Shown here: piece by piece, positions 1 to 45,542 of the stretch
Layout: every line of letters starts with the position of its first letter
How positions within the stretch are numbered: the stretch's first letter is position 1
NCBI GenBank assembly: GCA_049966915.1
Contig: JBMFTS010000002.1
Location: 1 to 45,542, forward strand
DNA: 45,542 nt
Source of the DNA: Candidatus Micrarchaeia archaeon
Lineage (GTDB): Archaea; Micrarchaeota; Micrarchaeia; Micrarchaeales; CABMGC01
Direction of reading: 5' to 3'
The notes under the pieces: generated by a model
The model's database searches: none
The model's input: the letters and a program-made list of their open reading frames with translations, nothing else
What the model was told of the DNA's origin: nothing
Position numbers and translations under genes: made by a program

Positions 1-782
1 GCCACGAGAAACAGCGACGTGCTTATGTTATCATCAATCCTGATGTCTGCGCTTTCAACCAAAGCGCCGAGCGCGGCAATTGCCAGCGCGTACACGCCGA
101 CGAATGCGTAAGCCAAAGCCGCTACGCACACGAAGTATGCAAGAGCACCCTCAACGCTTTTGTTCCTGTTATACGCCAGGCCGTGCCTGCCGAATTTTAT
201 GCCGATTATTGTGGCGGCGCTGTCGCCGAAAAACAGCGCCATGAACAGCGCGGCAACATATGCCTCTTCGCTTATGAACGAGAGTATGAGCATGGCGCCT
301 AGTGCCAGCCAGAATGCGCCGGAACCGAGAGCCACGTTTTCCCTTTCTAGCGCGCTTATTGCTTTGGCAACGCCCGAATCCGGGCTAATGGCGACGTACG
401 TGCCTATTGTGCCGAGCAGCAAGATCGCCAATGCGAAAAGCACAATCGCATGGGAAACACCAATCGTGTAGAGCAGAAAAAGCACGATCGCGCCTATGAA
501 AATCTGTGTGTAATCCCTACTTATTTCCTTCTCTTTGTTTTTGCGCCCTTCGCGCCGCTTGGAGAACTTGTAAGAGCTTGCGAGCATGCCAAGCATGAGC
601 GCCTGTGCCGCTAAAAGCGGCTCTTGCACAATTGACAATACATAAAATATTGCGAACGGCAGCATTGCAAAATTGTACTTGGAATAGATCGTGTCGGTGA
701 AAGCGGCAATTATTGCAACCCCAGAAATTAGCAGGGGCGCGCTCACGTGTTCTATCGTTGCAAGCGCGAAACCTGCAAGCAT
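1..782 (-). CDS. Polyprenol/dolichol kinase-like membrane protein (CdsA / CTP-dependent kinase superfamily); C-terminus lies beyond the left window edge
   Basis: Absent from the supplied ORF track because it runs off the edge. Manual translation of the minus frame is open from ATG 782-780 to position 3. It reads MLAGFALATIEHVSAPLLISGVAII...ALFMALFFGDSAATIIGIKFGRHGLAYNRNKSVEGALAYFVCV...VESADIRIDDNISTSLFLV. The GDSAA-x4-G-x3-GRH ... KSVEG ... DDN pattern matches the dolichol kinase/CdsA signature as I recall it. It is hydrophobic throughout. In-frame GTG (848) or TTG (887) are alternative starts just after the upstream stop at 900-902. Confidence 0.6.
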   Translation of the reverse strand, partial: MLAGFALATIEHVSAPLLISGVAIIAAFTDTIYSKYNFAMLPFAIFYVLSIVQEPLLAAQALMLGMLASSYKFSKRREGRKNKEKEISRDYTQIFIGAIVLFLLYTIGVSHAIVLFALAILLLGTIGTYVAISPDSGVAKAISALERENVALGSGAFWLALGAMLILSFISEEAYVAALFMALFFGDSAATIIGIKFGRHGLAYNRNKSVEGALAYFVCVAALAYAFVGVYALAIAALGALVESADIRIDDNISTSLFLV

Positions 783-899
783 TGCCACAAACAGCCATGC
801 GAAGAATCGCCGTCTGCCAGCGTAAGCGGCATATGCCACAAGCGCCACTGCGATTATGTAATCGGCAAGCGCATACGCATATTGCAACGAACCGCCTTT

Positions 900-2756
900 T
901 CAAACAAACGACACGAGCCACGCGGCTATTACGAAAGCAGCAATTATTATGAATGGCGTGACCCTTTTTACAATGTTCCTTATTTCTTTTCCTGTTTGTT
1001 CTATGCGTTCCGAGGCGTTGGGCCCCCACACTTCAAAATTTTCTATCGTGTAATGGTTATGCGCGCACTGCACGCGCTCCATGTTGCCCATGGCGTAGCC
1101 TATCAGCAAGTCAAGGGCGGGAATTACTTCTATTGGTTTTGTGTGCCTGCCAAGGGCGTTGCCCGCATCTTCGGAAAGAAGGTTTATAGAATGCGTGTCG
1201 GTGGTGCAAAGCTCGGCTTGCATGTTGAACTTGTCGCGTATGTGCTCGATAACCTCTTTCCTAAATCCCGGCAGCATGTTGTTGGCGTCAAAATAAACAA
1301 GGCAAAACCTCGTGCTGCCGTAGCGCATTACGCACACGCTTGTATAGCCGTTGCCTATGTCCTTGTGCTTGCCGACAAGGTCGCCCAGCCGCCTGTACGC
1401 AAATCCCATTTCTAGCTTAAGATTCCTCTCGCCGGCTATTGCTTTTTCTATCGCCTTTTTGTAGTCCTCGACATATGCGCTTCCCTCGTTCACGCCCTTG
1501 AGCTCGTCTTTAGGCGCCGATTCGAATCGCGAATTGTGCGCGTCAACAAGCAGCACGCGGCCGTTGTGCAGTTTACGCTCCGCAAATGCCTTCAGCTCCA
1601 TGCCGACGGGCCGCGCAATGTCTTCTGTGACGTACGGCGCCTTAGAAAGCAGGATTATTCTGGTGTCGGACAGTTTTATGTCTATGGCCCTGCATTTGCC
1701 CTGGCTTCCGAAAGACACCGAACCCATTGCAGGTTTAAAATGCGCGCCAATGTGCGAGCCAGGAAATATCTTCTTAGCCATGGAAAAGACTTGCGAAGAG
1801 CCTACCGGATTGTCTTCTATATTTACTGTGCTGTGAAGCACGAACGGCGCTGCGCCGTATGCCTTGACTATGCGCGATCCCATATATTCGGTTGCCACGC
1901 TGCCTCCGGCGTTTGCAAAGGGGCCAAAGTGCATGTCCGGATTTACGAATACGGCGGCGTAGCCGCCGTCGTTGTTGCCTTTGCCTTTTATCGCGACCAC
2001 GTCCACCTCTGCATTTCTGCGCACAGCGGCGCGCTCTCCTATGAGTTGCGTGTCTGCAGAAAAGTTGTAAAGCCAATAGCTAAGCATGGAGCTCATTACC
2101 TTTACGCCGCTTGATCCTAGCAGCTTTCTCGTGGGCCTGTCTACCGCGTAAAGGAACGCGTAGCCAGCGGCCAAGAAGATGAGCATGCCTATTAACAGCT
2201 TGAGCAGCGTTATGTTGAGTGGAAAGTCAACGCCAAGCAGGTAAACTGAGAAAGGCAGGAAGAACAGCACGTCAAGCACCGGCTGAGTAGCCGATGTAAG
2301 CGCCGCGCCCCTTTTTCTTATTCCCATTACCACGTTGCCCATCACGAACCAGTAGCCGTATATGCCAGCGTTGGAAGCCAGCAGTATCGCATATGAGATT
2401 GCTACGCTCCTAGAGGCCGCGAACGCGACAGATACCACTACGAACGCTAATGCGTAAAACATGGCTATCATAGTAGTCGAGAGCATGGCGTGCTTCAGCT
2501 GCATGCGCCAGTTTATCGCCTTGATGAACAGCACTGTCAGCAACGCGGGCATGCTTATCGACATTATTCCGATTACCGCGCCTATCGTAAGCAGCCTGTA
2601 ATCCAGAAGCAGCGGCATGCCGTAATGTGCTATCGCAATTGAAAGCACTCCTGCTGCAACGCCTATCAAAAGCAGCACGGCTGCCTGTGCTATGGTGCTT
2701 GGAGCTTCTATTTTGAAGTACTTTGAATAGCGTGTTACGCTGTCGGTTTTGCGCAT
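900..2756 (-). CDS. Large archaeal membrane protein: N-terminal multi-TM block plus C-terminal soluble domain (DUF2070-like)
   Basis: 618-aa ORF. The first ~230 aa form 6-7 hydrophobic helices, followed by a ~350-aa soluble domain and a final TM helix (PFIIIAAFVIAAWLVSFV). Size and architecture resemble the archaeal DUF2070 family; the family call is from memory only. Confidence 0.55.
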   Translation of the reverse strand: MRKTDSVTRYSKYFKIEAPSTIAQAAVLLLIGVAAGVLSIAIAHYGMPLLLDYRLLTIGAVIGIMSISMPALLTVLFIKAINWRMQLKHAMLSTTMIAMFYALAFVVVSVAFAASRSVAISYAILLASNAGIYGYWFVMGNVVMGIRKRGAALTSATQPVLDVLFFLPFSVYLLGVDFPLNITLLKLLIGMLIFLAAGYAFLYAVDRPTRKLLGSSGVKVMSSMLSYWLYNFSADTQLIGERAAVRRNAEVDVVAIKGKGNNDGGYAAVFVNPDMHFGPFANAGGSVATEYMGSRIVKAYGAAPFVLHSTVNIEDNPVGSSQVFSMAKKIFPGSHIGAHFKPAMGSVSFGSQGKCRAIDIKLSDTRIILLSKAPYVTEDIARPVGMELKAFAERKLHNGRVLLVDAHNSRFESAPKDELKGVNEGSAYVEDYKKAIEKAIAGERNLKLEMGFAYRRLGDLVGKHKDIGNGYTSVCVMRYGSTRFCLVYFDANNMLPGFRKEVIEHIRDKFNMQAELCTTDTHSINLLSEDAGNALGRHTKPIEVIPALDLLIGYAMGNMERVQCAHNHYTIENFEVWGPNASERIEQTGKEIRNIVKRVTPFIIIAAFVIAAWLVSFV

Positions 2757-2784
2757 AGGCCATTACCGCGTTGGCAGCATTGCA

Positions 2785-3510
2785 TTACTTTCCGAACCTT
2801 CTCTGCCTTCTTGCATATTCCGCTATCGCGTTCGATAGATCCTGCTTTGTAAAATCGGGCCAAAGCTTGCTTGAAAAGTAGAGTTCGGAATAGGCTACCT
2901 GCCACGGCATAAAGCCCGAAAGCCTCTCCTCGCCAGACGTCCTTATTACCAGGTCTATGTCAGGCACTTTTGAAGAGAGCAGGAACTGTCTTAGTGCATT
3001 CTGGTTTATCCTGCGCGCATCGGCGCCGTATTTCGCTGCCATTGCCTTTGCCGCATGCAGAATATCGTCCCGGCCTCCGTATGCTATTAGCAGGTTTATG
3101 ACCCTGTCCTTGTAGTGCCTTGTTTCTTCTTCCACCTGCTTCATTGTGTTTTGCAACGTTTTCGGCAAGTGTTCTATGTTGCCTATAAGCTCCAGCCTCG
3201 TCCTGTTTTTGTGCAGCCTGTTTACCGTGTTCCTGTCGGAGAACACCTGCTGGTAAAGCGAGAACAGCGTCTGCCTTTCCATCAACGTTCTTTTGAAGTT
3301 TTCTGTGGAGAACGCCCACACGACTATGTTTTTAACGCCGTAGCTTTTGCACCATTCGGCGAAATCTATGAACTTCTGCACGCCCAGGCTGTACGCCTGC
3401 GCGAACCCGAGCTTGTGCTTGCGCGCCCACCTTCTGTTGCCATCCGGAATTAAGCCTATGACATATGGAATAGGCATCAAATCTCTACCTTTTATGCAGT
3501 TTATGCACAC
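2785..3510 (-). CDS. uppS: Undecaprenyl/polyprenyl diphosphate synthase (cis-prenyltransferase)
   Basis: IPDGNRRWARKH, VWAFSTENFKR, LIRTSGEERLSGFMPWQ and EYARRQRRFGK are canonical UppS motifs. The true start is probably Met12 (3477), giving MPIPYVIGLIPDGNRRW. Confidence 0.92.
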   Translation of the reverse strand: MCINCIKGRDLMPIPYVIGLIPDGNRRWARKHKLGFAQAYSLGVQKFIDFAEWCKSYGVKNIVVWAFSTENFKRTLMERQTLFSLYQQVFSDRNTVNRLHKNRTRLELIGNIEHLPKTLQNTMKQVEEETRHYKDRVINLLIAYGGRDDILHAAKAMAAKYGADARRINQNALRQFLLSSKVPDIDLVIRTSGEERLSGFMPWQVAYSELYFSSKLWPDFTKQDLSNAIAEYARRQRRFGK

Positions 3511-3514
3511 AATA

Positions 3515-3527
3515 TATTTAAATGTTG
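3515..3527 (+). promoter_or_regulatory. TATA-like box tatttaaatgttg, copy 1 (distal rRNA promoter or divergent uppS promoter)
   Basis: An exact 13-nt copy of the box at 3608-3620. AT-rich TTTAAA core typical of archaeal TATA boxes. It lies between uppS and the 23S gene. Confidence 0.3.
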
Positions 3528-3607
3528 ATTTGCTTCGTGTGCCGAAGGATTTGTTTTCGCTTCGATGAACGAAAAATGCATGCGAACTGCTCCGAATTAC
3601 AGCAACC

Positions 3608-3620
3608 TATTTAAATGTTG
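3608..3620 (+). promoter_or_regulatory. TATA-like box tatttaaatgttg, copy 2 (candidate 23S rRNA promoter)
   Basis: Identical 13-mer 93 nt downstream of copy 1. It sits about 150 nt upstream of the 5' processing-stem arm. Confidence 0.4.
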
Positions 3621-3770
3621 TTGCGCAAATATACTTGGTGCTTTTATGTCAGCACTGGGCTTGTAAAGGACTTATTTGAGAGCAAGCTCTGTTTTTGCTT
3701 TATGAAAATAAGTGGCTTAGCATAGCCGACCTTTCTGGCCTGTATGAGATTGCGCAAGCAATTGATTTGA

Positions 3771-3786
3771 TCGGGAGCAAACAAAG
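3771..3786 (+). repeat. 5' arm of the rRNA processing stem (tcgggagcaaacaaag)
   Basis: Perfect 16-nt reverse complement of 6621-6636. The two arms bracket the 23S rRNA, as expected for an archaeal processing helix. Confidence 0.8.
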
Positions 3787-3797
3787 ACACTAACATA

Positions 3798-6615
3798 TTT
3801 TTTAAGCCACCTAGGGGATGGCTTGGCTCTGGCCGCTGCTAAGGCCGTGGCAAGCTGCGAAAAGCTCGGGGTAGCCGCATGTCAGGCTTTGAACCCGAGA
3901 TTGCCGAATTGCACTATGCATAATGGTGCATGCAGACGCGGGGAACTGAAGCATCTTAGTACCCGCAGGAGAAGAAACCAATGGGATAGCGCGAGTAACG
4001 GCGAGTGAAAGCGCTGCAGGGCGTGCAGAATCCTTGTGCGCAAGTGCAAGGAGATGTTGCGCAGTAGTTACGTGTTTGCGAGCCGAAGGCTTTGGAAAAA
4101 GCCGCCAAAGAGAGTGACAGTCTCGTAGGCGAAGCAAGCGCGCAATAGCTGCAAAACGAGTAGCGTAGCTCGAGTATGCTATGCGAATATGGGGCGTTAA
4201 ACTCCAACCCTAAATATTGGCCAGAGACCGATAGGGAACAAGTACCGCGAGGGAAAGCTGAAAAGAACCCACACGTGTGGGAGTGAAAAGATCTGAAACT
4301 AGGTGGTTACAAGAAGGTGAGGGCGTGAGCTTTGAAACGCGCAGAAGCTAAGCTTCGTGAGAGGCTGGCGCAGCGCGCGGAGCAGCGTTCCATCATTCTT
4401 CTCGAAGCAAGAGCCAGGGAGTGTATCAGGAGTGGCGAGCGCATAGCGCAGCGAAAGCGAAGCCCTTTCGGGCGGGTGCGAAAGCGCCTTAGTCACTCTT
4501 TTACGACCCGAAGCCATTGTGAACTACGCGCGACCAGGGCGAAGTCGAGTTGATGCTCGATGGAGGCCCGCAACCTGTCATGGCGTGTCCTGTTGGGTGA
4601 GTCGCGGGTAGGGGCGATAGACCGTTCGAACATGGCAATAACGGGTCCCCTTCGAAGTATCTTTAGGATAGCCTCCATTCAGCTTGCACATACGGTAGAG
4701 CTACTGATTAGACTGCCGGAAGCGAAAGCTTCCGCTTTCTAGTCAAACTCCGAATGCATGTGCTGCTTAGATGGGGAGTCGGCGGCGTTGGGTAAGCTAG
4801 CGCCACGAGACTGGAATGACAGTGACAGAGGTTAAGGTCCCCAAATCCTAGTTAAGTGTGTTGAAGGAAGACGGCGTCGTAGACAGTCGGGAGGTAGGCT
4901 CAGAAGCAGCCATCCTTCAAAAAACGCGTAACAGCGTACCGATTGAGACGTTGTTTTCTTAAGATGGACGGGGCTAAACTAGGTACCGATACCCCTGCGT
5001 CCGCAAGGACGAGTAGGAGGGCATGCTGCATTGCAAGAAGCGCTTTCGTGAGGAGGCGTGGACAATGCAGTAGAGAAAATCCTGGTGTTAGTAACAGCAA
5101 ATAAAGGTAAGAATCCTTTACGCCTGAAGCACACGGTTTTCCTCGCAACAATCGTTGGCGGGGAGTTAGCCGTTCCTAAGCAGGGAGCCAATCACTACCC
5201 TGCAAAAGGGAAGCATGTTAATATTCATGCGCCAGGCACGTAGGTGTGGCAACACAAGGCAGATTCTTGACGCTTGGGGATAGGCCGCTTGCAACGTGCA
5301 AGTGGCTGCGGAGTCTCATTATGAGGAGAAGCAGCTAAATGAACTTCGGCTGAATTCCTGAGCCCGTGAAAAGGGAATCTGCAACGATCGTGCTTGAACG
5401 TACCTAGAACCAGTACAGGTGCTGCTGGCTGAAAAGGCCAAGGCGTGTCGGGATTAAATCAGGTTAGGGAACTCGGCAAGTTAGTGGCATACGGTAACAA
5501 TAAGCCATGTCTGCGCTCTGCAAGCGCAGATTGCAATAACAAAGGGGAGGCGACTGTTTCTTTAAAACACAACTCACCGCTAAGCAGTAATGCTTTGTAC
5601 AGTGGGTGACGCCTGCTCACCGCTAGTACGCGAAACCCCGAAAGGGGATAAACGCTAGCAAAGAGCGGGGGTAACTCTGACCCTCTTAAGGTAGCGTAAT
5701 ACCTCGTCGCTTAATAGGCGACCTGCATGAAGGGCGTAACGACTCCCCCAATGTCCCAACCTGGTGCCCGGTGAACTCACTGCGTGGTGTACATGCCACG
5801 TACCCTCAGTGGGAAACGAAGTCTCTATGAAACTTGACTACAGTCTGTTGTTGTCATGTTGCAGTGGTTGCATAGCGTAAGTGGGAGCGTCGAAGCATGC
5901 CCTTCGGGGCATGTGGAGCGACAATGTAACACCACTCTTCCTCTGCGGCGTGACTTACCGAAAAGGAACAGCGACAGATGGGTAGTTAGATTGGGCGGTT
6001 GCTTTCGATAAGGAAACGAAAGTGACCAATGCTCTGCTTAAGTGGGTTGGAAACCCACTGTTAAGCTTAAAGGCAAATGCAGGGCTGACTGTACCTCGAA
6101 GAGCGGGAGGTGCAGACTCGAAAGAGGGGCTTACCGAGCGTTGGAAGCTCTTTTAGCGGGGCTCCAACCTGTCAGAAAAGTTACTCTAGAGGTAACCGGT
6201 TCGTGGCTGGTGAGAGTTCACATCGACCCAGCCGTTTGATACACCGATATGGGCTTAGGTCATCCTGGTGGTGCAGGAGCCGCCAAGGGTCAGGCTGCTC
6301 GCCTGTCAAAGACCTACATGAGCTGAGTTAAGTCCGCCGCGAGGCAGGACGGTAGTATCTACTGAGGGTGTTAGTGTCAGAGGATAAGGCACCCCTAGTA
6401 CGAGAGGAATGGGGTACCGGCGCCTCCGGTTTAGCGGTTGTGAATGCATGGCCGCGTAGCTGCGCGCTAAGGAATAAGCCCTGAAAGCATCTAAGGGCGA
6501 AGTCCAATCCGAAACGAGACACTTAGGGTGGTCGTATTACATGACTCGATAGGGCGGCTGTGTAAGCCGGGAGCGCAAGCGACCGGTAAGCAGACCGCTA
6601 CTAAACCCTAAAAGT
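3798..6615 (+). rRNA. rrl: 23S (LSU) ribosomal RNA, ends approximate (+/- 20 nt)
   Basis: Conserved LSU blocks on the plus strand. These include ggatggcttggctc...ggggaactgaagcatcttagtacccgcaggagaagaaa near the 5' end. Also present are aaggtagcgtaatacctcgtcgcttaataggcgacctgcatgaagggcgtaacga (about 5690) and the sarcin-ricin loop agtacgagaggaa (about 6400). Every ORF-track entry inside this span is spurious. Confidence 0.95.
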
Positions 6616-6620
6616 TGGTC

Positions 6621-6636
6621 CTTTGTTTGCTCCCGA
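6621..6636 (+). repeat. 3' arm of the rRNA processing stem (ctttgtttgctcccga)
   Basis: Perfect reverse complement of 3771-3786. Confidence 0.8.
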
Positions 6637-6692
6637 TTTTTGTTTTTGCTAATGCTCTGTCTTGTTTTGCTCCATTTCGCGCTGCTGCACAG

Positions 6693-6701
6693 CTTTTAAA
6701 C
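6693..6701 (+). promoter_or_regulatory. TATA-like box (cttttaaac) for the membrane-protein operon
   Basis: Centred about 26 nt upstream of ATG 6723. That spacing is expected for a leaderless archaeal transcript. Confidence 0.4.
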
Positions 6702-6722
6702 TTTTGTTGCCTATTCATTATT

Positions 6723-7454
6723 ATGTCGAACGTGCTTGCCGACGCCGCAGCAACCTACTCTAGAAACATACGGCTAGTGCTCCTGTTCTCAATTCCTTTT
6801 CTTATTTCTTTCCTAATCCCGGTTGTCGCTCCTTTGCCGGCATATGTGTCAGGCGGGGCCATATTTCTCAGGACATCGGGCTTGTTCGTCAACACCAATC
6901 CCATTTCGCTTGCTATAATAGTGCTCGCTTTATTCTTCTCGCTGCTTTTCTTGAGTTTCGCATTCGTGGCTATAAGCCTGATAGTAAAGGCGGAGAAGAC
7001 GCATACCGCAATAACAAAGTCGGTGCTCCACAACCTCGAAAAGTACACGGGCAAGGTTTTTCTCGTGCTTCTCTTCTACGTGTTCGTGATCATGCTTGCA
7101 GACATCGCCGGCTATTTTGTAAACGCTTCGGGCATCGTCACCGCGGTAGTCGGCTTTTTCGCTTTCATGGCGATTTTTTACGCGCCTACAGCGATAGTAA
7201 TAGACAACAAGCGCATAGGCGTGGCCCTGAAGGACAGCGCCAGGCTCTCTTTCAACAGGCCCCAGTATTTCCTGCTTTGGCTTGTGCTCATAATAGCAAC
7301 AGTGTCGCTGCTCGACTTCCTGCTAATTCATTCGGTCGGCGGCGTTTATTCGGCGTACGCCCTTCTTGTCATCAACTCGCTGTTTGTTGTGCCGTATTTT
7401 GTAATATACCAGGCGCACGCGTACATGCGCAGATTCCAGATTCTTAGGCACTAA
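6723..7454 (+). CDS. Polytopic membrane protein (about 6 TM), first gene of the operon, not a member of the paralog family
   Basis: The ORF track starts it at TTG 6615, inside the rRNA processing stem. ATG 6723 (MSNVLADAAATYSRNIRLVLLF...) is preferred. The protein is very hydrophobic, lacks the R-x5-R-x2-GG motif, and matches no family I recognise. Confidence 0.7.
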   Translation: MSNVLADAAATYSRNIRLVLLFSIPFLISFLIPVVAPLPAYVSGGAIFLRTSGLFVNTNPISLAIIVLALFFSLLFLSFAFVAISLIVKAEKTHTAITKSVLHNLEKYTGKVFLVLLFYVFVIMLADIAGYFVNASGIVTAVVGFFAFMAIFYAPTAIVIDNKRIGVALKDSARLSFNRPQYFLLWLVLIIATVSLLDFLLIHSVGGVYSAYALLVINSLFVVPYFVIYQAHAYMRRFQILRH

Positions 7455-7490
7455 TTTTTATTACCTTATTTCCCTAATCTACTGGGAACC

Positions 7491-8681
7491 ATGCGCGCGC
7501 TTAATATCGGCGTTTTGCTTTTGGCGTTTTTCGCCATGTTCGGGCTTTCAGGCGCAGCCACTACTGCATACGTTTTGCCAAGCTCTTTCATCGCCGCGTC
7601 GCTGCTTGCGCTCACCATATCAATAGACGTAGTCGCTATAGGCTACGTCATTGCAAGGCTTGTGCCAAGCACGGGCATAAGGAGCTGGCTCGACACAGAA
7701 TACTGGGAGCTCGCAAAGAGCGCAATGATAATAATTGGCATATATGCTATCCTGGCATTCATCGGCAGCGTCAGCTTGATTGTTTATAACAGCTATTATC
7801 CAAGCATATCGCATGCCGCAAGCCCTGCATGCGGCTATTCCGCGCAATCCGCAGGCTCATATTCTGCAAGCATAGGCTCGCTAGCATCTGCAGCAGGCTG
7901 CTATCTGAGCAATACGGCAAGCGAAGTGGGCACAGCGATGCAGGACTTTTTCTTTCTTTCAGAGTCGCTGGGCGGCTTAAGAAGCATAACGCTCACAATA
8001 GAGCCTCCGATAGTTCTTCCGGATTTGGTTAATTATCTTCAGTTTGGCTTCTCCACAAAGATTTACGCAAACCAGCTGCTAGAGCAAGGGGTAACTACAG
8101 GCAAGTACGAATCGATGATAAACGACCTGTTTTCCATCATGCTCATACCAATTGCATTGCTCATAGCGGTGCAGCAAGTGGGCTTGGGCTATATAGTTGC
8201 GATAGGCCTGGGCTTTCTCATACCCCTCGGGCTCGTGTTCAGGGCGTTTCCTTTTATAAGGGGCATAGGCGGCACGCTCATAGGCATCGGCGTGGCGCTT
8301 GCGGTGGTATACCCGGCTACGCTTGTGCTGCTCAACATGCCGGTTTCGAACGCGTTCGTGTTTCTGGCGCCGACTACATCTAGTATGACATCCGTAGCGG
8401 CGAGTTCCGGAGTTCCGGTGCTGTTCAATATAGTCGATGCCCTGCTTCCGCCGCCCATAGCTCTCGGCATTCTTGGCGCATCGATCGCTCCTTTATTTGC
8501 ATACGTTGGCGAGATATACACGTTCCTAGACATATACCTTTTCTACGGCACATACTTGCTGCTCCAGTTCCTGCTGTTCATACTCGACCTTGTCATAGTA
8601 TACGCGCTTGGCGATAACATAGCAAGGATGTTAGGCGGCACATTCAGGCTGAGCTTCGGCAACAAGCTCAAGCTCGCGTAG
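7491..8681 (+). CDS. Paralog B of the six-member polytopic membrane protein family
   Basis: Signal-peptide-like N-terminus (MRALNIGVLLLAFFAMFGLSGA) and an extracytoplasmic loop of about 120 aa with two Cys. Motif RAFPFIRGIGG at 8241-8273, followed by TLIGIGVALAVVYP. C-terminal tail ARMLGGTFRLSFGNKLKLA. Confidence 0.8.
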   Translation: MRALNIGVLLLAFFAMFGLSGAATTAYVLPSSFIAASLLALTISIDVVAIGYVIARLVPSTGIRSWLDTEYWELAKSAMIIIGIYAILAFIGSVSLIVYNSYYPSISHAASPACGYSAQSAGSYSASIGSLASAAGCYLSNTASEVGTAMQDFFFLSESLGGLRSITLTIEPPIVLPDLVNYLQFGFSTKIYANQLLEQGVTTGKYESMINDLFSIMLIPIALLIAVQQVGLGYIVAIGLGFLIPLGLVFRAFPFIRGIGGTLIGIGVALAVVYPATLVLLNMPVSNAFVFLAPTTSSMTSVAASSGVPVLFNIVDALLPPPIALGILGASIAPLFAYVGEIYTFLDIYLFYGTYLLLQFLLFILDLVIVYALGDNIARMLGGTFRLSFGNKLKLA

Positions 8682-8689
8682 GTGATGCA

Positions 8690-9868
8690 ATGGCAAACGT
8701 GCTATTGAGCGCTTCCGCGTGCGGTCTTTTGTCACCTAGCGTGAGCATAGGCTACGGCGGCTCGCTTGCTTCTGACTGGCTGCAGATAAACGTGATGCTG
8801 GTGCTGATAATAGTGATGATTTCCAGCCTGCTTTACGCGCTCAGCGCGCTCATGCCTACGCAAAGGCGCGAGAAGCTAAGGGGCGTAGTCCGCTACGAGA
8901 TTTTTGAAGCCATTGTAAGCGTTGTGCTGATATTCATAATAATGGCCATGTCAAGCATGTCGTGTTATATAGGCGCGGGATTGTCGACTTCGGGCACAAG
9001 CAGCGGATATTCTGGCGTTTTCCAGGGGGACGAGCTTTATGTAGGCAATTTGGTGTTTAGCAGGGGTGCTAGCCTTGCCTCGCAGCTTTACACCACTGCC
9101 ATACAATACGCCATAGCTTCGCAGATTGTATCATACGCCGCTTCGCAAATAGACGCGTTTTTTGAAGCCCTTGCCCAAGGAGCGTATGCAATACCTGCAG
9201 TAAACACGAATTCGCTCATAAATATTTATAGCACTTATTCCGGCGTATTTTCGGGATTGTTTGCAGGAATAACCCTTGCAGTATTCAGCGCTTTGTTCAT
9301 TGTGTTCTTGATGTTGCCCGTCGTGCAGGCAATATCGCTTACAGTAATACTTCCTGTGGCGATATTTACAAGGACGCTAGCGTTTACCGGACCCAAGCTC
9401 AGAGAGATTTCCAACACATTCATAGCGCTTGCACTTGGACTTTTCTTCGTGTTCCCGCTAACTATCGCATTCAACGGTTACATCGCCAACTGCATGAATT
9501 TAGGCGTTTCGAATTCGGGCTCCAGCCAGTGCAGCTGGCTCAACACGCAATATCTCACTATTACTCCGCCGCCAATAGCGGTATCATCTTTGTTTACTTC
9601 GACAACTGTATCCGGCGTTAATCTTCCGTTCGATTTCTTTAACGCGATTTCTTCGGCTGGCGCAGCACCAGGCCTGGCAGGCATGTTTTCGCTCATCTTT
9701 GCTGCTCCGACAGTCACACTTAGCTATGCAAATGTGGTGGCAGAGTATGCATTCACCGGGATCGTGCTAATAGCGATAGATTTGCTCATAACCGTCGGTT
9801 TTGTTGCAGGCATAGCAAAAGGGCTTAATGTGATGTCCGGGATAGTCGGAGGAGGTTCGTTCTGGTGA
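8690..9868 (+). CDS. Paralog C (divergent member) of the membrane protein family
   Basis: GGTGAT Shine-Dalgarno-like sequence 4 nt upstream. The aligned motif is FTGPKLREISN (9383-9415), which keeps P4 and R7 but has SN in place of GG. It is followed by TFIALALGLFFVFP with Pro at the same offset. Tail AKGLNVMSGIVGGGSFW. Confidence 0.75.
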   Translation: MANVLLSASACGLLSPSVSIGYGGSLASDWLQINVMLVLIIVMISSLLYALSALMPTQRREKLRGVVRYEIFEAIVSVVLIFIIMAMSSMSCYIGAGLSTSGTSSGYSGVFQGDELYVGNLVFSRGASLASQLYTTAIQYAIASQIVSYAASQIDAFFEALAQGAYAIPAVNTNSLINIYSTYSGVFSGLFAGITLAVFSALFIVFLMLPVVQAISLTVILPVAIFTRTLAFTGPKLREISNTFIALALGLFFVFPLTIAFNGYIANCMNLGVSNSGSSQCSWLNTQYLTITPPPIAVSSLFTSTTVSGVNLPFDFFNAISSAGAAPGLAGMFSLIFAAPTVTLSYANVVAEYAFTGIVLIAIDLLITVGFVAGIAKGLNVMSGIVGGGSFW

Positions 9869-9876
9869 TATGATGA

Positions 9877-11634
9877 ATGCACATGTTTCAAAAGCGGCCT
9901 TTGCGGCTGGTGGTTGTCGTGTTAAAGGTTAGGATTGCGGCTTTAGCTGTTTTGGCAATGCTTGTGCCTTACTCTATGGCGCAGGGCATAGAAATAGCGC
10001 CGCAATCAGCGTTTGGCAATTGGCTTCCAGTCATGTTCGCAGCGGTGCTGCTCAGCATAGTCATAACCTCTGTATACTATGTATTCGGGTACCTGCTAAA
10101 TGACAAGAGGGTAAAAGAAAGGGCAATCACCGAATTTGCACAGGCCATAGGTACTGGAATACTTGTGGTAGTGATAATAGCAGTGTTGGAGCTTGTGGGC
10201 TCTACATTGTTGTCTCCGATATCAGTGCTGTCTGCAGGCAGCGTAAACGGCATTTGCAACAGCCTGGTTAATTCAAAAGTTACATTTCTCAACTCTGCCA
10301 ATTCCGCCTCACCGGTCAATGCCATATGCAACGACATAATATTGCCGTTGGCGTCGGGTTCAAGCAAGCAGTCGCTTACTGACAAGATAGATTACGGGGT
10401 GGCAGCCACTTATGTGGTAATAGCCAATGTCACTAATCAGGCTGCAAACAATCTTGACGCGTTTTATGTATACGACGGCATGATAAGCTTTCTCCGCGAG
10501 CTCACTTCAGTTAACGGCTTCGGCAGCTTCGGCGTGTGGAGCGTAACTTTTCAATATGCTCCTTTGGCAGGCTACAACTTTCTTAGGAAAATGAGCCTCG
10601 CTGTCGGCATAGTAAGCGCGCTAGTCATCGACTCCTTTGCCGCACAGCTCCTGGTAATATTGTTGGTGCTTGTCACGTGGCCGTACGTGCTAGCCGCAGG
10701 CGTAATTTTCAGGGCCACGCCATACACGCGAAGGCTGGGCGGCCTTCTTATAGGAATTGTGCTGGCGTTGCTCGTTATTTGGCCCGTGCTATTTCTGTTT
10801 GAATACGCCTCACTGGGCACTACGCAGTCTTCCTTCCCCATAGGTTCAAACACAATACCGTACACTCCTGTCTATGAACTTATGCCAAACGGCAACGTAA
10901 TGGTTTACGGCGCCTCTTCCGGTTATGAGCAAGTCACTACGCAGAGTATCGCAGGCTGCCCACCAGGCGACTATGTTTACGAAGGAATTTGCGGAGAAGC
11001 CAGTACTGTCGGCTCGCCGCCCGACTGCAAGCTGCCAAGCCAAATTTCGCAATTCCAGATGTGCCAAAACGGCTTCGCTCCAGATAACGCGCTGTGCCAC
11101 AGCGGATCCTATGTATATGAGGGTGTTTGCGGCGATCCGAATACATCTGCCCGTACTGCGCGATGCTTCAACCAAAACCAGGCGGCACAGAGCGGTCTTC
11201 CAATGTGCCCAAGCAGCCCTATTTTGCACGACACCGGAATTGCGCTGTTCCAATTGCCTAACGCTACGGAAACCGTAAAATATTATTCGTGTTGGCCGCC
11301 TTCCGGCAACCTGCCGCAAGCTGAAGCCGAGGCCGCCGCGTTTTACCTAATACCTTTCTTTGGCCTTGGAGCGGCGGCTTATCAAACAATCGCGTCCATC
11401 GTGAGTTCGACGTCGAGCGTATCTAGCATACCGTACTACCCTCCAATCATAACCTGCAGCCCTCAAAACGCTCTCGACACAGGCTTGGCGTTTACCAATA
11501 TCTATGGCATAACAAGCATATCTGCATTCATATTGCCCCTGCTCAACGTGCTAATAATTTACGGCGCCGCAACGAGCTTGTCAAAGCTGCTCGGCGGCGA
11601 AAGCGACATACTGGGCCTTAGCAAACTGATATAG
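9877..11634 (+). CDS. Paralog D, carrying a tandemly duplicated 4-Cys module in an outside loop
   Basis: Motif RATPYTRRLGG at 10711-10743, then LLIGIVLALLVIWP. Tail SKLLGGESDILGLSKLI. A Cys-rich insertion at 10957-11292 is unique to this paralog. Signal peptide ends in SMA-QG. Met3 (9883) is an alternative start. Confidence 0.8.
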   Translation: MHMFQKRPLRLVVVVLKVRIAALAVLAMLVPYSMAQGIEIAPQSAFGNWLPVMFAAVLLSIVITSVYYVFGYLLNDKRVKERAITEFAQAIGTGILVVVIIAVLELVGSTLLSPISVLSAGSVNGICNSLVNSKVTFLNSANSASPVNAICNDIILPLASGSSKQSLTDKIDYGVAATYVVIANVTNQAANNLDAFYVYDGMISFLRELTSVNGFGSFGVWSVTFQYAPLAGYNFLRKMSLAVGIVSALVIDSFAAQLLVILLVLVTWPYVLAAGVIFRATPYTRRLGGLLIGIVLALLVIWPVLFLFEYASLGTTQSSFPIGSNTIPYTPVYELMPNGNVMVYGASSGYEQVTTQSIAGCPPGDYVYEGICGEASTVGSPPDCKLPSQISQFQMCQNGFAPDNALCHSGSYVYEGVCGDPNTSARTARCFNQNQAAQSGLPMCPSSPILHDTGIALFQLPNATETVKYYSCWPPSGNLPQAEAEAAAFYLIPFFGLGAAAYQTIASIVSSTSSVSSIPYYPPIITCSPQNALDTGLAFTNIYGITSISAFILPLLNVLIIYGAATSLSKLLGGESDILGLSKLI

Positions 11635-11641
11635 TGGTGAC

Positions 11642-12832
11642 ATGCGAGCGAGCCGTGCTTTGATGTTTTTTGTCATGTCGTTGCTGCTTTTGTCACTTTC
11701 AAAAGCAGGCATAGGCATACCTACAATATATTCGCCTGTTTCAGCCCAAGCTGCACCTACACTTGCCAATAGCTTTGACAACGCGCTTATGCCCGTATGC
11801 TCCAGCATGATTGCCCCGCTTTCTGGTTTAGGCGGCAGCTATTCTGCGCTGCTGAGCATTTCACTGGCCATAGTGTTTATGGTGCTGACAATACTGGGCG
11901 TAGTGTATGCAATAGGCAGGGCTTTCGGCATACCGGTGCTCATGGAGTTCGTCAAAAAAGAATACTTGGAAAGCATTTTCAACATAGTGCTCATAGTTAT
12001 TGCCGCAGGCGGCTTGGGGTTTGCCGACGCGTCGGTGTCATTTCTTAGCAATCTCGCACTCAGCTCATCGGCAACAGGCCAAGCAAGCGTCAGCAGCATA
12101 AGCAGCGCCAACAGCCTGTATCTTACCCTGTGCAATACATATCTTAGGAATGGCATAACTTACGGCCTAGTCGACATAGTTGTTTTGGTAGGCCCAAACA
12201 TTATAGACTCATCAATGTTGCAAAATCTTAGGGTGAGCATAGGAAACACTAGCGAAGACAATCCGCTGGGCGTTTCTGTGTCGTTTTCGCCTTTCGCTGG
12301 CATATATCCATATGTGCAAGTGCTTTCCGCAGAAAACAATGCAGTTTATGCAATGATTGCGGTATATTTGGGCATAAGTTTCTTGCTTGCAATAATATAT
12401 GGCATATTTCCGCTGCTGTTCTATGCCGGCATACTCCTGAGGTCTTTTCCATGGACGCGCGCTGCCGGAGGCGCGCTGCTTGCGCTTTTCATCTCCTTCT
12501 TCATAGTTTTTCCTAGCATACTTTTCGCATTTGCTAATGCGCCGTCAAGTTACGGCGAGTCATCAGCAAGCATATATACTGGAATTGCTGGCTTTTTTGG
12601 AACAATTGCTAGCTTTTTTGGACCAGCAGTAAGCGGCATACTTGCCGGTATAGGTGCAACATCAATAATTTCGGAAATGGAATCATTTGTCAGCGTATTC
12701 GCCTATGGCGCTTTGCAGTTGCTAGGCTTGATTGTCGCCCTGCTTGTGTCGTTCGATCTTCTGGAGAGCCTTGGCGATCTGCTCGGCGCGCCGTCGCTTC
12801 AGAGCAGGAGCCTGCTTAAAAACGTGATATGA
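11642..12832 (+). CDS. Paralog E of the membrane protein family
   Basis: GGTGA precedes the ATG. Motif RSFPWTRAAGG at 12440-12472, then ALLALFISFFIVFP. Tail GDLLGAPSLQSRSLLKNVI. N-terminus looks like a signal peptide. Confidence 0.8.
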   Translation: MRASRALMFFVMSLLLLSLSKAGIGIPTIYSPVSAQAAPTLANSFDNALMPVCSSMIAPLSGLGGSYSALLSISLAIVFMVLTILGVVYAIGRAFGIPVLMEFVKKEYLESIFNIVLIVIAAGGLGFADASVSFLSNLALSSSATGQASVSSISSANSLYLTLCNTYLRNGITYGLVDIVVLVGPNIIDSSMLQNLRVSIGNTSEDNPLGVSVSFSPFAGIYPYVQVLSAENNAVYAMIAVYLGISFLLAIIYGIFPLLFYAGILLRSFPWTRAAGGALLALFISFFIVFPSILFAFANAPSSYGESSASIYTGIAGFFGTIASFFGPAVSGILAGIGATSIISEMESFVSVFAYGALQLLGLIVALLVSFDLLESLGDLLGAPSLQSRSLLKNVI

Positions 12833-13797
12833 TGCTGCCCGTTGCCACAATGATGTTAAGCATTTACAGCGTAATGACGTCGCCGGTCTACGCATGGTTC
12901 CCTGTCGCTATAGCCGGCGCAATTGCCATTATCGCAGTATTGGCGCTGGTATACGAGCTTAGTCCATTTTTCGGAAGAACAGACCTGCGCGCGTGGGCCA
13001 AAATAAAGATGTACGAGGTATTTTTCTCGATAGTTCTCATATTCGTGTTTTTCGCTTTCATGGCCGTATTTTCCAGCATAAACTTCGGGAGCACATTGGG
13101 CCAGCTCGCTCCTAAGGATTGTGCGAGCAACTTCGACATCTATGCTCTTTCGATGTGCGACCTTAACCATTTCCAAAGCTACGTGGCGCAGTTCAACAAT
13201 CTGGTGTTCGTGGCCATGTTTTCTACTGTTCCAAGTACCGAAATAGGGGTAAAATTGCCTGATTTTTCAGCTTCAACTAGCATTTCTGGCGCGGATGCCG
13301 CATTCGGGTTCTCATTTGTGGAATTGAGCATACTTTTCGCGTTTTACATGCTTAGCGACGTTCTTCTTTTGCTGCTATCGGTCTCACTTCTGCTTTTTGC
13401 AGTGTTCATGGCGATTGGTCTTATTTCCAGGATTTTCGAGGTAACAAGGACTTTTGGCGGGGCAATGATCGCCTTCGGAATAGGCTTGGGTATGCTATTT
13501 CCGTTGCTTATCGCTTTGTCGTACGGCTTTGTCGACGTTGCCGTTTCCAAAGCAGCTAGCCTAGTTACCATTTCTGGTTTGGAGAGTGCCTTGCTAGGTA
13601 TCATTTTCGCTCCGCTTGGCGCGGCCCTTGCTATCGATGCGTTAGTAAACTTTTTTGTATTTGCCGGTTATATTATAGCAGGCATAGTGTTCCTGCCAAT
13701 TTTTACGCTTACAATAGTGGACGTCTTTATACGTGACTTTTCAAGGGCGGTCGGCGAGCAGATGAATTTTATGAGCATATTGACAAACATGATATGA
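12829..13797 (+). CDS. Paralog F of the membrane protein family
   Basis: ATGA start/stop overlap with paralog E. Motif RIFEVTRTFGG at 13429-13461, then AMIAFGIGLGMLFP. Tail SRAVGEQMNFMSILTNMI. C-x11-C pair (CASNFDIYALSMC) in the first outside loop. Confidence 0.8.
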   Translation: MMLPVATMMLSIYSVMTSPVYAWFPVAIAGAIAIIAVLALVYELSPFFGRTDLRAWAKIKMYEVFFSIVLIFVFFAFMAVFSSINFGSTLGQLAPKDCASNFDIYALSMCDLNHFQSYVAQFNNLVFVAMFSTVPSTEIGVKLPDFSASTSISGADAAFGFSFVELSILFAFYMLSDVLLLLLSVSLLLFAVFMAIGLISRIFEVTRTFGGAMIAFGIGLGMLFPLLIALSYGFVDVAVSKAASLVTISGLESALLGIIFAPLGAALAIDALVNFFVFAGYIIAGIVFLPIFTLTIVDVFIRDFSRAVGEQMNFMSILTNMI

Positions 13798-13815
13798 GGC
13801 GATGATACGGACAAG

Positions 13816-14910
13816 TTGCCTACTCTAGTTTATGCAATCGTGTTTATTTCGCTGTTATTCGGCATTTCATTAGCCAGAATCATCACAGCCCCGCCGCCAC
13901 CGCCTCGTGTCGTTGGTTCTACAGTGTCATCGTGCCCGCAGATTGCGCAGGCAGTCGCTCCATGGTATTGCAACCAGATAAATCAGGCTGCGGCAGCGAT
14001 ATGGGCCAAGTGGGAACCGATAGCTGCGGTAGCGGCATTTGCATCTTTTGTCCTTGCAGTCATAATATTCACAATAGGCATAGCAATAAGGAACAACAAG
14101 GTCAAGGAATTCGGAATAGGTGAAATGTACGAGGCGGTTGCCACTATTATCATGGTGGTGATGTTTCTGTTCATCTCCGCTACAATGTTTGGAATACTGC
14201 CTGCAATTACGACCGGAAATATAGATCCATATACTGTTGCGCTTACATACATAAGCAAAAACATAAACGAGACGCTATACCTGCAAAGAATAATGTTTAA
14301 TTCTTATATGATAGGCAGTTATTATGCATCCATATCCCTGATCGTAAGTATTGGCGATTCGTCAATACCGATTTCAATGCTGTGGAACTTGCCGGTAACT
14401 GTTTATTATTTGCTCCCGGTAGACGCAATTTCTTCAATTGTTCTGGAAGCATTGCTTCTGCTTTATACAGAATTCTACATGATACTTTTCTTCATGTATG
14501 CCAGCATACCTGTGTTTCTTATACCGGGCATAGTGCTTAGGGCGCTGTTCCCGACGCGCAGCGTTGGCGGGATGATGATTGCCATAGCAATCGGCTTTTA
14601 CTTTATCATGCCAATTCTGTTTGCCGTTGCGTTCTACTTTACTAGTTCGAGTGCGCTGGCTTCTGTATACTCCGGTGCGCAAGCAATAGCGGCTAACGGC
14701 CAGGGCAGCTCGAGCATAACAAACGCCATAAGCCCGACAAGCCCGCTTGTTCTAGCGATCAAGAACATACAAAGTGGAATGGGGGCCTATTGGATGAGCA
14801 TACTGTTTTATCCTGCGCTTATAATAGCCATAGTATACGAAAGCATAATGGTCATCGGAGAATTTATAGGCGGATTTGCGAAATCATCTGGATTGCTCAG
14901 GGCGATATAG
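13816..14910 (+). CDS. Paralog G of the membrane protein family
   Basis: TTG start with GAGG 17 nt upstream. Motif RALFPTRSVGG at 14539-14571, then MMIAIAIGFYFIMP. Tail GEFIGGFAKSSGLLRAI. An APPPPPR stretch and a C-x11-C pair (CPQIAQAVAPWYC) follow the N-terminal helix. Confidence 0.75.
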   Translation: MPTLVYAIVFISLLFGISLARIITAPPPPPRVVGSTVSSCPQIAQAVAPWYCNQINQAAAAIWAKWEPIAAVAAFASFVLAVIIFTIGIAIRNNKVKEFGIGEMYEAVATIIMVVMFLFISATMFGILPAITTGNIDPYTVALTYISKNINETLYLQRIMFNSYMIGSYYASISLIVSIGDSSIPISMLWNLPVTVYYLLPVDAISSIVLEALLLLYTEFYMILFFMYASIPVFLIPGIVLRALFPTRSVGGMMIAIAIGFYFIMPILFAVAFYFTSSSALASVYSGAQAIAANGQGSSSITNAISPTSPLVLAIKNIQSGMGAYWMSILFYPALIIAIVYESIMVIGEFIGGFAKSSGLLRAI

Positions 14911-14911
14911 C

Positions 14912-15808
14912 ATGCAAGAGTCAAGCACGTTGAAAAAGCTAGGCAAGTCGAGCATATCGGCTACCGACCTGGCGAGCCAGTTTTGGTGCGAAAAGCAGAT
15001 GGAGCTTAATTACCTCTACGGAAGAAAGTACACCGAAGAAATGCGCAAGGGCAGGCAGATGCACGCGGACTTGCAAGCAGAGGTTTTCGTGCCGTTGAAC
15101 ATAGAGCCAGTAACCTATGCCGATTTTTTGTACAAGACAGGCTACGAGGACTACATGGCGCTCAAGACGCTCGGCCAGAAAGGCGTTTGCAGGGAGCTGC
15201 GCATTTACGGCTCTGTAAGCGGCTACAGGATCGTAGGCCAGATAGACGAATTGCGCATGGAAGATGGCAAGGTCAGGATTTTGGAGTTGAAAACCGTGCA
15301 ACCAAACGGCGCGAAGCCCGCTGTAGATTCCGCGCGCGCCAAGCCGCATATAGTGCAGATAATGACATACAAAAAGCTACTTGAAGACATAAGAAGCGGC
15401 CGCTACACGCTGCGCAATTTTTCAAATTCTTACGGCATAAAAGAAAAAAAGGTTTCTGACACATTTGCAAGGGCCCTGCATGCAATAGGCGTGAAGGACG
15501 AACTTTTCGACCTGGAAAAAATCTACGGGCTGGTTTTTGACGAGATTCGCTCTTTGCCAGAGATAAGCGAGAAGCTTGAAATATATTATATCGACAGGTT
15601 TACCGGCATGCGCTCAAGCAGCATAATAATAAATTATGATGAGAAAAAAATATACGATGAGTTGGTTTTTGCCATGCAATACTGGAGCGGCAAGCGCGAG
15701 GCTTTGCCTGTGAGCAAGGACGAAGTCTGGAAGTGCAACCTTTGCAAGTTTTACGGCAAGGAATGCACAGTATGGTGGCCAAAACCTGGCAAGGAAGAGC
15801 GTGCGTAA
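14912..15808 (+). CDS. Cas4-like PD-(D/E)XK exonuclease with a 4-Cys cluster (DUF83/RecB-like), stand-alone
   Basis: N-terminal Cys (SQFWCEKQ). Catalytic GQIDEL...VRILELKT (D...ExK). QIMTYKKLL (QxxxY). C-terminal CNLCKFYGKEC. ATG 14912 lies 1 nt after the paralog G stop; the upstream start in the ORF track (14876) would overlap G. Confidence 0.8.
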   Translation: MQESSTLKKLGKSSISATDLASQFWCEKQMELNYLYGRKYTEEMRKGRQMHADLQAEVFVPLNIEPVTYADFLYKTGYEDYMALKTLGQKGVCRELRIYGSVSGYRIVGQIDELRMEDGKVRILELKTVQPNGAKPAVDSARAKPHIVQIMTYKKLLEDIRSGRYTLRNFSNSYGIKEKKVSDTFARALHAIGVKDELFDLEKIYGLVFDEIRSLPEISEKLEIYYIDRFTGMRSSSIIINYDEKKIYDELVFAMQYWSGKREALPVSKDEVWKCNLCKFYGKECTVWWPKPGKEERA

Positions 15809-15809
15809 C

Positions 15810-18482
15810 ATGGCAGAGAATAACGAAATGAGCAAGGATAAGTTGCGCGAAGAATTCGGCAAGAATTACGAGAAGCATTACAAAGTCAAGCTGTTCGAAG
15901 AAGAAGGCTTTGAAAGGAAGAAATGCGCAATCTGTGGCAGGTATTTCTGGACCGCGGATCCCGAAAGGACCGTTTGCGAAGACTCTGCGCACACGCCTTA
16001 TGGCTTTTTCAAGGATAAACCAGAAAAGATTTCTTACGAGGAGTTTTGGGACAGGTTTAGCGGCTTTTTTAAGTCAAACGGCCACGCCATAATAAAGCGC
16101 TACCCGGTAGTAAGCAGGTGGAGGCAGGACCTTTATTTCACCATTGCGGGCATACAAGATTTTCAGCGCATAGAAAACGGCGTAATGGGGTTCGAATATC
16201 CTGCGAATCCGCTGCTTGTGCCGCAGATGTGCCTGCGCTTCAACGACATAGAAAACGTGGGCATCACCGGCCGGCATTTTACGTCTTTTATGATGGCCAA
16301 CCAGACCGCTTTCAACTGGCCAAAAGAAGGCTATTGGAAGGACGAGACCATAGCGCTCAATTTCGGCTTGCTTACTAAAGTGCTTGGGCTTAAAAAGGAA
16401 GACATAGTTTACCACGAAGACGTTTGGGCCATGCCAGATTTTTCGGAATTCGGCCCTAGCCTTGAGACATTTTCGAAAGGCCTTGAAATCGTAAACAGCG
16501 TATTCACAGAATTCGAATACGCGAACGGCCAAGTGCGTGACCTCAAAAACAAGGTGATAGATGTCGGCTGGGGTTTTGAGAGGGCTTTGTGGTTTTATAC
16601 AGGTTACGACAATGCTTATGAAGCCGCATTCCACAGCGTAGTGGAGCGCATAGGCAGGGAAAGCGGAATAAGCATAGACACAAAACTTTACCGCAAATTT
16701 GCGGAGCTTGCAGGTTCGCTTGACATAACCGAAATGCAAAACATAGGCGGCAAGATAGAAGCAATACTGGCCAGGGCTGGCATTTCAAAAGAGCAGTACG
16801 AGCGCGAGATAAAGCCGGTGCAGGGAATTTACGCGATAGTAGACCATGTCAGGACTTTGCTTTTTGCGGTAACAGACGGCGCGCTTCCATCAAATATCGG
16901 CGGTGGCTACAACCTTCGCGTAATATTACGCAGGGCTTTCGAGTTCGAAAAGGCCTATGGGATAAAGATGGGCCTAGCCGATATCGCAAAAATGATTGCA
17001 GGCGAGCTAAAGGGCATTTACCCCGAGCTTTCAGAAGGCATAGACACGTTCGGCAAGGTAGTGCAGGTAGAGAGTGGCCGCTATGCAAAGACAATGGAGA
17101 ACGCCGCAAAGATTGCGGCTTCGGTGCTCAGCAAGGAAAAGGAAATAAGCAAGGCCGAGCTGAGAAAGCTGTACGAGAGCAACGGCATTACGCCGGAGAT
17201 GCTCGAGCAGGTGGCGCTTTCGAAAGGCATGAGCATAAAACTTCCTGAAAACGCATACTCCAGCATACTTGTCGGGGACATGGTGAAAAAGGAAAAGGCG
17301 GCTAAAATAGAGATGGGCGGCGCCGAACACGAGCTTGGTTCGCTTCCCAAGACGAAACAGCTTTTTTATGATTTTGTTACTAGGTCGAATTCAAAAGTAG
17401 TTTACGCCAAAGGCGCGTATGTTGTTCTAGACTCCACTCCTTTCTATCCGGAAGGCGGCGGTCAAGCTCCCGACTTGGGCACCATAGGCGGCGCGAGAGT
17501 AGTCGATGTGCAGAAGGTCGGGGACGTAATAGTGCACGTGCTTGGCGAGCCCAAGCGCCTTGGAGTTGGAGAAACAGTTAGCGCAGAAGTGGATGAAGAT
17601 AGAAGAAACAGGCTGATAGCACATCATACGGCCACGCATTTGATAAGCGCTGCTGCAAGGAAAGTCCTAGGAAAGCACGCATGGCAGGAAGGCGCCAAGA
17701 AAGAACCGGATAAGGCGCACATAGACATAGCGCACTATGAAAGGCTAAGCGACAAGGAGCTCGATGCAATAGAAAACCAGGTAAACGCATGGCTTCTAGC
17801 AGGCATAAAAGTGGAAGCCAATGTAATGGGCCGCGGCGAAGCGGAAAGCAAGTACGGCTTTTCCATATACCAGGGCCATGGCGTCCCAGCAAAGGAGATG
17901 CGCATAATAACTATAAAATCAAAAGACGGCAACCTCATAGACGCCGAAGCCTGCGGCGGCTTGCACGCTGTAGGCCGCGAGTACCTCATAGGCCTAGTTA
18001 AAATTATAAGCAGTTCGCGCATACACGACGGAGTAGACAGGATAGAATTTGTCGCCGGCAAGTCAGCTGCCGAATATTTCCAGAAAGAGCACAGGGCAAT
18101 TGCCAGCATGTCGAGCAAGCTCAATGCAGATTTCTACGGGGCGGAGAAAAAGCTAGACGAGCTGCTCGAGTCAAACGCCAGGAACGCGAAAGCATACGAG
18201 AAGGGCGTGGAAGCTCTTGCGCGCGCGGTCGCATCTGCTTACAACGGCCAAAGCGAGCTGGTGCTTTCCATAGACCTGCCTGCCGAAATTCTTGTAAAGG
18301 TCGCAAACGAGATTGCAAAGGGCAACAGCAAGTCGGTCGTGCTGCTAGAGAACAAGGAAGGCAATGTCGTGTGCATAGCAGGCAAAGATTCCGGCAAGAG
18401 CGCGCTGGAGTTTGTGAAGGGCAAGGTTCCGGGCTTCAGTGGAGGCGGCAGCGACAAGTTTGCGCAGGGAAAGAAAAAATAA
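15810..18482 (+). CDS. alaS: Alanine--tRNA ligase, archaeal type
   Basis: About 890 aa. N-terminal CAICGRYFWT Zn motif. Editing-domain HHTATHL and CGGLHA motifs. ATG 15810 is preferred over the in-frame GTG 15801 that overlaps the Cas4-like stop. Confidence 0.93.
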   Translation: MAENNEMSKDKLREEFGKNYEKHYKVKLFEEEGFERKKCAICGRYFWTADPERTVCEDSAHTPYGFFKDKPEKISYEEFWDRFSGFFKSNGHAIIKRYPVVSRWRQDLYFTIAGIQDFQRIENGVMGFEYPANPLLVPQMCLRFNDIENVGITGRHFTSFMMANQTAFNWPKEGYWKDETIALNFGLLTKVLGLKKEDIVYHEDVWAMPDFSEFGPSLETFSKGLEIVNSVFTEFEYANGQVRDLKNKVIDVGWGFERALWFYTGYDNAYEAAFHSVVERIGRESGISIDTKLYRKFAELAGSLDITEMQNIGGKIEAILARAGISKEQYEREIKPVQGIYAIVDHVRTLLFAVTDGALPSNIGGGYNLRVILRRAFEFEKAYGIKMGLADIAKMIAGELKGIYPELSEGIDTFGKVVQVESGRYAKTMENAAKIAASVLSKEKEISKAELRKLYESNGITPEMLEQVALSKGMSIKLPENAYSSILVGDMVKKEKAAKIEMGGAEHELGSLPKTKQLFYDFVTRSNSKVVYAKGAYVVLDSTPFYPEGGGQAPDLGTIGGARVVDVQKVGDVIVHVLGEPKRLGVGETVSAEVDEDRRNRLIAHHTATHLISAAARKVLGKHAWQEGAKKEPDKAHIDIAHYERLSDKELDAIENQVNAWLLAGIKVEANVMGRGEAESKYGFSIYQGHGVPAKEMRIITIKSKDGNLIDAEACGGLHAVGREYLIGLVKIISSSRIHDGVDRIEFVAGKSAAEYFQKEHRAIASMSSKLNADFYGAEKKLDELLESNARNAKAYEKGVEALARAVASAYNGQSELVLSIDLPAEILVKVANEIAKGNSKSVVLLENKEGNVVCIAGKDSGKSALEFVKGKVPGFSGGGSDKFAQGKKK

Positions 18483-18494
18483 GCTTGTGAGTCG

Positions 18495-18998
18495 ATGATC
18501 GCGCAGGCTATTTACTCGTTTATTTTGTATCCCATAATTTTCATACTGCCGGCATATGTTGCCAACGGCGCTCCTGTTGTTTTCGGTTCTGGCAAGCCTC
18601 TTGATTTCGGGAAAAGCATAAAGGGCAAGAGGATTTTCGGTGACCACAAAACGATAAGAGGCCTAGTCGCGGGTCTGTTGAGCGGTTTTGTCGTGGCTGC
18701 TGTGGAGTCTGCATTTTTGCCTTTCATGCTTGTAACAGGCATTTTGCTCGCTTTTGGCACGCATGTCGGAGACCTTCTTGGTAGCTTTATAAAAAGGCGC
18801 ATGGGCGTAAAGGCAGGAGCGAGCGTGCCGCTGATGGATCAATACCTGTTTTTCTTAGTTGCGCTTTTGTTTGCCTTGCCCGCTGGCCACTTGCCTGGAG
18901 CAATAGGCCTGCTATTCTTGGTGCTGCTTACGGGCTTGCTTCATTTATACACCAATAGGGTTGCATATTTGCTCAAGCTGAAAAAGGTGCCTTGGTAA
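18495..18998 (+). CDS. carS: CDP-archaeol synthase (DUF46 family)
   Basis: 167-aa, 5-TM protein with PAYVANGAPVVFG...PLDFGK...GKRIFGDHKTIRG...GDLLGSFIKRR, which matches the CarS signature as I recall it. Confidence 0.8.
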   Translation: MIAQAIYSFILYPIIFILPAYVANGAPVVFGSGKPLDFGKSIKGKRIFGDHKTIRGLVAGLLSGFVVAAVESAFLPFMLVTGILLAFGTHVGDLLGSFIKRRMGVKAGASVPLMDQYLFFLVALLFALPAGHLPGAIGLLFLVLLTGLLHLYTNRVAYLLKLKKVPW

Positions 18999-19069
18999 CG
19001 CTCCTTGCTCTGGTTTTGTTTGCATAGCTTGGCCTTGCGTGGTTTGGCCAATGGACTAGGCTCAATGGA

Positions 19070-21409
19070 CTAGACTATAAGTCCGCTCAAGTCTTCTATG
19101 CTGACAAGCTTTACGTGGCCGTATTGTATTGCCACTTTTAACACCTCAGCGGTTTCTGTGAACGCGCTGTAAAGCTTTTTAGAAAATTCCGAGAGCGCTT
19201 CGTTGCTGACAAATACTATGAATATGTTGTCGTTTGCGTCTATTTCGAACCGCCTCATACCACTTTTCCTGGAGTAGATTATCACCTTTGCCTGCCTGCC
19301 TTTTTTCGTTATGAGCATGTCTGCACTAGGTTCTGCGTTGAGCTCCGTGAAGAGCACAGCGTGTTCCACGCAGTAGTCCCTGAGAGCCCTAAACACCACA
19401 AGGTATTCTATGTCGTGTTTGGAAATCGAAATCCATTGGGCGAGCGCGTAATAGCCCGATTCTTCGATTATTGCGCCTGACTTGGTCAATGTGTCAAGAA
19501 TAAGTTGCGCATTCTGCGTTGTAATTGATACTGGCACGTTGTTGTAGCGTATGTAGCTTGCTATGCCGTTCTTGAATTCTTCGAGCGTGAGTGGCATGAA
19601 ATTCCAGTGATAATAATAGTTGACTTTTTCAAAAACCCCGAGCATGTCTTCCGGCTTTGTTTTTATCACTTCCCTTTTTTCAGGGAGAAACGTGGGCACG
19701 TCTATATAATATTCGTCGCGGTTTGGAGGTTTTAGAACAAGGTTGAGGAGCAATACCGCAAGCAGCACTACGCCGACTTCTATGTAAAACGCGGGTATGT
19801 GCATTATTTCCTTTGAATAAGTAGTGGTGTAGTTTATTCTCTGACCGAATACGTCTATGCTGAACTGCTGCTTGCCATAGCTTATTATGGTGCCCTTCGG
19901 CAAATCATACTCCATTACGCCTGAAGAAATAGGCACTATCTCGCCGTATGCTTTGTCAAAACTTACCTGCGCCTTTGCGCTTACCGGAAACGTGCCGCTA
20001 TAAACGTCAAATTCGAATGTGCCGTTCTTGAAATTCAAATTCACCGGTGTTATGTTGAGTGTTGGCACTGAGAATAGGGCAGCCGTGTAGTTTTCGTTAT
20101 ACTGGTTTCTTAAAATCGCAATATAAGTGCCGGTCGGCAGCGAAAAGCTGTGTGTGAGCACTATTTGTACGCTGCCTAAAAACGTGTGGAGAATACTTAC
20201 GGAAGTGACATAGCTCATGTTTGTGTCTAATATGTCTATGTGAAGCTGTGATTGCGTGCTGACGCTGCTGTTTATGCCAATGGAAACGTTTTGCGTATCG
20301 CTTATTACGCTTGGCATCGACATTGTGCCATGCAGCACGTACTTTGATCTGAAAGGCGCAAGCACGTATTCGAAAGCCGAGGCGTTGCCAACGCCAAGCC
20401 TCAGCAGCGAGTATGTGCTGTTCAGTGCGGAAATCTCAGCAGTATTATTGGGCATGGGGATGCGCTGCAGGTTCGTGTATATGCCTATTGCGCCAGTGCC
20501 GTTTGACACGTTTTCTATGCCATATGCAAGCCTGTCAAGCCAGAAATCGGCGCTTATGCTAGAAGCCAAGCTGTACGCCTGCACGCTTGCGTTGGGCCAG
20601 GCAACATTGGGATAGTTTGAAAATGCTATAATGGTGCCATTGTGCACGTTAATGTATGAAATGCCGCCATACCGGTTGCCTGCACTAAAAAAGAACGTGG
20701 GCTGTTTGAAGGAAGAATTGAGCTTTGCTTCCTCGCTTGCATTCATCACCGAATACGCAGGCATTGTCGATATGCCATATGCCGCAAGTTCCGATGTGAC
20801 ATTTTGCGGAGTGACAAATATTACGCCGCTTGTGCCTATCGCTTTGCTGAAGTTGCGGCCTACGTATATCACGGTGTCGCCGTTGTCAAGCAGCTTGAAA
20901 ATGCTTATTGACTGGTTCTCAAGCAGCGGCAAGGGCATAAGACCAGAAGCTATTATCACTATGGAGTTGTTTATGTGTTGCAGGTCCTGCATTGGCACGT
21001 ATGAAAAGCTTGAAGAGTTGATCAAAAGGCCGAACGCGCTGAGTTCCCTGCTTAGGTTTTCATAAACCGCAAGCCCGTCGAACGCGTCTATGGAATACCT
21101 GCTCGTGTTTACCAAATAGATGCGTTTTATGGGATTTTGGGCATAAACCGCAAGCGATATGTTGGCCGTCGTCACGTTTATTGCAGAGTAGTTTGCAAGG
21201 GCGTAGTCCACCAATTGCATGCCGTTTTCATAATCGAAAAAAGAGCTCTCGACCTCGCTTATCGCTGCGCGCATGGGCGCCTGCTTTATCGCAGGCGCGG
21301 CCTGTATTTTTTTGAGCGCAGCCGCGGACATGCTTGCTATCGCAAAAACAAGCAGCAGAACGACAACTACCAGTGCGGCCCCTATTATTATGAATTTTTT
21401 GCCTCGCAT
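19070..21409 (-). CDS. Bitopic surface glycoprotein: signal/anchor, ectodomain of about 520 aa, TM helix, cytoplasmic domain of about 220 aa
   Basis: N-terminal helix FIIIGAALVVVVLLLVFAIA. I counted about 26 N-x-S/T sequons in the ectodomain. Second TM is FYIEVGVVLLAVLLLNLVL (about 19733-19800). The cytoplasmic tail (19073-19732) includes a winged-helix-like stretch, LILDTLTKSGAIIEESGYYAL. Confidence 0.75.
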   Translation of the reverse strand: MRGKKFIIIGAALVVVVLLLVFAIASMSAAALKKIQAAPAIKQAPMRAAISEVESSFFDYENGMQLVDYALANYSAINVTTANISLAVYAQNPIKRIYLVNTSRYSIDAFDGLAVYENLSRELSAFGLLINSSSFSYVPMQDLQHINNSIVIIASGLMPLPLLENQSISIFKLLDNGDTVIYVGRNFSKAIGTSGVIFVTPQNVTSELAAYGISTMPAYSVMNASEEAKLNSSFKQPTFFFSAGNRYGGISYINVHNGTIIAFSNYPNVAWPNASVQAYSLASSISADFWLDRLAYGIENVSNGTGAIGIYTNLQRIPMPNNTAEISALNSTYSLLRLGVGNASAFEYVLAPFRSKYVLHGTMSMPSVISDTQNVSIGINSSVSTQSQLHIDILDTNMSYVTSVSILHTFLGSVQIVLTHSFSLPTGTYIAILRNQYNENYTAALFSVPTLNITPVNLNFKNGTFEFDVYSGTFPVSAKAQVSFDKAYGEIVPISSGVMEYDLPKGTIISYGKQQFSIDVFGQRINYTTTYSKEIMHIPAFYIEVGVVLLAVLLLNLVLKPPNRDEYYIDVPTFLPEKREVIKTKPEDMLGVFEKVNYYYHWNFMPLTLEEFKNGIASYIRYNNVPVSITTQNAQLILDTLTKSGAIIEESGYYALAQWISISKHDIEYLVVFRALRDYCVEHAVLFTELNAEPSADMLITKKGRQAKVIIYSRKSGMRRFEIDANDNIFIVFVSNEALSEFSKKLYSAFTETAEVLKVAIQYGHVKLVSIEDLSGLIV

Positions 21410-21410
21410 A

Positions 21411-21566
21411 CTACAAACTACCCGCTTCCCCTTTTTTGGCCACTAGCCTGTTGACTAAATTTTCAAACGCCTTGGAAAGTTTGTTCTCGCTTCCGCCAAT
21501 GCGCTTGACAATCCTGTAAACCTTTATGTAGCTGTATTTTTTGTTTATTGTAACCGCGTATATCAT
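21411..21566 (-). CDS. Candidate 51-aa basic protein (below the ORF-track size cut-off)
   Basis: Manual translation: MIYAVTINKKYSYIKVYRIVKRIGGSENKLSKAFENLVNRLVAKKGEAGSL. Its TAG stop is 1 nt from the ATG of the 779-aa gene (TAGTATG). It fills an otherwise empty 169-nt gap. Confidence 0.4.
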   Translation of the reverse strand: MIYAVTINKKYSYIKVYRIVKRIGGSENKLSKAFENLVNRLVAKKGEAGSL

Positions 21567-21578
21567 TCAACCGCCTGA

Positions 21579-22310
21579 CTATCCTTTTAGTTCCAGGTAG
21601 CCTAGGCTTACCATCTTGTCAAGTATCTGCTCCACCCTGGGCTCGGGTATCTTGTACGTTTTTGAAAATTCTCCTATGTCTATCGTGCTGTCGTGCACTT
21701 CAAGCCAATCCTGCACCATCGCCATTAGCGCTTCGTCCGAATATGTTTGCAGGGCGTTGAGCTGTTCCTGCAGTTTCTTGTTTTCCTCGCTCAGTTGCGA
21801 AGCCTGTATGGTCAGGTTGTGGTTCGATACTGTGAGCTCGCTCGCAAGTTTTCTCAGTTCGGCGTATTCCGCCAATAACGCGTCGTACTTGTTGAAAAGC
21901 GAACTGTAGTTTTCGTTGAGCCCGTCGAGCAATTCCGTTATTGACGAATCCACATATTGGAAGAACTTCTGCTGGTCCACCCTGAAATCGTCGGCTATCA
22001 CGGCAAGCATTCCTGCCACATTTTTGATTACAGTAGCACGGCGCATCCTCTCGCTAGTATTCGGCACTATCGAATAGGTGAGAAATACGCCGTCTTTTCT
22101 CAGCTTGACAATGTAAAACAGAAAAGGCTCCTTCCTAACATTCCTGCTTTCTACGTGCACTACATCTAGTTCGTCTGCGCTCTGGGTTATGGAATAGAAC
22201 GGGATCTGTGCGAGTTTTGCGCGTATAGCGTCAAAGCTGCTTACCACTGACCCCGGAAATTGCACCTCTTCGACTTTCGGTTCAGGTATTTCTTCTTCGG
22301 CCACTCTCAA
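21579..22310 (-). CDS. Cytoplasmic coiled-coil protein with a C-terminal winged-helix-like domain
   Basis: TTG start preceded by GGAGG. The central heptad-rich segment is NKYDALLAEYAELRKLASELTVSNHNLTIQASQLSEENKKLQEQLNALQ. C-terminus is IGEFSKTYKIPEPRVEQILDKMVSLGYLE. Confidence 0.65.
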   Translation of the reverse strand: MRVAEEEIPEPKVEEVQFPGSVVSSFDAIRAKLAQIPFYSITQSADELDVVHVESRNVRKEPFLFYIVKLRKDGVFLTYSIVPNTSERMRRATVIKNVAGMLAVIADDFRVDQQKFFQYVDSSITELLDGLNENYSSLFNKYDALLAEYAELRKLASELTVSNHNLTIQASQLSEENKKLQEQLNALQTYSDEALMAMVQDWLEVHDSTIDIGEFSKTYKIPEPRVEQILDKMVSLGYLELKG

Positions 22311-22504
22311 GCATCCTCCGGACGTGCATTCGCAGCAATGCGAGCACGTAGTTTATGACATTAGGGGCTTACGCACTTATAAATCTTTTTGCGTATCTGC
22401 AGCGTTAAAGACGGCAAGTCTGTTTATTGCAATAAAGTCGTTTCCGTGCGTGTGCGCCGAAGTGCTTGCATGCAAGCGCGTTGCACTGTCGCGGCTGCGC
22501 GCAA

Positions 22505-22897
22505 TCAGCGTTTGCCAGTGTGCCTACTTTGCGCCGTTGCCGCGTTTTCCTGTTTGGGCATCTTAAGCTTGGGCGTGTAACTGAGCAACGAAAACGCGTA
22601 AAGCAGCGCAGTTACGAGTATGCCTACTCCGAGCGCGTAAAGCTTGTCCGATGCCACGAACAGCGAGAACAGCGTGAAAATAATACCCAGTGCAAGGTAG
22701 AGTTTTTCCCTGCCTTCATATTTTTTGCGCATAATTGCGTATTTCGGGTAGCACTCTTTGCAAACGACCAATCTGTTTCCTTGTTCGTTCTTTGTAACGT
22801 TCCTTTTGAACCATCTTATTGTGTTTATGACCCAGTCCTGCTCTACTTCTATACCCTGCTTTTCCTCGCCGCAGACTATGCAAATGCTCTTTGCCAT
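22505..22897 (-). CDS. Zn-ribbon protein with a C-terminal 2-TM hairpin
   Basis: CIVCGEEK...VCKECYPKY (CxxC...CxxC), followed by LYLALGIIFTLFSLFVA and ALGVGILVTALLYAFSLL. The ATG shares one nucleotide with the upstream TAA (TAATG). Confidence 0.65.
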   Translation of the reverse strand: MAKSICIVCGEEKQGIEVEQDWVINTIRWFKRNVTKNEQGNRLVVCKECYPKYAIMRKKYEGREKLYLALGIIFTLFSLFVASDKLYALGVGILVTALLYAFSLLSYTPKLKMPKQENAATAQSRHTGKR

Positions 22898-23196
22898 TAT
22901 GATCCCAGCTCAAGCTCTACGAGCTTTCCGTATTCTTTCTTTATCTTTTCTTCGTCGAGCATGTTCATGACGTTGGTTATTGTCACGTCGTCTATTCCCA
23001 AGCGTCTTAGCACGTTCACTACTTGCTCGGTCTTCAGCCCGGATTTTTCTAGAAGCCCGGCAAATGACACTGCGTTTACGTGCCTGTGCTGCTTGTTGAG
23101 CTCGCCGAGCAGTTCCTGCACTGTTTTTTCGCTCACTCCTATGAGCGTAAGCATGCGCTGGAGCTTCTGTCGCGACACAGTGAATGTGGCTCCCAT
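22897..23196 (-). CDS. Small soluble protein, a paralog of the C-terminal tail of the adjacent ATPase
   Basis: Start taken at Met14 (MGATFTVSRQ...), which removes the overlap with the ATPase gene. The segments MLTLIGVSEKTVQELLGELNKQH and LLEKSGLKTEQVVNVLRRLGIDDVTITNV align with ATPase residues about 435-498. Confidence 0.6.
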   Translation of the reverse strand: MGATFTVSRQKLQRMLTLIGVSEKTVQELLGELNKQHRHVNAVSFAGLLEKSGLKTEQVVNVLRRLGIDDVTITNVMNMLDEEKIKKEYGKLVELELGS

Positions 23197-23218
23197 ATTG
23201 TTTACCTTGTTTGCATTG

Positions 23219-24724
23219 TCAAGTAACGTACACAAATGCCCTTGTTATTACCGAATCGGGCAGGCCTATCGCCCTGAGAAAGCCGACTATTGCTTCCTTG
23301 CTTACCTGCTTGCCCAAAAGCAGCTGCACGAGGCTTCTTACGTCGGCAAGCCTGCCTTTTGCGTCCAGCTGTTTGAAAACGTCCTCTATGATTTCAGACC
23401 CGACGTTGTTTTCTATCAGCTTTGCGCTTATGTCCGCCTTTTCAAGGAAGTATTCCTTTTGCACGGTTTCGTCGGCGAGCTCGCTCTGGCTCAGTATGTC
23501 TGCAACGTTTATTGTATATACGTCTAGCGGCACCTCTCCAACAACCCTGTCGAGCAGAAATATTTCTGGAAACTCCACATTGGTTTGAAATGACATGTCG
23601 ACTGCCGCCTGGCCCACTCCGAACTTGCTTATTTCGCGCCTCATAAACTCGGAAAAATTGAGCGAGCCCTGCAGATAATCGAGGAAGCGCTCGAATCTTA
23701 TTCTTAAGATTATGTTAGTGCCAACGTTTGAAAATATTGCTTCGTTTATGTCAGTGGGGTTTTGCGATGCCACGATAAGGCCAAACTGGTATTTGCGGCC
23801 TTCCCTTATTATCGTCACCGCGTCGCTTCGCTCGTCGCTTGCTATCTTCCATGCTTCGTCGAGCACGACAAGCGCCTTGAGTCCTTTGGTGGCAGACCAG
23901 CCCTCCATTCGCATTTTTTCTTTAAGCGTTTGCAATATGAACAATGCAGCAAGCGCCCTAAAGCGCTCGTCAGGCAGGCCGGAAAGGTCTATGTCCACGA
24001 GGCCTGAGCTAGAGAGCTTGCCAAGGTCTATTGTGCTCTTTCTTGCGAAATAGTCCTCGCCCTCCCTTGCAAACTGCCTGAGCCTGTATACCGCGTTTTC
24101 TAGTTCGGCCGGATACTCGTAAGTGCCTCCCTGCAGCTGCTCCTCAAGAAGCGATATCACCTCCTTGAGCGTTGGCGCCTCTTTGCCCACTTGCGGCGTT
24201 TCTGCCAGGTTGAAGCCCGCATTCACGTATGCCTGCTCTAAAGCCTCTTCGGTAAGCCTCTTCTGTTCTGGATAGTCGCTTATGTCGGTAAGTATCTCCA
24301 GAGAAGTAAGTATCTGCTTGGCGCGGTCGAGCGGTTTCATGCCAGAAAGGTCCATTATGTTGAGATAGTCCCCTTTGCCCAGAGAGACTATCGTGCCGCC
24401 GCTCTGCTTTACCCACGCTTTGTATTCGCCGGCCCAGTCTATTATTATTGCGTTGGTATTCCAGATGAAGCTGGCCCTCGCGAGGAAAGTCTTGACGAAG
24501 AAGCTCTTGCCTGCGCCGGTTATGCCAACTACTGCTATGTGCGGATTTGTAAGGTTTGAAAAGGTCCATGTGAAAGGCACGCTGAAAAGCTTTGTTATGC
24601 CTATGAATATGGAATTGGTCGGATCGTTAAGCAAATAGTCCGCAGGCGGCTCTGGAGGCCTGCTCAATATAGTCCTTTTGCCGAGCTCGTTGCTCATTAT
24701 GTTTTGCAAGCGTAAAAGGCCCAT
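23219..24724 (-). CDS. VirB4/HerA-like (FtsK-HerA superfamily, DUF87-type) P-loop ATPase
   Basis: Walker A GITGAGKS (24503-24526). Walker B VVLDEAWK (23855-23869 covers VVLDE). Also REGRKYQFGLIVASQNPTDI, typical of HerA/VirB4/TraC-like translocases. At 501 aa, with the P-loop at residue about 70, it lacks a long VirB4-type N-domain. Confidence 0.8.
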   Translation of the reverse strand: MGLLRLQNIMSNELGKRTILSRPPEPPADYLLNDPTNSIFIGITKLFSVPFTWTFSNLTNPHIAVVGITGAGKSFFVKTFLARASFIWNTNAIIIDWAGEYKAWVKQSGGTIVSLGKGDYLNIMDLSGMKPLDRAKQILTSLEILTDISDYPEQKRLTEEALEQAYVNAGFNLAETPQVGKEAPTLKEVISLLEEQLQGGTYEYPAELENAVYRLRQFAREGEDYFARKSTIDLGKLSSSGLVDIDLSGLPDERFRALAALFILQTLKEKMRMEGWSATKGLKALVVLDEAWKIASDERSDAVTIIREGRKYQFGLIVASQNPTDINEAIFSNVGTNIILRIRFERFLDYLQGSLNFSEFMRREISKFGVGQAAVDMSFQTNVEFPEIFLLDRVVGEVPLDVYTINVADILSQSELADETVQKEYFLEKADISAKLIENNVGSEIIEDVFKQLDAKGRLADVRSLVQLLLGKQVSKEAIVGFLRAIGLPDSVITRAFVYVT

Positions 24725-24767
24725 GCTAATACATTTTTCACTAATTTATTTAATAGTGCTGTTGGCG

Positions 24768-25592
24768 CTATTTCTGCACTGAAAATTCAAGCTCGAGCTC
24801 CTGCTCGCCTGGCAGCGCGTAATTGAACTGAAACAGCGAGTAAAGCTCCCTGCCAACGACGCGAGTTATGCTGAGGTCGAACCCGCCGAATACCGTTTGC
24901 AAGTGGTCGAGCTGCGAAGACAGGCTGTCAAGTGCCTCCTTTTCGCTCACGCCCACGGCCGTGCTTTCTATGTACATTAGCGCATTTATCGGCCTTTCGC
25001 CGCTGGAGAGCCTATCTATTCGAGTTTGTATTATGTTTATTCGCCTCTGCAAGTCCTCTATTGTGAGTTGGCTTGGCGTAGTTGAACTCATTTCCCTTGA
25101 CAGCTGGAATTCAAGCGCGCCCCTTCTCGCTTCAAGCTCGTCCCTGTACTTTTGCAGGTCTTCGGCAAAGCAGACAATGTCATACTTGAAAGGAAACGTT
25201 ATGTTTTGCACTATGCGCTCCCAGTTGTTGGGGCCCTCTGCAAGCAGCGTTTCTTCGCCTTCCTGTATCTGCTCTACAGTGAACACGTAGTTGTATATGT
25301 TGGCAGTGAGGTAGCCTGTGGCATAGTACACGCCGTTTACGTATTTTATTATTGCGTTGTTGGCCTTTGGTATGTAGTAGTCTTTTGCGGGTATTTGCTT
25401 TATGTTTAAAATTGTGGTAAAAAGCGGGAACAGCAGAAAATCAGCGTAATTTATTATGAAAAATGCCAGTATGGCAAGTATTGCAAGGACTGCCACGATT
25501 ATGGCCGCTGAGCCGTACGCTGCCGACGCCATTGCAACAAGTATCGCTATTATCGAGCATGTTGCTAAATAAAATATGGTATTGGCGTCCAT
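24768..25592 (-). CDS. 2-TM membrane protein with a ~200-aa soluble domain (paralog of 25593-26435)
   Basis: Two N-terminal helices, then a soluble domain with a coiled-coil-like stretch (YRDELEARRGALEFQLSRE). By eye it aligns with the upstream gene: NYADFLLFPLF vs YYAYLFAPLL, NNAIIKYVNGVYYATGY vs GNAIVTKRGSEFYVSAF, and VGVSEKEAL vs SGASEEEAT. Confidence 0.7.
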   Translation of the reverse strand: MDANTIFYLATCSIIAILVAMASAAYGSAAIIVAVLAILAILAFFIINYADFLLFPLFTTILNIKQIPAKDYYIPKANNAIIKYVNGVYYATGYLTANIYNYVFTVEQIQEGEETLLAEGPNNWERIVQNITFPFKYDIVCFAEDLQKYRDELEARRGALEFQLSREMSSTTPSQLTIEDLQRRINIIQTRIDRLSSGERPINALMYIESTAVGVSEKEALDSLSSQLDHLQTVFGGFDLSITRVVGRELYSLFQFNYALPGEQELELEFSVQK

Positions 25593-26435
25593 TTACACAC
25601 CCAAAGACGCTACTTTTTCCTGCATTTGCTCGCTTATAGTCGCAAACGGTATCATCTCGTCAGGCTCCAGCGCGCTAAGAAATTCCTTTGATTCCATTAT
25701 GTACGCGCTTACGCCCAGCGTGGCACTGACTCCGGCAGCAAGTTCATCGGCTTTTTGCATGGCTATTGTCGTGGCTTCCTCTTCAGAAGCCCCGCTTGCA
25801 GTAACCATGGCAAGCGTGCTCATTGCATTGGATCTTACCCTGCTTACAGAGTCGAGCAGGTTTCTCCACATAGTCACTTCGCCCTTGGCTCTCTCAAGAT
25901 CAGGGTTTGCCTGCGCCGGATTTGCCTGGTTATTCAGAGTAGCATAGCGCGCTTCGGCGTCATTGAGCTTGTTGCGTATCTCGCTTATGTACTCGTCCTT
26001 GTTTATTACATAGAGCATGGTCGTGAATTTTACGGGCTCTTTGCTCACCGTAAGGACTTTTGAAAATGCCCTGGCGAATTCCACGCGTTCGTCCTCGGTC
26101 ATTTCGGTAGCGGACTTATAGATTGGTATTTTTACAAACGCGCTTACATAAAACTCGCTGCCGCGCTTTGTTACTATGGCATTGCCGTTTGGGGAAATTC
26201 TAAATGCAGAATCTTCGCTAAGCACAAGCGTTTTGTTTTTTGCATGCAGCAGCGGCGCAAACAGATACGCGTAGTATTTTGTCGAAAATGCCACGACGTC
26301 AAACAGCAGTGCAAGCACGGCAAACACTGCTCTTACATATGCCGGCAAAGTCAAAAAGTATACTAGCAGCACAAAGGTGAAAGATACGAGCACAAGCGCG
26401 AAAAAGATGCTCCTGCTTGAGAGTGTCATTTGCAC
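25593..26435 (-). CDS. 2-TM membrane protein with a ~200-aa soluble domain (paralog of 24768-25592)
   Basis: GTG start at 26435, or ATG at 26429. Its stop TAA directly abuts the ATG of the next gene. Same architecture as the downstream paralog. Confidence 0.7.
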   Translation of the reverse strand: MQMTLSSRSIFFALVLVSFTFVLLVYFLTLPAYVRAVFAVLALLFDVVAFSTKYYAYLFAPLLHAKNKTLVLSEDSAFRISPNGNAIVTKRGSEFYVSAFVKIPIYKSATEMTEDERVEFARAFSKVLTVSKEPVKFTTMLYVINKDEYISEIRNKLNDAEARYATLNNQANPAQANPDLERAKGEVTMWRNLLDSVSRVRSNAMSTLAMVTASGASEEEATTIAMQKADELAAGVSATLGVSAYIMESKEFLSALEPDEMIPFATISEQMQEKVASLGV

Positions 26436-26458
26436 GACCTAGCGAAAATATGTTTAGT

Positions 26459-26470
26459 ATATTTATAAAG
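26459..26470 (-). promoter_or_regulatory. TATA-like box (ctttataaatat on the minus strand) upstream of 25593-26435
   Basis: A strong TTTATAAATA element about 30 nt upstream of the start codon, within a 72-nt intergenic gap. This suggests a leaderless internal transcription start. Confidence 0.45.
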
Positions 26471-26507
26471 ATATTCGCTTGGCGCAATCAGTCGGCCGCA
26501 TTGCTGG

Positions 26508-27530
26508 TCATGGTGGGGCTACGTATGCGCCGCAGTAGTTGCTTATGCCGCTCTGGAAGGCATATGTGCTGTTGAGTTCAGCATACGTGGCATATTTGAG
26601 TATGCCTTCGTATGTTACTTCGACTATGGGCGTCACCGCATTTGCGGACATGTTGAGCAGCAGGGAAAGCATAGGCTCTTGCGCAATTCCGCTGCGAAAC
26701 ACTGGCGTGTAATTGACAAATACAAGATCGCCAATTTTCATTGCTGCTTTGGCAGTGACGTTTATCGGCGTTTCTTTGCTTACATTCGCAAAAGAAACGG
26801 CTCCCGAAGGCACGGCGTTGTAATAGCGCTGGTATGTGGCATTGTAAATGGTTTCATTGCACACTGCATCTTTTTCGTAAAGCGCCTTGTAATCGTTCAT
26901 CAGAATGCCTTCTGCTGTTTTTGTGTTAGCGTACGCGAGAGCCTGGCCAAGCAGCACGCTTGTCTGGTTTATTGTTGATGTGGTTGAAGAGGTCGTGGTT
27001 GTTGTTGAAATGGCTATTATCTTGAGCCCGCTGGGCGCACTTATGCTCGCGGGGCCTATCAGTTTTATGCCTGCACTGGGCCTTATGCCAAGCACCAGCG
27101 AGAGCGGTGTAAGAAGGAGTTTGGCATGCGATGCGTTGCTGCTTACGAGTCGTATGTTCAGGTCGGCGTTGCCGCTAGCGCTTGTGCTTACGTTAGCGCT
27201 TGCGCCGCGCATCAGCGTAACCTTCGAAGCATACCCCACCAAAAGCGGAAGTTGAGAAACATATACGGTTGCGCCGGTGCTGTTTGACGACGCTACGAAA
27301 ATTGCAAATGTGCTGCTGTTCTGCATTTTCAGGAGTTCAGCGCTTGGCGTTTTTAGCAAAATGCTCTTTGCAGAGCCCAGGAAGGTCTGGCTTTCGTGCG
27401 GCAATGCCGCAAGTGCTATTGCCGCGATTATTATTGCTATTATGGCAACGAACGTAAAAAACCTTTTAGGGTTTGCAATTCTGCTGCGCTTTTTTGCCTG
27501 CGTTATTTTGTCGCTTTTTATTGTCGCCAT
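26508..27530 (-). CDS. N-terminally anchored surface glycoprotein with a Thr/Ser-rich linker
   Basis: Start taken at Met42 (MATIKSDKITQAKKRSRIANPKRFFTFVAIIAIIIAAIALAAL); the longer ORF would overlap the pilin-like gene. Contains a STTTTTSSTTSTINQTS linker and about 12 N-x-S/T sequons. Confidence 0.7.
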   Translation of the reverse strand: MATIKSDKITQAKKRSRIANPKRFFTFVAIIAIIIAAIALAALPHESQTFLGSAKSILLKTPSAELLKMQNSSTFAIFVASSNSTGATVYVSQLPLLVGYASKVTLMRGASANVSTSASGNADLNIRLVSSNASHAKLLLTPLSLVLGIRPSAGIKLIGPASISAPSGLKIIAISTTTTTSSTTSTINQTSVLLGQALAYANTKTAEGILMNDYKALYEKDAVCNETIYNATYQRYYNAVPSGAVSFANVSKETPINVTAKAAMKIGDLVFVNYTPVFRSGIAQEPMLSLLLNMSANAVTPIVEVTYEGILKYATYAELNSTYAFQSGISNYCGAYVAPP

Positions 27531-27582
27531 GTTGTTTACTATGCAAGAAAGAAATAAGAAACTTGCGCAAAGCGCAATCAGG

Positions 27583-28044
27583 CTACGAAACCTCCGACAG
27601 ATATACGCATTGCACGGCATAGTCGGTCGGGCAGTGCGCCATTGCCGTGACATTTACCATGTACACGCCTTCTGAAGATATGCCACTCAGCTGGCCGCTT
27701 ACATTAACTGGCGAATACGCAGTTATGTCGCTCAACCCCGTTGGCGACGAAACCACGAATACTATCTCATGGCCAACAAGGTTTGTTACCGGAGTTCCGA
27801 CATAGATAAACCTTACGTTTGCAGGCACTACTATTTGCACAAGCTGTTTTGCCGGCGCTCCTTCGCTGCCCACGAGCGAAGCCACACTGGCGAGCTTGCT
27901 CGCAGCCTGCTGCGCGCTTATTGCCGACATGGATGTGTTTGTGCTTGCAAGCTGCACGAACGCTATCACCACTATGGGCAAGAGTATTGCTAGGCCGAAC
28001 GACAGCGTTATCAGCAACTCAAAGCTCGATTGTGCTTTATGCAT
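27583..28044 (-). CDS. Type IV pilin-like protein with an archaeal class III signal peptide (DUF361-like)
   Basis: MHKA/QSSFELLITLSFGLAILLPIVVIAFV has the basic residue, small residue, Gln+1 and Glu+5, then a hydrophobic helix. That is the classic prepilin-peptidase substrate pattern. Three N-glycosylation sequons and a C-terminal C-x7-C pair (CPTDYAVQC). Confidence 0.75.
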   Translation of the reverse strand: MHKAQSSFELLITLSFGLAILLPIVVIAFVQLASTNTSMSAISAQQAASKLASVASLVGSEGAPAKQLVQIVVPANVRFIYVGTPVTNLVGHEIVFVVSSPTGLSDITAYSPVNVSGQLSGISSEGVYMVNVTAMAHCPTDYAVQCVYLSEVS

Positions 28045-29161
28045 AGAGTCGCTCCCTTTGCTCTTTCTTGGTTTGCGACTTTTCCTTCTGCTTCTTTGCC
28101 ATGTTGTAAAGCTTGTCTGTAAGCTCTTTTACGGCATCGTCAAGCATTGGCATGCTAGCGCTTGCGCGGAGCTCTGCGCCTCTTTCAAATTTCACATGGG
28201 CCCTTATGTCGTATGCGCTTTTTTTGCTTCTCACATTTGCAAAAACAGCCTCTACCCCAAGGCCGCTGAACCTGCTGATCTTCTTTGCCGCATTGCCAAG
28301 CGCGCGCTTTATGTCATCTTCATTTTCCTTTGCGTAAGCCTCAAGGCCCGATACATATATTGGTATTTCGCTCGCAATCGTAGCTACTGCCGCCTTGAAT
28401 ATCTCCCGTTCGGTTATCAGGCCGACTATCTTGCCATTGCGCGTTACTGCCAACGAAGAAAAGCCGTTCTCAACCATTTGCCTTATTGCTTCATCAGCGC
28501 TCTTGTAATAGTCTATGGTATAAAGATACGGCTGGCTTATGCTGCCTATTCTTATGCTGTCGAGCGCGTGGGCCTCGTTTTTCATCTCTGGCAGTCGCTC
28601 CGCCGGCTTTGCAAACGAAAACGCAATGTCGCCGTTTGTTATTATGCCGGTTGGCTTATTGTTGCTTATTACGAGCAGCCTGTTTATCTTGTTTTTTTGC
28701 ATTGCGGATATCGCTTCGGCTACGCTGGCTTCTGAGTCTATGCCTATGACTGGAGAAATCATTATCTCGCCGGCCTTTACCTTTGACAGCATGTGCAGCG
28801 ACAGCAGCGTTTCTAGCAGCCTTTCCCTTTTTACCACTCCGGATATTTTGGACCCTTCTGTAAACGGCAGCGCCCTGGCGTTAGACTCATAGAAATACCT
28901 GAGCGCGTCTTTTATGCTAGTTCCGCTTGAGAGCAGCGGCACCTTTACCGCAAACTTTCCTATGCTTATTTTCTGCAGCTTCGCTATGTCGCTTCTCGCA
29001 AACGCCCTGTCGTCAACTATGCCAAAATACTGCCCCTGCCTCAACACCACCGCAACTCCCTGCTGTTTTATCGTGCTTATCAGTTTTTGTGCATTTGTTT
29101 TGTATTCATATCCCTTTGCCTTAGAAACAAACTCTTTTGGTAATGACATTTCCAGCAGCAT
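28037..29161 (-). CDS. Multi-CBS-domain protein with a C-terminal HPF/YfiA-like (ribosome-associated) domain
   Basis: Repeated CBS-type segments, for example VVLRQGQYFGIVDDRAF, KISGVVKRERL, NKPTGIITNGDI and GKIVGLITEREI. The last ~110 aa are IYVSGLEAYAKENEDDIKRALGNAAKKISRF...VEAVFANVRSKKSAYDIRAHVKFERGAELRASASMPMLDDAVKELTDKLYNMAKKQKEK. This resembles the S30AE/HPF pattern by eye. Confidence 0.6.
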   Translation of the reverse strand: MLLEMSLPKEFVSKAKGYEYKTNAQKLISTIKQQGVAVVLRQGQYFGIVDDRAFARSDIAKLQKISIGKFAVKVPLLSSGTSIKDALRYFYESNARALPFTEGSKISGVVKRERLLETLLSLHMLSKVKAGEIMISPVIGIDSEASVAEAISAMQKNKINRLLVISNNKPTGIITNGDIAFSFAKPAERLPEMKNEAHALDSIRIGSISQPYLYTIDYYKSADEAIRQMVENGFSSLAVTRNGKIVGLITEREIFKAAVATIASEIPIYVSGLEAYAKENEDDIKRALGNAAKKISRFSGLGVEAVFANVRSKKSAYDIRAHVKFERGAELRASASMPMLDDAVKELTDKLYNMAKKQKEKSQTKKEQRERLYA

Positions 29162-29309
29162 TCGATCGCCTAACTTACTATCATATCTACAAATTAATAA
29201 ATATCGTGCTTTGGCTAAATCGGGCGCGTTGTAGCATCAGGTAGCGAGTGCGGCTTATGGCGCGAAAAATAGTAATAAATAAATGACAATGCAAACAAAA
29301 CACAAATGG

Positions 29310-29380
29310 GCCAGGATGGCAGATCGGCCATGCGGCCGCCTGCAGAGCGGCAAAGAGGGGTTCGACTCCCCTTCCTGGCT
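29310..29380 (+). tRNA. tRNA-Cys(GCA): tRNA-Cys (anticodon GCA)
   Basis: Folded by hand. Acceptor stem GCCAGGA/UCCUGGC. U8. D arm GCA-GAUCGGCCA-UGC. Anticodon stem GCCGC/GCGGC with loop CUGCAGA. T arm AGGGG-UUCGACU-CCCCU. Discriminator U73, as expected for Cys. No CCA is encoded. Confidence 0.85.
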
Positions 29381-29382
29381 TG

Positions 29383-29820
29383 TCAAAGCCTTGTTTGCGA
29401 CTTTTCTTTTTTCTCCATAAAATCCAGGAATATGTTTAGCTGCCTGTCGACTTCGCTTATGTGCGCGTCGCTCCTCCTCGGATTGCTCAGCTTGTAGCTT
29501 TTGAATTCGCCGAGTAGCTTCTTTGCCTCGTTGTTCAACTTTTTAAGTTCGCCACTTTTTATCTTATAAACGCCCAGAAGCTGGCTTATCGCAAGCTTGC
29601 TGTCGCTAAACAGCTCTATTTCTGTGTCTTTCCCGAATTCCAATGCAGCCTTCAAGGCGGCGATTATCGCCTTGTACTCCGCCTCGTTGTTTGTTGCTAT
29701 GCCGTTGTAAATGACGTTGCTCTTTAGCAGCGCGTAAGCTTCTGTGTATATGCTATAGCCAGAGGCGCTTCTGCCAGGGTTCCCCCTCGACGCTCCGTCC
29801 GTATAAATAAGCAGTTTCAT
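29383..29820 (-). CDS. rnhA: Ribonuclease HI
   Basis: MKLLIYTDGASRGNPGRSASGY, ATNNEAEYKAIIAAL and LFSDSKL carry the DEDD-type RNase H residues. Met8 (29820) is preferred because the longer ORF overlaps the upstream gene. Confidence 0.85.
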   Translation of the reverse strand: MKLLIYTDGASRGNPGRSASGYSIYTEAYALLKSNVIYNGIATNNEAEYKAIIAALKAALEFGKDTEIELFSDSKLAISQLLGVYKIKSGELKKLNNEAKKLLGEFKSYKLSNPRRSDAHISEVDRQLNIFLDFMEKKEKSQTRL

Positions 29821-29824
29821 GAAA

Positions 29825-30559
29825 TCATCGTAAGTTGCCAACGCTTCCGAAATCCAGCGTTTCGCCTTCCCCTATGCACAGCGCCTCCAGCGTGTTCACA
29901 TCCACTAGGCTTTTGAAAACTGGCGAAAGCTCAGAAACATCCTCTATGTTCACTTCCACGTTTTCTGCATAGTAGTTCATTGCGGGCAGTATTAATATCT
30001 GCTTTTTGCTTGCAGTTTTTCCGTAAAGAAAGCACCTGAGTTTTTCTTTTGAGCCTATCCTGTTGAACACGGCTACGGCCGGGTGCACGTGCCCCATTAT
30101 CATGAAGCCGCCTGCGTTTGTATGCGGCATTTCCTCGCCATGGAATATCAGGTAGTTGCCAAACAGCGTTTCCTGCCTGTATATCTCAATTCCAAAAGGC
30201 TGTTTGTACTTGTCTATGAAGTTGTCGTGGTTGCCTTTTATAAGAACAAGCCTTTTTAGGCCATTTCTTTTTGCAAATTCCACGAACTCCTTGAACTCGT
30301 TGAATTCTTCAACGTGGACTTTAGAGAACTCGTTTTTTATGTCGCCTGCTACTACCAGCGTGCTTGCCCCTGTCACCTGCTTTGCCTTTTCCAAGTGCTG
30401 CTCTATCTTGCTTAAGTTTGCCTTTGGCAAAAATATGCCTCGCTCGGCCATTACGCCCTCGTAGCCCAAGTGCAAATCGGCGCATATAAGGGCATCTAGC
30501 GACTTTATGTATGCCAGTGGCAGGCCGTCAAGCACCTCGACATCGTTGTTGATTTGCAT
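29825..30559 (-). CDS. Calcineurin-like metallophosphoesterase (archaeal SbcD/Mre11-related, PdeM-like)
   Basis: CADLHLGYE, VVAGDIKNEF, IKGNHD and MGHVHP are the ordered phosphoesterase motifs. About 240 aa. Confidence 0.75.
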   Translation of the reverse strand: MQINNDVEVLDGLPLAYIKSLDALICADLHLGYEGVMAERGIFLPKANLSKIEQHLEKAKQVTGASTLVVAGDIKNEFSKVHVEEFNEFKEFVEFAKRNGLKRLVLIKGNHDNFIDKYKQPFGIEIYRQETLFGNYLIFHGEEMPHTNAGGFMIMGHVHPAVAVFNRIGSKEKLRCFLYGKTASKKQILILPAMNYYAENVEVNIEDVSELSPVFKSLVDVNTLEALCIGEGETLDFGSVGNLR

Positions 30560-30630
30560 GCGCTATTACTCTGCACAGCAAGCTTATAGCGATTTTGCTT
30601 GCTTTTGCTGCAAGCGCGCGCCAGCAAAGC

Positions 30631-33300
30631 TCAGGCGGTTGTTGACGCCTTGGCTTTGCCCTTGAGCGCCGCCTGCGCGGCAACAAGCCTCGCAACCGGT
30701 ACGCGGTAAGGCGAGCAGCTTACGTAGTCGACTTTTGTCGTGTTGAAGAACGTTATCGAATCTGGGTCGCCGCCGTGTTCTCCGCAAACGCCAACTCTCA
30801 GCTTGCTGTTGGCTTCCTTGCCTTCTTCCGAAGCCAGCTTTACAAGCCTGCCTACCCCGTTGACGTCCAGCGTCTCGAATGGATTTGCTGCCAATATCTT
30901 GTTTTCGACGTAGAACGGTATGAACTTCGCTTCGACGTCGTCCCTGCTGAACGCGAAAGTGGCCTGCGTGAGGTCGTTTGTGCCGAACGAGAAGAAATCT
31001 GCTACCTTTGCAAGCTCGGCAGCAGTAAGCGCTGCCCTTGGCGTTTCTATCATGGTGCCTACCTTGTGCTTTATTGCTGCGCCAAGCTTCTTCGCTTCTT
31101 CTTCTGCAACCTGCTCCACTATCTCGCGCGCTTTAGCAAGCTCGCTCGCGCTCGCTACCTGCGATATCATTATTTCGACTTCGCTGTCTATGCCCTCTTC
31201 CTTCTTCAGTTCAGCAGCGGCCTCGAATATGGCTTCGACCTGCATGCGGTATATCTCTGGGTACATGAGCGAAAGCCTTACGCCGCGCTGTCCCATCATC
31301 GGGTTCTGCTCCCTTAGCTCCATGACGCGCTTGAGCACGCGCTCGTACTTTTCCAGCTCTTGCTTGTTGTCGCCCTTTATTCTCAGTTCTGTCACCTTGG
31401 GCAGTAGTTCGTCAAGCTTTGGCAGGAATTCGTGCAGCGGCATGTCGAGTAACCTTATTGTTACCGGCAGGCCCTTCATCGTCTTGAAGATCGCCTTGAA
31501 ATCGCTTTTCTGCATTGGCTTCAGCTTTGCGAGATACTTTGCGCGCTCCTCCGGCGTGTCTGCAAGTATCATGTCCTGCACTGTGGAAAGCCTGTCTGGC
31601 GCGTTGAACATCCTCTCGGTTCTAGCGAGGCCTATGCCTTCTGCGCCGTTTTCGCGCGCCTTTGCGGCCATTTCAGGCGTGTCCGCGTTTGCCCTTACCC
31701 CTAGCCTTCTAAACGAGTCCGCCCACTTGAGAATAGTAGATATGTTGCCGCCTATCTCAGGCTCTATGAGCGGCATTTCGCCGATGAACACAGACCCGGT
31801 TCCGCCGTCTATGGTTATTATGTCGCCTTTCTTTACAGTCTTGTCGCCTACTTGCAACTTGTTTGCACGCACGTCTACCTTTATCGACTCTGCGCCCACT
31901 ATGCAAGGCTTGCCCATGCCTCTTGTTACTACCGCCGCGTGGCTTGTCATGCCGCCCCTGCTTGTAAGAACGCCTTCCGAAGCCGCTATGCCTGCTATGT
32001 CCTCGGGCGTGGTCTCAGGCCTTACCATTATTACCTTTTCCCCTCTTCTTTTTGCTTCAACGGCGTCCTCCACTGTAAACACTACCTTGCCGACAGCGGC
32101 GCCCGGGCTTGCGGGCAGCCCTTTCGCTATGGCTTCTGCCTTTATCTTGGGGTCTATCTGCTTGTAGAGCAGCCTCTGCAGCTGGTCAGGCTCTATCCTG
32201 AGCACGGCGTCTTCCTTGCTTATAAGCTTCTCGTTTACCATGTCAAGTGCTATCTTAAGCGCAGCGTTTGCCGTGCGCTTGCCCGTTCTCGTCTGCAGCA
32301 TGTAGAGCTTTCCGCTTTCAACGGTAAACTCGACATCTTGCATGTCCTTGAAGTAGCTTTCGAGTTTGTTTGCTATTTCTACGAGCGTGTCGTACGCCTT
32401 AGGCAGCTTTTTCTTTAGCTCCTCTACCGACATGGGCGTTCTTATTCCTGCAACAACGTCCTCGCCTTGCGCCTTTGGCAAATACTCTGCGTAGAGCTTT
32501 TTCTCGCCAGTCGACGGATCCCTGGTAAAAGCCACGCCAGTGCCGGAATTGTCGTCCAGATTTCCATATACCATCATTACTATGTTCACGGCAGTGCCCA
32601 GCGTGTCTGGTATTTTGTATATCTTTCTGTATTCTGCAGCGCGCTTGTTCCACCAGGAATTGAATACTGCGCCAACCGCCTGCATGAGCTGCTCGTTAGG
32701 GTCTTGCGCAAGCTCTTTGCCGGTTTCTTTTTTGACAAGCTTCTTGTACTGCTCTACCACTTCCCTCCATCCTGCGGCATCAACATCGAGATCGCTCTTC
32801 GCGTGTTTTTCTTCTTTTACCTTTTCCAGCACGGCGTCGAACTTTGCGCCGTCTATGCCAAGCACTATCTTGCCGAAGAGCTGTATGAATCTCCTGTAAG
32901 TGTCGTAAGCAAACCTTTCATCGCCTATCTTTTTGGCCAGCGCTTCAGCGATTTTGTCGTTTATGCCAAGGTTGAGCACGGTATCCATCATGCCTGGCAT
33001 GGAGAAAGGCGCGCCTGATCTTACCGACACCAGCAACGGGTTGTTTTCGTCGTTGAATCTTTTGCCCACTCTCTTCTGCAGCACATCCATTTTATTGAGG
33101 ATCGCCTGCTTCAGCTCCGGCCATATTTTTTTGCCGTTGTTGAAAAATTCGTTGCACATGTGCGTGGTTATCACTATGCCGTCAGGCACCGGCAAGCCGA
33201 GCTTTGTCATCTCAACTAGACCGTAACCTTTTCCGCCAAGTTCGTACTTGCTCAGATTCAGTTTCGCCGCTTCGTCGAACATGTAAACTTCCGCTGGCAT
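30631..33300 (-). CDS. ppdK: Pyruvate, phosphate dikinase
   Basis: 889 aa. LGGKGYGLVEM ATP-grasp start, phospho-histidine motif GGMTSHAAVVTRG, and C-terminal PEP-utilising domain FFSFGTNDLTQ...VGVCGEHGGDP. Confidence 0.95.
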   Translation of the reverse strand: MPAEVYMFDEAAKLNLSKYELGGKGYGLVEMTKLGLPVPDGIVITTHMCNEFFNNGKKIWPELKQAILNKMDVLQKRVGKRFNDENNPLLVSVRSGAPFSMPGMMDTVLNLGINDKIAEALAKKIGDERFAYDTYRRFIQLFGKIVLGIDGAKFDAVLEKVKEEKHAKSDLDVDAAGWREVVEQYKKLVKKETGKELAQDPNEQLMQAVGAVFNSWWNKRAAEYRKIYKIPDTLGTAVNIVMMVYGNLDDNSGTGVAFTRDPSTGEKKLYAEYLPKAQGEDVVAGIRTPMSVEELKKKLPKAYDTLVEIANKLESYFKDMQDVEFTVESGKLYMLQTRTGKRTANAALKIALDMVNEKLISKEDAVLRIEPDQLQRLLYKQIDPKIKAEAIAKGLPASPGAAVGKVVFTVEDAVEAKRRGEKVIMVRPETTPEDIAGIAASEGVLTSRGGMTSHAAVVTRGMGKPCIVGAESIKVDVRANKLQVGDKTVKKGDIITIDGGTGSVFIGEMPLIEPEIGGNISTILKWADSFRRLGVRANADTPEMAAKARENGAEGIGLARTERMFNAPDRLSTVQDMILADTPEERAKYLAKLKPMQKSDFKAIFKTMKGLPVTIRLLDMPLHEFLPKLDELLPKVTELRIKGDNKQELEKYERVLKRVMELREQNPMMGQRGVRLSLMYPEIYRMQVEAIFEAAAELKKEEGIDSEVEIMISQVASASELAKAREIVEQVAEEEAKKLGAAIKHKVGTMIETPRAALTAAELAKVADFFSFGTNDLTQATFAFSRDDVEAKFIPFYVENKILAANPFETLDVNGVGRLVKLASEEGKEANSKLRVGVCGEHGGDPDSITFFNTTKVDYVSCSPYRVPVARLVAAQAALKGKAKASTTA

Positions 33301-33431
33301 TTTATTACCTCGTTAAGCAAGAAGCAAGAAAGATACGCTGCAAATAATGCACTAACAAGCTTAAAACTCTTTCTTGTGTGTTTGCATTTTGACGCTTGGC
33401 CGGCCGTGTGCGCAATACATTGCAGCAGCGC

Positions 33432-34439
33432 TTATCTGGAATAGGCGTCGGGCCTTGCCTTCTTTATTACGTAATTTTCATATTTTATGGCGTTCTTTGC
33501 CAACTCGTCGAATCTCGCCTTTGCGTCGGCGCGCCTTATCCTTGTTATGTGCTCGCTTTTTTCGTTTATTATGCTAAGCGGCGGTATCTTGAACGCAGAG
33601 CTGTTGTCAAAAATGAAGCGCTCGTGTTGCATTACTGCATCAGCATCTGACATTATGAATAGGCTTACTTCCGTGCCTTTGCTTGTCAGCTCTTTCTTAA
33701 AATCGTTGTAGTTTTTGCCGAAGCCCGAATCCAGCGCTTCGGTGTGCGTGACTATGGAAATGCTTTTTATCGAAGTGTTGCGGCTGACGAGCCTGTAGAG
33801 GTTTTCAAGCGCTTCGGAGTTAAAGTGCTTGTCAACGATGTGGACGTTGCCGTTAAGGCTTGCAAAAACCGCTTCGCGTAGTTTTATGATGTTTGCATAT
33901 GGCAATTCGGGCTCTATCTCTACCGTTCTCGCCTGTTGCGTTTGCCTCTTGTGCTGCATCGTAAGAAAATATGCGTCTGCGCCAATAGCGAGCGCAAGGG
34001 TCGCATATGCAGCAATCTCTATGTTCATGCCCGTGCCGCTGTACGAGAAATACGCAAGCACTGTTACAAAAAGCAGGAGAAAAAGCACCGAAGCAATGAC
34101 GTGCCACGCTGCGTATCTTTTAGAACTGGCGCCTTTGTATGCGCGCGTAATTAGCATTGTAAACGATATTGCAAGCGACGCAAGCGCCACAATCAGGAGA
34201 ACGTACGTTTCCAGCATGGCCCTGTGCAGGTTGGTAAGTTCTTCGACCACTGGGACGAGCACCTGGGTTACGTTTTCGGAATATGCGGCGGCCTGGACTT
34301 TCGCGCCAGCGCCTACTCCGTAGTTTATGGCTATCACGTCTGTAAAATAGTAGGTGTAGAAGACAAGCGCTAGCGATGCAAGCACAAGCACTATCGCCGC
34401 ATACGCTCGCAAGCCGGTGTTCCGCTCTTCGTTTTGCAT
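33432..34439 (-). CDS. Membrane protein (about 5 TM) with a C-terminal soluble domain of unknown function
   Basis: Start taken at Met13 (MQNEERNTG), which avoids overlap with the upstream gene. A hydrophobic N-terminal half is followed by a ~170-aa soluble domain (VHIVDKHF...HERFIFDNSSAF). Confidence 0.6.
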   Translation of the reverse strand: MQNEERNTGLRAYAAIVLVLASLALVFYTYYFTDVIAINYGVGAGAKVQAAAYSENVTQVLVPVVEELTNLHRAMLETYVLLIVALASLAISFTMLITRAYKGASSKRYAAWHVIASVLFLLLFVTVLAYFSYSGTGMNIEIAAYATLALAIGADAYFLTMQHKRQTQQARTVEIEPELPYANIIKLREAVFASLNGNVHIVDKHFNSEALENLYRLVSRNTSIKSISIVTHTEALDSGFGKNYNDFKKELTSKGTEVSLFIMSDADAVMQHERFIFDNSSAFKIPPLSIINEKSEHITRIRRADAKARFDELAKNAIKYENYVIKKARPDAYSR

Positions 34440-34449
34440 ATTTACGCCC

Positions 34450-35529
34450 CTACGCCTTGCCAATTTTCTGCGCATTAGCGCTTGCCGTATTGGTAATATA
34501 CGCGCTAAGCCTTTTTAATGCGCTGTATTTTTCTGTTTTGTCAACGTTTGCCTTGTCTATTATGCGTTCAAGGTCTTCGCTAAGCGAGTCGTAAACGCGC
34601 CTGTTGACAGGAAACGGTATGCCGTCCTTGCCGCCTACGTTATACGCGAAAGCAACAGGATCCCTGTACGCAAGCTCCTTGTCAAATATTAGGCTCGCAA
34701 CGAAAGCCAAGGAGCGTATTGTTGAGCGTCCAATGCCTTTTACAAGAAGAAGCTCTTTGTAGTCTTTCGGATCAGCTTCGTTGGCTTTTCTTATCGCTTC
34801 TACGCCTTTCTTGCTTATGTCCGCGCTCATTATTATTCCGTGCCTGCTTGGATACGACCTTGCCACGCGCTCGTAGTCCTTGCTCGCCTCTACAAGTCCT
34901 TTTCTTGCCCATTCGTTGCTTTGGCAGGTAAGGTCTAGAGTAATCTGCCGCATGTCTGCGCTTATGCCGCTATGCGGCTCGTTGGCCATGTCCTTTTCGT
35001 CGACAAGGTCGCTGAGCCATTGGAATCTTACCGCCTTGCCGGTGTTGTACTGCATCGCCTGCTGCACAACTGCCCATTTACCGCTTTTAGTGAAAAGGAA
35101 ATTGTGATGGTAAATGCCTATGCCTTCGTATGTGAATGCGCTATCTATCTTTGCCGCAAGCCTGCTGAGCTCTACAAGCTTGTCTGCATTAGGAACGGAA
35201 AGCCTGTCTGCGCATGCCATGATGTCATTCGGCGTGTTTGTGCCTGCCTTTCCCTTGCCCCCTGCAATTGCTATTTCCTTGCTTTCGCCAAGCGCCTCCT
35301 TGAGGGCGCCCATTGTAACTGTCGTAGTGCCGCTGCTGTGCCAGTCATAGCCTATGGCGCATGCGAACGCCTGGAACCAGTTGCTGTCGCTCAGCCTTCT
35401 GAGCAGGTCGTCAGGCCCGAACTCGTCCATCACTATTTCTGCTATTTCGCCGCTCAGCTTTACCATTCTGCAGAAGAGCCATTTCGGGGCGCGCCCGCCG
35501 TGAAGAGGAAGCACCGTTACTGTGCGCAT
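34450..35529 (-). CDS. DUF763-family protein
   Basis: N-terminus LPLHGGRAPKWLFCRMVKLSGEI...SNWFQAFACAIGYDWHSSGTTTV resembles conserved archaeal DUF763 proteins, from memory. The function is unknown. Confidence 0.6.
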   Translation of the reverse strand: MRTVTVLPLHGGRAPKWLFCRMVKLSGEIAEIVMDEFGPDDLLRRLSDSNWFQAFACAIGYDWHSSGTTTVTMGALKEALGESKEIAIAGGKGKAGTNTPNDIMACADRLSVPNADKLVELSRLAAKIDSAFTYEGIGIYHHNFLFTKSGKWAVVQQAMQYNTGKAVRFQWLSDLVDEKDMANEPHSGISADMRQITLDLTCQSNEWARKGLVEASKDYERVARSYPSRHGIIMSADISKKGVEAIRKANEADPKDYKELLLVKGIGRSTIRSLAFVASLIFDKELAYRDPVAFAYNVGGKDGIPFPVNRRVYDSLSEDLERIIDKANVDKTEKYSALKRLSAYITNTASANAQKIGKA

Positions 35530-35530
35530 G

Positions 35531-36505
35531 CTATCTTATCAACGACAAATTAGAAATAGGTTGCCACACGTTTGCAAGCTGCGCGCAAGCGCAATTATCG
35601 AACGGCCGCGCTTCGTATCCCATTCCCTTGAGTTTTGCGGCTAGCAGTACTGCTCCTGCGCCCACCGTTAGCACAAGCTTCGGCGATGTTGCTTCTACGT
35701 ACTGCACCGCCTGCCTGAAATCGGCATGATCGCTTAGCGCAAACTGAACGTCAGTATCAAACCTCAACAGCTTTGCCCAACCCGTGGCAACGGCGGTGAA
35801 TTTGCGTCTGCTTTCGCTTGCAAATTTTTTCGTGACTTTGCAGAAATCGGAGCTTGTGAAAATTCCCAAGAAGTTGGAATTTGGCAGTCGGCTGCCATCG
35901 TATTCCGAAAAAACAAGATGCACGCCGTATTTTTCATAAATCCTGCTTATTCTCGCGATTTCTCCGCTTACTACCGGCACTATGCCTATTTCGTTGTATA
36001 TGCGTATTATTTCTTGGGCTCTGCCAAGAGAATAGGCGCGGAATATCACAGACCCTTTTTCAAGCTTCATCCTGGCATAATGCTGCATTGCGATTATGAC
36101 TTCATTTTTGTCTTCGAAATGAAGGTTTGGGTACGGATACGTGGAATCCATTATTGCTATGTCCGCATGCCTTGTTTCTATTTTTTCAGCAAGTAGCGGA
36201 TCATCTGTTTGATAATCCCCTGTGTAAACGACGTCATAACCGCGTTCTGTGTCTTCTGCAAAAAGCTGCTTCGAGCCGAGCACGTGACCTGCATTTAACA
36301 GCTTGACATTGCTTGGCGACGCCGCAAGGCTTATGCCTTTCTTGCCTTTTGCTTCAAGTATGTCCTTTGTTGCCTCGCTTGCCAGCAGCACCGAGTAATT
36401 TCTTACGCCTGCAGTGTGGTCCGAATGCGCGTGCGATACGAAGTGCAAATCCGCATCTTCCCTGGAGTCTATTGATACTGTGCAACTGCCAATGTCTAGC
36501 AGCAT
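35531..36505 (-). CDS. Metallo-beta-lactamase-fold nuclease (reduced beta-CASP, SNM1 / ligase-associated-exonuclease-like)
   Basis: HFVSHAHSDHTAG (HxHxDH), TGDYQ and a C-terminal ALSDHADFRQAVQYV motif. 324 aa. Its stop is 1 nt from the DUF763 gene start. Confidence 0.65.
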   Translation of the reverse strand: MLLDIGSCTVSIDSREDADLHFVSHAHSDHTAGVRNYSVLLASEATKDILEAKGKKGISLAASPSNVKLLNAGHVLGSKQLFAEDTERGYDVVYTGDYQTDDPLLAEKIETRHADIAIMDSTYPYPNLHFEDKNEVIIAMQHYARMKLEKGSVIFRAYSLGRAQEIIRIYNEIGIVPVVSGEIARISRIYEKYGVHLVFSEYDGSRLPNSNFLGIFTSSDFCKVTKKFASESRRKFTAVATGWAKLLRFDTDVQFALSDHADFRQAVQYVEATSPKLVLTVGAGAVLLAAKLKGMGYEARPFDNCACAQLANVWQPISNLSLIR

Positions 36506-36565
36506 CTGGTCGCCAAGTGATTTTGGCTCTAAACGCTTAAATATTAGATGTGCAAAAAATGTATC

Positions 36566-37510
36566 ATGGTGGAAAAAGTAATAATCATAGGATCTGGTCC
36601 GGCAGGATTATCTGCCGCGCTGTATGCCGGCAGGGACGGCTTTAGCCCGTTGGTAATAAGTGGCTATGCCAAAGGCGGGCAGCTCGAGCTTACTACCACC
36701 GTGGAAAATTTTCCAGGCTTTCCTGAAGGCGTGCAAGGGCCCGAGCTCATGGACCTTATGCGCAGGCAGGCAGAAAAATTCGGAGCAAGGTTCATAGACA
36801 AAGACGCAACCGCCGTCGACTTGAAATCCACGCCTTTCAAAGTCGTCGTTGAAAACGACGTTTACGAGGCGGATTCGGTGATAGTCGCAACAGGCGCCAA
36901 TGCCAGGTGGCTCGGCATAGAATCAGAGAAGAAATTCATCGGCAGGGGCGTTAGCAACTGCGCCACATGCGACGCCGCATTCTTCAAGGGCAAGAACGTC
37001 ATAGTAGTTGGTGGTGGCGATACGGCAATGGAAGACTCGCTTTACCTTACCAACTTCGCAGCAAGCGTGACAATCGTGCACAGGCGCGATGCGTTCAGGG
37101 CAAGCAAAATAATGCAGGAAAGGGTAATGTCAAATCCAAAAATAAAAGTGATCTGGAATAGCGTGGTGCAAGAGGTAAAGGGCGACGTTAAAGTAAGGTC
37201 GGTAGTGATTAAAAATACGGTTACAGGCGAAATCGTCGAGATGCCGATAGACGGCATCTTCGTGGCAATAGGCTACGAGCCCAACACCAAGCTTTTCAAG
37301 GACCAATTGCAAATAGACGAGCTTGGCTACATAGTGACGCACGACGAAGTAAAAACTGACATTCCCGGCGTATTCGTGGCAGGCGACGTTGCAGATAGAT
37401 TCTACAAGCAGGCCGCTGTCGCTGCAGGAAGCGGGGTAAAGTGCGCGCTGCAGGTTCGTGCTTACCTGTCGGAGCTTTACTACAACAGGTCAAAGCAGCA
37501 AGTTCAATAG
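36566..37510 (+). CDS. trxB: Thioredoxin-disulfide reductase
   Basis: IIIGSGPAGLSAALYAGR FAD motif, redox-active CATCDAAFF, VVGGGDTAMEDSLYL NADPH motif and VFVAGDVAD. Met7 is the likely start. Confidence 0.92.
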   Translation: MVEKVIIIGSGPAGLSAALYAGRDGFSPLVISGYAKGGQLELTTTVENFPGFPEGVQGPELMDLMRRQAEKFGARFIDKDATAVDLKSTPFKVVVENDVYEADSVIVATGANARWLGIESEKKFIGRGVSNCATCDAAFFKGKNVIVVGGGDTAMEDSLYLTNFAASVTIVHRRDAFRASKIMQERVMSNPKIKVIWNSVVQEVKGDVKVRSVVIKNTVTGEIVEMPIDGIFVAIGYEPNTKLFKDQLQIDELGYIVTHDEVKTDIPGVFVAGDVADRFYKQAAVAAGSGVKCALQVRAYLSELYYNRSKQQVQ

Positions 37511-38601
37511 AAATAGTGGCTGAGCTTTCTCTGACCTTTGTACGGCCTTAGGCCAGACACTCTCACGCCTATCTTCCTTACTGTCATCTCGCCGCTGTAG
37601 CTATCGTTTAGCAACTCAATTGCGAATTTAGCTATGTCCGCTTCGGAATCCGACGCATAGTTGATGGTTTTGCTCTTTATGTGCTCGTCGAAATTGGAAT
37701 AGCGCAGTTTGATGGTTATTGTGGTGAATGCAAGACCCTGCCTTTTTATCTCGCCTGCTATCTCTTTTGCCTGCTCGCGTATTTCGTTTGACAGCGTCTG
37801 CATGTTGTCAGTGTCTTTTTCAAATGTCTTTTCCCTGCCTATCGACTTTACTTCGTAGTTTTCCTGGACTTCGCCATAGTCTATGCCGTTTGCCGAGTTG
37901 TGGAGCTCAGTGCCATACGCCCCGAATTCTTCCACAAGCCGCATTATGCTGGCGTTCGCAAGGTCGCCTACTGTCTTGTAGCCTTCCGCGAGCAATTTCG
38001 CCGCGGTCTTCTTGCCAACGCCGTAAAGCTTTTCTACGGGCATTTCCGCTACGAACGCCTTTGCATCTTCTTCCTTCACTAGTTTTATGCCTTCGGGCTT
38101 GGCTGCTTCGCAGGCCATCTTGGCTATTAGCTTGTTAGGGCCTATGCCTATGGAGCACGGCAGGCCCAGTTTTTCTTTTATCTCGTTTTTTATCTTCTTG
38201 GCTATTTCGAGCGCATCTTCGTAGCTCTGTGCGCTTTTGGATACGTCTGCAAAGGCCTCGTCGATGCTTGCCTGTTCAAATCTGTCTGCATGCGACTTTA
38301 TTATTGCCATGACGTTTTTCGACACGCTTTCGTAGTATGCATCGTCAACAGGCAAAAATACGGCATCGGGCTTTAGCCTGTAAGCCATCGATATGGGCAT
38401 GCCGCTGTGTATGCCGTATTTTCTCGCAGGATAGTTGCATGTGCTTACTACGCCCCTGCCCAGGCCGTTTTTAGGATTTGCCCCAACGACGACGGGCTTG
38501 CCCCTTATCTCTGGCTTGCGCAGCTCTTCGCACGCCGCAAAGAAGTAATCCATATCGACAAGGAGTATGATTCGCATAATCGTTCTTAAATGCTCTGCCA
38601 A
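37504..38601 (-). CDS. dinB: Y-family DNA polymerase IV (Dpo4/Dbh-like)
   Basis: ILLVDMDYFFAACEE, ASIDEAFADV and LYGVGKKTAAKL are canonical Y-family motifs. The start may be Met9 (38577). The 3' end overlaps trxB by 7 nt in convergent orientation. Confidence 0.92.
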   Translation of the reverse strand: MAEHLRTIMRIILLVDMDYFFAACEELRKPEIRGKPVVVGANPKNGLGRGVVSTCNYPARKYGIHSGMPISMAYRLKPDAVFLPVDDAYYESVSKNVMAIIKSHADRFEQASIDEAFADVSKSAQSYEDALEIAKKIKNEIKEKLGLPCSIGIGPNKLIAKMACEAAKPEGIKLVKEEDAKAFVAEMPVEKLYGVGKKTAAKLLAEGYKTVGDLANASIMRLVEEFGAYGTELHNSANGIDYGEVQENYEVKSIGREKTFEKDTDNMQTLSNEIREQAKEIAGEIKRQGLAFTTITIKLRYSNFDEHIKSKTINYASDSEADIAKFAIELLNDSYSGEMTVRKIGVRVSGLRPYKGQRKLSHYFY

Positions 38602-38630
38602 GCAATAAAATACTGCCGCTGATGCGTAGG

Positions 38631-39242
38631 CTAGCGCAGCAGGATTTCTTCTACGTCATCTCCTGGGCTTTTCTCGCGAAACACCTGTGTTGAAAATTTG
38701 TACAGCGCAACGCCGTGCCGCATCCAGGTGTGCGCCGGCAGTCCTGCCTTAAGGCAAACGTTTTCCAAGAACTCCCTCGAGCTCCACTGCCCCTCAACTG
38801 CAACTATCGGCAGGAGAAGGCCGCTGTGGTAGCCGTATTCTATAATCAAGCCGTCTTCTCCGATCTTTATTTGTTTAGGAATCTCTTCGGGTTTGCCTTC
38901 AATCCTTACCGGCTCCGACAGTATGCTCACTTCTATTACTATGCTATCGAGCTCTCTTTTGTCCAACGGATTAAATCGCGGATCCTCGGTTGCGGCCGCT
39001 ATCGCCGCCTGAGGCAGCAATTTTTTCACCTGCTCGAAAGCCCTGGGAAAGCCTATGCAGCCGCGCAGTGCGTGCGTCTGGTGCTCGTAGAGCGTAACAA
39101 AAACTCCGTAACGCTGGTCAAACTGCGCAAGCCTTTTTTCTGCCAATGCAATATCGAATTTTGGCGTTGAAAGAAAGAGCTCTATGATATTGCGCGCCTC
39201 CTTGACCAACCGCTTCCCCTGCTCCAGCGAATATGCCTTCAT
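38631..39242 (-). CDS. AMMECR1-domain protein
   Basis: LRGCIGF and AATEDPRF are hallmark AMMECR1 motifs. About 200 aa. Confidence 0.85.
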   Translation of the reverse strand: MKAYSLEQGKRLVKEARNIIELFLSTPKFDIALAEKRLAQFDQRYGVFVTLYEHQTHALRGCIGFPRAFEQVKKLLPQAAIAAATEDPRFNPLDKRELDSIVIEVSILSEPVRIEGKPEEIPKQIKIGEDGLIIEYGYHSGLLLPIVAVEGQWSSREFLENVCLKAGLPAHTWMRHGVALYKFSTQVFREKSPGDDVEEILLR

Positions 39243-39292
39243 CTGCTCACACGATTATTCAATCAAAACAATCTATAAAGCTTTTTGCAGCT

Positions 39293-40093
39293 TCAGCTCG
39301 TTTCCTGGTTTGCCAGTTCAAGCTTTTTTAGCAGCCGGCCAGAAGCCAATATCGTGCTTATTTCTGGCATGCTTTTCAACAATTTCATTGCCTCTTCCCC
39401 GCTGCCATTTTTGGCTAGGTACTTTGCCAGGTAGTAAAGTGCGTTAAACTCCCGATCAAGTGATTGCTCCAGGTTTTTAAGCGCGTGTTTCGAGTTGGTT
39501 TCAGTTTCGTACACCATGCTGGCATAATTCCACATGCCGCCCTTTTTGTCCGAAAATTCCTGCATTGTCAGCGCTGCATCGGCGTGCCTGTCGAGCAGCA
39601 TCTGCGAAAGGAACTTCAAGTAGAGCAGCGAATCGCCTTTCGGCTCAGGAACGCTGTCTGCGGCGTATATTGCCTTGTACAAATACTCCTTGCCTTTCGC
39701 CGTGAGCCTAAGGCTTTCTTCTCTGCGTTCAGCGTTTCTCTCCATAAATCCGGGCAGCGCATAGTCCACATCAAAATACGCCATGTCAGAAATGCGCAGG
39801 TAGAACCTTCCTGCAACATAAAGCAAATAAGGATTTGTCGATTTGCTTGCAAATTCTTCAACTGCCGCTACTGCATCGTCTGTATTGCCGCTTAGCAGCA
39901 GCGAGTGCGCCTGCTGCATCTGCGCAATAGCTTCGCTATCCGGCGCTGCGATGTTTGTTTGATTGTTTGGAATAAGCTCGCAGAAGTTGCACGCGTTTTG
40001 ATTCTCAAGCAGCAGCGTTTCGGCTCCGCAATACGCGCATGTGCCTTTTTTGATCTTGCCCTTGAGCGATTTCGCAAGTTTCTTGTAGTTCAT
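39293..40093 (-). CDS. Zn-ribbon plus TPR-like helical repeat protein
   Basis: N-terminal CAYCGAE...CNFC, followed by helical repeats rich in A/L/Y (YLLYVAGRFYL, YLYKAIYAA, LYYLAKYLAKNG). The function is unknown. Confidence 0.55.
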   Translation of the reverse strand: MNYKKLAKSLKGKIKKGTCAYCGAETLLLENQNACNFCELIPNNQTNIAAPDSEAIAQMQQAHSLLLSGNTDDAVAAVEEFASKSTNPYLLYVAGRFYLRISDMAYFDVDYALPGFMERNAERREESLRLTAKGKEYLYKAIYAADSVPEPKGDSLLYLKFLSQMLLDRHADAALTMQEFSDKKGGMWNYASMVYETETNSKHALKNLEQSLDREFNALYYLAKYLAKNGSGEEAMKLLKSMPEISTILASGRLLKKLELANQETS

Positions 40094-40123
40094 AGTGCCC
40101 CAATTCTTATTGCAAACACACGC

Positions 40124-40801
40124 TTATATCTTTTTCATAACTGCGAAGAGATGGAGCAACGAATACGGCGCGATGTCTATTGTTTCAAGCACTTCAAATT
40201 TTTCAGACACCGACTCGATGAATGCGTCATATACTTGCCTCGGCCTTTTGCTGCTGTCTATGCTCTGCGACTTTATGGCAACGTATGCATAGCCGCCTTT
40301 CTTTAGCAACTGGCTGTTTCTTAGCAGTATCTCCGCTTGCATTCTTGAAGACACGTCTTGGTAAAGCACATCGGTCTTGCCGGTGTCGTTTTTGTAGAAA
40401 TCGGGGTCAAGGGCATCGTGTAGTATGGGCAGCATGTTTGTGCGCTTCTCGCAAACCTTTATGAGTTCGCGCAGGCTCCTTTCGGCTATGTCTATGCAGT
40501 ACACCGCGCCCTCTTTTCCGACTATGTCGCTTACGTGGCTGCATGTCGTGCCAGTGGCTGCGCCCAAATACAGCACAGCGCTTCCAGGCGATATGTGAAA
40601 CTCCTTAAGCCCTTTTAGTATTGCTGCGGCAAGCTTGCTCCTGTATGGGTTCCATATCCTGTATTCTGTGCCTTTCACGCTGACAAGTTCTTCGCCGTAT
40701 ACTTTTGTGCCAGGCACAAAATTTACCGTGGCGAGCTTGCCGTCTACGCTGAAAACGCCTTCGAACAGTTTTTCCAATGACATGCACTTGCCCTTGTGCA
40801 T
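40124..40801 (-). CDS. flpA: Fibrillarin-like rRNA/tRNA 2'-O-methyltransferase
   Basis: VYGEELV...EYRIWNPYRSKLAAAILKGL and the SAM motif VLYLGAATGTTCSHVSDIV. No nop5 gene is adjacent. Confidence 0.92.
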   Translation of the reverse strand: MHKGKCMSLEKLFEGVFSVDGKLATVNFVPGTKVYGEELVSVKGTEYRIWNPYRSKLAAAILKGLKEFHISPGSAVLYLGAATGTTCSHVSDIVGKEGAVYCIDIAERSLRELIKVCEKRTNMLPILHDALDPDFYKNDTGKTDVLYQDVSSRMQAEILLRNSQLLKKGGYAYVAIKSQSIDSSKRPRQVYDAFIESVSEKFEVLETIDIAPYSLLHLFAVMKKI

Positions 40802-40855
40802 ATTCTATTTCACTGCTAACTTTTTATTTTTGCTATGCATATGCGTTAGCGGGCG

Positions 40856-43114
40856 TTGCCAGTGCAATTGACACTCGAGAACCTGCTTGCAGAAGCGTTT
40901 GAAGTGGTAGCCAATGCTAGCAACGCGGACGCGTTGTTGCAGAACTATGGCAAATTCCTGGAAACGAGGTTTGATGCCGACGCGGTTATGGTGCAAGACG
41001 TGTACACGAGCCAGAGGCAGACAAGCGAATTCCAAGAATTCATAATCAACACGCGCAAGCCCTATGTGGACAACAAGCTAAGCAGCTATTCAGCGTTTTC
41101 AGAGCTTGTCGGCTACTACAACAGAGGATACAAGAGCAGCATAACCTTGCCTGCAATAGCAGAATCGAAGCCTGTAGCTTTGCTCACGCTGCTTTCTAAG
41201 AGCGAAGAGAAGTTCGGCGAAGATGTGCAAAGGCTGCTCGTGCCGATGGCGCAGCTGCTTGGCTACGCCTTTGTTGCAAAAACAGAACGCGACAGGAGCG
41301 TAAGTCTTGCCAGATATTTCGACGCAGCTTTCAACTCGCGCATGCCACAGCTCATGCTTGGCAGTTCCGGCGCGATAGTAAAGGCGAACAAGGAGTTCAT
41401 GGAGCTGTTCGGCAAGACGCAAAAAGAGGTATACGGCAAACCCGTGACCGAGTTTTTTGACGTTTCAGGCCAAAGCCTCGGTGCTTTGTCAAACGGGTCG
41501 GTTCTCGAAGCAAGAGACAAGCAAGGCGGCAGGGTTTTCATGCTGTCCGGCAGCGCAGTAAGCGACAGCATAGTGCACGTGCTTGCGTATGACGCCACGC
41601 GACTCAAGGAACTCGAGGCGGAGCTTAAAATAGCAGAAGAATCGCAGCACGAGGCGTTCATGCTTTTGAACAGCAGCACAGGCATAATCTGGGCCAGCGC
41701 CAACACAGCTAAGATTTTTGGAATAGACGCGCAGGAGCTCGTTGGCAGAAAGCTCTCAGACCTGTCGCAGGACATAGACATCGCCAGCTGCAAGCAGCTG
41801 CCGTGCAGCATTGTTGCAAAAATAAGCACTGGCAACGGCAACACGGTCGAGGCAAAGTTGCTGTTTCAAAAAAGCTATTTCGGGTATTCGTGCGTGCTTG
41901 CCAACAGCAGCTTTGACAAATACGTTAGCAATGTGCAGAACTATATTAGAAACATAGCCGAGGTTTCGGCTGATGCCATAATAACTGTGGATTCGCTCGG
42001 CTATGTGGTGTCGGCTAACAAGAGCGCAGAGAAGCTCCTGGGCTACAAGCTTGCCGACATTTCCGGAAGCGCTCTTTCGTCGCTCTATTTTGACGACGAT
42101 TCGCAAAGGCTTTTGAGTTCTTCGCTTTCGCTGTCAAAGGAGCGCGGCCTTGTCGGCAGCGCGTTCGTTAATTTGCGCACAAGGACCGGGGAAGCCCTGC
42201 CGTGCGAGCAGAGCGTGCTGAGGCTTGTAGATGAAAGCAACAGCACAACAGGATACATGCTGATCTACAAGGAGCTTGCAACAAAGCGCCTTGTCGAAAC
42301 GCTGCAGGACGACCTTGACAAGGCAAACAGGCAGGCGTCAAACTACAAGGCGGAGAGTGACCTCAAGACCCAGTTCATCTACAACATCTCGCACGACCTC
42401 AAGACGCCGCTAACAAACATAAAGGGCTTCGCAAAGCTGCTTTACGAAGGTTCGTTCGGCGAGCTCAGTGCAGAGCAGAATGAGCACTTAAACATAATAA
42501 TAAGCGAGTCGGAAAGGCTGATGCAGCTCATACAGCAGATCCTGGACGTGGCAAAGCTGTCTTCGGGCAAGATAAAGCTCGACCTGCAGAAGATACGGTT
42601 TGAGGAACTTGGCAACAACCCGAGCATAAAATCGCTCGCGGAGATGGCTCAGAAGAAGGGCTTGGCGTTCGAATGGCATGTCGATTACAACGTGCCTGAG
42701 TTCATAGGCGACCCGAACAGGATAATTCAGGTGCTTGTAAACCTGATAGGCAACGCGGTGAAGTTTACCGAGCACGGCGGCATACGCGTCAGCGCCTTCA
42801 GGAAAGGGAAGAATGTCAGAGTGGAAGTTTCAGATACGGGCATAGGCATAAGCAAAGAAGACAAGGCGAAGCTTTTCAGGAAGTTTTACCAGCTGCAGCA
42901 CAAGGGGCTGACTAAGCAGGAGGGCTCCGGTACTGGTCTGGGCCTCGTGATAGCAAAGGAAATAGTGAATCTTCACGGGGGCAAAATAGGTGTTATTTCC
43001 GAGCCGGGCAAGGGCAGCACTTTTTGGTTTACGTTGCCGATATACGGCAAGAAGCACAAGGAAAAGCAGCAAAAAGGCGCAGAGCAAAGCCAGCAAGGCG
43101 AGCAGCAGCATTAG
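40856..43114 (+). CDS. Soluble multi-PAS/GAF sensor histidine kinase
   Basis: H-box FIYNISHDLKTPLTNIKGF. N/G boxes LIGNAVKFTEHGG, VSDTGIGI and GTGLGLVIAKEIV. Three PAS-like starts: KEVYGKPVTEFF, AQELVGRKLSDL and AEKLLGYKLADI. No TM helix. TTG start. Confidence 0.85.
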   Translation: MPVQLTLENLLAEAFEVVANASNADALLQNYGKFLETRFDADAVMVQDVYTSQRQTSEFQEFIINTRKPYVDNKLSSYSAFSELVGYYNRGYKSSITLPAIAESKPVALLTLLSKSEEKFGEDVQRLLVPMAQLLGYAFVAKTERDRSVSLARYFDAAFNSRMPQLMLGSSGAIVKANKEFMELFGKTQKEVYGKPVTEFFDVSGQSLGALSNGSVLEARDKQGGRVFMLSGSAVSDSIVHVLAYDATRLKELEAELKIAEESQHEAFMLLNSSTGIIWASANTAKIFGIDAQELVGRKLSDLSQDIDIASCKQLPCSIVAKISTGNGNTVEAKLLFQKSYFGYSCVLANSSFDKYVSNVQNYIRNIAEVSADAIITVDSLGYVVSANKSAEKLLGYKLADISGSALSSLYFDDDSQRLLSSSLSLSKERGLVGSAFVNLRTRTGEALPCEQSVLRLVDESNSTTGYMLIYKELATKRLVETLQDDLDKANRQASNYKAESDLKTQFIYNISHDLKTPLTNIKGFAKLLYEGSFGELSAEQNEHLNIIISESERLMQLIQQILDVAKLSSGKIKLDLQKIRFEELGNNPSIKSLAEMAQKKGLAFEWHVDYNVPEFIGDPNRIIQVLVNLIGNAVKFTEHGGIRVSAFRKGKNVRVEVSDTGIGISKEDKAKLFRKFYQLQHKGLTKQEGSGTGLGLVIAKEIVNLHGGKIGVISEPGKGSTFWFTLPIYGKKHKEKQQKGAEQSQQGEQQH

Positions 43115-43148
43115 CAGCAATTGCTTCGTACTGCTTGTGCTGACTGTA

Positions 43149-43745
43149 CTACTCGTTGGCTTGGCTTTTCAAAAATTCAGCAATTTTTGCGACAAATGCT
43201 TCGGGCTTGTCAAGGTAGCAAGCATGACCCGCGCCTTCCAGTATTGCGGTTAGAGCGCCAACGCTCTCGAATCTAGACACCCCGTCATCGGGATCGGATA
43301 TTTTGTCCTCGCTTCCCCACACGCCGAGCATAGGCACGTTTATTTTTTCCAAGTTTATTGAATCTAGGCCTACAGGTCCTACTGCAATTACTGCCTTTAT
43401 CGAATTGGCATTTTGCTCGGCGAACTTCAGCGCAAGATGACCGCTTGCGCTCGCGCCAAGCAACACTGGCCGTTTTTGTATTCTGTTTTTTATTAGCGCT
43501 TCAATCATGTCAAGCATCGCGCTTTCCGGCATGCGCTCCTTGTTTCTGCTATTGGGAAAGCCAGGCACGTCCAATGCAAAAGAAGCGTAGCCAATGCTTT
43601 TCAAAAATCTGACAAAGCCGAAGCGATCCCAGACGCTAGACTCGAAGCTATAGCCGTGCATCAGCAGAATCTTGTTGGCCTGCTCGGCGTCTGACTCGAA
43701 ATAAATTACGCGCTTGCCTTTGAAATCAAAACCCATCTGCTCCAT
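43149..43745 (-). CDS. Alpha/beta-fold hydrolase
   Basis: LLMHGYSF oxyanion region, nucleophile elbow GASASG, and a late GAGHACYLD His motif. Met19 (43745) is preferred because the longer ORF overlaps aIF1A by 50 nt. Confidence 0.75.
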   Translation of the reverse strand: MEQMGFDFKGKRVIYFESDAEQANKILLMHGYSFESSVWDRFGFVRFLKSIGYASFALDVPGFPNSRNKERMPESAMLDMIEALIKNRIQKRPVLLGASASGHLALKFAEQNANSIKAVIAVGPVGLDSINLEKINVPMLGVWGSEDKISDPDDGVSRFESVGALTAILEGAGHACYLDKPEAFVAKIAEFLKSQANE

Positions 43746-43749
43746 GCGC

Positions 43750-44055
43750 TCATTCCGGCAGGCTGTAGCCGCTTGCCTTAAGCCTTTCCTTGTCGCCAAG
43801 GCTGTAGCGCCAGACTATGTCGCCGCGCTCGCTGCTCTGCACAACCCACGGCTTTACCATTACTATGTCGCCTTCCTTTATCCAGAACCTTCTTTTGAGC
43901 CTGCCAGGTATGCTGCACAGTCTTTCGAACCCATCGGAGCACTTTACCCTGAATTTGGAAGCCCCCAGCGCCTGCGACACTACTCCAACGACCTCGCCGC
44001 TTTGCGGCAGTTTCAGTGCACTTTCCTGTTCTACAGGCGCGTTGTTTTTGCCCAT
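43750..44055 (-). CDS. eif1A: Translation initiation factor aIF1A
   Basis: GEVVGVVSQALGASKFRVKCSDGFERLCSIPGRLKRRFWIKEGDIVMVKPW is the S1-like OB fold typical of a/eIF1A. Confidence 0.92.
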   Translation of the reverse strand: MGKNNAPVEQESALKLPQSGEVVGVVSQALGASKFRVKCSDGFERLCSIPGRLKRRFWIKEGDIVMVKPWVVQSSERGDIVWRYSLGDKERLKASGYSLPE

Positions 44056-44071
44056 TTAATTACCTAGCACT

Positions 44072-44527
44072 CTACAACTCTTTTACGGTGTACCTTGCCC
44101 CGCAAGCTTCGCACACTATGACTTCATATCCGCGTTCTGTGCTTTCTATGTGCGTGTCAGGCTTGTGGCACTCCTTGCATATTACATACGTCTCGAAATA
44201 TTTTTTCAGCTTGTCGTTCAGCACATTAGGCTGGAACTTTGCGTTTATCACAAGCGTTTGGCCGTCTATGCTTGCCGGCGTGCCCAGCTCCTTTACGAAG
44301 AATCTCTCTATAAGCTCTGGCTTTCTCCTTGCTATGCTTGCTATCTGCGAAAAATTTCTTATGATGGTCTTCGTGCCTTGCACCATGGAGTCGACGCTTG
44401 GTATGGCAAAGTCCGCAGTTGCGGCGTTGGTGCTATTGGGCAATGAGGCGAACGCCCTGTCGAGCAGCCTTTCGTATTTGGCTTCTATTTCGTCCATGTT
44501 GTTTCCTTGTTGTTCTTGCATTTGCAT
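44072..44527 (-). CDS. eif2b: Translation initiation factor aIF2 beta subunit
   Basis: C-terminal Zn ribbon CKECHKPDT...VCEACGA, and the conserved central FVKELGT...LVINAKF segment. Confidence 0.88.
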   Translation of the reverse strand: MQMQEQQGNNMDEIEAKYERLLDRAFASLPNSTNAATADFAIPSVDSMVQGTKTIIRNFSQIASIARRKPELIERFFVKELGTPASIDGQTLVINAKFQPNVLNDKLKKYFETYVICKECHKPDTHIESTERGYEVIVCEACGARYTVKEL

Positions 44528-44576
44528 ACTATTTTGTAAAGAAAACCTTATTAATAAACTGCTTGCTTAATTTATT

Positions 44577-44870
44577 GCAGCAGAGGGCGGGAAGCTCAGG
44601 GTTTCCCTAAGTCGCAAATCCCTGCATGGCGAGCCTCATGCGTGCGGAGTGCCACGTGTTCATGCAAAGCCTATGTGAAGGCGTTGAAGTCCTGCCTTTG
44701 GCGGTGGCTTTATATGCAAACCGGGCCAGGCCGGAAGGAGCAACCCTAAGTATACAGCGGCGCAATGCATTTGCGCTGCGTACAAAGAGCCATGCTCCAA
44801 AGATACAGGTCAGAGCCGTAGCATAGCAAACTTTGCATGTTGCCATGGTGCAGTGCACGCTTCTGCTGCG
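44577..44870 (+). ncRNA. Signal recognition particle 7S RNA
   Basis: Helix 8 signature aaccgggccaggccggaaggagcaaccc on the plus strand. Terminal pairing of gcagcaga (44577-44584) with tctgctgc (44862-44869). About 294 nt, the typical archaeal size. An AT-rich box (attaataaa) lies about 25 nt upstream. Confidence 0.85.
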
Positions 44871-44871
44871 T

Positions 44872-44955
44872 GCTGGGTTAGCCTAGTGGTAGGGCGGCAG
44901 CCTGCTAAGCTGTTTGGCCGAAAGGCCTTCGCGAGTTCGATTCTCGCACCCAGCG
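44872..44955 (+). tRNA. tRNA-Ser(GCU): tRNA-Ser (anticodon GCU), class II with a long variable arm
   Basis: Acceptor stem GCUGGGU/ACCCAGC, D arm GCCU-AGUGGUA-GGGC, and anticodon stem GCAGC/GCUGU with loop CUGCUAA. Variable arm UUGGCCGAAAGGCCUUC, T arm GCGAG-UUCGAUU-CUCGC, discriminator G. Confidence 0.9.
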
Positions 44956-45069
44956 TTTCAAAAATCACCGCTACTCGTATCGTTGAAAAGCAAAAAAAGC
45001 AAATTGGCGAATTGCCAAACTAAAACAACGCTCCGCTAACCCATAGGCACTATCAAAAGCAATTTCTGA

Positions 45070-45393
45070 TTACTGCGCTTCTTCGGTATCCGAAGAGTCC
45101 GCGTCGCTAGACTCGGGCTTAGATGCCGCAGCCGCTGCACCAGATACGGGTTCGCCTATTGCGAACTTCGTGCGCACTTCGACGATCTTCACAGTCAGCT
45201 TGTCACCAGGCTTTGTGCCTTTTACAAAGACAACAAATCCGTTGACCTTTGCGAGGCCGTCTCCGCGCGATGCTGTGCCTTCTATAGTTACTTCAACTAC
45301 GTCTCCTACTTTTACGGGTTTTGGCAAGAAATAGTTGGGGTTTAGTCCTCTTCTTTCTCCGCCAAATCCACCAGGTCTGTCTTCTCTCATCAA
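45070..45393 (-). CDS. TRAM-domain RNA-binding protein
   Basis: PVKVGDVVEVTIEGTASRGDGLAKVNGFVVFVKGTKPGDKLTVKIVEVRTKFAIGEPV is a complete TRAM OB-like domain. The C-terminal tail is acidic. Confidence 0.85.
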   Translation of the reverse strand: MMREDRPGGFGGERRGLNPNYFLPKPVKVGDVVEVTIEGTASRGDGLAKVNGFVVFVKGTKPGDKLTVKIVEVRTKFAIGEPVSGAAAAASKPESSDADSSDTEEAQ

Positions 45394-45542
45394 ATTTCCT
45401 TCTGTATTTTCTGTTAATTATTATTCCGATAGTATTTAAAGCTTTGCGTTGGGGTTGCCCCAATAGTTGGCTCTGTCATAATATTCGGTTGATCAATGAC
45501 GTCAAATAAAAATAGGCACTTTTTGTTGCCTGCTCTATCAAG

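Follow-up and report, generated by a model that had tools for sequence, protein, structure and literature searches.

Archaeal Ced systems import DNA (PMC9905601, PMC11868833), and in Patescibacteria a chromosomal type IV secretion system (T4SS) is essential to epibiotic growth (PMC12102498). We analyzed a 45,542-nt stretch of a Candidatus Micrarchaeia contig (the window), which carries a cluster of genes distantly related both to the type IV secretion systems of bacterial conjugation and to the archaeal DNA-import systems. This kinship is drawn from a VirB4-like ATPase fold, CedB-like 2-TM proteins, a VirB2-like pilin, and the matches of two channel candidates, paralogs C and E. With a probability of about 0.65, we take the cluster to be the chromosomal copy of a machine for membrane translocation and pilus formation that derives from T4SS (Ced/Ted-like) and is fixed throughout the phylum Micrarchaeota. 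An initial annotation had proposed a multicomponent membrane machine in a small-genome DPANN archaeon, with a VirB4-type ATPase at its core, Ced/Ted-like logic, and a parts list expanded relative to Ced/Ted, all of which our analysis supports. Its view that the machine has no named counterpart was too strong, because homology to T4SS/Ced parts can be detected for the motor, for the motor's split-off N-terminal domain, and for the pilin; still, no description of the machine was found in the searchable literature, and it is apparently undescribed, with T4SS and Ced/Ted as its known relatives.

The genes lie in the window as first annotated, with seven closely packed polytopic membrane genes (A–G) on the plus strand and the ATPase module on the minus strand. 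A–G are tightly coupled (gaps of 36, 8, 8, 7, −4, and 18 nt from A/B through F/G); GGTGA-type ribosome-binding sites, earlier ascribed to most genes, can be made out clearly only upstream of C, D, and E. What had been described as two modules is really one ancestral operon. In 75 of 81 related loci (about 80 species-representative genomes), the same genes form one co-directional cluster in fixed order, an arrangement far beyond chance, and 25 loci hold all 14 genes. The ancestral order opens with a VirB2-like pilin and a polytopic protein of ∼640 aa, followed by A, B–G, a 280-aa gene (m280), m274, the ATPase, and m112, which duplicates the ATPase tail as a separate gene; it continues with a Zn-ribbon protein (m130), a coiled-coil winged-helix protein (m243), a 51-aa protein, and a 779-aa glycoprotein (m779). 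Each of the paralogs B–G has a one-to-one ortholog, their order is constant across loci, and G adjoins m280 in 49 loci (median gap 58 nt), which joins the two parts that stand separately in the window. The window holds every ancestral gene except the first two; its lineage has merely rearranged the cluster by splitting and inverting it. The cluster is kept in at least 80 species of Micrarchaeota, which are tiny symbiotic archaea.

The flanks of the cluster differ between loci but consist of housekeeping genes (23S rRNA, AlaRS, CarS, Topo VI B). Relaxase, T4CP, and integrase genes were found neither among the scanned window genes nor in the Pfam tables of loci L001, L083–L087, and L170–L172; PilB/PilC and VirD4, also reported as missing in the initial annotation, were likewise not found among the genes scanned. 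Viral relatives of the ATPase do not exceed 32% identity, which, together with the housekeeping neighbors and the lack of integrase and relaxase among the scanned genes, argues that the cluster is not mobile. The ATPase family itself is one characteristic of conjugative plasmids (matches in at least 5000 plasmid records, including 4619 conjugative ones), as would be expected of an integrated conjugative element or a plasmid-derived transfer module that still moves. Such an element is nonetheless very improbable given the identical order and one-to-one orthologs in about 80 species and the seemingly vertical descent of the ATPase and its partners. Six metagenome loci (archaeal contigs) carry the pilin, a single polytopic protein, a single 2-TM protein, and the ATPase, and we read these one-copy sets as ancestral minimal versions. 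Some minimal relatives adjoin genes for Fic, a DNA methylase, and a second P-loop ATPase, neighbors that would also suit a mobile element.

Three further genes are present in the window but are not conserved machine parts: an Exo5/Cas4-like nuclease (14912–15808, plus strand; Pfam Exo5, E = 1.8e-41), a Thr-rich glycoprotein (26508–27653, minus strand; phmmer, 3 loci), and a class III signal-peptide pilin-like protein (27583–28044, minus strand; phmmer, 1 locus only). We exclude them because they are neighbors only in the window's close relatives; the nuclease lies beside cluster genes only in the window and in L002–L004 and L010. Type IV-pilin-like genes near the cluster are sporadic, and the class III protein is not the pilin of the system, as had been thought; the real pilin is the VirB2-like protein, which is absent from the window.

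The motor ATPase (23219–24724, minus strand; 501 aa) resembles the C-terminal domain of VirB4 and has no N-terminal domain. Its Walker A (G67–S74) and Walker B (D289–E290) motifs are followed by a helical tail of ∼80 aa. Pfam matches are to DUF87, AAA_10, and the TraG P-loop domain; the NCBIfam models CedD, VirB4, CedB, and HerA all score far under their cutoffs. The protein aligns with TraC/VirB4 genes over residues 19–441 (∼24% identity), and the nearest neighbor of its predicted fold (AF2, pLDDT 87) is the VirB4 C-terminal domain, with Foldseek TM-scores of 0.79–0.80 (rmsd 3.3–3.5) against VirB4 (4ag5/4ag6) and 0.44–0.54 against HerA. The DUF87 match is to a “HerA central domain,” and PDB sequence matches include HerA chains, as would be expected if the protein were a canonical HerA-type helicase that resects DNA ends and unrelated membrane genes happened to lie nearby. 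However, the HerA matches span only the Walker-B half (residues 231–393), compared with 39–381 for VirB4, and since Walker A starts at residue 67, the ATPase has no HAS-barrel at its N terminus. Moreover, NurA, Mre11, and Rad50 were found neither among the scanned window genes nor in related loci with gene and Pfam tables, A_DKE has a separate 569-aa HerA (arCOG00285), and the linkage of the ATPase to its membrane partners is fixed. A canonical HerA with NurA, an outcome that the initial annotation had itself considered, is thus hardly credible.

ATPase identity of 68–88% across 80 species (median 72%) is atypical for conjugation ATPases at the scale of a phylum and would also be compatible with a role in the core cell cycle. 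A housekeeping pump that moves DNA in chromosome segregation or cell division as FtsK does, anchored by the 2-TM proteins and with the helical tail in the part of the FtsK gamma domain, would likewise accord with the housekeeping genes next to the cluster, with the presence and duplication of the tail, and with weak ZapB-like matches of the coiled-coil partner m243. Yet the fold is nearest VirB4 and not FtsK (the Pfam FtsK_SpoIIIE match covers just 24 residues, E = 0.0077), the N-terminal domain resembles that of CedB, and a division pump has no need of the VirB2-like pilin, the six polytopic paralogs, or the surface glycoprotein. We consider such a pump quite unlikely.

The missing N-terminal domain is encoded separately. 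m280 (25593–26435, minus strand), a 280-aa 2-TM protein, is the split-off membrane anchor and N-terminal domain of the VirB4/CedB-type motor: its HMM matches residues 4–247 of P0278, an 888-aa ATPase relative (E = 2e-6), as well as P0308, and hhalign matches it to the N termini of seven long ATPase relatives (96.7%, E = 3e-10). The long relatives in turn match the CedB model near end to end (from positions 13–99 to 587 of 590, E of 1e-26 to 7e-42). m274 (24768–25592, minus strand), a 274-aa 2-TM protein, is a paralog of m280 (hhalign, 96.9%) and matches the CedB-like N termini in the same register (39%); no family in Pfam or the PDB matches it, and it is, outside Micrarchaeota, the ATPase partner that co-occurs most widely. 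These profile comparisons show that the membrane-anchored N-terminal domain of this VirB4-type motor now resides in two separate paralogous genes, m280 and m274.

Gene A (6723–7454, plus strand) encodes a 243-aa polytopic membrane protein and immediately precedes the six paralogs in canonical clusters. Its product matches no family in Pfam, NCBIfam, or PHROG and is unrelated to B–G in profile–profile comparison. A longer ORF with a TTG start at 6615 overlaps the 23S rRNA gene (3790–6622). Orthologs of A keep its place before B–G in 25 loci with full coverage; the median identity to the window protein is 55%. The six genes that follow, all on the plus strand, are true paralogs: they are connected by blastp within the window alone (E = 1e-6 to 0.013) and, with ortholog alignments compared profile to profile, at 96.7–99.5% probability for 15 of 15 pairs. 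By hhalign, B (7491–8681, 396 aa), which carries the family motif R..(P)..TR..GG...P, matches C–G at 98.5–99.5%. The corresponding values against the other paralogs are 96.7–98.5% for C (8690–9868, 392 aa), 96.7–99.4% for D (9877–11634, 585 aa, with a Cys-rich extracellular insert of 12 Cys), 97.3–98.8% for F (12829–13797, 322 aa, its start overlapping the E stop by 4 nt), and 97.5–99.5% for G (13816–14910, 364 aa).

We modeled paralog E (11642–12832, 396 aa), which has no Pfam domain and 105 homologs, all labeled Micrarchaeota except two with odd labels. Foldseek comparison of the AlphaFold2 model (pLDDT 82.6, pTM 0.75) with the PDB placed TrwI/VirB6 chains of the R388 T4SS at ranks 1, 2, 13, 14, 22, and 26, a top but weak fold match (E = 0.047, TM-score 0.29/0.37). 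The paralogs have no sequence-profile similarity to TrwI-type VirB6 (probability <1%) and match neither Pfam TrbL nor any PDB sequence. B–G also match no transporter family, which speaks against the ordinary transporters that the initial annotation had allowed for. Of the VirB6-like array proposed there, the six paralogs stand, and their placement in the VirB6/CedA class, polytopic B included, is indirect and weak.

Canonical clusters open with a protein of 121–140 aa comprising a signal peptide and two TM helices (4 of 4 loci with upstream DNA). Its family profile matches R388 TrwL/VirB2 at 89.8% (E = 1.8e-6; all controls <1%), and its top Pfam matches, T4SS_pilin and TrbC/VirB2, are both subthreshold. 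The N-terminal TM hairpin of paralog C (residues 37–83) matches this pilin family (84%, E = 7.6e-6), and the match is reciprocal (pilin HMM to C orthologs, E = 1e-5; C HMM to pilins, E = 3e-6 to 4e-6). The relation is strong for C only (E, 40%; remaining paralogs, ≤3%) and is like that reported for the CedA–CedA1 and VirB6–VirB2 pairs (PMC9905601). Tandem arrays of 3–4 pilin paralogs occur in related loci.

The remaining genes, all on the minus strand, encode small proteins and a glycoprotein; the Zn-ribbon, coiled-coil, and 779-aa bitopic proteins, like the Thr-rich and class III signal-peptide proteins, match their earlier descriptions. m112 (22897–23235), a 112-aa ORF whose likely start at ATG 23196 would give 99 aa, aligns with ATPase residues 420–499 (hhalign, 97.1%, E = 5e-11) and is found in 79 loci. 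m130 (22505–22897, 130 aa), a Zn-ribbon/2-TM protein with two CxxC pairs and two hydrophobic segments, is kept after m112 in 78 loci. m243 (21579–22310), a 243-aa coiled-coil protein, ends in a winged-helix-like domain. Its gene comes after the ATPase even at loci as distant as L083–L085, and it is an ATPase partner in many lineages. All HTH and winged-helix assignments in the cluster are subthreshold, namely the weak winged-helix or HTH-like matches of m112 and the recurrent winged-helix matches of m243 to, among others, EAP30 (E = 4.7e-5), PCI, TrmB, MCM_C, and RPA_C. A conserved 51-aa basic protein (21411–21566), overlooked at first, has homologs in 68 loci, lies between the m243 and m779 orthologs where coordinates were checked (L001 and the window), and by eye may resemble a ribbon-helix-helix protein. 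m779 (19070–21409), which closes the cluster in 71 loci and for which no family was found, has an N-terminal anchor and an ectodomain of ∼500 aa bearing 26 N-glycosylation sequons, beyond which lie another TM segment and a cytoplasmic tail of ∼215 aa. Its identity with the S-layer protein of A_DKE was rejected, as that protein is a 101-kDa PF05123 member.

A pilin at the head of the cluster, pilin arrays in relatives, a heavily glycosylated surface protein as the last gene, and no coupling protein or relaxase among the scanned genes would together suit a machine that only assembles a pilus or adhesion filament, where the VirB2-like filament or the displayed 779-aa protein serves for host attachment without translocation of any substrate. 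We think this unlikely, however, because five helical, Zn-ribbon, or winged-helix modules, cytoplasmic or cytoplasm facing, are conserved with the motor and would hardly be needed for pure assembly, and because the homologous Ced system imports DNA (PMC9905601, PMC11868833).

If the cluster is a translocation and pilus machine, m280 and m274 would dock the ATPase hexamer on the membrane, where six nonredundant VirB6/CedA-class paralogs, perhaps as a hetero-oligomer, would form a channel or pilus-assembly platform. Conserved cytoplasmic loops of the paralogs (the R..TR..GG turn and the C-terminal LG..G.PS tail) may serve as docking sites. The VirB2-like pilin would be pulled from the membrane and then polymerized, the glycosylated 779-aa protein would reach the surface layer or the host, and the small cytoplasmic helical, Zn-ribbon, and winged-helix proteins may handle the substrate. 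The most likely substrate would be DNA, imported as in Ced, with protein or other cargo as alternatives; DNA import would fit host dependence. The machine is a strong candidate route for Micrarchaeota to exchange DNA or other material with their hosts.

Compared with T4SS and Ced, the parts are recognizable but differently apportioned. The pilin profile resembles TrwL of the R388 T4SS, paralog E is a weak fold match to its TrwI/VirB6, the ATPase model finds its nearest fold in the C-terminal domain of VirB4, and the 2-TM proteins match the N-terminal domain by which CedB-like ATPases are anchored in the membrane. In the Micrarchaeota, by contrast, the channel-like protein is multiplied sixfold, and the motor is divided into three genes.

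We found every gene named by the initial annotation in the window, a 45.5-kb contig from a Candidatus Micrarchaeia MAG, and comparison with related loci refined its account of gene A (encoding a 243-aa polytopic membrane protein; 6723–7454, plus strand) and of the polytopic proteins B–G that follow it (to 14910, plus strand). Gene A starts with ATG at 6723; a longer ORF with a TTG start at 6615 would mis-extend A and overlaps the 23S rRNA gene at its 3′ end. The tight packing of A to G was borne out (intergenic distances of 36, 8, 8, 7, −4, and 18 nt), but GGTGA-like ribosome-binding sites, claimed for most genes, are clear only before C, D, and E within A–G. Likewise, B–G are mutual paralogs, but A is unrelated to them by hhalign. 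Within the window alone, blastp linked B–G pairs at E = 1e-6 to 0.013; with ortholog alignments from 80 related loci, hhalign scored all 15 pairs at 96.7–99.5%. The two 2-TM proteins, m280 and m274, are paralogs as described (hhalign 96.9%), and the 112-aa ORF (m112) is indeed a copy of residues 420–499 of the 501-aa ATPase (23219–24724, minus strand; hhalign 97.1%). The 779-aa protein (m779), described as a bitopic glycoprotein, carries two hydrophobic anchors and 26 N-glycosylation sequons. A conserved 51-aa ORF (21411–21566, minus strand) had been missed; it has a homolog in 68 related loci.

To place these genes in context, we scanned one genome per GTDB species with the ATPase alignment and obtained 403 relatives. 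The best 80 of these are 68–88% identical to the window protein and carry Micrarchaeota labels, bar a few metagenome-assembled genomes (MAGs) that are probably mis-binned; among them are the cultured Ca. Micrarchaeum sp. A_DKE (L055) and, as a MAG, Mancarchaeum, both within these 80. On a 658-kb contig located through a homolog of paralog E, the genes for A, B–G, m280, m274, the ATPase, its tail copy, the Zn-ribbon protein (m130), the coiled-coil protein (m243), the 51-aa protein, and a 781-aa counterpart of m779 all run in one direction. Gene order is colinear in 75 of 81 loci, and all 14 genes are present in 25. The two separate modules of the initial annotation are therefore a single co-directional row in relatives, with m280 directly 3′ of G in 49 loci (median gap, 58 nt); in the window and its close relatives (L002–L004, L010), a rearrangement has moved and inverted the A–G block. 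Three further genes had been proposed as machine parts, encoding the Cas4-like nuclease, the Thr-rich protein, and the class III pilin. We do not count them as such, because they adjoin cluster genes only in the window’s lineage. The class III pilin-like protein matched no family in Pfam, NCBIfam, and PHROG scans. The nuclease is Exo5/Cas4-like, in agreement with its annotation; its gene (14912–15808) overlaps the start of AlaRS (15801–18482) by 8 nt and marks the rearrangement junction in the close relatives L002–L004 and L010.

One-to-one orthologs of B–G recur at fixed positions across loci, which dates the six-fold duplication to before these ∼80 species radiated; none of the six copies has since been dropped. 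Median identity to the window protein is 72% for the ATPase, 55% for both A and the coiled-coil protein, 52% for m274, 47% for the tail copy, 46% for the Zn-ribbon protein, 43% for m280, 42% for G, 36% for the 779-aa protein, and 31–35% for B–F. By this measure, the motor is unusually constrained. In two canonical Micrarchaeota loci (L170 and L171), the cluster ends with the ATPase, at about position 16.7 kb of the locus, and glutamine synthetase comes next; the half from tail copy to glycoprotein must therefore sit elsewhere, and this is a second, independent mode of cluster splitting. Micrarchaeota-type cluster genes also occur under the labels Methanothrix sp., Marsarchaeota, Saccharimonadales bacterium, and Aquilonibacter. 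The ATPases of loci L054, L006, L057, and L076 and protein P0155 are 72–79% identical to that of the window, and proteins P0050 and P0062 are homologs of paralog E. These labels are probably binning or labelling errors.

The cluster is chromosomal and appears to be vertically inherited rather than mobile. Its neighbours in the window are ordinary housekeeping genes: an archaeal 23S rRNA gene (3790–6622), two tRNA genes, and genes for DUF2070, undecaprenyl-diphosphate synthase, AlaRS, CDP-archaeol synthase, a CBS protein, RNase H, pyruvate phosphate dikinase, a thioredoxin-reductase-like protein, and a histidine kinase. Since neither 16S nor 5S occurs anywhere in the 45-kb window, the 23S rRNA gene is solitary and the rRNA genes are unlinked. 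The CBS-domain protein (28037–29161) has a weak C-terminal match to S30AE/HPF, a ribosome hibernation family (E = 1.6e-4, just under the Pfam cut-off). The scanned window genes include no integrase, transposase, relaxase, or coupling protein, in line with the initial annotation’s reading for integrase, relaxase, and VirD4. Neither a coupling protein (VirD4) nor a relaxase was matched by Pfam or NCBIfam in the cluster or the scanned window neighbours, and both are also absent from the gene tables of L001 and L170–L172. No cluster protein has a Pfam match to VirB3 or VirB8.

The ATPase has Pfam AAA_10 and TraG P-loop domains above cut-offs, and DUF87 is also present. VirB4, TraC, and CD1110 models are collinear with it over residues 39–381. 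It is not an ortholog of CedB or CedD by the NCBIfam equivalog cut-offs (60.4 bits versus 700 and 72.8 bits versus 600, respectively), and the remaining NCBIfam models likewise fall far under their curated cut-offs. An AlphaFold2 model (pLDDT 87) gave its best superposition on the VirB4 C-terminal domain of Thermoanaerobacter (4ag5/4ag6; TM 0.79–0.80, rmsd 3.3–3.5 Å by Foldseek), followed by a DndH C-terminal domain at TM 0.75. The protein carries a VirB4-family C-terminal domain, with Walker A and B motifs and the VirB4 fold. A plasmid search returned at least 5000 matching records, 4619 of them conjugative; most of the matches listed carry a traC annotation and align with three quarters of the ATPase length at ∼24% identity. 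We rejected a viral origin, for which phage collections gave just five weak matches.

A canonical HerA with a NurA partner would share the DUF87 match and the P-loop superfamily, but several lines of evidence speak against it. HerA models cover just the Walker-B half of the ATPase (residues 231–393), and HerA structures superpose on the model at TM 0.44–0.54. Walker A begins at residue 67, and because only ∼55 residues precede the P-loop, the protein has neither a HerA barrel nor a VirB4 N-terminal domain; the N-terminal HAS-barrel and the hexameric HerA helicase domain of a HerA–NurA system are both wanting. Neither NurA nor Mre11/Rad50 was found among the scanned window genes or in the loci with gene and Pfam tables. 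The Exo5/Cas4-like enzyme is no NurA counterpart, being a different nuclease that is not conserved with the cluster. We therefore read the ATPase as a VirB4-type motor.

A candidate for the motor’s N-terminal part emerged when the ATPase profile was run against 1.84 billion representative proteins, yielding 2239 relatives. Some of these are 813–913 aa long, with the ATPase domain at about residues 270–630, and align with the NCBIfam CedB model over nearly its whole length, TM and N-terminal part included (E = 1e-26 to 7e-42). The m280 HMM matches the first 250 residues of such long relatives (P0278, E = 2e-6; P0308, E = 3.5e-6), and the m280 family aligns with seven of their N-termini at 96.7% (hhalign, E = 3e-10); m274 aligns with the same seven at 39%, in the same register. 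In the Sulfolobales, CedB and CedD each have a TM segment and an N-terminal domain, and the two domains are reported to superpose on distinct regions of the N-terminal domain of VirB4 (PMC11868833). Because m280 and m274 match CedB-like N-termini in this way, they are best read as duplicates of a membrane anchor plus N-terminal domain that would have been split off from a CedB/VirB4-type motor. A PDB sequence-profile search with the m274 family gave nothing meaningful, and Pfam and NCBIfam/PHROG scans of m274 and m280 gave no family. At the other end of the long relatives, P0278 has a C-terminal extension that looks winged-helix and nuclease-like by eye, and P0373 has a C-terminal module with an Lrs14/Sta1-type HTH domain (NCBIfam, E = 2.8e-6). 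The cytoplasmic tail of m779 showed no relation to these C-terminal extensions.

The identity of the polytopic paralogs is harder to read from their sequences. None of A–G belongs to a family in Pfam, NCBIfam, and PHROG scans, including no PF04610 signal for B–G, and an E-family PDB sequence-profile search returned nothing meaningful. These scans matched the paralogs to no ordinary transporter family. The model of paralog E is all-helical (pLDDT 82.6, pTM 0.75). It has no PDB fold match at E ≤ 0.001; TrwI/VirB6 chains of the R388 type IV secretion system (T4SS) occupy ranks 1, 2, 13, 14, 22, and 26 of its Foldseek search, the best of them a weak match (E = 0.047, probability 0.97, TM 0.29/0.37). 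In sequence, A–G and their single-copy relatives scored <1% against a TrwI/VirB6 alignment by hhalign, a test of low power because the alignment is narrow (34 sequences at ≥50% identity). Hydrophobic segments, model helices, and invariant columns together suggest a topology in which the conserved Cys53 and Cys164 would lie outside, while the invariant R..PW.R.AGG turn, the E107/E110 loop, and the C-terminal LG..PS tail would be cytoplasmic.

Further support for a VirB6-class reading came from a pilin-like protein encoded in minimal relatives of the cluster, which we located by the representative-protein search and a metagenome scan. Six loci (L087, L091, L094–L097) encode, in this order, a pilin-like protein, one B–G-family protein, one m274/m280-like protein, the ATPase, and coiled-coil proteins. 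The pilin-like proteins (121–154 aa) have a signal peptide and two hydrophobic helices, and the ATPases (365–465 aa) have a tail like that of the window protein. The small pilin-like proteins form one family whose profile matches TrwL, the VirB2 of R388, at 89.8% (hhalign, E = 1.8e-6); reversed and shuffled TrwL, VirB3, QacE-delta1, m130, A, and the class III pilin, used as controls, all scored <1% against it. For three family members, the top Pfam matches, below threshold, are T4SS_pilin (PF18895) and TrbC/VirB2 (PF04956). Moreover, this pilin and a ∼640-aa polytopic protein head the cluster in four of four canonical Micrarchaeota loci with DNA upstream of A (L001, L170–L172), where the pilins are 121–140 aa long (HMM E = 2e-31 to 2e-21). 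By profile, then, related canonical loci encode a VirB2/TrbC-type pilin. The window has no pilin-like match and no ∼640-aa gene, so the pair must sit elsewhere in the genome or be lost. Between this pair and A lies a gene for a DUF2079 membrane protein in L001 (3311–4870) and L172 (3187–4743), in opposite orientations; it is missing from that position in L170 and L171.

Paralog C also matches the pilin profile, through its N-terminal TM hairpin (hhalign 84%, E = 7.6e-6). The pilin HMM finds six C orthologs at E = 1e-5 to 1e-3, the reciprocal search with the C HMM finds the pilins at E = 3e-6 to 4e-6, and the E family and single-copy relatives score ∼40%. A likeness between the pilin and the channel protein’s N-terminus has been reported for CedA1/CedA and for VirB2/VirB6 (PMC9905601), and the relation seen here would provide independent support for placing the paralogs in the VirB6 class.

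A second tier of relatives (L103, L109–L128) has m274, the ATPase, the Zn-ribbon and coiled-coil proteins, and an ∼850-aa homolog of m779. Directly upstream of the m274–ATPase core, there are four tandem VirB2-like pilin paralogs in L112 (5074–6816) and three in L123 (5603–6895). With no B–G-type gene adjacent in this lineage, multiplication there seems to have affected the pilin and not the channel protein. Polytopic neighbours do occur in L112 and proved unrelated to B–G; one resembles a spermidine-synthase-type fusion by eye. A second large protein (724–755 aa) follows the minimal clusters in L094 (11146–13410), L095 (8735–11002), and L096 (4909–7083). The L096 copy has a weak P-loop match to DUF87/AAA and the L094 copy one to Zot. 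This second protein might be a coupling-protein analogue. A Fic gene lies near the minimal cluster in L094 and a DNA methylase gene near that in L091; together with the second P-loop ATPase, these neighbours hint at an origin in mobile elements.

Of the remaining conserved parts, none accompanies the ATPase as faithfully as the coiled-coil protein, which follows it even in the distant loci L083–L085, where the other genes are missing. This protein shows recurrent sub-threshold winged-helix matches. The ATPase tail domain and its free copy m112 resemble a tandem helix-loop-helix; their only signals are weak ones, to the MCM_C winged-helix in 10 of 41 members and to calmodulin-like PDB entries. 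Profile scans gave no family for the ∼640-aa protein or the 779-aa protein, its cytoplasmic tail included. We rejected the 779-aa protein as an S-layer protein; the S-layer of A_DKE is a different, 101-kDa PF05123 protein.

Together, these results support a T4SS-derived, Ced/Ted-like machine composed of a VirB2-like pilin, six VirB6/CedA-class paralogs, and a VirB4-type motor with its anchor split in two, a core to which lineage-specific cytoplasmic and surface components have been added. Homology to Ced suggests that it may import DNA, and a putative role in handling nucleic acids would fit its helical, Zn-ribbon, and winged-helix modules in the cytoplasm. Less probable alternatives are a machine that only assembles filaments, an FtsK-like division pump, a mobile element, and a canonical HerA. 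To our knowledge, no dedicated machinery has been identified in Micrarchaeota for obtaining DNA precursors, lipids, or other host material, and the cluster is a concrete, testable candidate for such acquisition. Its ∼15–18 genes take up roughly 1.5% of a ∼1-Mb genome, with their order kept in at least 80 species and a motor that is 68–88% identical. The papers and preprints searched on Micrarchaeota/DPANN and VirB4/VirB6/HerA/Ced yielded no description of it, and neither the A_DKE culture paper nor a comparative study of 163 Micrarchaeota genomes mentions it.

A more specific model, to which we give roughly one chance in five, is that the six VirB6-class paralogs form a hetero-hexameric ring matched one to one to a hexameric motor tethered by m280 and m274. 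With the glycoprotein and a VirB2-like tube, this ring would be the symbiont-side portal of a bridge to the host, importing host DNA, nucleotides, or other macromolecules. If so, the machine would be essential for the DPANN lifestyle and would represent a previously unseen T4SS architecture. In a related archaeon, ARM-1, cryo-ET of the symbiont envelope revealed an unidentified 21-nm barrel with which host nanotubes dock (PMC11329633), and this barrel is a candidate for such a portal. We regard the barrel and the essentiality of a T4SS in Patescibacteria as leads rather than evidence for this locus. Two cultured systems, ARM-1 and A_DKE, which carries the cluster (L055), make experimental work feasible.

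Comparison with known systems places the cluster closest to T4SS derivatives. It differs from type IV pili and archaella in that the window’s class III pilin-like gene is not conserved with it, and, as initially annotated, the cluster and scanned window genes have no PilB/FlaI-type ATPase and no PilC/FlaJ platform domain. HerA–NurA shares the FtsK/HerA/VirB4 P-loop superfamily and DUF87 matches with the motor, which differs by its lack of HAS-barrel and NurA, its lower structural similarity, and its constant linkage to membrane partners. The giant SPEARE-type proteins of nanohaloarchaea contain a VirB4/TraG-like domain, and an action on host cells has been proposed for them (PMC10266531). Like the cluster, they are a DPANN surface-associated system around a VirB4-like ATPase, but they carry that ATPase domain as a fusion with a giant Ig-repeat surface protein and lack a paralog array; the link is the ATPase superfamily.

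Bacterial conjugative T4SSs share the fold of the motor’s C-terminal domain (TM 0.8 with Thermoanaerobacter VirB4). The Trw system of R388 (TrwL/VirB2, TrwI/VirB6, TrwK/VirB4) additionally provides the profile match for the pilin family and the best, though weak, fold match for paralog E. In contrast to these systems, we found no VirB1, B5, B7–B11, VirD4, or relaxase in the Micrarchaeota cluster, its paralogs have no profile similarity to TrwI (against the narrow alignment), and it is not on a plasmid. The tandem VirB6 paralog arrays of the Rickettsiales rvh system and of Bartonella Trw likewise multiply the polytopic component in host-associated organisms, as is reported in PMC7648143 and as our sequence search indicates, with several TrwI paralogs per Bartonella genome. 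Those arrays, however, consist of genuine PF04610 proteins and belong to complete bacterial T4SSs, whereas B–G have no PF04610 signal and their six-way split predates the radiation of a whole archaeal phylum. In Patescibacteria (CPR), a chromosomal T4SS is essential for epibiotic growth and includes VirB2-like pilins and TrsD, a homolog of the VirB4 N-terminus (PMC12102498). The Micrarchaeota cluster would be an archaeal parallel, a reduced T4SS in a tiny symbiont genome with a separate VirB4-N-terminal-type protein. The CPR system, however, is of the bacterial MPF-FATA lineage with recognisable VirB3/PrgI and VirB6 profiles, and no six-fold array has been reported there.

The Ced (Sulfolobales) and Ted (Thermoproteales) systems are chromosomal, domesticated T4SS derivatives that import DNA; in Ced, the import is from cell to cell and DNA damage induces it. 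They comprise a VirB4/HerA-like ATPase (CedB/CedD/TedB), a VirB6-like CedA/TedA, and a VirB2-like CedA1/TedC that resembles the polytopic protein’s N-terminus, with no relaxase and no outer-membrane complex (PMC9905601, PMC11868833). The Micrarchaeota cluster likewise combines a chromosomal VirB4-type ATPase, polytopic proteins, and a VirB2-like pilin, with no relaxase found. It differs in that its ATPase is no CedB/CedD ortholog (60–73 bits versus cut-offs of 700 and 600), its TM and N-terminal domain would occupy two separate paralogous genes rather than being fused to the motor, it has six polytopic paralogs rather than one or two, and at least six extra genes are conserved (A, tail copy, Zn-ribbon, coiled-coil winged-helix, 51-aa, and 779-aa). 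Moreover, it belongs to a DPANN phylum rather than to Thermoproteota, adding a third major archaeal lineage to those whose chromosomes have domesticated T4SS modules, with an evolutionary series from one-copy minimal systems to a machine with six plus two paralogs. Given that homology to T4SS/Ced components is detectable for three of its core parts, the cluster is not categorically new; it is distinguished by its phylum-wide fixed gene order, its ancient six-fold paralog set, the apparently split and duplicated N-terminal domain of its motor, and several conserved partners of no known family.

Follow-up and report, generated by a model that had tools for sequence, protein, structure and literature searches.

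Among described systems, the one whose layout comes closest to the locus discussed here is the rvh system of the Rickettsiales, in which VirB6/TrbL goes with VirB3-VirB4 in the inner-membrane complex of a type IV secretion system (T4SS). Rickettsiales encode virB3 and virB4 in one operon with four to five tandem virB6 paralogs (PMC7648143), and the conservation of VirB6 is centred on the central transmembrane (TM) domains and on the cytoplasmic loop between the third and fourth of them (PMC6120205). Archaea have chromosomal, “domesticated” T4SS-like systems for DNA import, namely Ced (CedA, CedA1, CedA2, CedB, and CedD) and Ted (TedA, TedB, and TedC), which combine a VirB6-like polytopic protein with a VirB2-like pilin and a HerA/VirB4-like ATPase. 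The Patescibacteria (CPR), an ultrasmall and host-dependent lineage, also retain a chromosomal T4SS-like system, and in the one species tested, epibiotic growth requires it (PMC12102498).

We analyzed the first 45,542 nucleotides (positions 1-45,542, hereafter the window) of contig JBMFTS010000002.1 from Candidatus Micrarchaeia archaeon (GCA_049966915.1), an ultrasmall symbiont of the Micrarchaeota. On balance, we favor the view that six proteins encoded there, B through G, are the VirB6-like polytopic membrane module of a chromosomal, type-IV-secretion-like, trans-envelope machine of all the Micrarchaeota relatives that we examined. The six genes are collinear on the + strand at 7491-14910, where a preliminary description of the sequence had placed them, and all encode polytopic membrane proteins: B (7491-8681, 396 amino acids), C (8690-9868, 392 amino acids), D (9877-11634, 585 amino acids), E (11642-12832, 396 amino acids), F (12829-13797, 322 amino acids), and G (13816-14910, 364 amino acids). 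The gaps between them are 7-18 nt, except for a 4-nt overlap between the stop of E and the start of F, and this spacing suggests one operon. Lys, Arg, Asp, and Glu are as scarce as had been claimed (5.6-9.1% of each protein). The preliminary description recognized no named family and allowed that a well-annotated one might turn up, but none of the six proteins has a match in Pfam (nothing at E <= 1), NCBIfam, PHROGs, PADLOC, or PDB sequences. About 30 orthologs of B were found, and all are from Micrarchaeota and annotated as hypothetical. B-G are a real and hitherto unannotated family of membrane proteins.

All 15 pairs among B-G align to each other by hhalign, using alignments of the ortholog groups, with probabilities of 93-99% and E values of 3e-7 to 5e-17 (93-97% for C against the others). 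Other membrane proteins from the same cluster (A, p280, and p274, described below) reach less than 1.2% against B-G, so the similarity is not an artefact of composition. The comparison shows that the six proteins are true paralogs, as had been proposed, that duplicated and diverged anciently. The proposed motif R-x5-R-x2-GG-x13-P is indeed present in five of the six: in B (RAFPFIRGIGG...P, residues 251-275, nt 8241-8315), D (residues 279-303, nt 10711-10785), E (RSFPWTRAAGG...P, residues 267-291, nt 12440-12514), F (residues 201-225, nt 13429-13503), and G (residues 242-266, nt 14539-14613). It is absent from every other stop-to-stop ORF in the whole window. We would expect only 0.0003 of the six proteins to contain it by chance (20,000 composition-preserving shuffles per protein). 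The exact motif is found in 13/13 orthologs of B, 14/16 of D, 16/17 of E, 12/17 of F, and 17/17 of G, and each paralog has a private signature (for example, RAFPFxRGIGG in B, RSFPWTRAAGG in E, and RAxxPTRxxGG in G). Paralog C is a divergent sixth member, as had been described, with four extra residues between the Arg and with S/A-N/D in place of GG, but it does not lack the motif: both Arg and the Pro are retained in 16/16 of its orthologs in the family alignment. The conservation of these three residues across 96 family members, including those of C, is 95-100%.

The preliminary description overlooked a second conserved element, an acidic E-x2-E with which TM2 begins (conservation of E70 is 80%; F has K instead). 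The common C-terminal tail that it did report is real and contains a conserved Gly (G382, 86%). It also reported C-x11-C in both F and G; these exist, but their positions are not homologous, as the one in G is before TM1 and the one in F is in the loop after TM2.

We infer that B-G follow the plan of VirB6, in which five TM segments connect an outside N terminus to an inside C terminus and TM2 is followed by a large outside loop. Each subunit would begin outside with a signal-like leader. TM1 and TM2, the latter starting with E-x2-E, would be joined by a short, basic loop in the cytoplasm and followed by a large outside helical/beta domain. Next would come TM3, the cytoplasmic R-x5-R turn, and TM4, with GG near its cytoplasmic end and the invariant Pro halfway along the helix. 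Beyond a variable loop on the outside, TM5 would lead to the cytoplasmic tail with its Gly. The distribution of hydropathy and charge in B-G, and the helices predicted by AF2, agree with the published topology of VirB6, and as in VirB6, conservation is strongest in the central TM helices and in the TM3-TM4 cytoplasmic loop (PMC6120205). In the AF2 model of B (pLDDT 73.7, pTM 0.69), the R...R motif forms a tight turn between two long helices, H209-251 and H254-288 (pLDDT about 90). Hydropathy and charge put this turn and the K/R-rich TM1-TM2 loop on one side of the membrane, which by the positive-inside rule is probably the cytoplasmic one, as had been suspected. The outside loops are very unequal in length and in Cys content. 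For instance, D has a Cys-rich outside insertion of roughly 226 amino acids between TM4 and TM5, and the orthologs of D are long in every genome (473-626 amino acids).

Despite the similar topology, B-G have no detectable sequence similarity or significant fold similarity to VirB6. The preliminary description had suggested a comparison to VirB6/TrbL, and this gave no significant match of either kind: hhalign of B-G against four VirB6 sequences gave less than 1%, and Foldseek with the model of B gave no significant fold match, with VirB6 of R388 only at rank 17 (E = 5.8, TM 0.25).

B-G belong to a larger conserved cluster, also overlooked at first, with a VirB4/HerA-type ATPase and two proteins that resemble the N-terminal domain of VirB4. 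Together with the VirB2-like pilins of relatives, these place B-G in the functional world of type IV secretion, Ced, and Ted rather than leaving them as orphans. The order of the cluster is A, B-G, p280, p274, ATPase, p98, p130, p243, and p779. It is contiguous in loci L008-L019, while an inversion has rearranged it in the window and in L004-L007. In the window, the second half is inverted (19070-26435, - strand). All six of B-G have 1:1 collinear orthologs in 16 GTDB genomes of Micrarchaeota and on 2 other contigs, which disposes of the possibility that these genes are not co-conserved elsewhere. Within the array, no paralog has been lost, gained, or reordered in the 16 genomes, even though orthologs are only 30-45% identical. 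Such strict conservation in a fixed order is what one would expect if the six formed an obligate hetero-oligomer. Because the best 120 of 1,114 homologs of the ATPase are all at least 69% identical (the named ones are all labelled Micrarchaeota except for two with bacterial labels), the neighbors are housekeeping genes (23S rRNA, AlaRS, TBP, and L21e), and no relatives were found in IMG/VR, the cluster appears to be chromosomal and core.

The ATPase (23219..24724, - strand, 501 amino acids) is from the HerA/VirB4 superfamily and lacks an N-terminal domain and a TM segment. It matches DUF87, AAA_10, and P-loop_TraG in Pfam and, far below the cutoffs, CedD, VirB4-like CD1110, CedB, HerA, and TraC in NCBIfam. 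As the best of these are CedD and CedB (for CedB/CedD, 73 and 60 bits, as compared to cutoffs of 600 and 700), there is a likeness to Ced. But its scores are about equal for the HerA, CedB/CedD, and VirB4 models. It also matches HerA and VirB4 (4ag5) among PDB sequences, the alignments that cover its full ATPase domain are those to VirB4, TraC, and CD1110, and its plasmid matches are mostly traC genes (4,619 of 5,000 records are conjugative). From these matches, we assign it to the HerA/VirB4 clade.

Upstream of the ATPase are two paralogs, p280 (25593..26435, - strand) and p274 (24768..25592, - strand), with a hhalign probability of 96% (E = 3e-9). Both have an N-terminal hydrophobic hairpin, which is followed by a soluble domain of roughly 220 amino acids in p280 and by an alpha/beta domain in p274. 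In the genomes that are not rearranged, p280 directly follows G. The best Foldseek match of the AF2 model of p274 (pLDDT 78.2) is 7o42_E, with a modest TMq of 0.37 (E = 0.03, probability 0.99, 192 columns; the part of VirB4 that aligned was not reported), followed by 7o41_B and chains of 8rtb_A/8rtd. Of the first 14 PDB fold matches, 9, including the first five, are TrwK/VirB4 chains of R388. So p274 is a candidate for the equivalent of VirB3 plus the N-terminal domain of VirB4. By hhalign, neither p274 nor p280 matched VirB3 or VirB4. There are precedents for a VirB4 N-domain as a separate or partial module in TrsD (PMC12102498) and in the N-terminal domains of CedB and CedD (PMC11868833).

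The pilin candidates are from relatives. Small proteins encoded upstream in these genomes match TrbC/VirB2 (best E = 5.7e-4) and T4SS_pilin (2.4e-3); the matches are full-length but below threshold, and they were obtained for 5 of 7 members. We found no VirB2/TrbC-like candidate of this kind in the window. A profile of the relatives' pilins aligns with the N-terminal TM hairpin of paralog C (residues 34-95; probability 80%, E = 1.4e-5), which parallels the reported relations of VirB2 to VirB6 and of CedA1 to CedA (PMC9905601).

Because B-G share one conserved cluster with a VirB4/HerA motor ATPase in every relative examined, they are probably the channel or platform in the membrane for a type-IV-secretion-like machine that has not been described before, and their strict co-conservation suggests that they probably assemble as a hetero-oligomer. 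The simplest model would be a pseudo-six-fold ring with one copy of each subunit. Obligate hetero-oligomeric rings of paralogs include Mcm2-7, CCT, and the alpha and beta rings of the eukaryotic proteasome. Conceptually, these are similar in that a fixed number of ancient paralogs have private signatures and none is lost singly, but they are soluble and their ring order has been demonstrated, while for B-G, we only infer assembly. The conserved cytoplasmic face of the ring (E-x2-E, the two Arg, and the tail) could dock a hexameric ATPase via p280 and p274 as membrane-anchored adaptors. ATP hydrolysis might then drive the extraction and assembly of VirB2-like pilins or the passage of a macromolecule, either DNA or protein, through the platform, and the extracellular part could consist of p779 and the outside domains, especially the Cys-rich insertion in D. 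Stoichiometry, substrate, and direction are, like the assembly itself, parts of this proposal. A likely use in a host-dependent DPANN archaeon would be for exchange or uptake where it is in contact with its host; for the only Micrarchaeon that has been cultivated so far, the host is from the Thermoplasmatales (PMC8975820).

As in rvh, a VirB4-type ATPase and a small partner with two TM segments are found in synteny with the tandem paralogs (PMC7648143), and the organism depends on a host and has a reduced genome. Unlike in rvh, there are six paralogs instead of four to five, and each is strictly fixed in all relatives examined. Also unlike in T4SSs, the equivalent of VirB4 appears to be split into an ATPase-only protein and two membrane-anchored N-domain-like proteins, and we did not recognize VirB8 to VirB11, VirD4, or a relaxase in the cluster. 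In Ced, too, the function of the VirB4 N-domain is spread over separate polypeptides (PMC11868833), and the polytopic protein has an N-terminal hairpin similar to the pilin (PMC9905601). However, the CedA-like proteins of Ced and Ted number one or two rather than six, both systems belong to Thermoproteota rather than DPANN, and the accessory genes here are A, p98, p130, p243, and p779. The CPR system shares a separate protein related to the VirB4 N terminus (TrsD) and arrays of VirB2-like pilins (PMC12102498), but it is recognizably homologous to monoderm conjugation (MPF-FATA; the VirB4, PrgI, VirB6, and PrgH profiles match), and it lacks a six-paralog membrane array.

Alternatively, B-G could be interchangeable or specialized VirB6-like subunits of the ATPase-driven machine that form their own homo-oligomers or are swapped according to substrate, host, or condition. 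The tandem virB6 paralogs beside virB3-virB4 in Rickettsiales are a precedent for which such a role has been proposed (PMC7648143), and the great variation of the outside loops, such as the insert in D, would make sense. Nevertheless, we think that this is unlikely: alternative subunits usually vary in copy number, which the array does not, every paralog has kept a private signature, and the tight spacing suggests co-translation. It is less likely still that B-G, perhaps with A, form a complex unrelated to translocation (for envelope or S-layer anchoring, uptake of lipids or nutrients, or ion conduction, for example) and are near the ATPase because of ancestral synteny without functional coupling. 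B-G do lack demonstrable homology to any T4SS component, the single cultivated Micrarchaeon is host-dependent and lacks many biosynthetic pathways (PMC8975820), and in the window and L004-L007, housekeeping genes separate the array from the ATPase genes without any apparent loss. On the other hand, 11 of the other distinct loci continue beyond G; all of these contain both halves of the cluster, and in 10 of them the halves are neighbors. (L016 ends at G and was left out; L001 and L002 are copies of L008.) Furthermore, families of transporters, enzymes, and channels do not match B-G either, and both the topology, which is like that of VirB6, and the hairpin of C, which is like a pilin, agree with a T4SS context.

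We give very little credence to the idea that the cluster is an integrated mobile element (a remnant of a conjugative plasmid or ICE) or a HerA anti-virus defense system, with B-G as accessory membrane proteins. It is true that the ATPase matches TraC of conjugative plasmids and the HerA, mad8, and DndH models of PADLOC, but the latter are generic P-loop matches, and no partner protein matches a defense model. Scans of the cluster's genes with Pfam and NCBIfam showed no integrase, relaxase, coupling protein, NurA, or Sir2. Also, the cluster is in every Micrarchaeota locus examined, amid housekeeping genes, with divergence that looks vertical, and as mentioned above, no relatives were found in IMG/VR.

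The cluster has several other genes. A (6720..7454, + strand), a polytopic membrane protein of 244 amino acids directly upstream of the array, is not a paralog of B-G and has no hit in Pfam, but 9 loci have a gene with 50-75% identity to it just before B. Its start is likely the ATG at 6720, as the longest ORF (from 6615) overlaps the 3' end of the 23S rRNA. Directly after the ATPase is p98 (22897..23235, - strand), a small soluble helical protein of about 98 amino acids from Met14 that was found in 15 loci (of which L001 and L002 duplicate L008). It is followed by p130 (22505..22897, - strand, 130 amino acids), which is conserved there and has a CxxC...CxxC zinc ribbon and two TM segments. 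p243 (21579..22310, - strand) is cytoplasmic, has a coiled coil, and may end in a winged-helix domain; its only Pfam matches are weak ones to coiled coils. Most loci on contigs that extend far enough have it downstream of the ATPase. The final conserved gene, p779 (19070..21409, - strand), encodes a large surface protein without matches in Pfam, NCBIfam, or PDB sequences. Its N-terminal TM is followed by an outside domain of roughly 500 amino acids with a wealth of N-x-S/T sequons, then by another TM and a cytoplasmic domain of roughly 215 amino acids. Finally, two genes lie upstream of p280 only in the window's lineage, and neither matches a Pfam or NCBIfam family: p153 (27583-28044, - strand) has an archaeal type-IV-pilin-like signal peptide (MHKAQSSFELL...), and p381 (26508-27653, - strand) is a TM protein with a Ser/Thr-rich outside part, whose homologs precede p280 only in L006 and L007.

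The six membrane-protein genes B to G are ORFs that follow one another on the plus strand of the window, exactly where the preliminary description had placed them: B at 7491-8681, C at 8690-9868, D at 9877-11634, E at 11642-12832, F at 12829-13797, and G at 13816-14910. Neighbouring genes are separated by 7-18 nt or overlap by 4 nt, which is typical for a translationally coupled operon. (In NCBI, the proteins of the window, a contig from a DPANN archaeon in the phylum Micrarchaeota, have the locus tags ACP5T3_00290 and onward.) The pairwise similarity among the six proteins is weak by BLAST or phmmer, so we assembled a set of orthologs for every paralog out of related genomes and aligned the resulting six profiles against one another with hhalign. 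The probability was 93-99% for each of the 15 pairs (E = 3e-7 to 5e-17), and the alignments often covered nearly the full length. As a control for composition, the same profiles were compared with three other membrane proteins from the neighbourhood (A, which is encoded upstream of B, and p280 and p274, which are discussed below), and the probabilities were under 1.2%. The six are paralogs, as had been proposed from the sequence alone, and the control comparison rules out A as a seventh.

Five of the six proteins (B, D, E, F, and G) have the motif R-x5-R-x2-GG-x13-P in its exact form, and none of the window's other ORFs has it. Given 20,000 shuffles per protein, it would be expected by chance in 0.0003 of the six proteins. 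In an alignment of 96 members of the family, the proline (P275, in the numbering of B) is conserved at 100% and the two arginines (R251 and R257) at 98% and 95%. Paralog C had been set apart as a divergent member. It does have a 4-residue insertion between the arginines, and S/A-N/D replaces GG, but both arginines and the proline are kept in 16 of 16 orthologs. The C-terminal tails of the six, which had been described as related, have a conserved glycine (G382, at 86% in the family alignment), and Y138 is conserved at 81%. We also found an acidic pair that had gone unnoted: E70-x2-E73 opens TM2, and its residues are conserved at 80% and 64%. Every paralog has its own private version of the conserved motif. 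The original observation is confirmed, with these refinements.

From hydropathy, the distribution of charges, and the helices of an AlphaFold2 model of B, we predict five TMs, with the leader or N-terminus outside. TM1 and TM2 would be joined by a short K/R-rich loop, TM2 and TM3 by a large outside domain, TM3 and TM4 by the R-x5-R turn, and TM4 and TM5 by a variable outside loop, and a short basic tail would follow TM5. The loop between TM1 and TM2 comes out on the same side as the R-x5-R turn, and by the positive-inside rule this side would be cytoplasmic; the predicted topology agrees with the earlier suggestion that the arginines mark a cytoplasmic turn. The model (pLDDT 73.7, pTM 0.69, from a 39-sequence alignment) is a bundle of very long helices, at residues 32-57, 63-102, 124-164, 209-251, 254-288, and 333-380, with a small beta element within the outside loop. 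When we compared the model to known structures with Foldseek, the best match in PDB had E = 1.7, and BFVD also had no match below E = 1. Since neither collection gave a match below this level, an ABC-exporter or TTYH-like fold is unsupported, and we dropped both candidates. Paralog D differs in having a 226-residue, Cys-rich insert in the outside loop between TM4 and TM5 (residues ~316-541), with an internal repeat (GDYVYEGICGE and GSYVYEGVCGD). The orthologs of D are long in every genome, so D probably supplies a distinct extracellular domain.

The motif had not been recognized from any named family, and B-G have no matches in Pfam (at E <= 1), NCBIfam, PHROGs, or PADLOC; the profile of the family also found nothing among the sequences in PDB. 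Nevertheless, the family is large. An HMM search of 1.84 billion cluster representatives (from clustering at 50% identity) found 2922 relatives at E <= 1e-3, or 2078 at E <= 1e-10. The best 150 of the 2922 are all B-like. The matches that have names are nearly all hypothetical proteins that are labelled as Micrarchaeota, along with one that is labelled as Marsarchaeota and one from a contig with a bacterial label. The family is nameless in the libraries that we tested, and defining it would annotate thousands of hypothetical proteins.

To study the neighbourhood, we used contigs that encode orthologs of B and a scan of GTDB genomes with the profile of G, which together gave 16 distinct loci from Micrarchaeota and two further copies. 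By BLAST, each of the window's paralogs has a single best ortholog at the same position, with 30-80% identity as opposed to at most 29% identity to the other paralogs. No member of B-G is missing, duplicated, or reordered in any of the loci that we examined. The preliminary reading was to fall if the genes did not stay together in any other genome; the six are clearly conserved together. The cluster begins with A (a 244-aa membrane protein), B-G, sometimes one Gly-rich gene, p280, and p274, and it continues with a 501-aa ATPase, a protein of ~98 aa, a zinc-ribbon protein with two TMs (130 aa), a coiled-coil protein (243 aa), and a ~780-aa protein that has a large outside domain rich in sequons (p779 in the window, which matches nothing among PDB sequences). 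The second half is inverted or moved in the window and in its closest relatives (loci L004-L007). On the synteny map of the window, it lies at 19070-26435 on the minus strand, and genes for an Exo5-like nuclease, AlaRS, and CDP-archaeol synthase lie between the halves. In total, 13 genes are conserved in the window, or about 15 with the pilin candidates and the upstream 635-aa protein that are found in relatives.

Some genes near the cluster are more variable. The gene between G and p280 is absent from the window but is found at 17600-18682 of locus L003 and also in L011, L012, L014, and L017; its product has a TM segment at the N-terminus and a region that is extremely rich in Gly. In the window, G is followed by a gene for an Exo5/Cas4-like PD-(D/E)XK nuclease (14876-15808, plus strand; Pfam Exo5, 1.8e-41) that has a cluster of Cys at its C-terminus, and this ORF overlaps G at one end and AlaRS, which starts at 15801, at the other. 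The nuclease gene follows G only in the rearranged subclade (the window and L004-L007), so the nuclease probably does not belong to the machine. In the window's lineage, two proteins are encoded immediately upstream of p280: p381 (26508-27653, minus strand), which is a TM-anchored, Ser/Thr-rich surface protein, and p153 (27583-28044, minus strand), which has a signal peptide like those of archaeal type IV pilins (class III; MHKA/QSSFELLITL...). Homologs of p381 are at this position in L006 and L007 only.

Judging by its family matches, the ATPase is a member of the HerA/VirB4 clade. In Pfam, it has matches above threshold to DUF87 (the central domain of HerA), AAA_10, and P-loop_TraG. Its NCBIfam matches are to CedD, a VirB4-like conjugation ATPase (CD1110), CedB, HerA, TraC, and VirB4_CagE, all with similar scores (46-73 bits) that are far below the cut-offs and favour no one subfamily. 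Alignments across the full ATPase domain were obtained with VirB4 and TraC (PDB 4ag5; VirB4 residues 414-683). At least 5,000 plasmid records match it, of which 4619 of the 5000 best-scoring are conjugative, and among the matches listed, most are on TraC genes. The ATPase has neither an N-terminal domain nor a TM segment. It is far more strongly conserved than B-G: the 120 best matches of the homolog search are all orthologs, with identities of 69% or more. In NCBI, bacterial labels ("Candidatus Saccharimonadales" and "Aquilonibacter"; P0027, P0251, and P0307) are attached to a few orthologs of B or of the ATPase. These are nevertheless 72-77% identical to the ATPase of Micrarchaeota and are probably from mis-binned contigs.

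The two proteins encoded before the ATPase, p280 and p274, are paralogs of each other (hhalign 96%), and both combine a hydrophobic hairpin at the N-terminus with a soluble alpha/beta domain of ~210 aa. When an AlphaFold2 model of p274 (pLDDT 78.2) was compared to PDB, TrwK/VirB4 chains from the R388 T4SS were the top five matches and 9 of the 14 best. The best was 7o42_E (E = 0.03, probability 0.99, 192 columns; which part of VirB4 was aligned is not reported), and 7o41_B, 8rtb_A, and several chains of 8rtd came next. We found no match between p274 or p280 and single sequences of VirB3 and VirB4 with hhalign, and profile searches of PDB gave chance matches only. Because p274 lacks a P-loop and the ATPase lacks the N-terminal domain of VirB4, we infer that p280 and p274 may be membrane-anchored equivalents of VirB3 and of the VirB4 N-terminal domain. 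There are precedents for a split VirB4: the T4SS of monoderms and Patescibacteria include TrsD, a separate protein that is related to the N-terminus of VirB4 (PMC12102498), and CedB and CedD have N-terminal domains that each superpose on a different part of the VirB4 N-terminal domain (PMC11868833).

Candidate pilins are encoded near the cluster in relatives. Upstream of A, non-rearranged loci encode one or two small proteins of 122-174 aa, each with a signal peptide, two hydrophobic helices with a basic loop that joins them, and conserved Cys near both termini. Next comes a conserved polytopic protein of ~635 aa that has no family match. We found these candidates in at least six relatives (L001, 4424-7553, and L003, 6792-9108, both including the ~635-aa protein, as well as L009, L014, L017, and L019). 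Five of the seven small proteins have full-length matches below threshold, of which the best are to TrbC/VirB2 (5.7e-4) and T4SS_pilin (2.4e-3). In a profile search of PDB, they had chance matches only, and no pilin. Their profile also aligns with the N-terminal TM1-loop-TM2 hairpin of paralog C (80%, E = 1.4e-5, 62 columns) and weakly with the other paralogs; Beltran et al. reported that CedA1 is related to CedA, and VirB2 to VirB6, in a similar way (PMC9905601). The window has no gene for a VirB2/TrbC-like pilin. In L003, a separate pilus locus with T2SSE and T2SSF lies just upstream of this region.

The preliminary description had also suggested a comparison with VirB6/TrbL (PF04610), and this gave no significant similarity. 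None of the six proteins matches the domain in Pfam at E <= 1, and hhalign between each ortholog-group profile and a shallow alignment of four plasmid-derived VirB6 proteins (from pTiC58, pAt, Ensifer, and Acetobacter) gave under 1%, although an alignment of this depth could miss a very remote homology. In the Foldseek search with the model of B, chains of TrwI (VirB6) ranked 17th and 21st (7o3v_G and 7o3v_J), with insignificant scores (E = 5.8-6.1, TM 0.19-0.28). On the other hand, the predicted plan of B-G is shared with VirB6, which has its N-terminus in the periplasm and its C-terminus in the cytoplasm, with about five TMs and a large outside loop (PMC6120205). The conservation is also placed similarly, as in VirB6 it centres on the central TMs and the cytoplasmic TM3-TM4 loop (PMC7648143). 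Furthermore, across 16 genomes, B-G are encoded with a HerA/VirB4-type ATPase and a candidate VirB3-like partner, as VirB6 would be (these assignments are based on the family matches of the ATPase and the fold matches of p274 to VirB4). The closest known layout is in the Rickettsiales, where virB3, virB4, and four or five tandem virB6 paralogs form one conserved operon (PMC7648143). By analogy, B-G may work like VirB6; membership in that family is not demonstrated by sequence or by fold.

Overall, in its parts list and in its layout, the cluster corresponds to a chromosomal T4SS-like machine of the Ced/Ted kind in reduced form: a motor of the HerA/VirB4 type, candidate VirB3/VirB4-N-like anchors, in relatives a VirB2-like candidate pilin, and B-G in the place that is expected for a polytopic protein of the VirB6/CedA/TedA type. 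Among the cluster genes that we scanned with Pfam and NCBIfam, there is no coupling protein (VirD4) or relaxase, and the only TrwB/FtsK-like signal is a weak match on the ATPase. As far as we know, Ced and Ted also lack both. Other kinds of machinery fit less well. No protein of the cluster matches the T2SSF platform or the PilB/FlaI-type ATPase (T2SSE) of type IV pili and archaella. A partner nuclease or effector such as NurA or Sir2, as in HerA-NurA repair or HerA-based defence, was not found either: PADLOC reports generic HerA, mad8, and DndH on the ATPase and nothing on its neighbours, and we rejected a defence system. More generally, an origin from a mobile element or a defence system seems unlikely, as the distribution looks vertical across all of the relatives that we examined, housekeeping genes flank the cluster, the cluster genes that we scanned include no integrase, relaxase, or effector, PADLOC matches to partner proteins are absent, and we found no relatives in IMG/VR.

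We observe six ancient paralogs that are always together, in a fixed order, and linked to an ATPase module of a hexameric class. They could be alternative subunits that do not assemble together, as in the model for the Rickettsiales, but copy number does not vary at all. They could also be independent of the ATPase module in function, which would fit with their separation in the window; yet the array and the module co-occur in all of the genomes and adjoin each other in most. We favour the assembly of B-G as one hetero-oligomer, which would most simply be a pseudo-six-fold ring. The conserved cytoplasmic face (E-x2-E, the two arginines, and the glycine of the tail) would dock the ATPase via p280 and p274, the GG and the invariant proline might make TM4 flexible for gating or for pilin extraction, and the variable outside domains together with p779 might build the external part. 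The cargo could be pilin alone, DNA, protein, or something else.

DPANN archaea such as Micrarchaeota must somehow connect to their hosts and obtain material from them, and to our knowledge no machine in this phylum has been assigned to the task. With 13-15 conserved genes and such a strongly conserved motor (at least 69% identity across the best 120 homologs), the cluster is a concrete candidate. The one Micrarchaeon that has been cultivated so far depends on a host, which belongs to the Thermoplasmatales (PMC8975820), and the Patescibacteria, which are likewise an ultrasmall lineage, have a chromosomal T4SS that is essential for epibiotic growth in the one species tested (PMC12102498). These parallels favour a role at the host interface, which is our most attractive hypothesis. 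A bolder version, which we would bet against as a whole, is that all of the Micrarchaeota examined carry an essential trans-envelope nanomachine in which the six paralogs form a hetero-hexameric pore, each of them paired with one of the six protomers of a VirB4-like motor that is itself split (into an ATPase hexamer and alternating p280 and p274), and which is used to take DNA, proteins, or lipids from the host. If true, it would be the first intrinsically asymmetric T4SS-type translocon built from paralogs.

Domesticated T4SS-like apparatuses are already known in archaea as a kind. What is new is the six-paralog membrane module, what appears to be a split VirB4, and the DPANN setting. We did not find this cluster or family described in the literature on type IV secretion, VirB4, or VirB6 in DPANN or Micrarchaeota, nor is the cluster described in the paper on the cultivated Ca. 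Micrarchaeum harzensis. It is of clear interest for DPANN symbiosis and for the evolution of T4SS, where it would be a third domesticated lineage in archaea, beside Ced and Ted, and would offer a naturally split VirB4. The six-paralog module could also reveal how platforms of the VirB6 type are arranged around an ATPase that is a hexamer.

Finally, the array is preceded in the window by a complete archaeal 23S rRNA gene (3790-6622, plus strand). No 16S or 5S gene adjoins it in the window, so the rRNA genes are unlinked here. For A, the longest ORF begins at 6615 and overlaps the 3' end of the 23S gene, so a start at 6720 is more likely. Farther upstream, a gene at 900-2756 (minus strand) encodes a 618-aa protein of no obvious identity, which would be multi-TM in its N-terminal half and soluble in its C-terminal half.

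Follow-up and report, generated by a model that had tools for sequence, protein, structure and literature searches.

The window, i.e. the stretch of 45,542 nucleotides from a Candidatus Micrarchaeia archaeon analysed here, carries on its minus strand a gene for a large membrane protein, g779, which closes a cluster containing a conjugation-type ATPase gene:

19070-21409, minus strand: g779, a two-pass membrane protein of 779 aa and predicted glycoprotein without a Pfam, NCBIfam or PHROG model
21411-21566, minus strand: orf51, a very basic protein of 51 aa whose stop lies 1 nt ahead of the g779 ATG
21579-22310, minus strand: cc243, a coiled-coil protein of 243 aa with a winged-helix-like C-terminal end, upstream of orf51
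22376-22390, minus strand: AAAAAGATTTATAAG, a BRE/TATA-like element recognized from its sequence only, within the 194 nt between zn130 and cc243
22505-26435, minus strand: the rest of the core module (zn130 to m280), with the five genes that follow
22505-22897, minus strand: zn130, core module, in fixed order in relatives
22897-23235, minus strand: s112, core module, in fixed order in relatives
23219-24724, minus strand: a VirB4/CedB/HerA-like ATPase (Pfam DUF87, AAA_10, TraG P-loop)
24768-25592, minus strand: m274, a 2-TM protein, in fixed order in relatives
25593-26435, minus strand: m280, a 2-TM protein, in fixed order in relatives

The g779 reading frame is open over its entire length, the gene is present in single copy, and a profile of the C-terminal part of the protein (the ‘tail’) run against the whole genome revealed no paralogue. 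Searches of Pfam, NCBIfam and PHROGs with g779 yielded zero family matches, a Pfam run on all 41 homologues likewise gave none, and sequence searches of the PDB with g779 alone and with two profiles returned nothing significant; the matches obtained there to Csx28 and a baseplate (E 0.04-0.4) were judged to be noise. The pattern D[ED]YYID[VI][PQ] served to retrieve relatives of g779. The family is present in 340 of 401 sampled genomes of the phylum, is near-universal and mostly single copy, and keeps its length within 754-912 aa; every annotated match is from Micrarchaeota, to which the family, judging by these sequences, is confined. In a collection of 5.8 billion proteins, searched with profiles from the alignment and from the Mancarchaeum homologue, the retrieved names all read ‘hypothetical protein’, and Mia14_0743 was the sole locus tag from a cultivated strain. 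A second, weak match in one distant genome is a secreted protein of 579 aa encoded away from any ATPase.

The gene order m280-m274-ATPase-s112-zn130-cc243-orf51-g779, with g779 always last, was found in essentially every locus with enough flanking sequence (84 loci) as well as in five loci of distant families. Gene cc243 is directly upstream in 80/84 loci and in all five distant ones, and orf51 is kept directly upstream of g779 in ~74/84. The ATPase gene is present in 341/401 sampled genomes and g779 in 340/401; the two genes are absent together from four families (f10, 0/7; f15, 0/8; f17, 0/4; f18, 0/4) and both are rare in f11 (g779 1/21, ATPase 3/21), a shared pattern that amounts to a handful of family-level losses, genomes of close kin being non-independent. 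The initial annotation had raised the possibility that g779 is a component of the neighbouring ATPase module, and both the fixed order in the 84 + 5 loci and the family-wise agreement in presence and absence support this. The ATPase itself matches the NCBIfam models for CedD, CedB and VirB4, all below cut-off (73 bits vs 600 for CedD), and cc243 gave coiled-coil matches alone in Pfam and NCBIfam. Searches of the literature on Micrarchaeota VirB4/type IV secretion, DPANN HerA and Mia14 locus tags revealed no account of the cluster, which is apparently undescribed.

Within the cluster, cc243, orf51 and g779 are closely spaced (median gaps of 7 and 13 nt), and in two loci (L007 and L008) they remain together while the rest of the cluster is inverted. 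The junction between zn130 and cc243 is the loosest across loci, with a median gap of 39 nt vs 4-13 nt elsewhere. In the window, GGAGGA sits 4 nt ahead of the TTG start of cc243, and AAAAAGATTTATAAG is a possible internal promoter of the three genes. Given this putative promoter and the looser junction, cc243-orf51-g779 may constitute a semi-independent unit.

The AlphaFold2 (AF2) model of full-length g779 (pLDDT 88.8) shows, in this order, an N-terminal helix, an alpha/beta head, three beta-sandwiches, a second helix, a disordered motif, a winged helix and a nuclease-like domain:

21311-21403, minus strand: TM1, residues 3-33, with MRGKK before it (hydropathy and AF2 helix 3-33)
20540-21271, minus strand: membrane-distal head of the ectodomain, residues 47-290, made up of a beta unit of four strands and an alpha/beta domain (AF2 pLDDT >90)
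19817-20533, minus strand: membrane-proximal stalk, residues ~293-531, three tandem beta-sandwich (Ig/macroglobulin-like) domains (AF2)
19736-19792, minus strand: TM2, residues 540-558 (hydropathy, conservation and AF2)
19691-19732, minus strand: KPPNRDEYYIDVPT, a juxtamembrane cytoplasmic motif and candidate docking peptide (conservation and AF2 disorder)
19442-19654, minus strand: winged-helix domain, residues 586-656, helices H1, H2 and H3 plus a beta-hairpin wing (AF2 and Foldseek)
19073-19441, minus strand: alpha/beta domain, residues 657-779, probably of restriction-endonuclease-like (PD-(D/E)xK) fold (Foldseek)

Hydropathy delineates two hydrophobic segments, at residues ~5-33 and ~540-559, and positive residues flank both helices on their cytoplasmic side. 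The second segment, in which E544 is invariant at the outer end and N556 near-invariant, coincides with the membrane helix placed at 19733-19800 by the initial annotation, which had taken it to be the only one and had described a bitopic protein. This description does not hold, since g779 possesses two membrane helices, the first of which is a signal anchor. Its orientation follows from orf51 (mean pI 10.3, net charge +9), which in four distant families (f4, f9, f12 and f13) is fused to the N-terminus of g779. The fused forms carry a ~70-aa cytoplasmic extension ahead of TM1, and hhalign identifies orf51 as homologous to this extension (probability 87.7, E 3.4e-6), while a control comparison with reversed sequence gave no match; in the loci L091, L092, L093 and L095, which were examined for a separate orf51, none is present. 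By this homology, orf51 is to be regarded as the detached N-terminal cytoplasmic peptide of g779. As a cytoplasmic domain precedes TM1 in the fused forms, the N-terminus lies in the cytoplasm, and a bitopic g779 arising from a cleaved signal peptide was rejected. Hence, g779 is a two-pass hairpin with both termini inside (N-in/C-in), and not classically bitopic. The outside-in arrangement originally proposed is retained: the tail lies on the cytoplasmic side, which is free of sequons, and the contrary outcome of an extracellular tail did not occur. The orf51 fusion in distant families and the topology resulting from it are new here; in this split or fused pair, gene fusion settles membrane topology and at the same time exposes a partner overlooked by annotation pipelines.

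The distribution of sequons agrees with this topology. The estimate of about 26 sequons in the ectodomain proved exact: g779 has 26 N-x(not P)-S/T sequons, all within residues 73-526, where shuffling of the ectodomain leads one to expect 7.1 +/- 2.3 (0/2000 shuffles attain 26), and the last 219 aa (residues 561-779) contain zero. In the 41 homologues, 16-28 sequons precede the second helix and 0-3 follow it, so that the asymmetry is a property of the whole family. The sequon pattern suggests that g779 is N-glycosylated. The Pfam STT3 model was not detected in this genome; C1:8769-11405 is a divergent STT3-like polytopic ORF with EPDD and LWPDG motifs, and its product is 71% identical to a protein from the same genus that reaches the STT3 cut-off. 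Sequon density is not unique to g779, however, with ~15 other large ORFs of the genome having 4-6 per 100 aa (median 0.39), and the ectodomain diverges faster than the ATPase (identity of 30-68% vs 54-90%). Both observations would fit a generic, fast-evolving surface glycoprotein that is functionally unlinked to the ATPase genes. Such a reading is already disfavoured and appears to us very improbable, considering that the position of g779 at the cluster end is fixed across the class, that its presence and absence track the ATPase, and that a near-universal, mostly single-copy gene has kept its length.

The head of the ectodomain (residues 47-290) found no match in sequence searches of the PDB and Pfam. 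For the stalk, Foldseek comparison with the PDB identifies MG domains of C3, CD109 and A2M and Ig domains of CD22 and LAG-3 (E ~1e-7), and a search with the whole g779 model returned generic Ig/MG domains only. The ectodomain had been said to lack recognisable repeats; this is true of its sequence, as hhalign among its domains detected none, but not of its structure, in which residues ~293-531 form the three tandem beta-sandwiches.

Beta-sandwiches that adjoin a TM helix and carry dense sequons are also what one might look for in a membrane stalk anchoring the S-layer of Micrarchaeota, comparable to SlaB of the Sulfolobales, and the location of g779 beside the ATPase cluster would then reflect co-regulation only; g779 may have a promoter of its own. 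For the S-layer protein of Micrarchaeum harzensis, the mode of anchoring is explicitly given as unknown, and a further stalk protein with a TM helix has been put forward (bioRxiv 10.1101/2021.04.28.441871; PMC8975820). SlaB, a glycosylated protein, resembles g779 in having beta-sandwich domains and a membrane anchor from which it projects into the pseudo-periplasm. However, SlaB differs from g779 in that (i) its one TM helix is C-terminal, a long coiled coil is present and a cytoplasmic domain is absent, and (ii) its gene accompanies slaA and not an ATPase cluster. Moreover, an S-layer anchor needs neither a conserved cytoplasmic domain of 220 aa nor an invariant cytoplasmic motif nor a cytoplasmic N-terminal peptide, and the strict gene order with the ATPase, along with joint loss from the same families, argues against mere co-regulation. 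Neither g779 nor its homologues show similarity to S-layer families, PF05123 was undetected anywhere in the genome, and the match to a known S-layer or adhesin family that would have spoken against the initial annotation did not occur in Pfam, NCBIfam and PDB sequence searches. We thus consider an S-layer anchor unlikely. That g779 is the S-layer protein itself was rejected, because SLP_Mh as published is another protein, of 101 kDa. Known adhesins of the PrgB type are wall-anchored and lack a cytoplasmic domain, whereas g779 has one.

It is in fact the tail that is the best conserved part of g779, with a mean column identity of 0.60-0.66 vs 0.33-0.59 outside. Directly after TM2, the stretch KPPNRDEYYIDVPT ranks among the most conserved of the family (P562, D565, Y567, Y568, I569 and D570 are invariant or near-invariant), and yet the DEYYIDVP motif within it is predicted to be disordered (AF2 pLDDT <50; low-confidence segment 559-575). 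The remainder of the tail is modelled with confidence (tail model: pLDDT 90.6, pTM 0.84) and, according to this model, contains a winged-helix fold composed of helices 586-599, 609-619 and 631-643 and strands 647-650 and 653-656, all with pLDDT >90. The stretch LILDTLTKSGAIIEESGYYAL, originally singled out as a winged-helix recognition unit, was well chosen: it corresponds to helix 3 plus the beta-hairpin wing. Foldseek matches of the tail comprise the winged helices of IdeR, YceH, Nse1, APC2-WHB and IclR (probability 0.9-1.0), those to IdeR, YceH, Nse1 and APC2-WHB having probability 0.97-1.0 and rmsd 3-5 Å over ~80 residues. The alpha/beta domain that follows exhibits a secondary-structure order fitting an alpha-beta-beta-beta-alpha-beta core, and its only near-full-length Foldseek alignments are with VC1899 (1xmx, E 1.2e-3), FokI, viral Mrr-like and VRR-NUC-like proteins; scores for the nuclease fold are weak (E 1.2e-3 to 4e-2, TM 0.2-0.3), and a viral structure library yielded only weak winged-helix and nuclease-like matches to the tail.

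A winged helix followed by an alpha/beta nuclease-like domain is the architecture of Mrr, FokI and VC1899, which share with the 200-aa g779 tail an acidic pair at equivalent positions (E668 and D697), with Q706 as in QxK variants. This invites the view that g779 is a nucleic-acid-handling subunit whose tail would bind and cut DNA or RNA moved across the membrane by the VirB4-like motor, as a source of nucleotides. In line with such a role, D697 is conserved in 79/79 sequences, E668 in 71/79 and Q706 in 65/79, the g779 of this window carries the full E...D...QxK pattern, the best family matches of the ATPase are the DNA translocases CedD and CedB, orf51 is strongly basic, and other ultrasmall symbionts have been proposed to feed on host nucleic acids (bioRxiv 10.64898/2026.06.21.733656). 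However, the site of the catalytic Lys, position 708, is K in only 3/79 sequences (Y 27, H 11, N 10, S 8), and the nuclease-like domain is thus probably catalytically degenerate. The winged helix is non-basic (family mean pI 6.9; 4.6 in this protein) and the whole tail net negative. In Mrr, FokI and VC1899, the enzyme is soluble, the catalytic Lys is conserved and the surfaces that contact DNA are basic; g779, by contrast, has a net acidic tail that is tethered to the membrane and only weakly similar to these proteins in structure (E >= 1e-3). Because the winged helix is neutral to acidic and a conserved catalytic Lys is missing, nucleic-acid binding, which had initially been considered for the tail, and cleavage are not favoured, and a nucleic-acid-handling subunit seems improbable. 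The neutral-to-acidic character of the tail suggests instead that it serves docking rather than DNA binding.

The same charge bears on a further possibility, namely that g779 is a membrane-tethered receptor or regulator whose ectodomain senses a ligand from the host or the environment and whose winged helix controls transcription or the activity of the ATPase. The outside-in architecture with a cytoplasmic winged helix would suit such a signal-transducing role, and a signal could be passed on through E544 and N556, which are conserved in TM2. But the winged helix is neutral or acidic in charge, the structures closest to it include several winged helices that mediate protein-protein interaction (Nse1/MAGE, cullin/APC2 WHB, ESCRT-II), none of the 41 members matched an OmpR/ToxR, IclR, MarR or other regulator family in Pfam and NCBIfam, and g779 has no proteolytic-release or kinase module. 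We therefore regard a receptor or regulator as quite improbable.

Since g779 is always encoded together with the conjugation-type ATPase, we regard it as the probable outward-facing part of a hitherto undescribed machine for transport or host contact, and on balance we favour, by a modest measure, the view that most sampled Micrarchaeota have a VirB4/CedB-like ATPase machine in which g779 is the subunit that spans the envelope and is exposed at the surface. According to this proposal, g779 would insert as a hairpin with both termini in the cytoplasm, and its extracellular loop of ~505 aa, saturated with sequons and built of a three-beta-sandwich stalk topped by the alpha/beta head, would project outward as an outer scaffold, adhesin or docking part facing the S-layer or a host cell. 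On the cytoplasmic side, three conserved elements would then link g779 to cc243 and, directly or via cc243, to the ATPase: (i) the basic N-terminal peptide (orf51 here, fused elsewhere), (ii) the invariant, unstructured DEYYIDVP motif just past the second helix, and (iii) the neutral-to-acidic winged helix with the catalytically degenerate restriction-endonuclease-like domain. We infer these physical contacts with cc243 or the ATPase, as we do any oligomeric state of g779 and the cargo of the machine. Comparison of the tail with cc243, s112, zn130 and the ATPase by hhalign revealed no homology.

Precedents for such a machine can be found among known systems. The DNA-import systems Ced of Sulfolobales and Ted of Thermoproteales and the type IV secretion systems (T4SS) of monoderm bacteria resemble the present cluster in that chromosomal genes for polytopic membrane proteins and small 2-TM partners are grouped around a VirB4/CedB-like ATPase. 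Monoderm T4SS depend on surface adhesins and not on outer-membrane channels, and Patescibacteria cannot grow epibiotically without their chromosomal T4SS (PMC12102498). Among T4SS, Ced and Ted components in Pfam, NCBIfam and PHROGs, g779 has no relative; only the neighbouring ATPase matches, below cut-off. The SPEARE proteins of Nanohaloarchaea unite in one chain an ectodomain of Ig-like type, a TM helix and, on the cytoplasmic side, a VirB4/TraG ATPase, and for these proteins (e.g., SVXNc_0300) host binding and service to a type-IV-secretion-like system have been proposed (PMC10266531). Like g779, they are surface proteins of DPANN symbionts with a beta-sandwich ectodomain, a membrane helix and a tie to a VirB4/TraG-type ATPase. 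However, SPEARE proteins are giants with about 75 Ig-like domains, whereas in g779 three beta-sandwiches are accompanied by an alpha/beta head and two membrane helices; SPEARE holds the ATPase in the same polypeptide, whereas that of g779 is a separate gene four genes upstream; and the winged helix plus nuclease-like fold of g779 is unlike the SPEARE ATPase domain. No sequence homology between g779 and SPEARE was detected, and the likeness is one of working principle and not of membership.

It is tempting to speculate further on what the ectodomain might build. Cryo-tomography of the cultivated Micrarchaeon ARM-1 has revealed a large barrel-like structure of ~21 nm in the envelope, which docks host-derived nanotubes and whose molecular identity is unknown (PMC11329633). 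That g779 oligomerises via stalk and head into this structure is a rather doubtful prospect. If it were true, the VirB4-like ATPase cluster would be an importer of host macromolecules into Micrarchaeota, and DEYYIDVP, the winged helix and orf51 would couple docking on the outside to the motor on the inside.

Micrarchaeota and other DPANN archaea are unable to make most building blocks and live attached to hosts, and the transfer of material between DPANN and host cells is a major open question. The motor-driven cluster carried by most sampled Micrarchaeota has g779 as its sole large component exposed at the surface. As g779 extends from the outside into the cytoplasm, it provides a natural experimental handle: it may serve as a target for antibodies or tags in locating the machine in tomograms, its well-delimited cytoplasmic motif and domain lend themselves to interaction screens, and it is itself a candidate for the protein by which these archaea contact, or dock onto, their hosts.

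The best-supported reading of g779, the 779-aa protein under study, is that it constitutes a surface-exposed, envelope-spanning subunit of a VirB4/CedB-like machine in most sampled Micrarchaeota. Its gene closes the following row in the window:

19070-21409, minus strand: g779
21411-21566, minus strand: orf51, a basic 51-aa ORF whose stop lies 1 nt before the g779 ATG
21579-22310, minus strand: cc243, a 243-aa coiled-coil protein
22505-22897, minus strand: zn130, upstream of cc243
22897-23235, minus strand: s112, a 112-aa protein
23219-24724, minus strand: the VirB4/CedB-like ATPase

In Mancarchaeum and another complete-ish genome, g779 is likewise the final gene of a co-directional row (polytopic paralogues, two ~275-aa proteins with two membrane helices, DUF87/VirB4-like ATPase, ~100-aa protein, ~130-aa Zn-ribbon/TM protein, 243-aa coiled-coil protein, 47-51-aa ORF, g779), with unrelated genes 3' of it. 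A tblastn comparison of the window's proteins with 84 loci recovered the same order wherever flank exists, with cc243 directly upstream in 80 of the 84 and orf51 in about 74; the order recurs in a further five loci, drawn from distant families (f4, f7, f9, f12, f13). Among 401 sampled genomes of the phylum, g779 is present in 340 (in 167 of the 188 of high quality and in 78 of the 82 that belong to the window's family) and scarce or absent in a few families (f10 0/7, f15 0/8, f17 0/4, f18 0/4, f11 1/21). The ATPase, found in 341 of the 401, follows the same presence and absence by family, with the same families missing, and most incomplete f1 and f2 genomes without g779 or ATPase are devoid of both. 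Many distant-family genomes yield two ATPase matches. Separately, s112 is homologous to the C-terminal ~80 residues of the ATPase itself (family alignments compared by hhalign: probability 96.1, E 3e-9).

Within the row, median gaps across loci are 7 nt for cc243-orf51 and 13 nt for orf51-g779, and the loosest junction is zn130-cc243 (median 39 nt). Since the latter spans 194 nt in the window and contains the BRE/TATA-like AAAAAGATTTATAAG, the cc243-orf51-g779 trio may, on sequence grounds, form a semi-independent transcription unit; GGAGGA precedes the TTG start of cc243. When compared with window positions 7491-27653, four loci of the window's lineage (L005-L008) have the six-paralogue block inverted, with Cas4-like, alaS and carS genes intervening. 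The ATPase block has also flipped in L007 and L008, where cc243 and g779 nevertheless stay together in a divergent unit of their own. A short direct repeat, TAGTCCATTG-AGCC-TAGTCCATTGG, lies at the g779 stop codon (19048-19072, minus strand), within the 71 nt that separate g779 from the convergent CDP-archaeol synthase gene.

Neither g779 nor its 41 homologues match a Pfam, NCBIfam or PHROG family, and PDB sequences gave no match to g779. Searched against 1.84 billion representative proteins, the g779 profile retrieved 386 clusters at E <= 1e-3, 247 of them at E <= 1e-30; among the 150 clusters listed, most are proteins of 750-912 aa that match along the entire profile, and about a fifth are shorter partial sequences. 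All named matches are annotated ‘hypothetical protein’, including Mia14_0743 of the cultivated Mancarchaeum acidiphilum. A relative is encoded by 178 species-representative genomes, the best 80 of which are Micrarchaeota except for three ‘Marsarchaeota’, one ‘Saccharimonadales’ and a few unclassified ‘archaeon’ records. Contigs under the former two labels are probably mis-binned or mis-labelled Micrarchaeota; four loci publicly labelled ‘Marsarchaeota’ or ‘Saccharimonadales bacterium’ (L023, L052, L055, L063) carry a clear g779 orthologue and the whole cluster. A 579-aa secreted protein of a distant family (L099, G031:C2, 2902-4641), with no ATPase cluster nearby, matches profile positions 470-693 only (E 2.8e-13), that is, the last β-sandwich, second membrane helix and winged helix, and may be a partial paralogue.

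The AlphaFold2 model of the whole protein, built with a 41-sequence alignment (mean pLDDT 88.8), predicts the following architecture:

residues 3-33: first helix
residues 47-290: β unit plus α/β domain
residues ~293-531: three β-sandwich domains
residues 540-558: second helix
residues 559-575: low-confidence linker
after the linker: folded tail

Foldseek matched this model to macroglobulin and Ig domains of C3, CD109, A2M, CD22 and LAG-3 (E ~1e-7), which is a generic tandem β-sandwich signal; no sequence similarity was found among the three sandwiches. Hydrophobic segments lie at residues ~5-33 and ~540-559, the second (nt 19736-19792) coinciding with the membrane helix of the initial annotation. 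The single-helix, bitopic topology proposed there has to be replaced, however, by one with two membrane helices. Fifty-five distant representatives of g779 (825-912 aa) possess a ~70-aa N-terminal extension ahead of the first helix, in which the profile of orf51 (very basic, mean pI 10.3, net charge +9) matches residues ~11-47 only, with no match in reversed-sequence controls (hhalign of orf51 against the extension alignments: probability 87.7, E 3.4e-6, 26 columns). In the f4, f9, f12 and f13 loci the long g779 begins right after cc243 and the separate small ORF is absent, while the f7 locus has a separate 64-aa ORF (E 4.5e-8) and an 806-aa g779. Hence, judged by sequence, orf51 is the detached cytoplasmic N-terminal peptide of g779. 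Because a cytoplasmic segment thus precedes the first helix, this helix must be a signal anchor, in keeping with an h-region exceeding 20 residues and with the split-form g779s having no conserved cleavage site. The protein is therefore a hairpin, N-in/C-in, whose extracellular loop measures ~505 aa.

The sequons agree with the initial estimate of about 26: exactly 26 N-x(not P)-S/T sites are present, all within residues 73-526, and the same count finds none in the last 219 residues. Shuffled ectodomains contain 7.1 ± 2.3, and none of 2000 shuffles reached 26. With 16-28 sequons ahead of the second helix and 0-3 past it in the 41 homologues, the asymmetry characterises the whole family. In the same genome, some 15 further ORFs with a length of 250 aa or more carry 4-6 sequons per 100 aa (genome median 0.39), e.g., C12:2936-4573, C7:21574-22653, C3:3-3068, C10:13155-15203 and C27:1768-3759, and include a Cys-rich β-helix-like protein of 1022 aa with 47 sequons; together they amount to a catalogue of predicted surface glycoproteins. 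As such density is frequent, it marks the g779 region as extracellular and not g779 as unique. The genome has no match to the Pfam STT3 oligosaccharyltransferase model, which misses a divergent, polytopic STT3/AglB-like ORF (C1:8769-11405) with EPDD near its N-terminus and LWPDG where WWDYG is usual. This ORF shares 71% identity with a protein from the same genus that only just attains the STT3 cut-off, and an STT3 match of any kind is seen in only about half of 31 relatives. From this ORF and the experimentally shown glycosylation of the micrarchaeal S-layer (bioRxiv 10.1101/2021.04.28.441871) we infer that glycosylation of g779 is plausible. That g779 is an S-layer anchor, a reading prompted by the open question of how the Micrarchaeum S-layer protein is anchored, is less well supported than its being a machine subunit. 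Pfam S_layer_N (PF05123), to which published work likens the S-layer protein of Micrarchaeum harzensis, has no match in the 91%-complete genome.

Conservation peaks in the cytoplasmic tail (mean column identity 0.60-0.66 versus 0.33-0.59 for the N-terminal helix and ectodomain), and E544, at the outer end of the second helix, is invariant. The juxtamembrane KPPNRDEYYIDVP is among the most conserved stretches yet unstructured in the model, as is characteristic of linear docking motifs. A separate model of the tail, built with 79 translated sequences from relatives' loci (pLDDT 90.6, pTM 0.84), predicts a winged helix (residues 586-656), as had been surmised from LILDTLTKSGAIIEESGYYAL, which forms helix 3 and the wing, and an α/β domain (residues 657-779). 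Foldseek matched many winged helices (probability 0.9-1.0), several of the closest being protein-protein interaction modules (Nse1/MAGE, APC2 and cullin WHB, ESCRT-II). Near-full-length alignments were obtained only to proteins combining a winged helix with a PD-(D/E)xK nuclease, i.e., VC1899 (1xmx, E 1.2e-3), FokI and viral Mrr-like and VRR-NUC-like proteins; given the weak scores, a nuclease-like fold of residues 657-779 is probable but not established. An active nucleic-acid-processing subunit would accord with this fold and with E668 (71/79), D697 (79/79) and Q706 (65/79). However, the lysine at position 708 occurs in only 3 of 79 sequences (the window's g779 among them), the winged helix is neutral to acidic (mean pI 6.9 in the family, 4.6 in the window's g779) and the tail is net negative, which, along with the interaction-module matches, speaks for docking and against DNA binding or cleavage. 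Neither a paralogue of the tail elsewhere in the genome nor homology to other cluster proteins was detected. Nucleic-acid processing, like a role as receptor or regulator, is less well supported than a machine subunit, of which orf51, the KPPNRDEYYIDVP motif, the winged helix and the degenerate nuclease-like domain would dock to cc243 and the motor.

What this analysis adds is the domain layout of g779, its fusion with orf51 and the topology revised accordingly, the cc243-orf51-g779 sub-module, and grounds for doubting that the tail binds DNA or is catalytic. Closest in working principle are the nanohaloarchaeal SPEARE proteins, whose Ig-like ectodomain is combined with a TM helix and a VirB4/TraG ATPase (PMC10266531), and g779 also has parallels with the monoderm T4SS, which depends on adhesins and is essential for epibiosis in Patescibacteria (PMC12102498), although it belongs to neither family. 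Cryo-tomography of the micrarchaeon ARM-1 envelope revealed a 21-nm barrel-like docking structure (PMC11329633); that g779 builds it is a possible though unlikely reading.

Follow-up and report, generated by a model that had tools for sequence, protein, structure and literature searches.

The analysed window, 45,542 nucleotides of contig JBMFTS010000002.1 from a Candidatus Micrarchaeia archaeon (assembly GCA_049966915.1), encodes a P-loop protein (hereafter the ATPase) that is 100% identical to the deposited "ATP-binding protein [Candidatus Micrarchaeia archaeon]" (P0001). It lies in a cluster of membrane and soluble proteins (Table 1).

Table 1. Genes of the ATPase cluster in the window
Gene	Position	Strand	Features
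X279	6615..7454	+	~8 TM segments; precedes M1 in many genomes
M1-M6	7491..14910	+	six consecutive paralogous polytopic membrane proteins; candidate VirB6/CedA-like channel subunits
I779	19070..21409	-	large surface protein; N-terminal TM/signal, ectodomain, second TM, cytoplasmic C-terminal domain
s51	21411..21566	-	soluble 51-aa ORF between H243 and I779; putative coding
H243	21579..22310	-	soluble; central coiled coil, wHTH-like C-terminus
G130	22505..22897	-	N-terminal CxxC...CxxC zinc-ribbon-like segment, C-terminal 2-TM hairpin
F112	22897..23235	-	soluble, 112 aa; free-standing paralog of the ATPase C-terminal helical domain; start overlaps ATPase stop
ATPase	23219..24724	-	501 aa, ATG start; motor half (C-terminal) of split VirB4/HerA-clade protein, with helical tail
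D274	24768..25592	-	N-terminal TM hairpin, cytoplasmic alpha/beta domain; N-domain paralog 1, directly upstream of ATPase
C280	25593..26435	-	2-TM hairpin, cytoplasmic alpha/beta domain; N-domain paralog 2

Conservation of the Gene Cluster

Related loci were taken as the best 80 of the 435 stretches encoding a relative in GTDB species genomes; they are labelled mostly as Micrarchaeota and are 68-88% identical, and a narrower ATPase alignment was used for this sample of closest loci. A conserved cluster of about 15 genes surrounds the ATPase in 81 of the 81 Micrarchaeota loci examined, nearly always on one strand and in the order X279-M1..M6-C280-D274-ATPase-F112-G130-H243-s51-I779. The window itself is rearranged, M1-M6 being on the strand opposite to the ATPase operon; the six M paralogs on the other strand and a number of soluble partners make the machine far larger than the operon alone suggests. 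Housekeeping genes, which differ between lineages, flank the cluster, and there is no local deviation of GC content at it. The window ORFs that were scanned gave no match to NurA, Mre11, Rad50, relaxase or integrase, and no VirD4 or capsid genes occur near the Micrarchaeota cluster. The cultured Ca. Micrarchaeum sp. A_DKE has the cluster at ~801-822 kb of NZ_CP060530. Two further window genes, B381 (3/81 loci) and A153 (1/81), are restricted to the closest relatives and were rejected as core components.

Compact relatives on other archaeal contigs (L082, L083, L087) encode a small pilin-like protein followed by one M-family protein, one D274-like protein and the ATPase. The small protein matches Pfam T4SS_pilin (1.7e-5) and TrbC/VirB2 (1.9e-4) just below the cut-off; VirB2/T4SS_pilin matches in Pfam are confined to these compact relatives. 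A literature search retrieved no published description of the cluster and no paper linking Micrarchaeota with a VirB4/VirB6-type system.

Sequence and Family Placement of the ATPase

Walker A (GITGAGKS, G67 to S74), Walker B (VVLDEAWK, 286-293, with D289 and E290) and the GRKYQFGLIVASQNP motif (309-323, with R310 and Q321) lie where an earlier, sequence-only reading of this DNA had placed them. In an alignment of 27 relatives with identity down to 23%, G67, G70, G72, K73, E290 and R310 are invariant, while D289 and Q321 are nearly so (at least 90%). The P-loop is preceded by only ~55 residues, which align with the inter-domain linker of fused relatives (see below), and no TM segments are predicted; the P-loop is thus N-terminally placed in a polypeptide with no attached membrane domain or N-domain, as that reading had stated. 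Residues ~419-500 form a family-specific helical tail of ~82 aa. In two relatives of the ATPase, Walker A and Walker B are precisely the sites of intein insertion, as would be expected for a conserved, important gene. The median identity of the ATPase over the 81 Micrarchaeota loci is 71.7%, compared with 31-53% for the cluster partners.

The ATPase passes the curated Pfam cut-offs for the DUF87/HerA central domain (2e-18; 67.7 bits against 23.2), AAA_10 (48.7 against 27.5) and P-loop_TraG (35.8 against 25.8). As sequence evidence, these three matches are far beyond chance and agree with the placement already proposed: judged by its sequence, the protein is a HerA/VirB4-clade P-loop ATPase of the FtsK-HerA superfamily, in the DUF87/VirB4-like branch. 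FtsK_SpoIIIE (16.1 bits against 24) and TrwB_AAD_bind (15.7 against 20.5) matched the P-loop only and remained below cut-off. A finer comparison with known families, suggested by the sequence-only reading, gave matches without an assignment. The best NCBIfam matches were CedD, VirB4-CD1110, CedB, HerA and TraC (1e-15 to 1e-20), all far under their cut-offs; none of the curated models was reached (46-73 bits against 325-800). The shortfall concerned TIGR00929 (46.1 against 643), TIGR02746 (54.5 against 567) and NF045971 (60.9 against 325), the HerA models NF040937 (56.2 against 800) and NF040819 (52.8 against 970), and the CedB/CedD equivalogs NF041017 (60.4 against 700) and NF053655 (72.8 against 600).

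The extent of the matches differs between families. VirB4-CD1110 (39-326), TraC (55-370), VirB4_CagE (50-353) and the structure 4ag5 match in a single stretch that covers the whole domain, whereas the HerA models cover only residues ~240-393, mainly the C-terminal half. A PDB profile search found HerA, DptH and VirB4; the top sequence matches were HerA and HerA-like chains (8wiv; 4d2i, Sulfolobus HerA; 8xau), and the proteobacterial VirB4, TrwK of R388, was absent among the PDB sequence-profile matches with E up to 0.001. In sequence, the ATPase lies about as far from HerA as from VirB4. A tblastn search of plasmids gave over 5000 matching records, including 4619 conjugative ones, and TraC/VirB4 features lie beneath the match.

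Candidate N-Domain Encoded by Separate Genes

A VirB4-type N-terminal domain is absent from the ATPase chain itself, and the candidates for it are the separate proteins C280 and D274. These are paralogs (hhalign 97.6%, 4.8e-12), and D274 was found in 75 of the 81 loci, always immediately upstream of the ATPase. In hhalign comparisons D274 matched the N-domain of fused ATPases (88.8%, 2.5e-6) and the single N-domain gene of the compact relatives (99.3%, 2e-20), and C280 matched the N-terminal 2-TM domain of fused relatives (97.4%, 1.5e-11). The fused relatives, 870-910 aa in length, carry the C280 profile on residues ~2-250 and the ATPase profile from residue ~285 on in one chain; the first ~250 residues of fused P0204, P0172, P0170, P0163, P0162, P0211 and P0174 are the seven best matches of the C280 family HMM (E-values 6.7e-7 to 0.029). 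This homology is visible by profiles only, as BLASTP comparing D274 or C280 directly with a fused relative gave no significant match (E 0.03-4.7).

The link to VirB4 comes from fold search alone, the C280 profile having no match among PDB sequences. With the AF2 model of C280 (pLDDT 79), TrwK/VirB4 chains of the R388 T4SS were the top five PDB matches (prob 0.97-1.0, E 0.016-0.04) and six of the best seven (prob 0.84-1.0, E 0.016-0.087 for the six). The match is statistically weak (TM 0.30-0.34, E 0.016-0.04 for the top five), and the aligned part of TrwK was not reported by the tool. Given the homology to the fused N-domain and the R388 VirB4 as the closest fold, C280 and D274 are the missing N-domain of the ATPase, encoded in trans. 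The sequence-only reading, which saw no N-domain, was correct for the ATPase chain, but the domain is supplied by the two 2-TM paralogs just upstream.

The fused relatives appear to bear a nuclease-like C-terminus, and one of them adjoins a 291-aa protein that has a precomputed match to Pfam CedA1. They are located on contigs of 3-7 kb that have been binned to several different archaeal phyla.

Polytopic Membrane Proteins and Pilins

The M proteins are 396, 392, 585, 396, 322 and 364 aa long (M1 to M6), and all pairs are related (hhalign 97.4-99.8%). In most genomes the array immediately precedes C280 and shares its strand; the family is always linked to the ATPase (81 loci), and the compact relatives have a single-copy homologue at the equivalent position (hmmsearch 1e-20; hhalign up to 99.3%). 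For the AF2 model of M6 (pLDDT 82, pTM 0.71), the highest-probability PDB match was the TrwI/VirB6 chain 7o3v_G (prob 0.82). This fold match, on which the VirB6 likeness of the family rests, is statistically weak (E 0.27, TM 0.32-0.38). Pfam searches with 38 members of the M-family alignment gave no matches at all, and those with the N-terminal 130-160 residues of M1-M6 and with X279, G130, A153 and B381 likewise gave nothing similar to VirB6/TrbL, CedA1 or pilins. Comparison by hhalign of the M families with the CedA1-domain protein beside a fused relative (L085), and with the small pilins, was not significant. A link to pilins is suggested only by weak, recurrent hmmsearch matches of the pilin HMM to the N-terminal hairpin of M2 orthologues.

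X279 is upstream of M1 in 33 loci, many of the others stopping short of that position, and is unrelated to M1-M6 (hhalign to the M families <2%). Apart from one 157-aa ORF (L039), the Micrarchaeota loci that were checked showed no VirB2-like pilin as a gene of its own. Pilin-like genes with an archaeal class III signal are present in or beside the cluster, namely A153 in the window and a LamG pilin in a related locus (L001).

Genes Downstream of the ATPase

Residues 12-93 of F112 correspond to the helical tail of the ATPase (419-500; hhalign 96.9%, 1.5e-10), and the gene is present in 79 of the 81 loci. A helix-hairpin-helix DNA-binding module made up of F112 and the ATPase tail was considered but is unsupported, since PDB and Pfam profile searches gave nonspecific helical matches (calmodulin, BurrH, UBA, Topo V at 0.05). 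G130, with four cysteines and TM segments at 64-84 and 85-109, immediately follows F112 in 79/81 loci and has no family match in Pfam or NCBIfam. H243 (70/81 loci) has only coiled-coil-type Pfam matches below cut-off and weakly matches the gene that follows the ATPase in one of the compact relatives (3.7e-5), while s51 was found by tblastn at the equivalent position in 38/81 loci. I779 closes the cluster as the last gene in 68/81 loci; from hydropathy and sequon counts, it has an ectodomain of ~500 aa with 26 NxS/T sequons, a TM segment at 534-563 and a C-terminal domain of ~215 aa, and neither Pfam nor NCBIfam contains a matching family. The sequence-only reading had described the operon partners as membrane proteins only; membrane proteins are indeed syntenic in 81/81 loci, but F112, H243 and s51 have no predicted TM segments.

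Functional Interpretation

We consider it probable that the ATPase is the motor of a chromosomal, relaxase-less, domesticated translocon resembling T4SS and Ced/Ted systems, in which a VirB4-like protein has been split and C280/D274 supply the anchoring half. The family placement, gene split, paralogy and synteny are direct observations; the assembly and operation of the machine are inferred as follows. Like its FtsK-HerA relatives, the ATPase would form a ring, and C280/D274 may hold it at the membrane, a docking inferred from the fused relatives that contain both parts in one chain. The ring would power a membrane complex of M1-M6, whose role as VirB6/CedA-like channel subunits with a pilin-like N-terminal hairpin is also inferential, and this complex may be joined by the large, N-glycosylated I779 and the accessory proteins F112, G130 and H243. 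The substrate has not been shown, and the direction of transport is likewise an inference: by analogy with Ced/Ted, and from the apparent nuclease-like C-terminus of the fused relatives, our first guess is that DNA, or some other macromolecule, is exchanged with the host cell. DNA import by the cluster in particular remains such a guess, as no data on substrate, expression or localization of these genes came to light.

The ATPase might instead be a HerA-type helicase of end resection and repair, with NurA encoded elsewhere and the membrane neighbours unrelated to it. The position of Sulfolobus HerA and several HerA-like chains at the top of the PDB sequence matches, the NCBIfam HerA matches (2e-15, 2.3e-14) and the JGI label of homologues ("DNA helicase HerA-like ATPase") agree with this, but it is very improbable. 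The HAS barrel is absent, its place being taken by the short linker-like segment before Walker A; NurA, Mre11 and Rad50 were not found among the scanned window ORFs, and what is conserved around the ATPase in the 81 loci is the cluster itself; the HerA matches are mainly to the C-terminal half, whereas those to VirB4, TraC and DptH run unbroken from Walker A to Walker B; and the ATPase is strictly syntenic with the 2-TM N-domain genes, both parts being one chain in relatives. A separate HerA_helicase of arCOG00285 exists in Ca. M. harzensis (Micr_00101, 569 aa), according to the PMC8975820 supplement. The sequence-only preference for a membrane-docked motor over a repair helicase is supported by the missing HAS barrel and nuclease partners in the scanned window ORFs and by the membrane-protein synteny. 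Even less credence can be given to an ATPase of anti-virus defence, whether HerA-associated, DndH/DptH-like or mad8-like, despite PADLOC matches to HerA (2.4e-21), mad8 (2.1e-19) and DndH (9.2e-17) and a full-length PDB profile match to DptH (7es4, 1.1e-27). Defence systems are patchy and fast-evolving, whereas the best 80 loci have a fixed 15-gene neighbourhood; moreover, no cluster partner convincingly matches any PADLOC model, the partners being polytopic membrane proteins and not Sir2, nuclease or methylase effectors. The PADLOC and PHROG matches were set aside as core-domain similarity with no matching partners.

That the cluster belongs to an integrated conjugative element or plasmid with an active mobile T4SS, or that the ATPase packages DNA for a provirus, and is not part of a machine owned by the host genome, could explain why the plasmid matches are overwhelmingly conjugative TraC/VirB4, as well as the PHROG matches (phrog_7035, 3.6e-23; a terminase-annotated family, 7.1e-14); the short contigs of the fused relatives, binned to several phyla, also suggest mobile elements. 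Genes for an integrase, relaxase, VirD4 or capsid, however, are absent from the surroundings of the Micrarchaeota version, its housekeeping flanks differ by lineage while the cluster recurs with conserved order in all 81 loci, and GC is flat locally, which makes this origin highly unlikely. VirB4-type ATPases drive pilus biogenesis too, and a T4SS-like machine may serve a surface filament, an attachment structure or protein export and not nucleic-acid translocation. We regard this as unlikely, though it deserves more weight than the preceding alternatives. It could draw on the pilin-like hairpin of the M-family proteins, the VirB2-like pilin of the compact relatives, the large glycosylated surface protein I779, the class III signal pilin-like genes in or beside the cluster, and the filamentous structures at Micrarchaeum-host contact sites (PMC8975820). 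However, the same cryo-ET study assigned these filaments to the host (PMC8975820), and the nuclease-like C-terminus of the fused relatives together with the Ced/Ted precedent points to DNA, although no evidence here separates the substrates.

The reading of the cluster as a domesticated translocon with a split VirB4 motor can be extended to an essential, Micrarchaeota-wide, conjugation-derived nanomachine with a hetero-oligomeric platform of six VirB6-like proteins and a glycoprotein reaching the S-layer, which takes up DNA or macromolecules from Thermoplasmatales hosts, forms the basis of the symbiont-host conduit and is the archaeal counterpart of the relaxase-less T4SS of Patescibacteria; in this full form it is a speculative proposal that we hold to be doubtful. 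Like other DPANN archaea, Micrarchaeota need host cells, and to our knowledge the machinery connecting symbiont and host is unknown. If the translocon reading is true, the cluster would be a concrete and testable candidate for such machinery, present in a cultured organism, and domesticated T4SS of the Ced/Ted type would extend from Thermoproteota to DPANN. The architecture would then be unusual, with a split VirB4, a duplicated N-domain, six VirB6-like paralogs and a C-terminal motor domain that also occurs free-standing, and could be of use in working out how the N-domains of VirB4 link ATP hydrolysis to the membrane channel.

Comparison with Known Systems

With HerA and HerA-like defence proteins the ATPase shares a similar core, the top PDB sequence matches and Pfam DUF87; it differs from them in lacking a HAS barrel and a partner of the NurA or defence-effector kind, in its membrane-protein context and in matches that lie largely within the C-terminal half of the core. 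The likeness to VirB4/TraC/TrbE includes the FtsK-HerA-type P-loop domain, in which a helical insert separates Walker A from Walker B, the intact Walker motifs and conserved Arg/Gln expected of the C-terminal domain, and the match to 4ag5, a structure of that domain of VirB4. The 2-TM hairpin of the N-domain partners recalls VirB3 and VirB3-VirB4 fusions. TrwK/VirB4 is also the best fold match of C280, and more tentative pointers to T4SS are the weak VirB6 fold match of an M neighbour and the VirB2-like pilins in relatives. In contrast to T4SS, a duplicated N-domain is here encoded apart from the ATPase, six VirB6-like paralogs take the place of a single protein, VirD4, VirB11, relaxase and VirB8 were not found, and the cluster is chromosomal and recurs across Micrarchaeota loci, not being carried on a mobile element.

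The Ced/Ted systems of Thermoproteota are chromosomal, relaxase-less T4SS derivatives with a VirB4/HerA-like ATPase, a VirB6-like membrane protein and a VirB2-like pilin (PMC9905601). The cluster shares with them its archaeal, chromosomal and relaxase-less nature, and the ATPase has CedD and CedB among its best NCBIfam matches, although its scores reach only ~10% of the equivalog cut-offs; a CedA1-domain neighbour was seen only for a fused relative, while M1-M6 have no detectable sequence similarity to that protein. The N-domains of the paralogous CedB and CedD correspond to distinct portions of the VirB4 N-domain (PMC11868833); the parallel here is one ATPase with two paralogous N-domain proteins, but CedB and CedD combine TM, N-domain and ATPase in one chain, whereas these are split in the cluster. 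The systems also differ in host lineage, Thermoproteota as opposed to DPANN, and DNA import is only inferred for the latter.

Patescibacteria (CPR), which are ultrasmall and host-dependent, have in most genomes a relaxase-less, VirB4-centred T4SS that is thought to have been co-opted for the epibiotic lifestyle (PMC12102498). Their system is bacterial, of the monoderm MPF-FATA type and with a canonical one-piece VirB4; no homology with it is claimed, and the resemblance would be a parallel of lifestyle and logic.

ATPase family and conserved motifs

The 501-aa ATPase is identical to P0001, which is deposited as an 'ATP-binding protein' from a Candidatus Micrarchaeia MAG. It contains Walker A (G67-S74), Walker B (V286-K293, with D289/E290) and the GRKYQFGLIVASQNP block (309-323), just as the sequence-only reading had placed them; in an alignment extending down to 23% identity, six positions (G67, G70, G72, K73, E290 and R310) do not vary, and D289 and Q321 hardly do. 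Curated Pfam cut-offs are passed for DUF87 (2e-18), AAA_10 and P-loop_TraG, which upholds the HerA/VirB4-type placement proposed in that reading. In the HMM comparison suggested there, the NCBIfam models CedD, VirB4-like CD1110, CedB, HerA, TraC and VirB4_CagE all matched (1e-12 to 1e-20) below cut-off, each score being about 5-20% of the curated threshold. A profile of 27 relatives retrieved HerA-like proteins, DptH and the VirB4 C-terminal domain (4ag5) from PDB sequences at 1e-24 to 1e-30; matches to VirB4, TraC and DptH span Walker A to Walker B in a single stretch, and those to HerA cover mainly the C-terminal half. More than 5000 plasmid records, including 4619 conjugative ones, also match, the annotated features under the match being TraC/VirB4. 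Judged from these sequence comparisons, the ATPase is a distinct family within the HerA-VirB4 clade, outside every curated family.

The C-terminal helical domain of about 82 residues is conserved across the unfused subfamily and matched no known family. F112, encoded downstream, is its free-standing paralog (hhalign 96.9%, 1.5e-10), and three 'G-hydrophobic-x4-hydrophobic' repeats can be seen in the domain. Two homologues with 51-54% identity, P0122 and P0123, are lengthened (to 1026 and 1196 aa) by large insertions that have intein and LAGLIDADG-like features, located exactly inside Walker B in P0122 (LF/C...N/CVVDEAWK) and just after Walker A in P0123 (GSGKS/V...HN/S); inteins at such sites are typical of conserved, important genes.

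Distribution and organization of the gene cluster

An exhaustive search with the ATPase matched 2023 cluster representatives at E <=1e-3 and 81 at E <=1e-30. Relatives are encoded in 435 stretches (one genome per GTDB species), the best 80 of which come from MAGs labelled mostly Micrarchaeota, with 68-88% identity; one of these 80 is the complete genome of Ca. Micrarchaeum sp. A_DKE, which has been cultured. When all window neighbours were compared by tblastn with 81 Micrarchaeota loci, the one-strand order X279-M1-M2-M3-M4-M5-M6-C280-D274-ATPase-F112-G130-H243-s51-I779 was found in nearly all of them. The window and its nearest relatives have a rearranged cluster, in which the array of polytopic membrane protein genes M1-M6, directly upstream of the ATPase cluster in most Micrarchaeota, has been split off (see the table). 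The ATPase is by far the most conserved part, with a median identity of 71.7% vs 31-53% for the others.

Main features of the rearranged cluster and its near neighbours in the window
Feature	Coordinates	Strand	Description
M array (M1-M6)	7491-14910	+	followed by Exo5-like nuclease, AlaRS and CarS
Exo5/PD-(D/E)xK nuclease	14876-15808	+	Pfam Exo5 (1.8e-41); overlaps M6 end and AlaRS start
Remainder of cluster	19070-26435	-	
I779	19070-21409	-	~500-aa ectodomain with 26 NxS/T N-glycosylation sequons, TM segment, cytoplasmic tail
F112	22897-23235	-	downstream of ATPase; duplicate of ATPase residues 419-500
ATPase	23219-24724	-	
B381	26508-27653	-	Ser/Thr-rich, sequon-rich membrane protein
A153	27583-28044	-	starts MHKAQSSFELLITLSFGLAILL, similar to a class III (type IV pilin) signal peptide of archaea
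CBS-domain protein	28037-29161	-	domain match 2.8e-30; immediately upstream of A153, 8-nt overlap

Among the downstream genes, G130 encodes a Zn-ribbon-like segment with a 2-TM hairpin, and H243 a coiled-coil protein. The tail of I779, after its second TM segment, gave a profile weakly matching the C-terminal, wHTH-like part of an H243-like protein encoded in a compact relative (0.0045). The pilin-like A153 and B381, which would look like operon partners in a sequence-only reading, are present only in the closest relatives and were therefore ruled out as core parts of the cluster; the start of B381 is uncertain because the two genes overlap by ~70 nt. The C-terminal segment of the CBS-domain protein weakly resembles S30AE/HPF, a family of ribosome hibernation factors (1.6e-4, narrowly missing the cut-off). 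The Exo5 nuclease is probably unconnected to the machine, as its linkage to the M array is limited to the rearranged lineage.

Contigs L006, L045, L048, L050, L062 and L074 carry a typical Micrarchaeota cluster and are deposited under other names (Marsarchaeota, Methanothrix sp., 'bacterium'); these names are probably binning or labelling errors. In L001, from another Micrarchaeota genome, the G130 and H243 homologues are separated by an inserted gene (12186-13073) for a pilin that has a class-III signal and a Laminin_G_3 domain, and M6 and C280 by one for a Gly-rich 360-aa membrane protein.

A candidate N-terminal domain encoded by separate genes

The ATPase has no predicted TM segments and only ~55 residues ahead of the P-loop. 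The earlier claim that it lacks a membrane segment and an N-domain thus holds for the polypeptide, and does not hold for the system: C280 and D274, the 2-TM proteins encoded just upstream, are homologous to the N-domain of fused relatives. These are proteins of 870-910 aa among the remote relatives, in which the ATPase match begins near residue 285. The C280-family HMM found its seven best matches in the N-terminal ~250 residues of proteins extended in this way (P0204, P0172, P0170, P0163, P0162, P0211 and P0174), in colinear alignment; hhalign against this N-domain gave 97.4% (1.5e-11) for C280 and 88.8% for D274. The inter-domain linker of the fused proteins aligns with ATPase residues 1-55, including a conserved PPEPP motif, and C280 and D274 are themselves paralogous (BLASTP 6e-5; hhalign 97.6%, 4.8e-12). 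This Rosetta-stone fusion implies that C280/D274 and the ATPase would function as one unit, with the motor held at the membrane by the 2-TM hairpin.

In the AlphaFold2 model built for C280 from a 32-sequence alignment (pLDDT 79), the TM hairpin leads into an alpha/beta domain that contains a long helical hairpin. In a Foldseek search of the PDB, ranks 1-5 were TrwK/VirB4 chains of the R388 T4SS (7o41_A, 8rtd_P/h/g and 8rtb_B; probability 0.97-1.0 over ~200 columns), and a sixth, 7o41_B, was at rank 7. Since E (0.016-0.04) and TM (0.30-0.34) values for ranks 1-5 are modest and the aligned TrwK range was not reported, the predicted fold is supportive of C280 being a VirB4-type N-domain, not conclusive.

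Membrane partners and remote relatives

M1-M6 are mutually paralogous (hhalign 97.4-99.8%), have no Pfam match in any member, and share an FRAxPxTRxxGGxLIGI-like motif and a C-terminal LLGG tail; the ~8-TM protein X279, encoded before M1, is unrelated to them by hhalign. The highest-probability match of the M6 model (pLDDT 82, pTM 0.71) was TrwI/VirB6 (7o3v_G), also with the best TM-scores among the matches listed, but weak (probability 0.82, E 0.27, TM 0.32/0.38).

L082, L083 and L087, three compact loci from other contigs of archaeal origin, have the common order pilin-like gene, M-family gene, D274-like gene, ATPase, with one M-family gene (hmmsearch ~1e-20; hhalign up to 99.3%) and one D274-like gene (1e-18; hhalign 99.3%) each. 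Their first gene encodes a small two-helix protein approaching Pfam T4SS_pilin (1.7e-5; 25.2 vs 26.6 bits) and TrbC/VirB2 (1.9e-4). An HMM of these small pilins repeatedly matches M2 orthologues at their N-terminal hairpin (E 0.0015-0.1), as well as one free-standing 157-aa ORF in L039 (2.6e-6). The link between pilin and M family was not confirmed by hhalign; the M2 match is consistent with the resemblance of the CedA/VirB6 N-terminus to the CedA1/VirB2 pilin (PMC9905601). Three genes downstream of its VirB4-like ATPase, L082 also encodes another P-loop ATPase (755 aa, 13240-15507) with weak Zot and HerA_C matches. It could be an analogue of a coupling protein, and the Micrarchaeota cluster showed nothing equivalent.

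The gene next to the fused P0172 encodes a protein of 291 aa for which a precomputed Pfam match to CedA1 exists. Near-identical copies of the neighbours of P0172 occur on 3-7-kb contigs binned to Bathyarchaeia, Nitrososphaerota, Thermoproteota and Jordarchaeales; for the fused relatives as a group (also L085, L086), such neighbour copies are spread over four or five archaeal phyla, a pattern suggestive of a small mobile element. By eye, the C-termini of P0162, P0163, P0172, P0174 and P0204 have a wHTH-like segment and a PD-(D/E)xK-like motif (D..VEVETK), the latter unconfirmed by family search.

Possible function

The best-supported reading takes the ATPase to be the motor portion of a VirB4-like protein split between genes, serving a chromosomal, domesticated membrane apparatus of T4SS/Ced-Ted-like type, conserved across the Micrarchaeota loci examined. 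Family placement, the split with its fusion counterpart, paralogy, synteny and conservation are observed; the ATPase would form a hexamer, presumably docked via C280/D274, and M1-M6 may act as the channel.

Other roles considered for the ATPase were HerA-NurA repair, a defence system, and an active mobile element or provirus. Repair is disfavoured by the absence of NurA, which the sequence-only reading had proposed to search for, and of Mre11 and Rad50 among the window ORFs scanned. Its preference for a membrane-docked translocation motor over a repair helicase is borne out, with docking inferred from the fusion to a 2-TM N-domain. As to a mobile element or provirus, the same scan found no integrase, relaxase, VirD4 or capsid genes; GC content is even along the window, and housekeeping genes make up the flanks (UPP synthase, DUF2070, AlaRS, CarS, PPDK, fibrillarin, Y-family polymerase, thioredoxin reductase and histidine kinase). 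For the split VirB4-like apparatus itself the substrate is inferred: DNA is only suggested, by analogy with Ced/Ted and by the unconfirmed nuclease-like motif of the fused relatives, and filament or protein export cannot be excluded.

Comparison with known systems

Full-text searches returned no paper joining Micrarchaeota and VirB6, and the other searches on VirB4, T4SS or Ced systems in DPANN brought up no description of this cluster. DPANN are not mentioned in the Ced/Ted paper (PMC9905601), and the Ca. M. harzensis paper, when searched, gave no occurrence of secretion, pili, ATPase or HerA. In Nanohaloarchaeota, a VirB4/TraG-like domain found in SPEARE-type giant proteins has a proposed role in host interaction (PMC10266531), and a relaxase-less T4SS is kept in most Patescibacteria genomes (PMC12102498). 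The Micrarchaeota cluster is apparently a new architecture of a known kind of machine, undescribed for this phylum. A parallel to its two paralogous N-domain proteins, C280 and D274, is known from the Ced system: there CedB and CedD are likewise paralogous, and the N-domain of each superposes on a different part of the one in VirB4 (PMC11868833).
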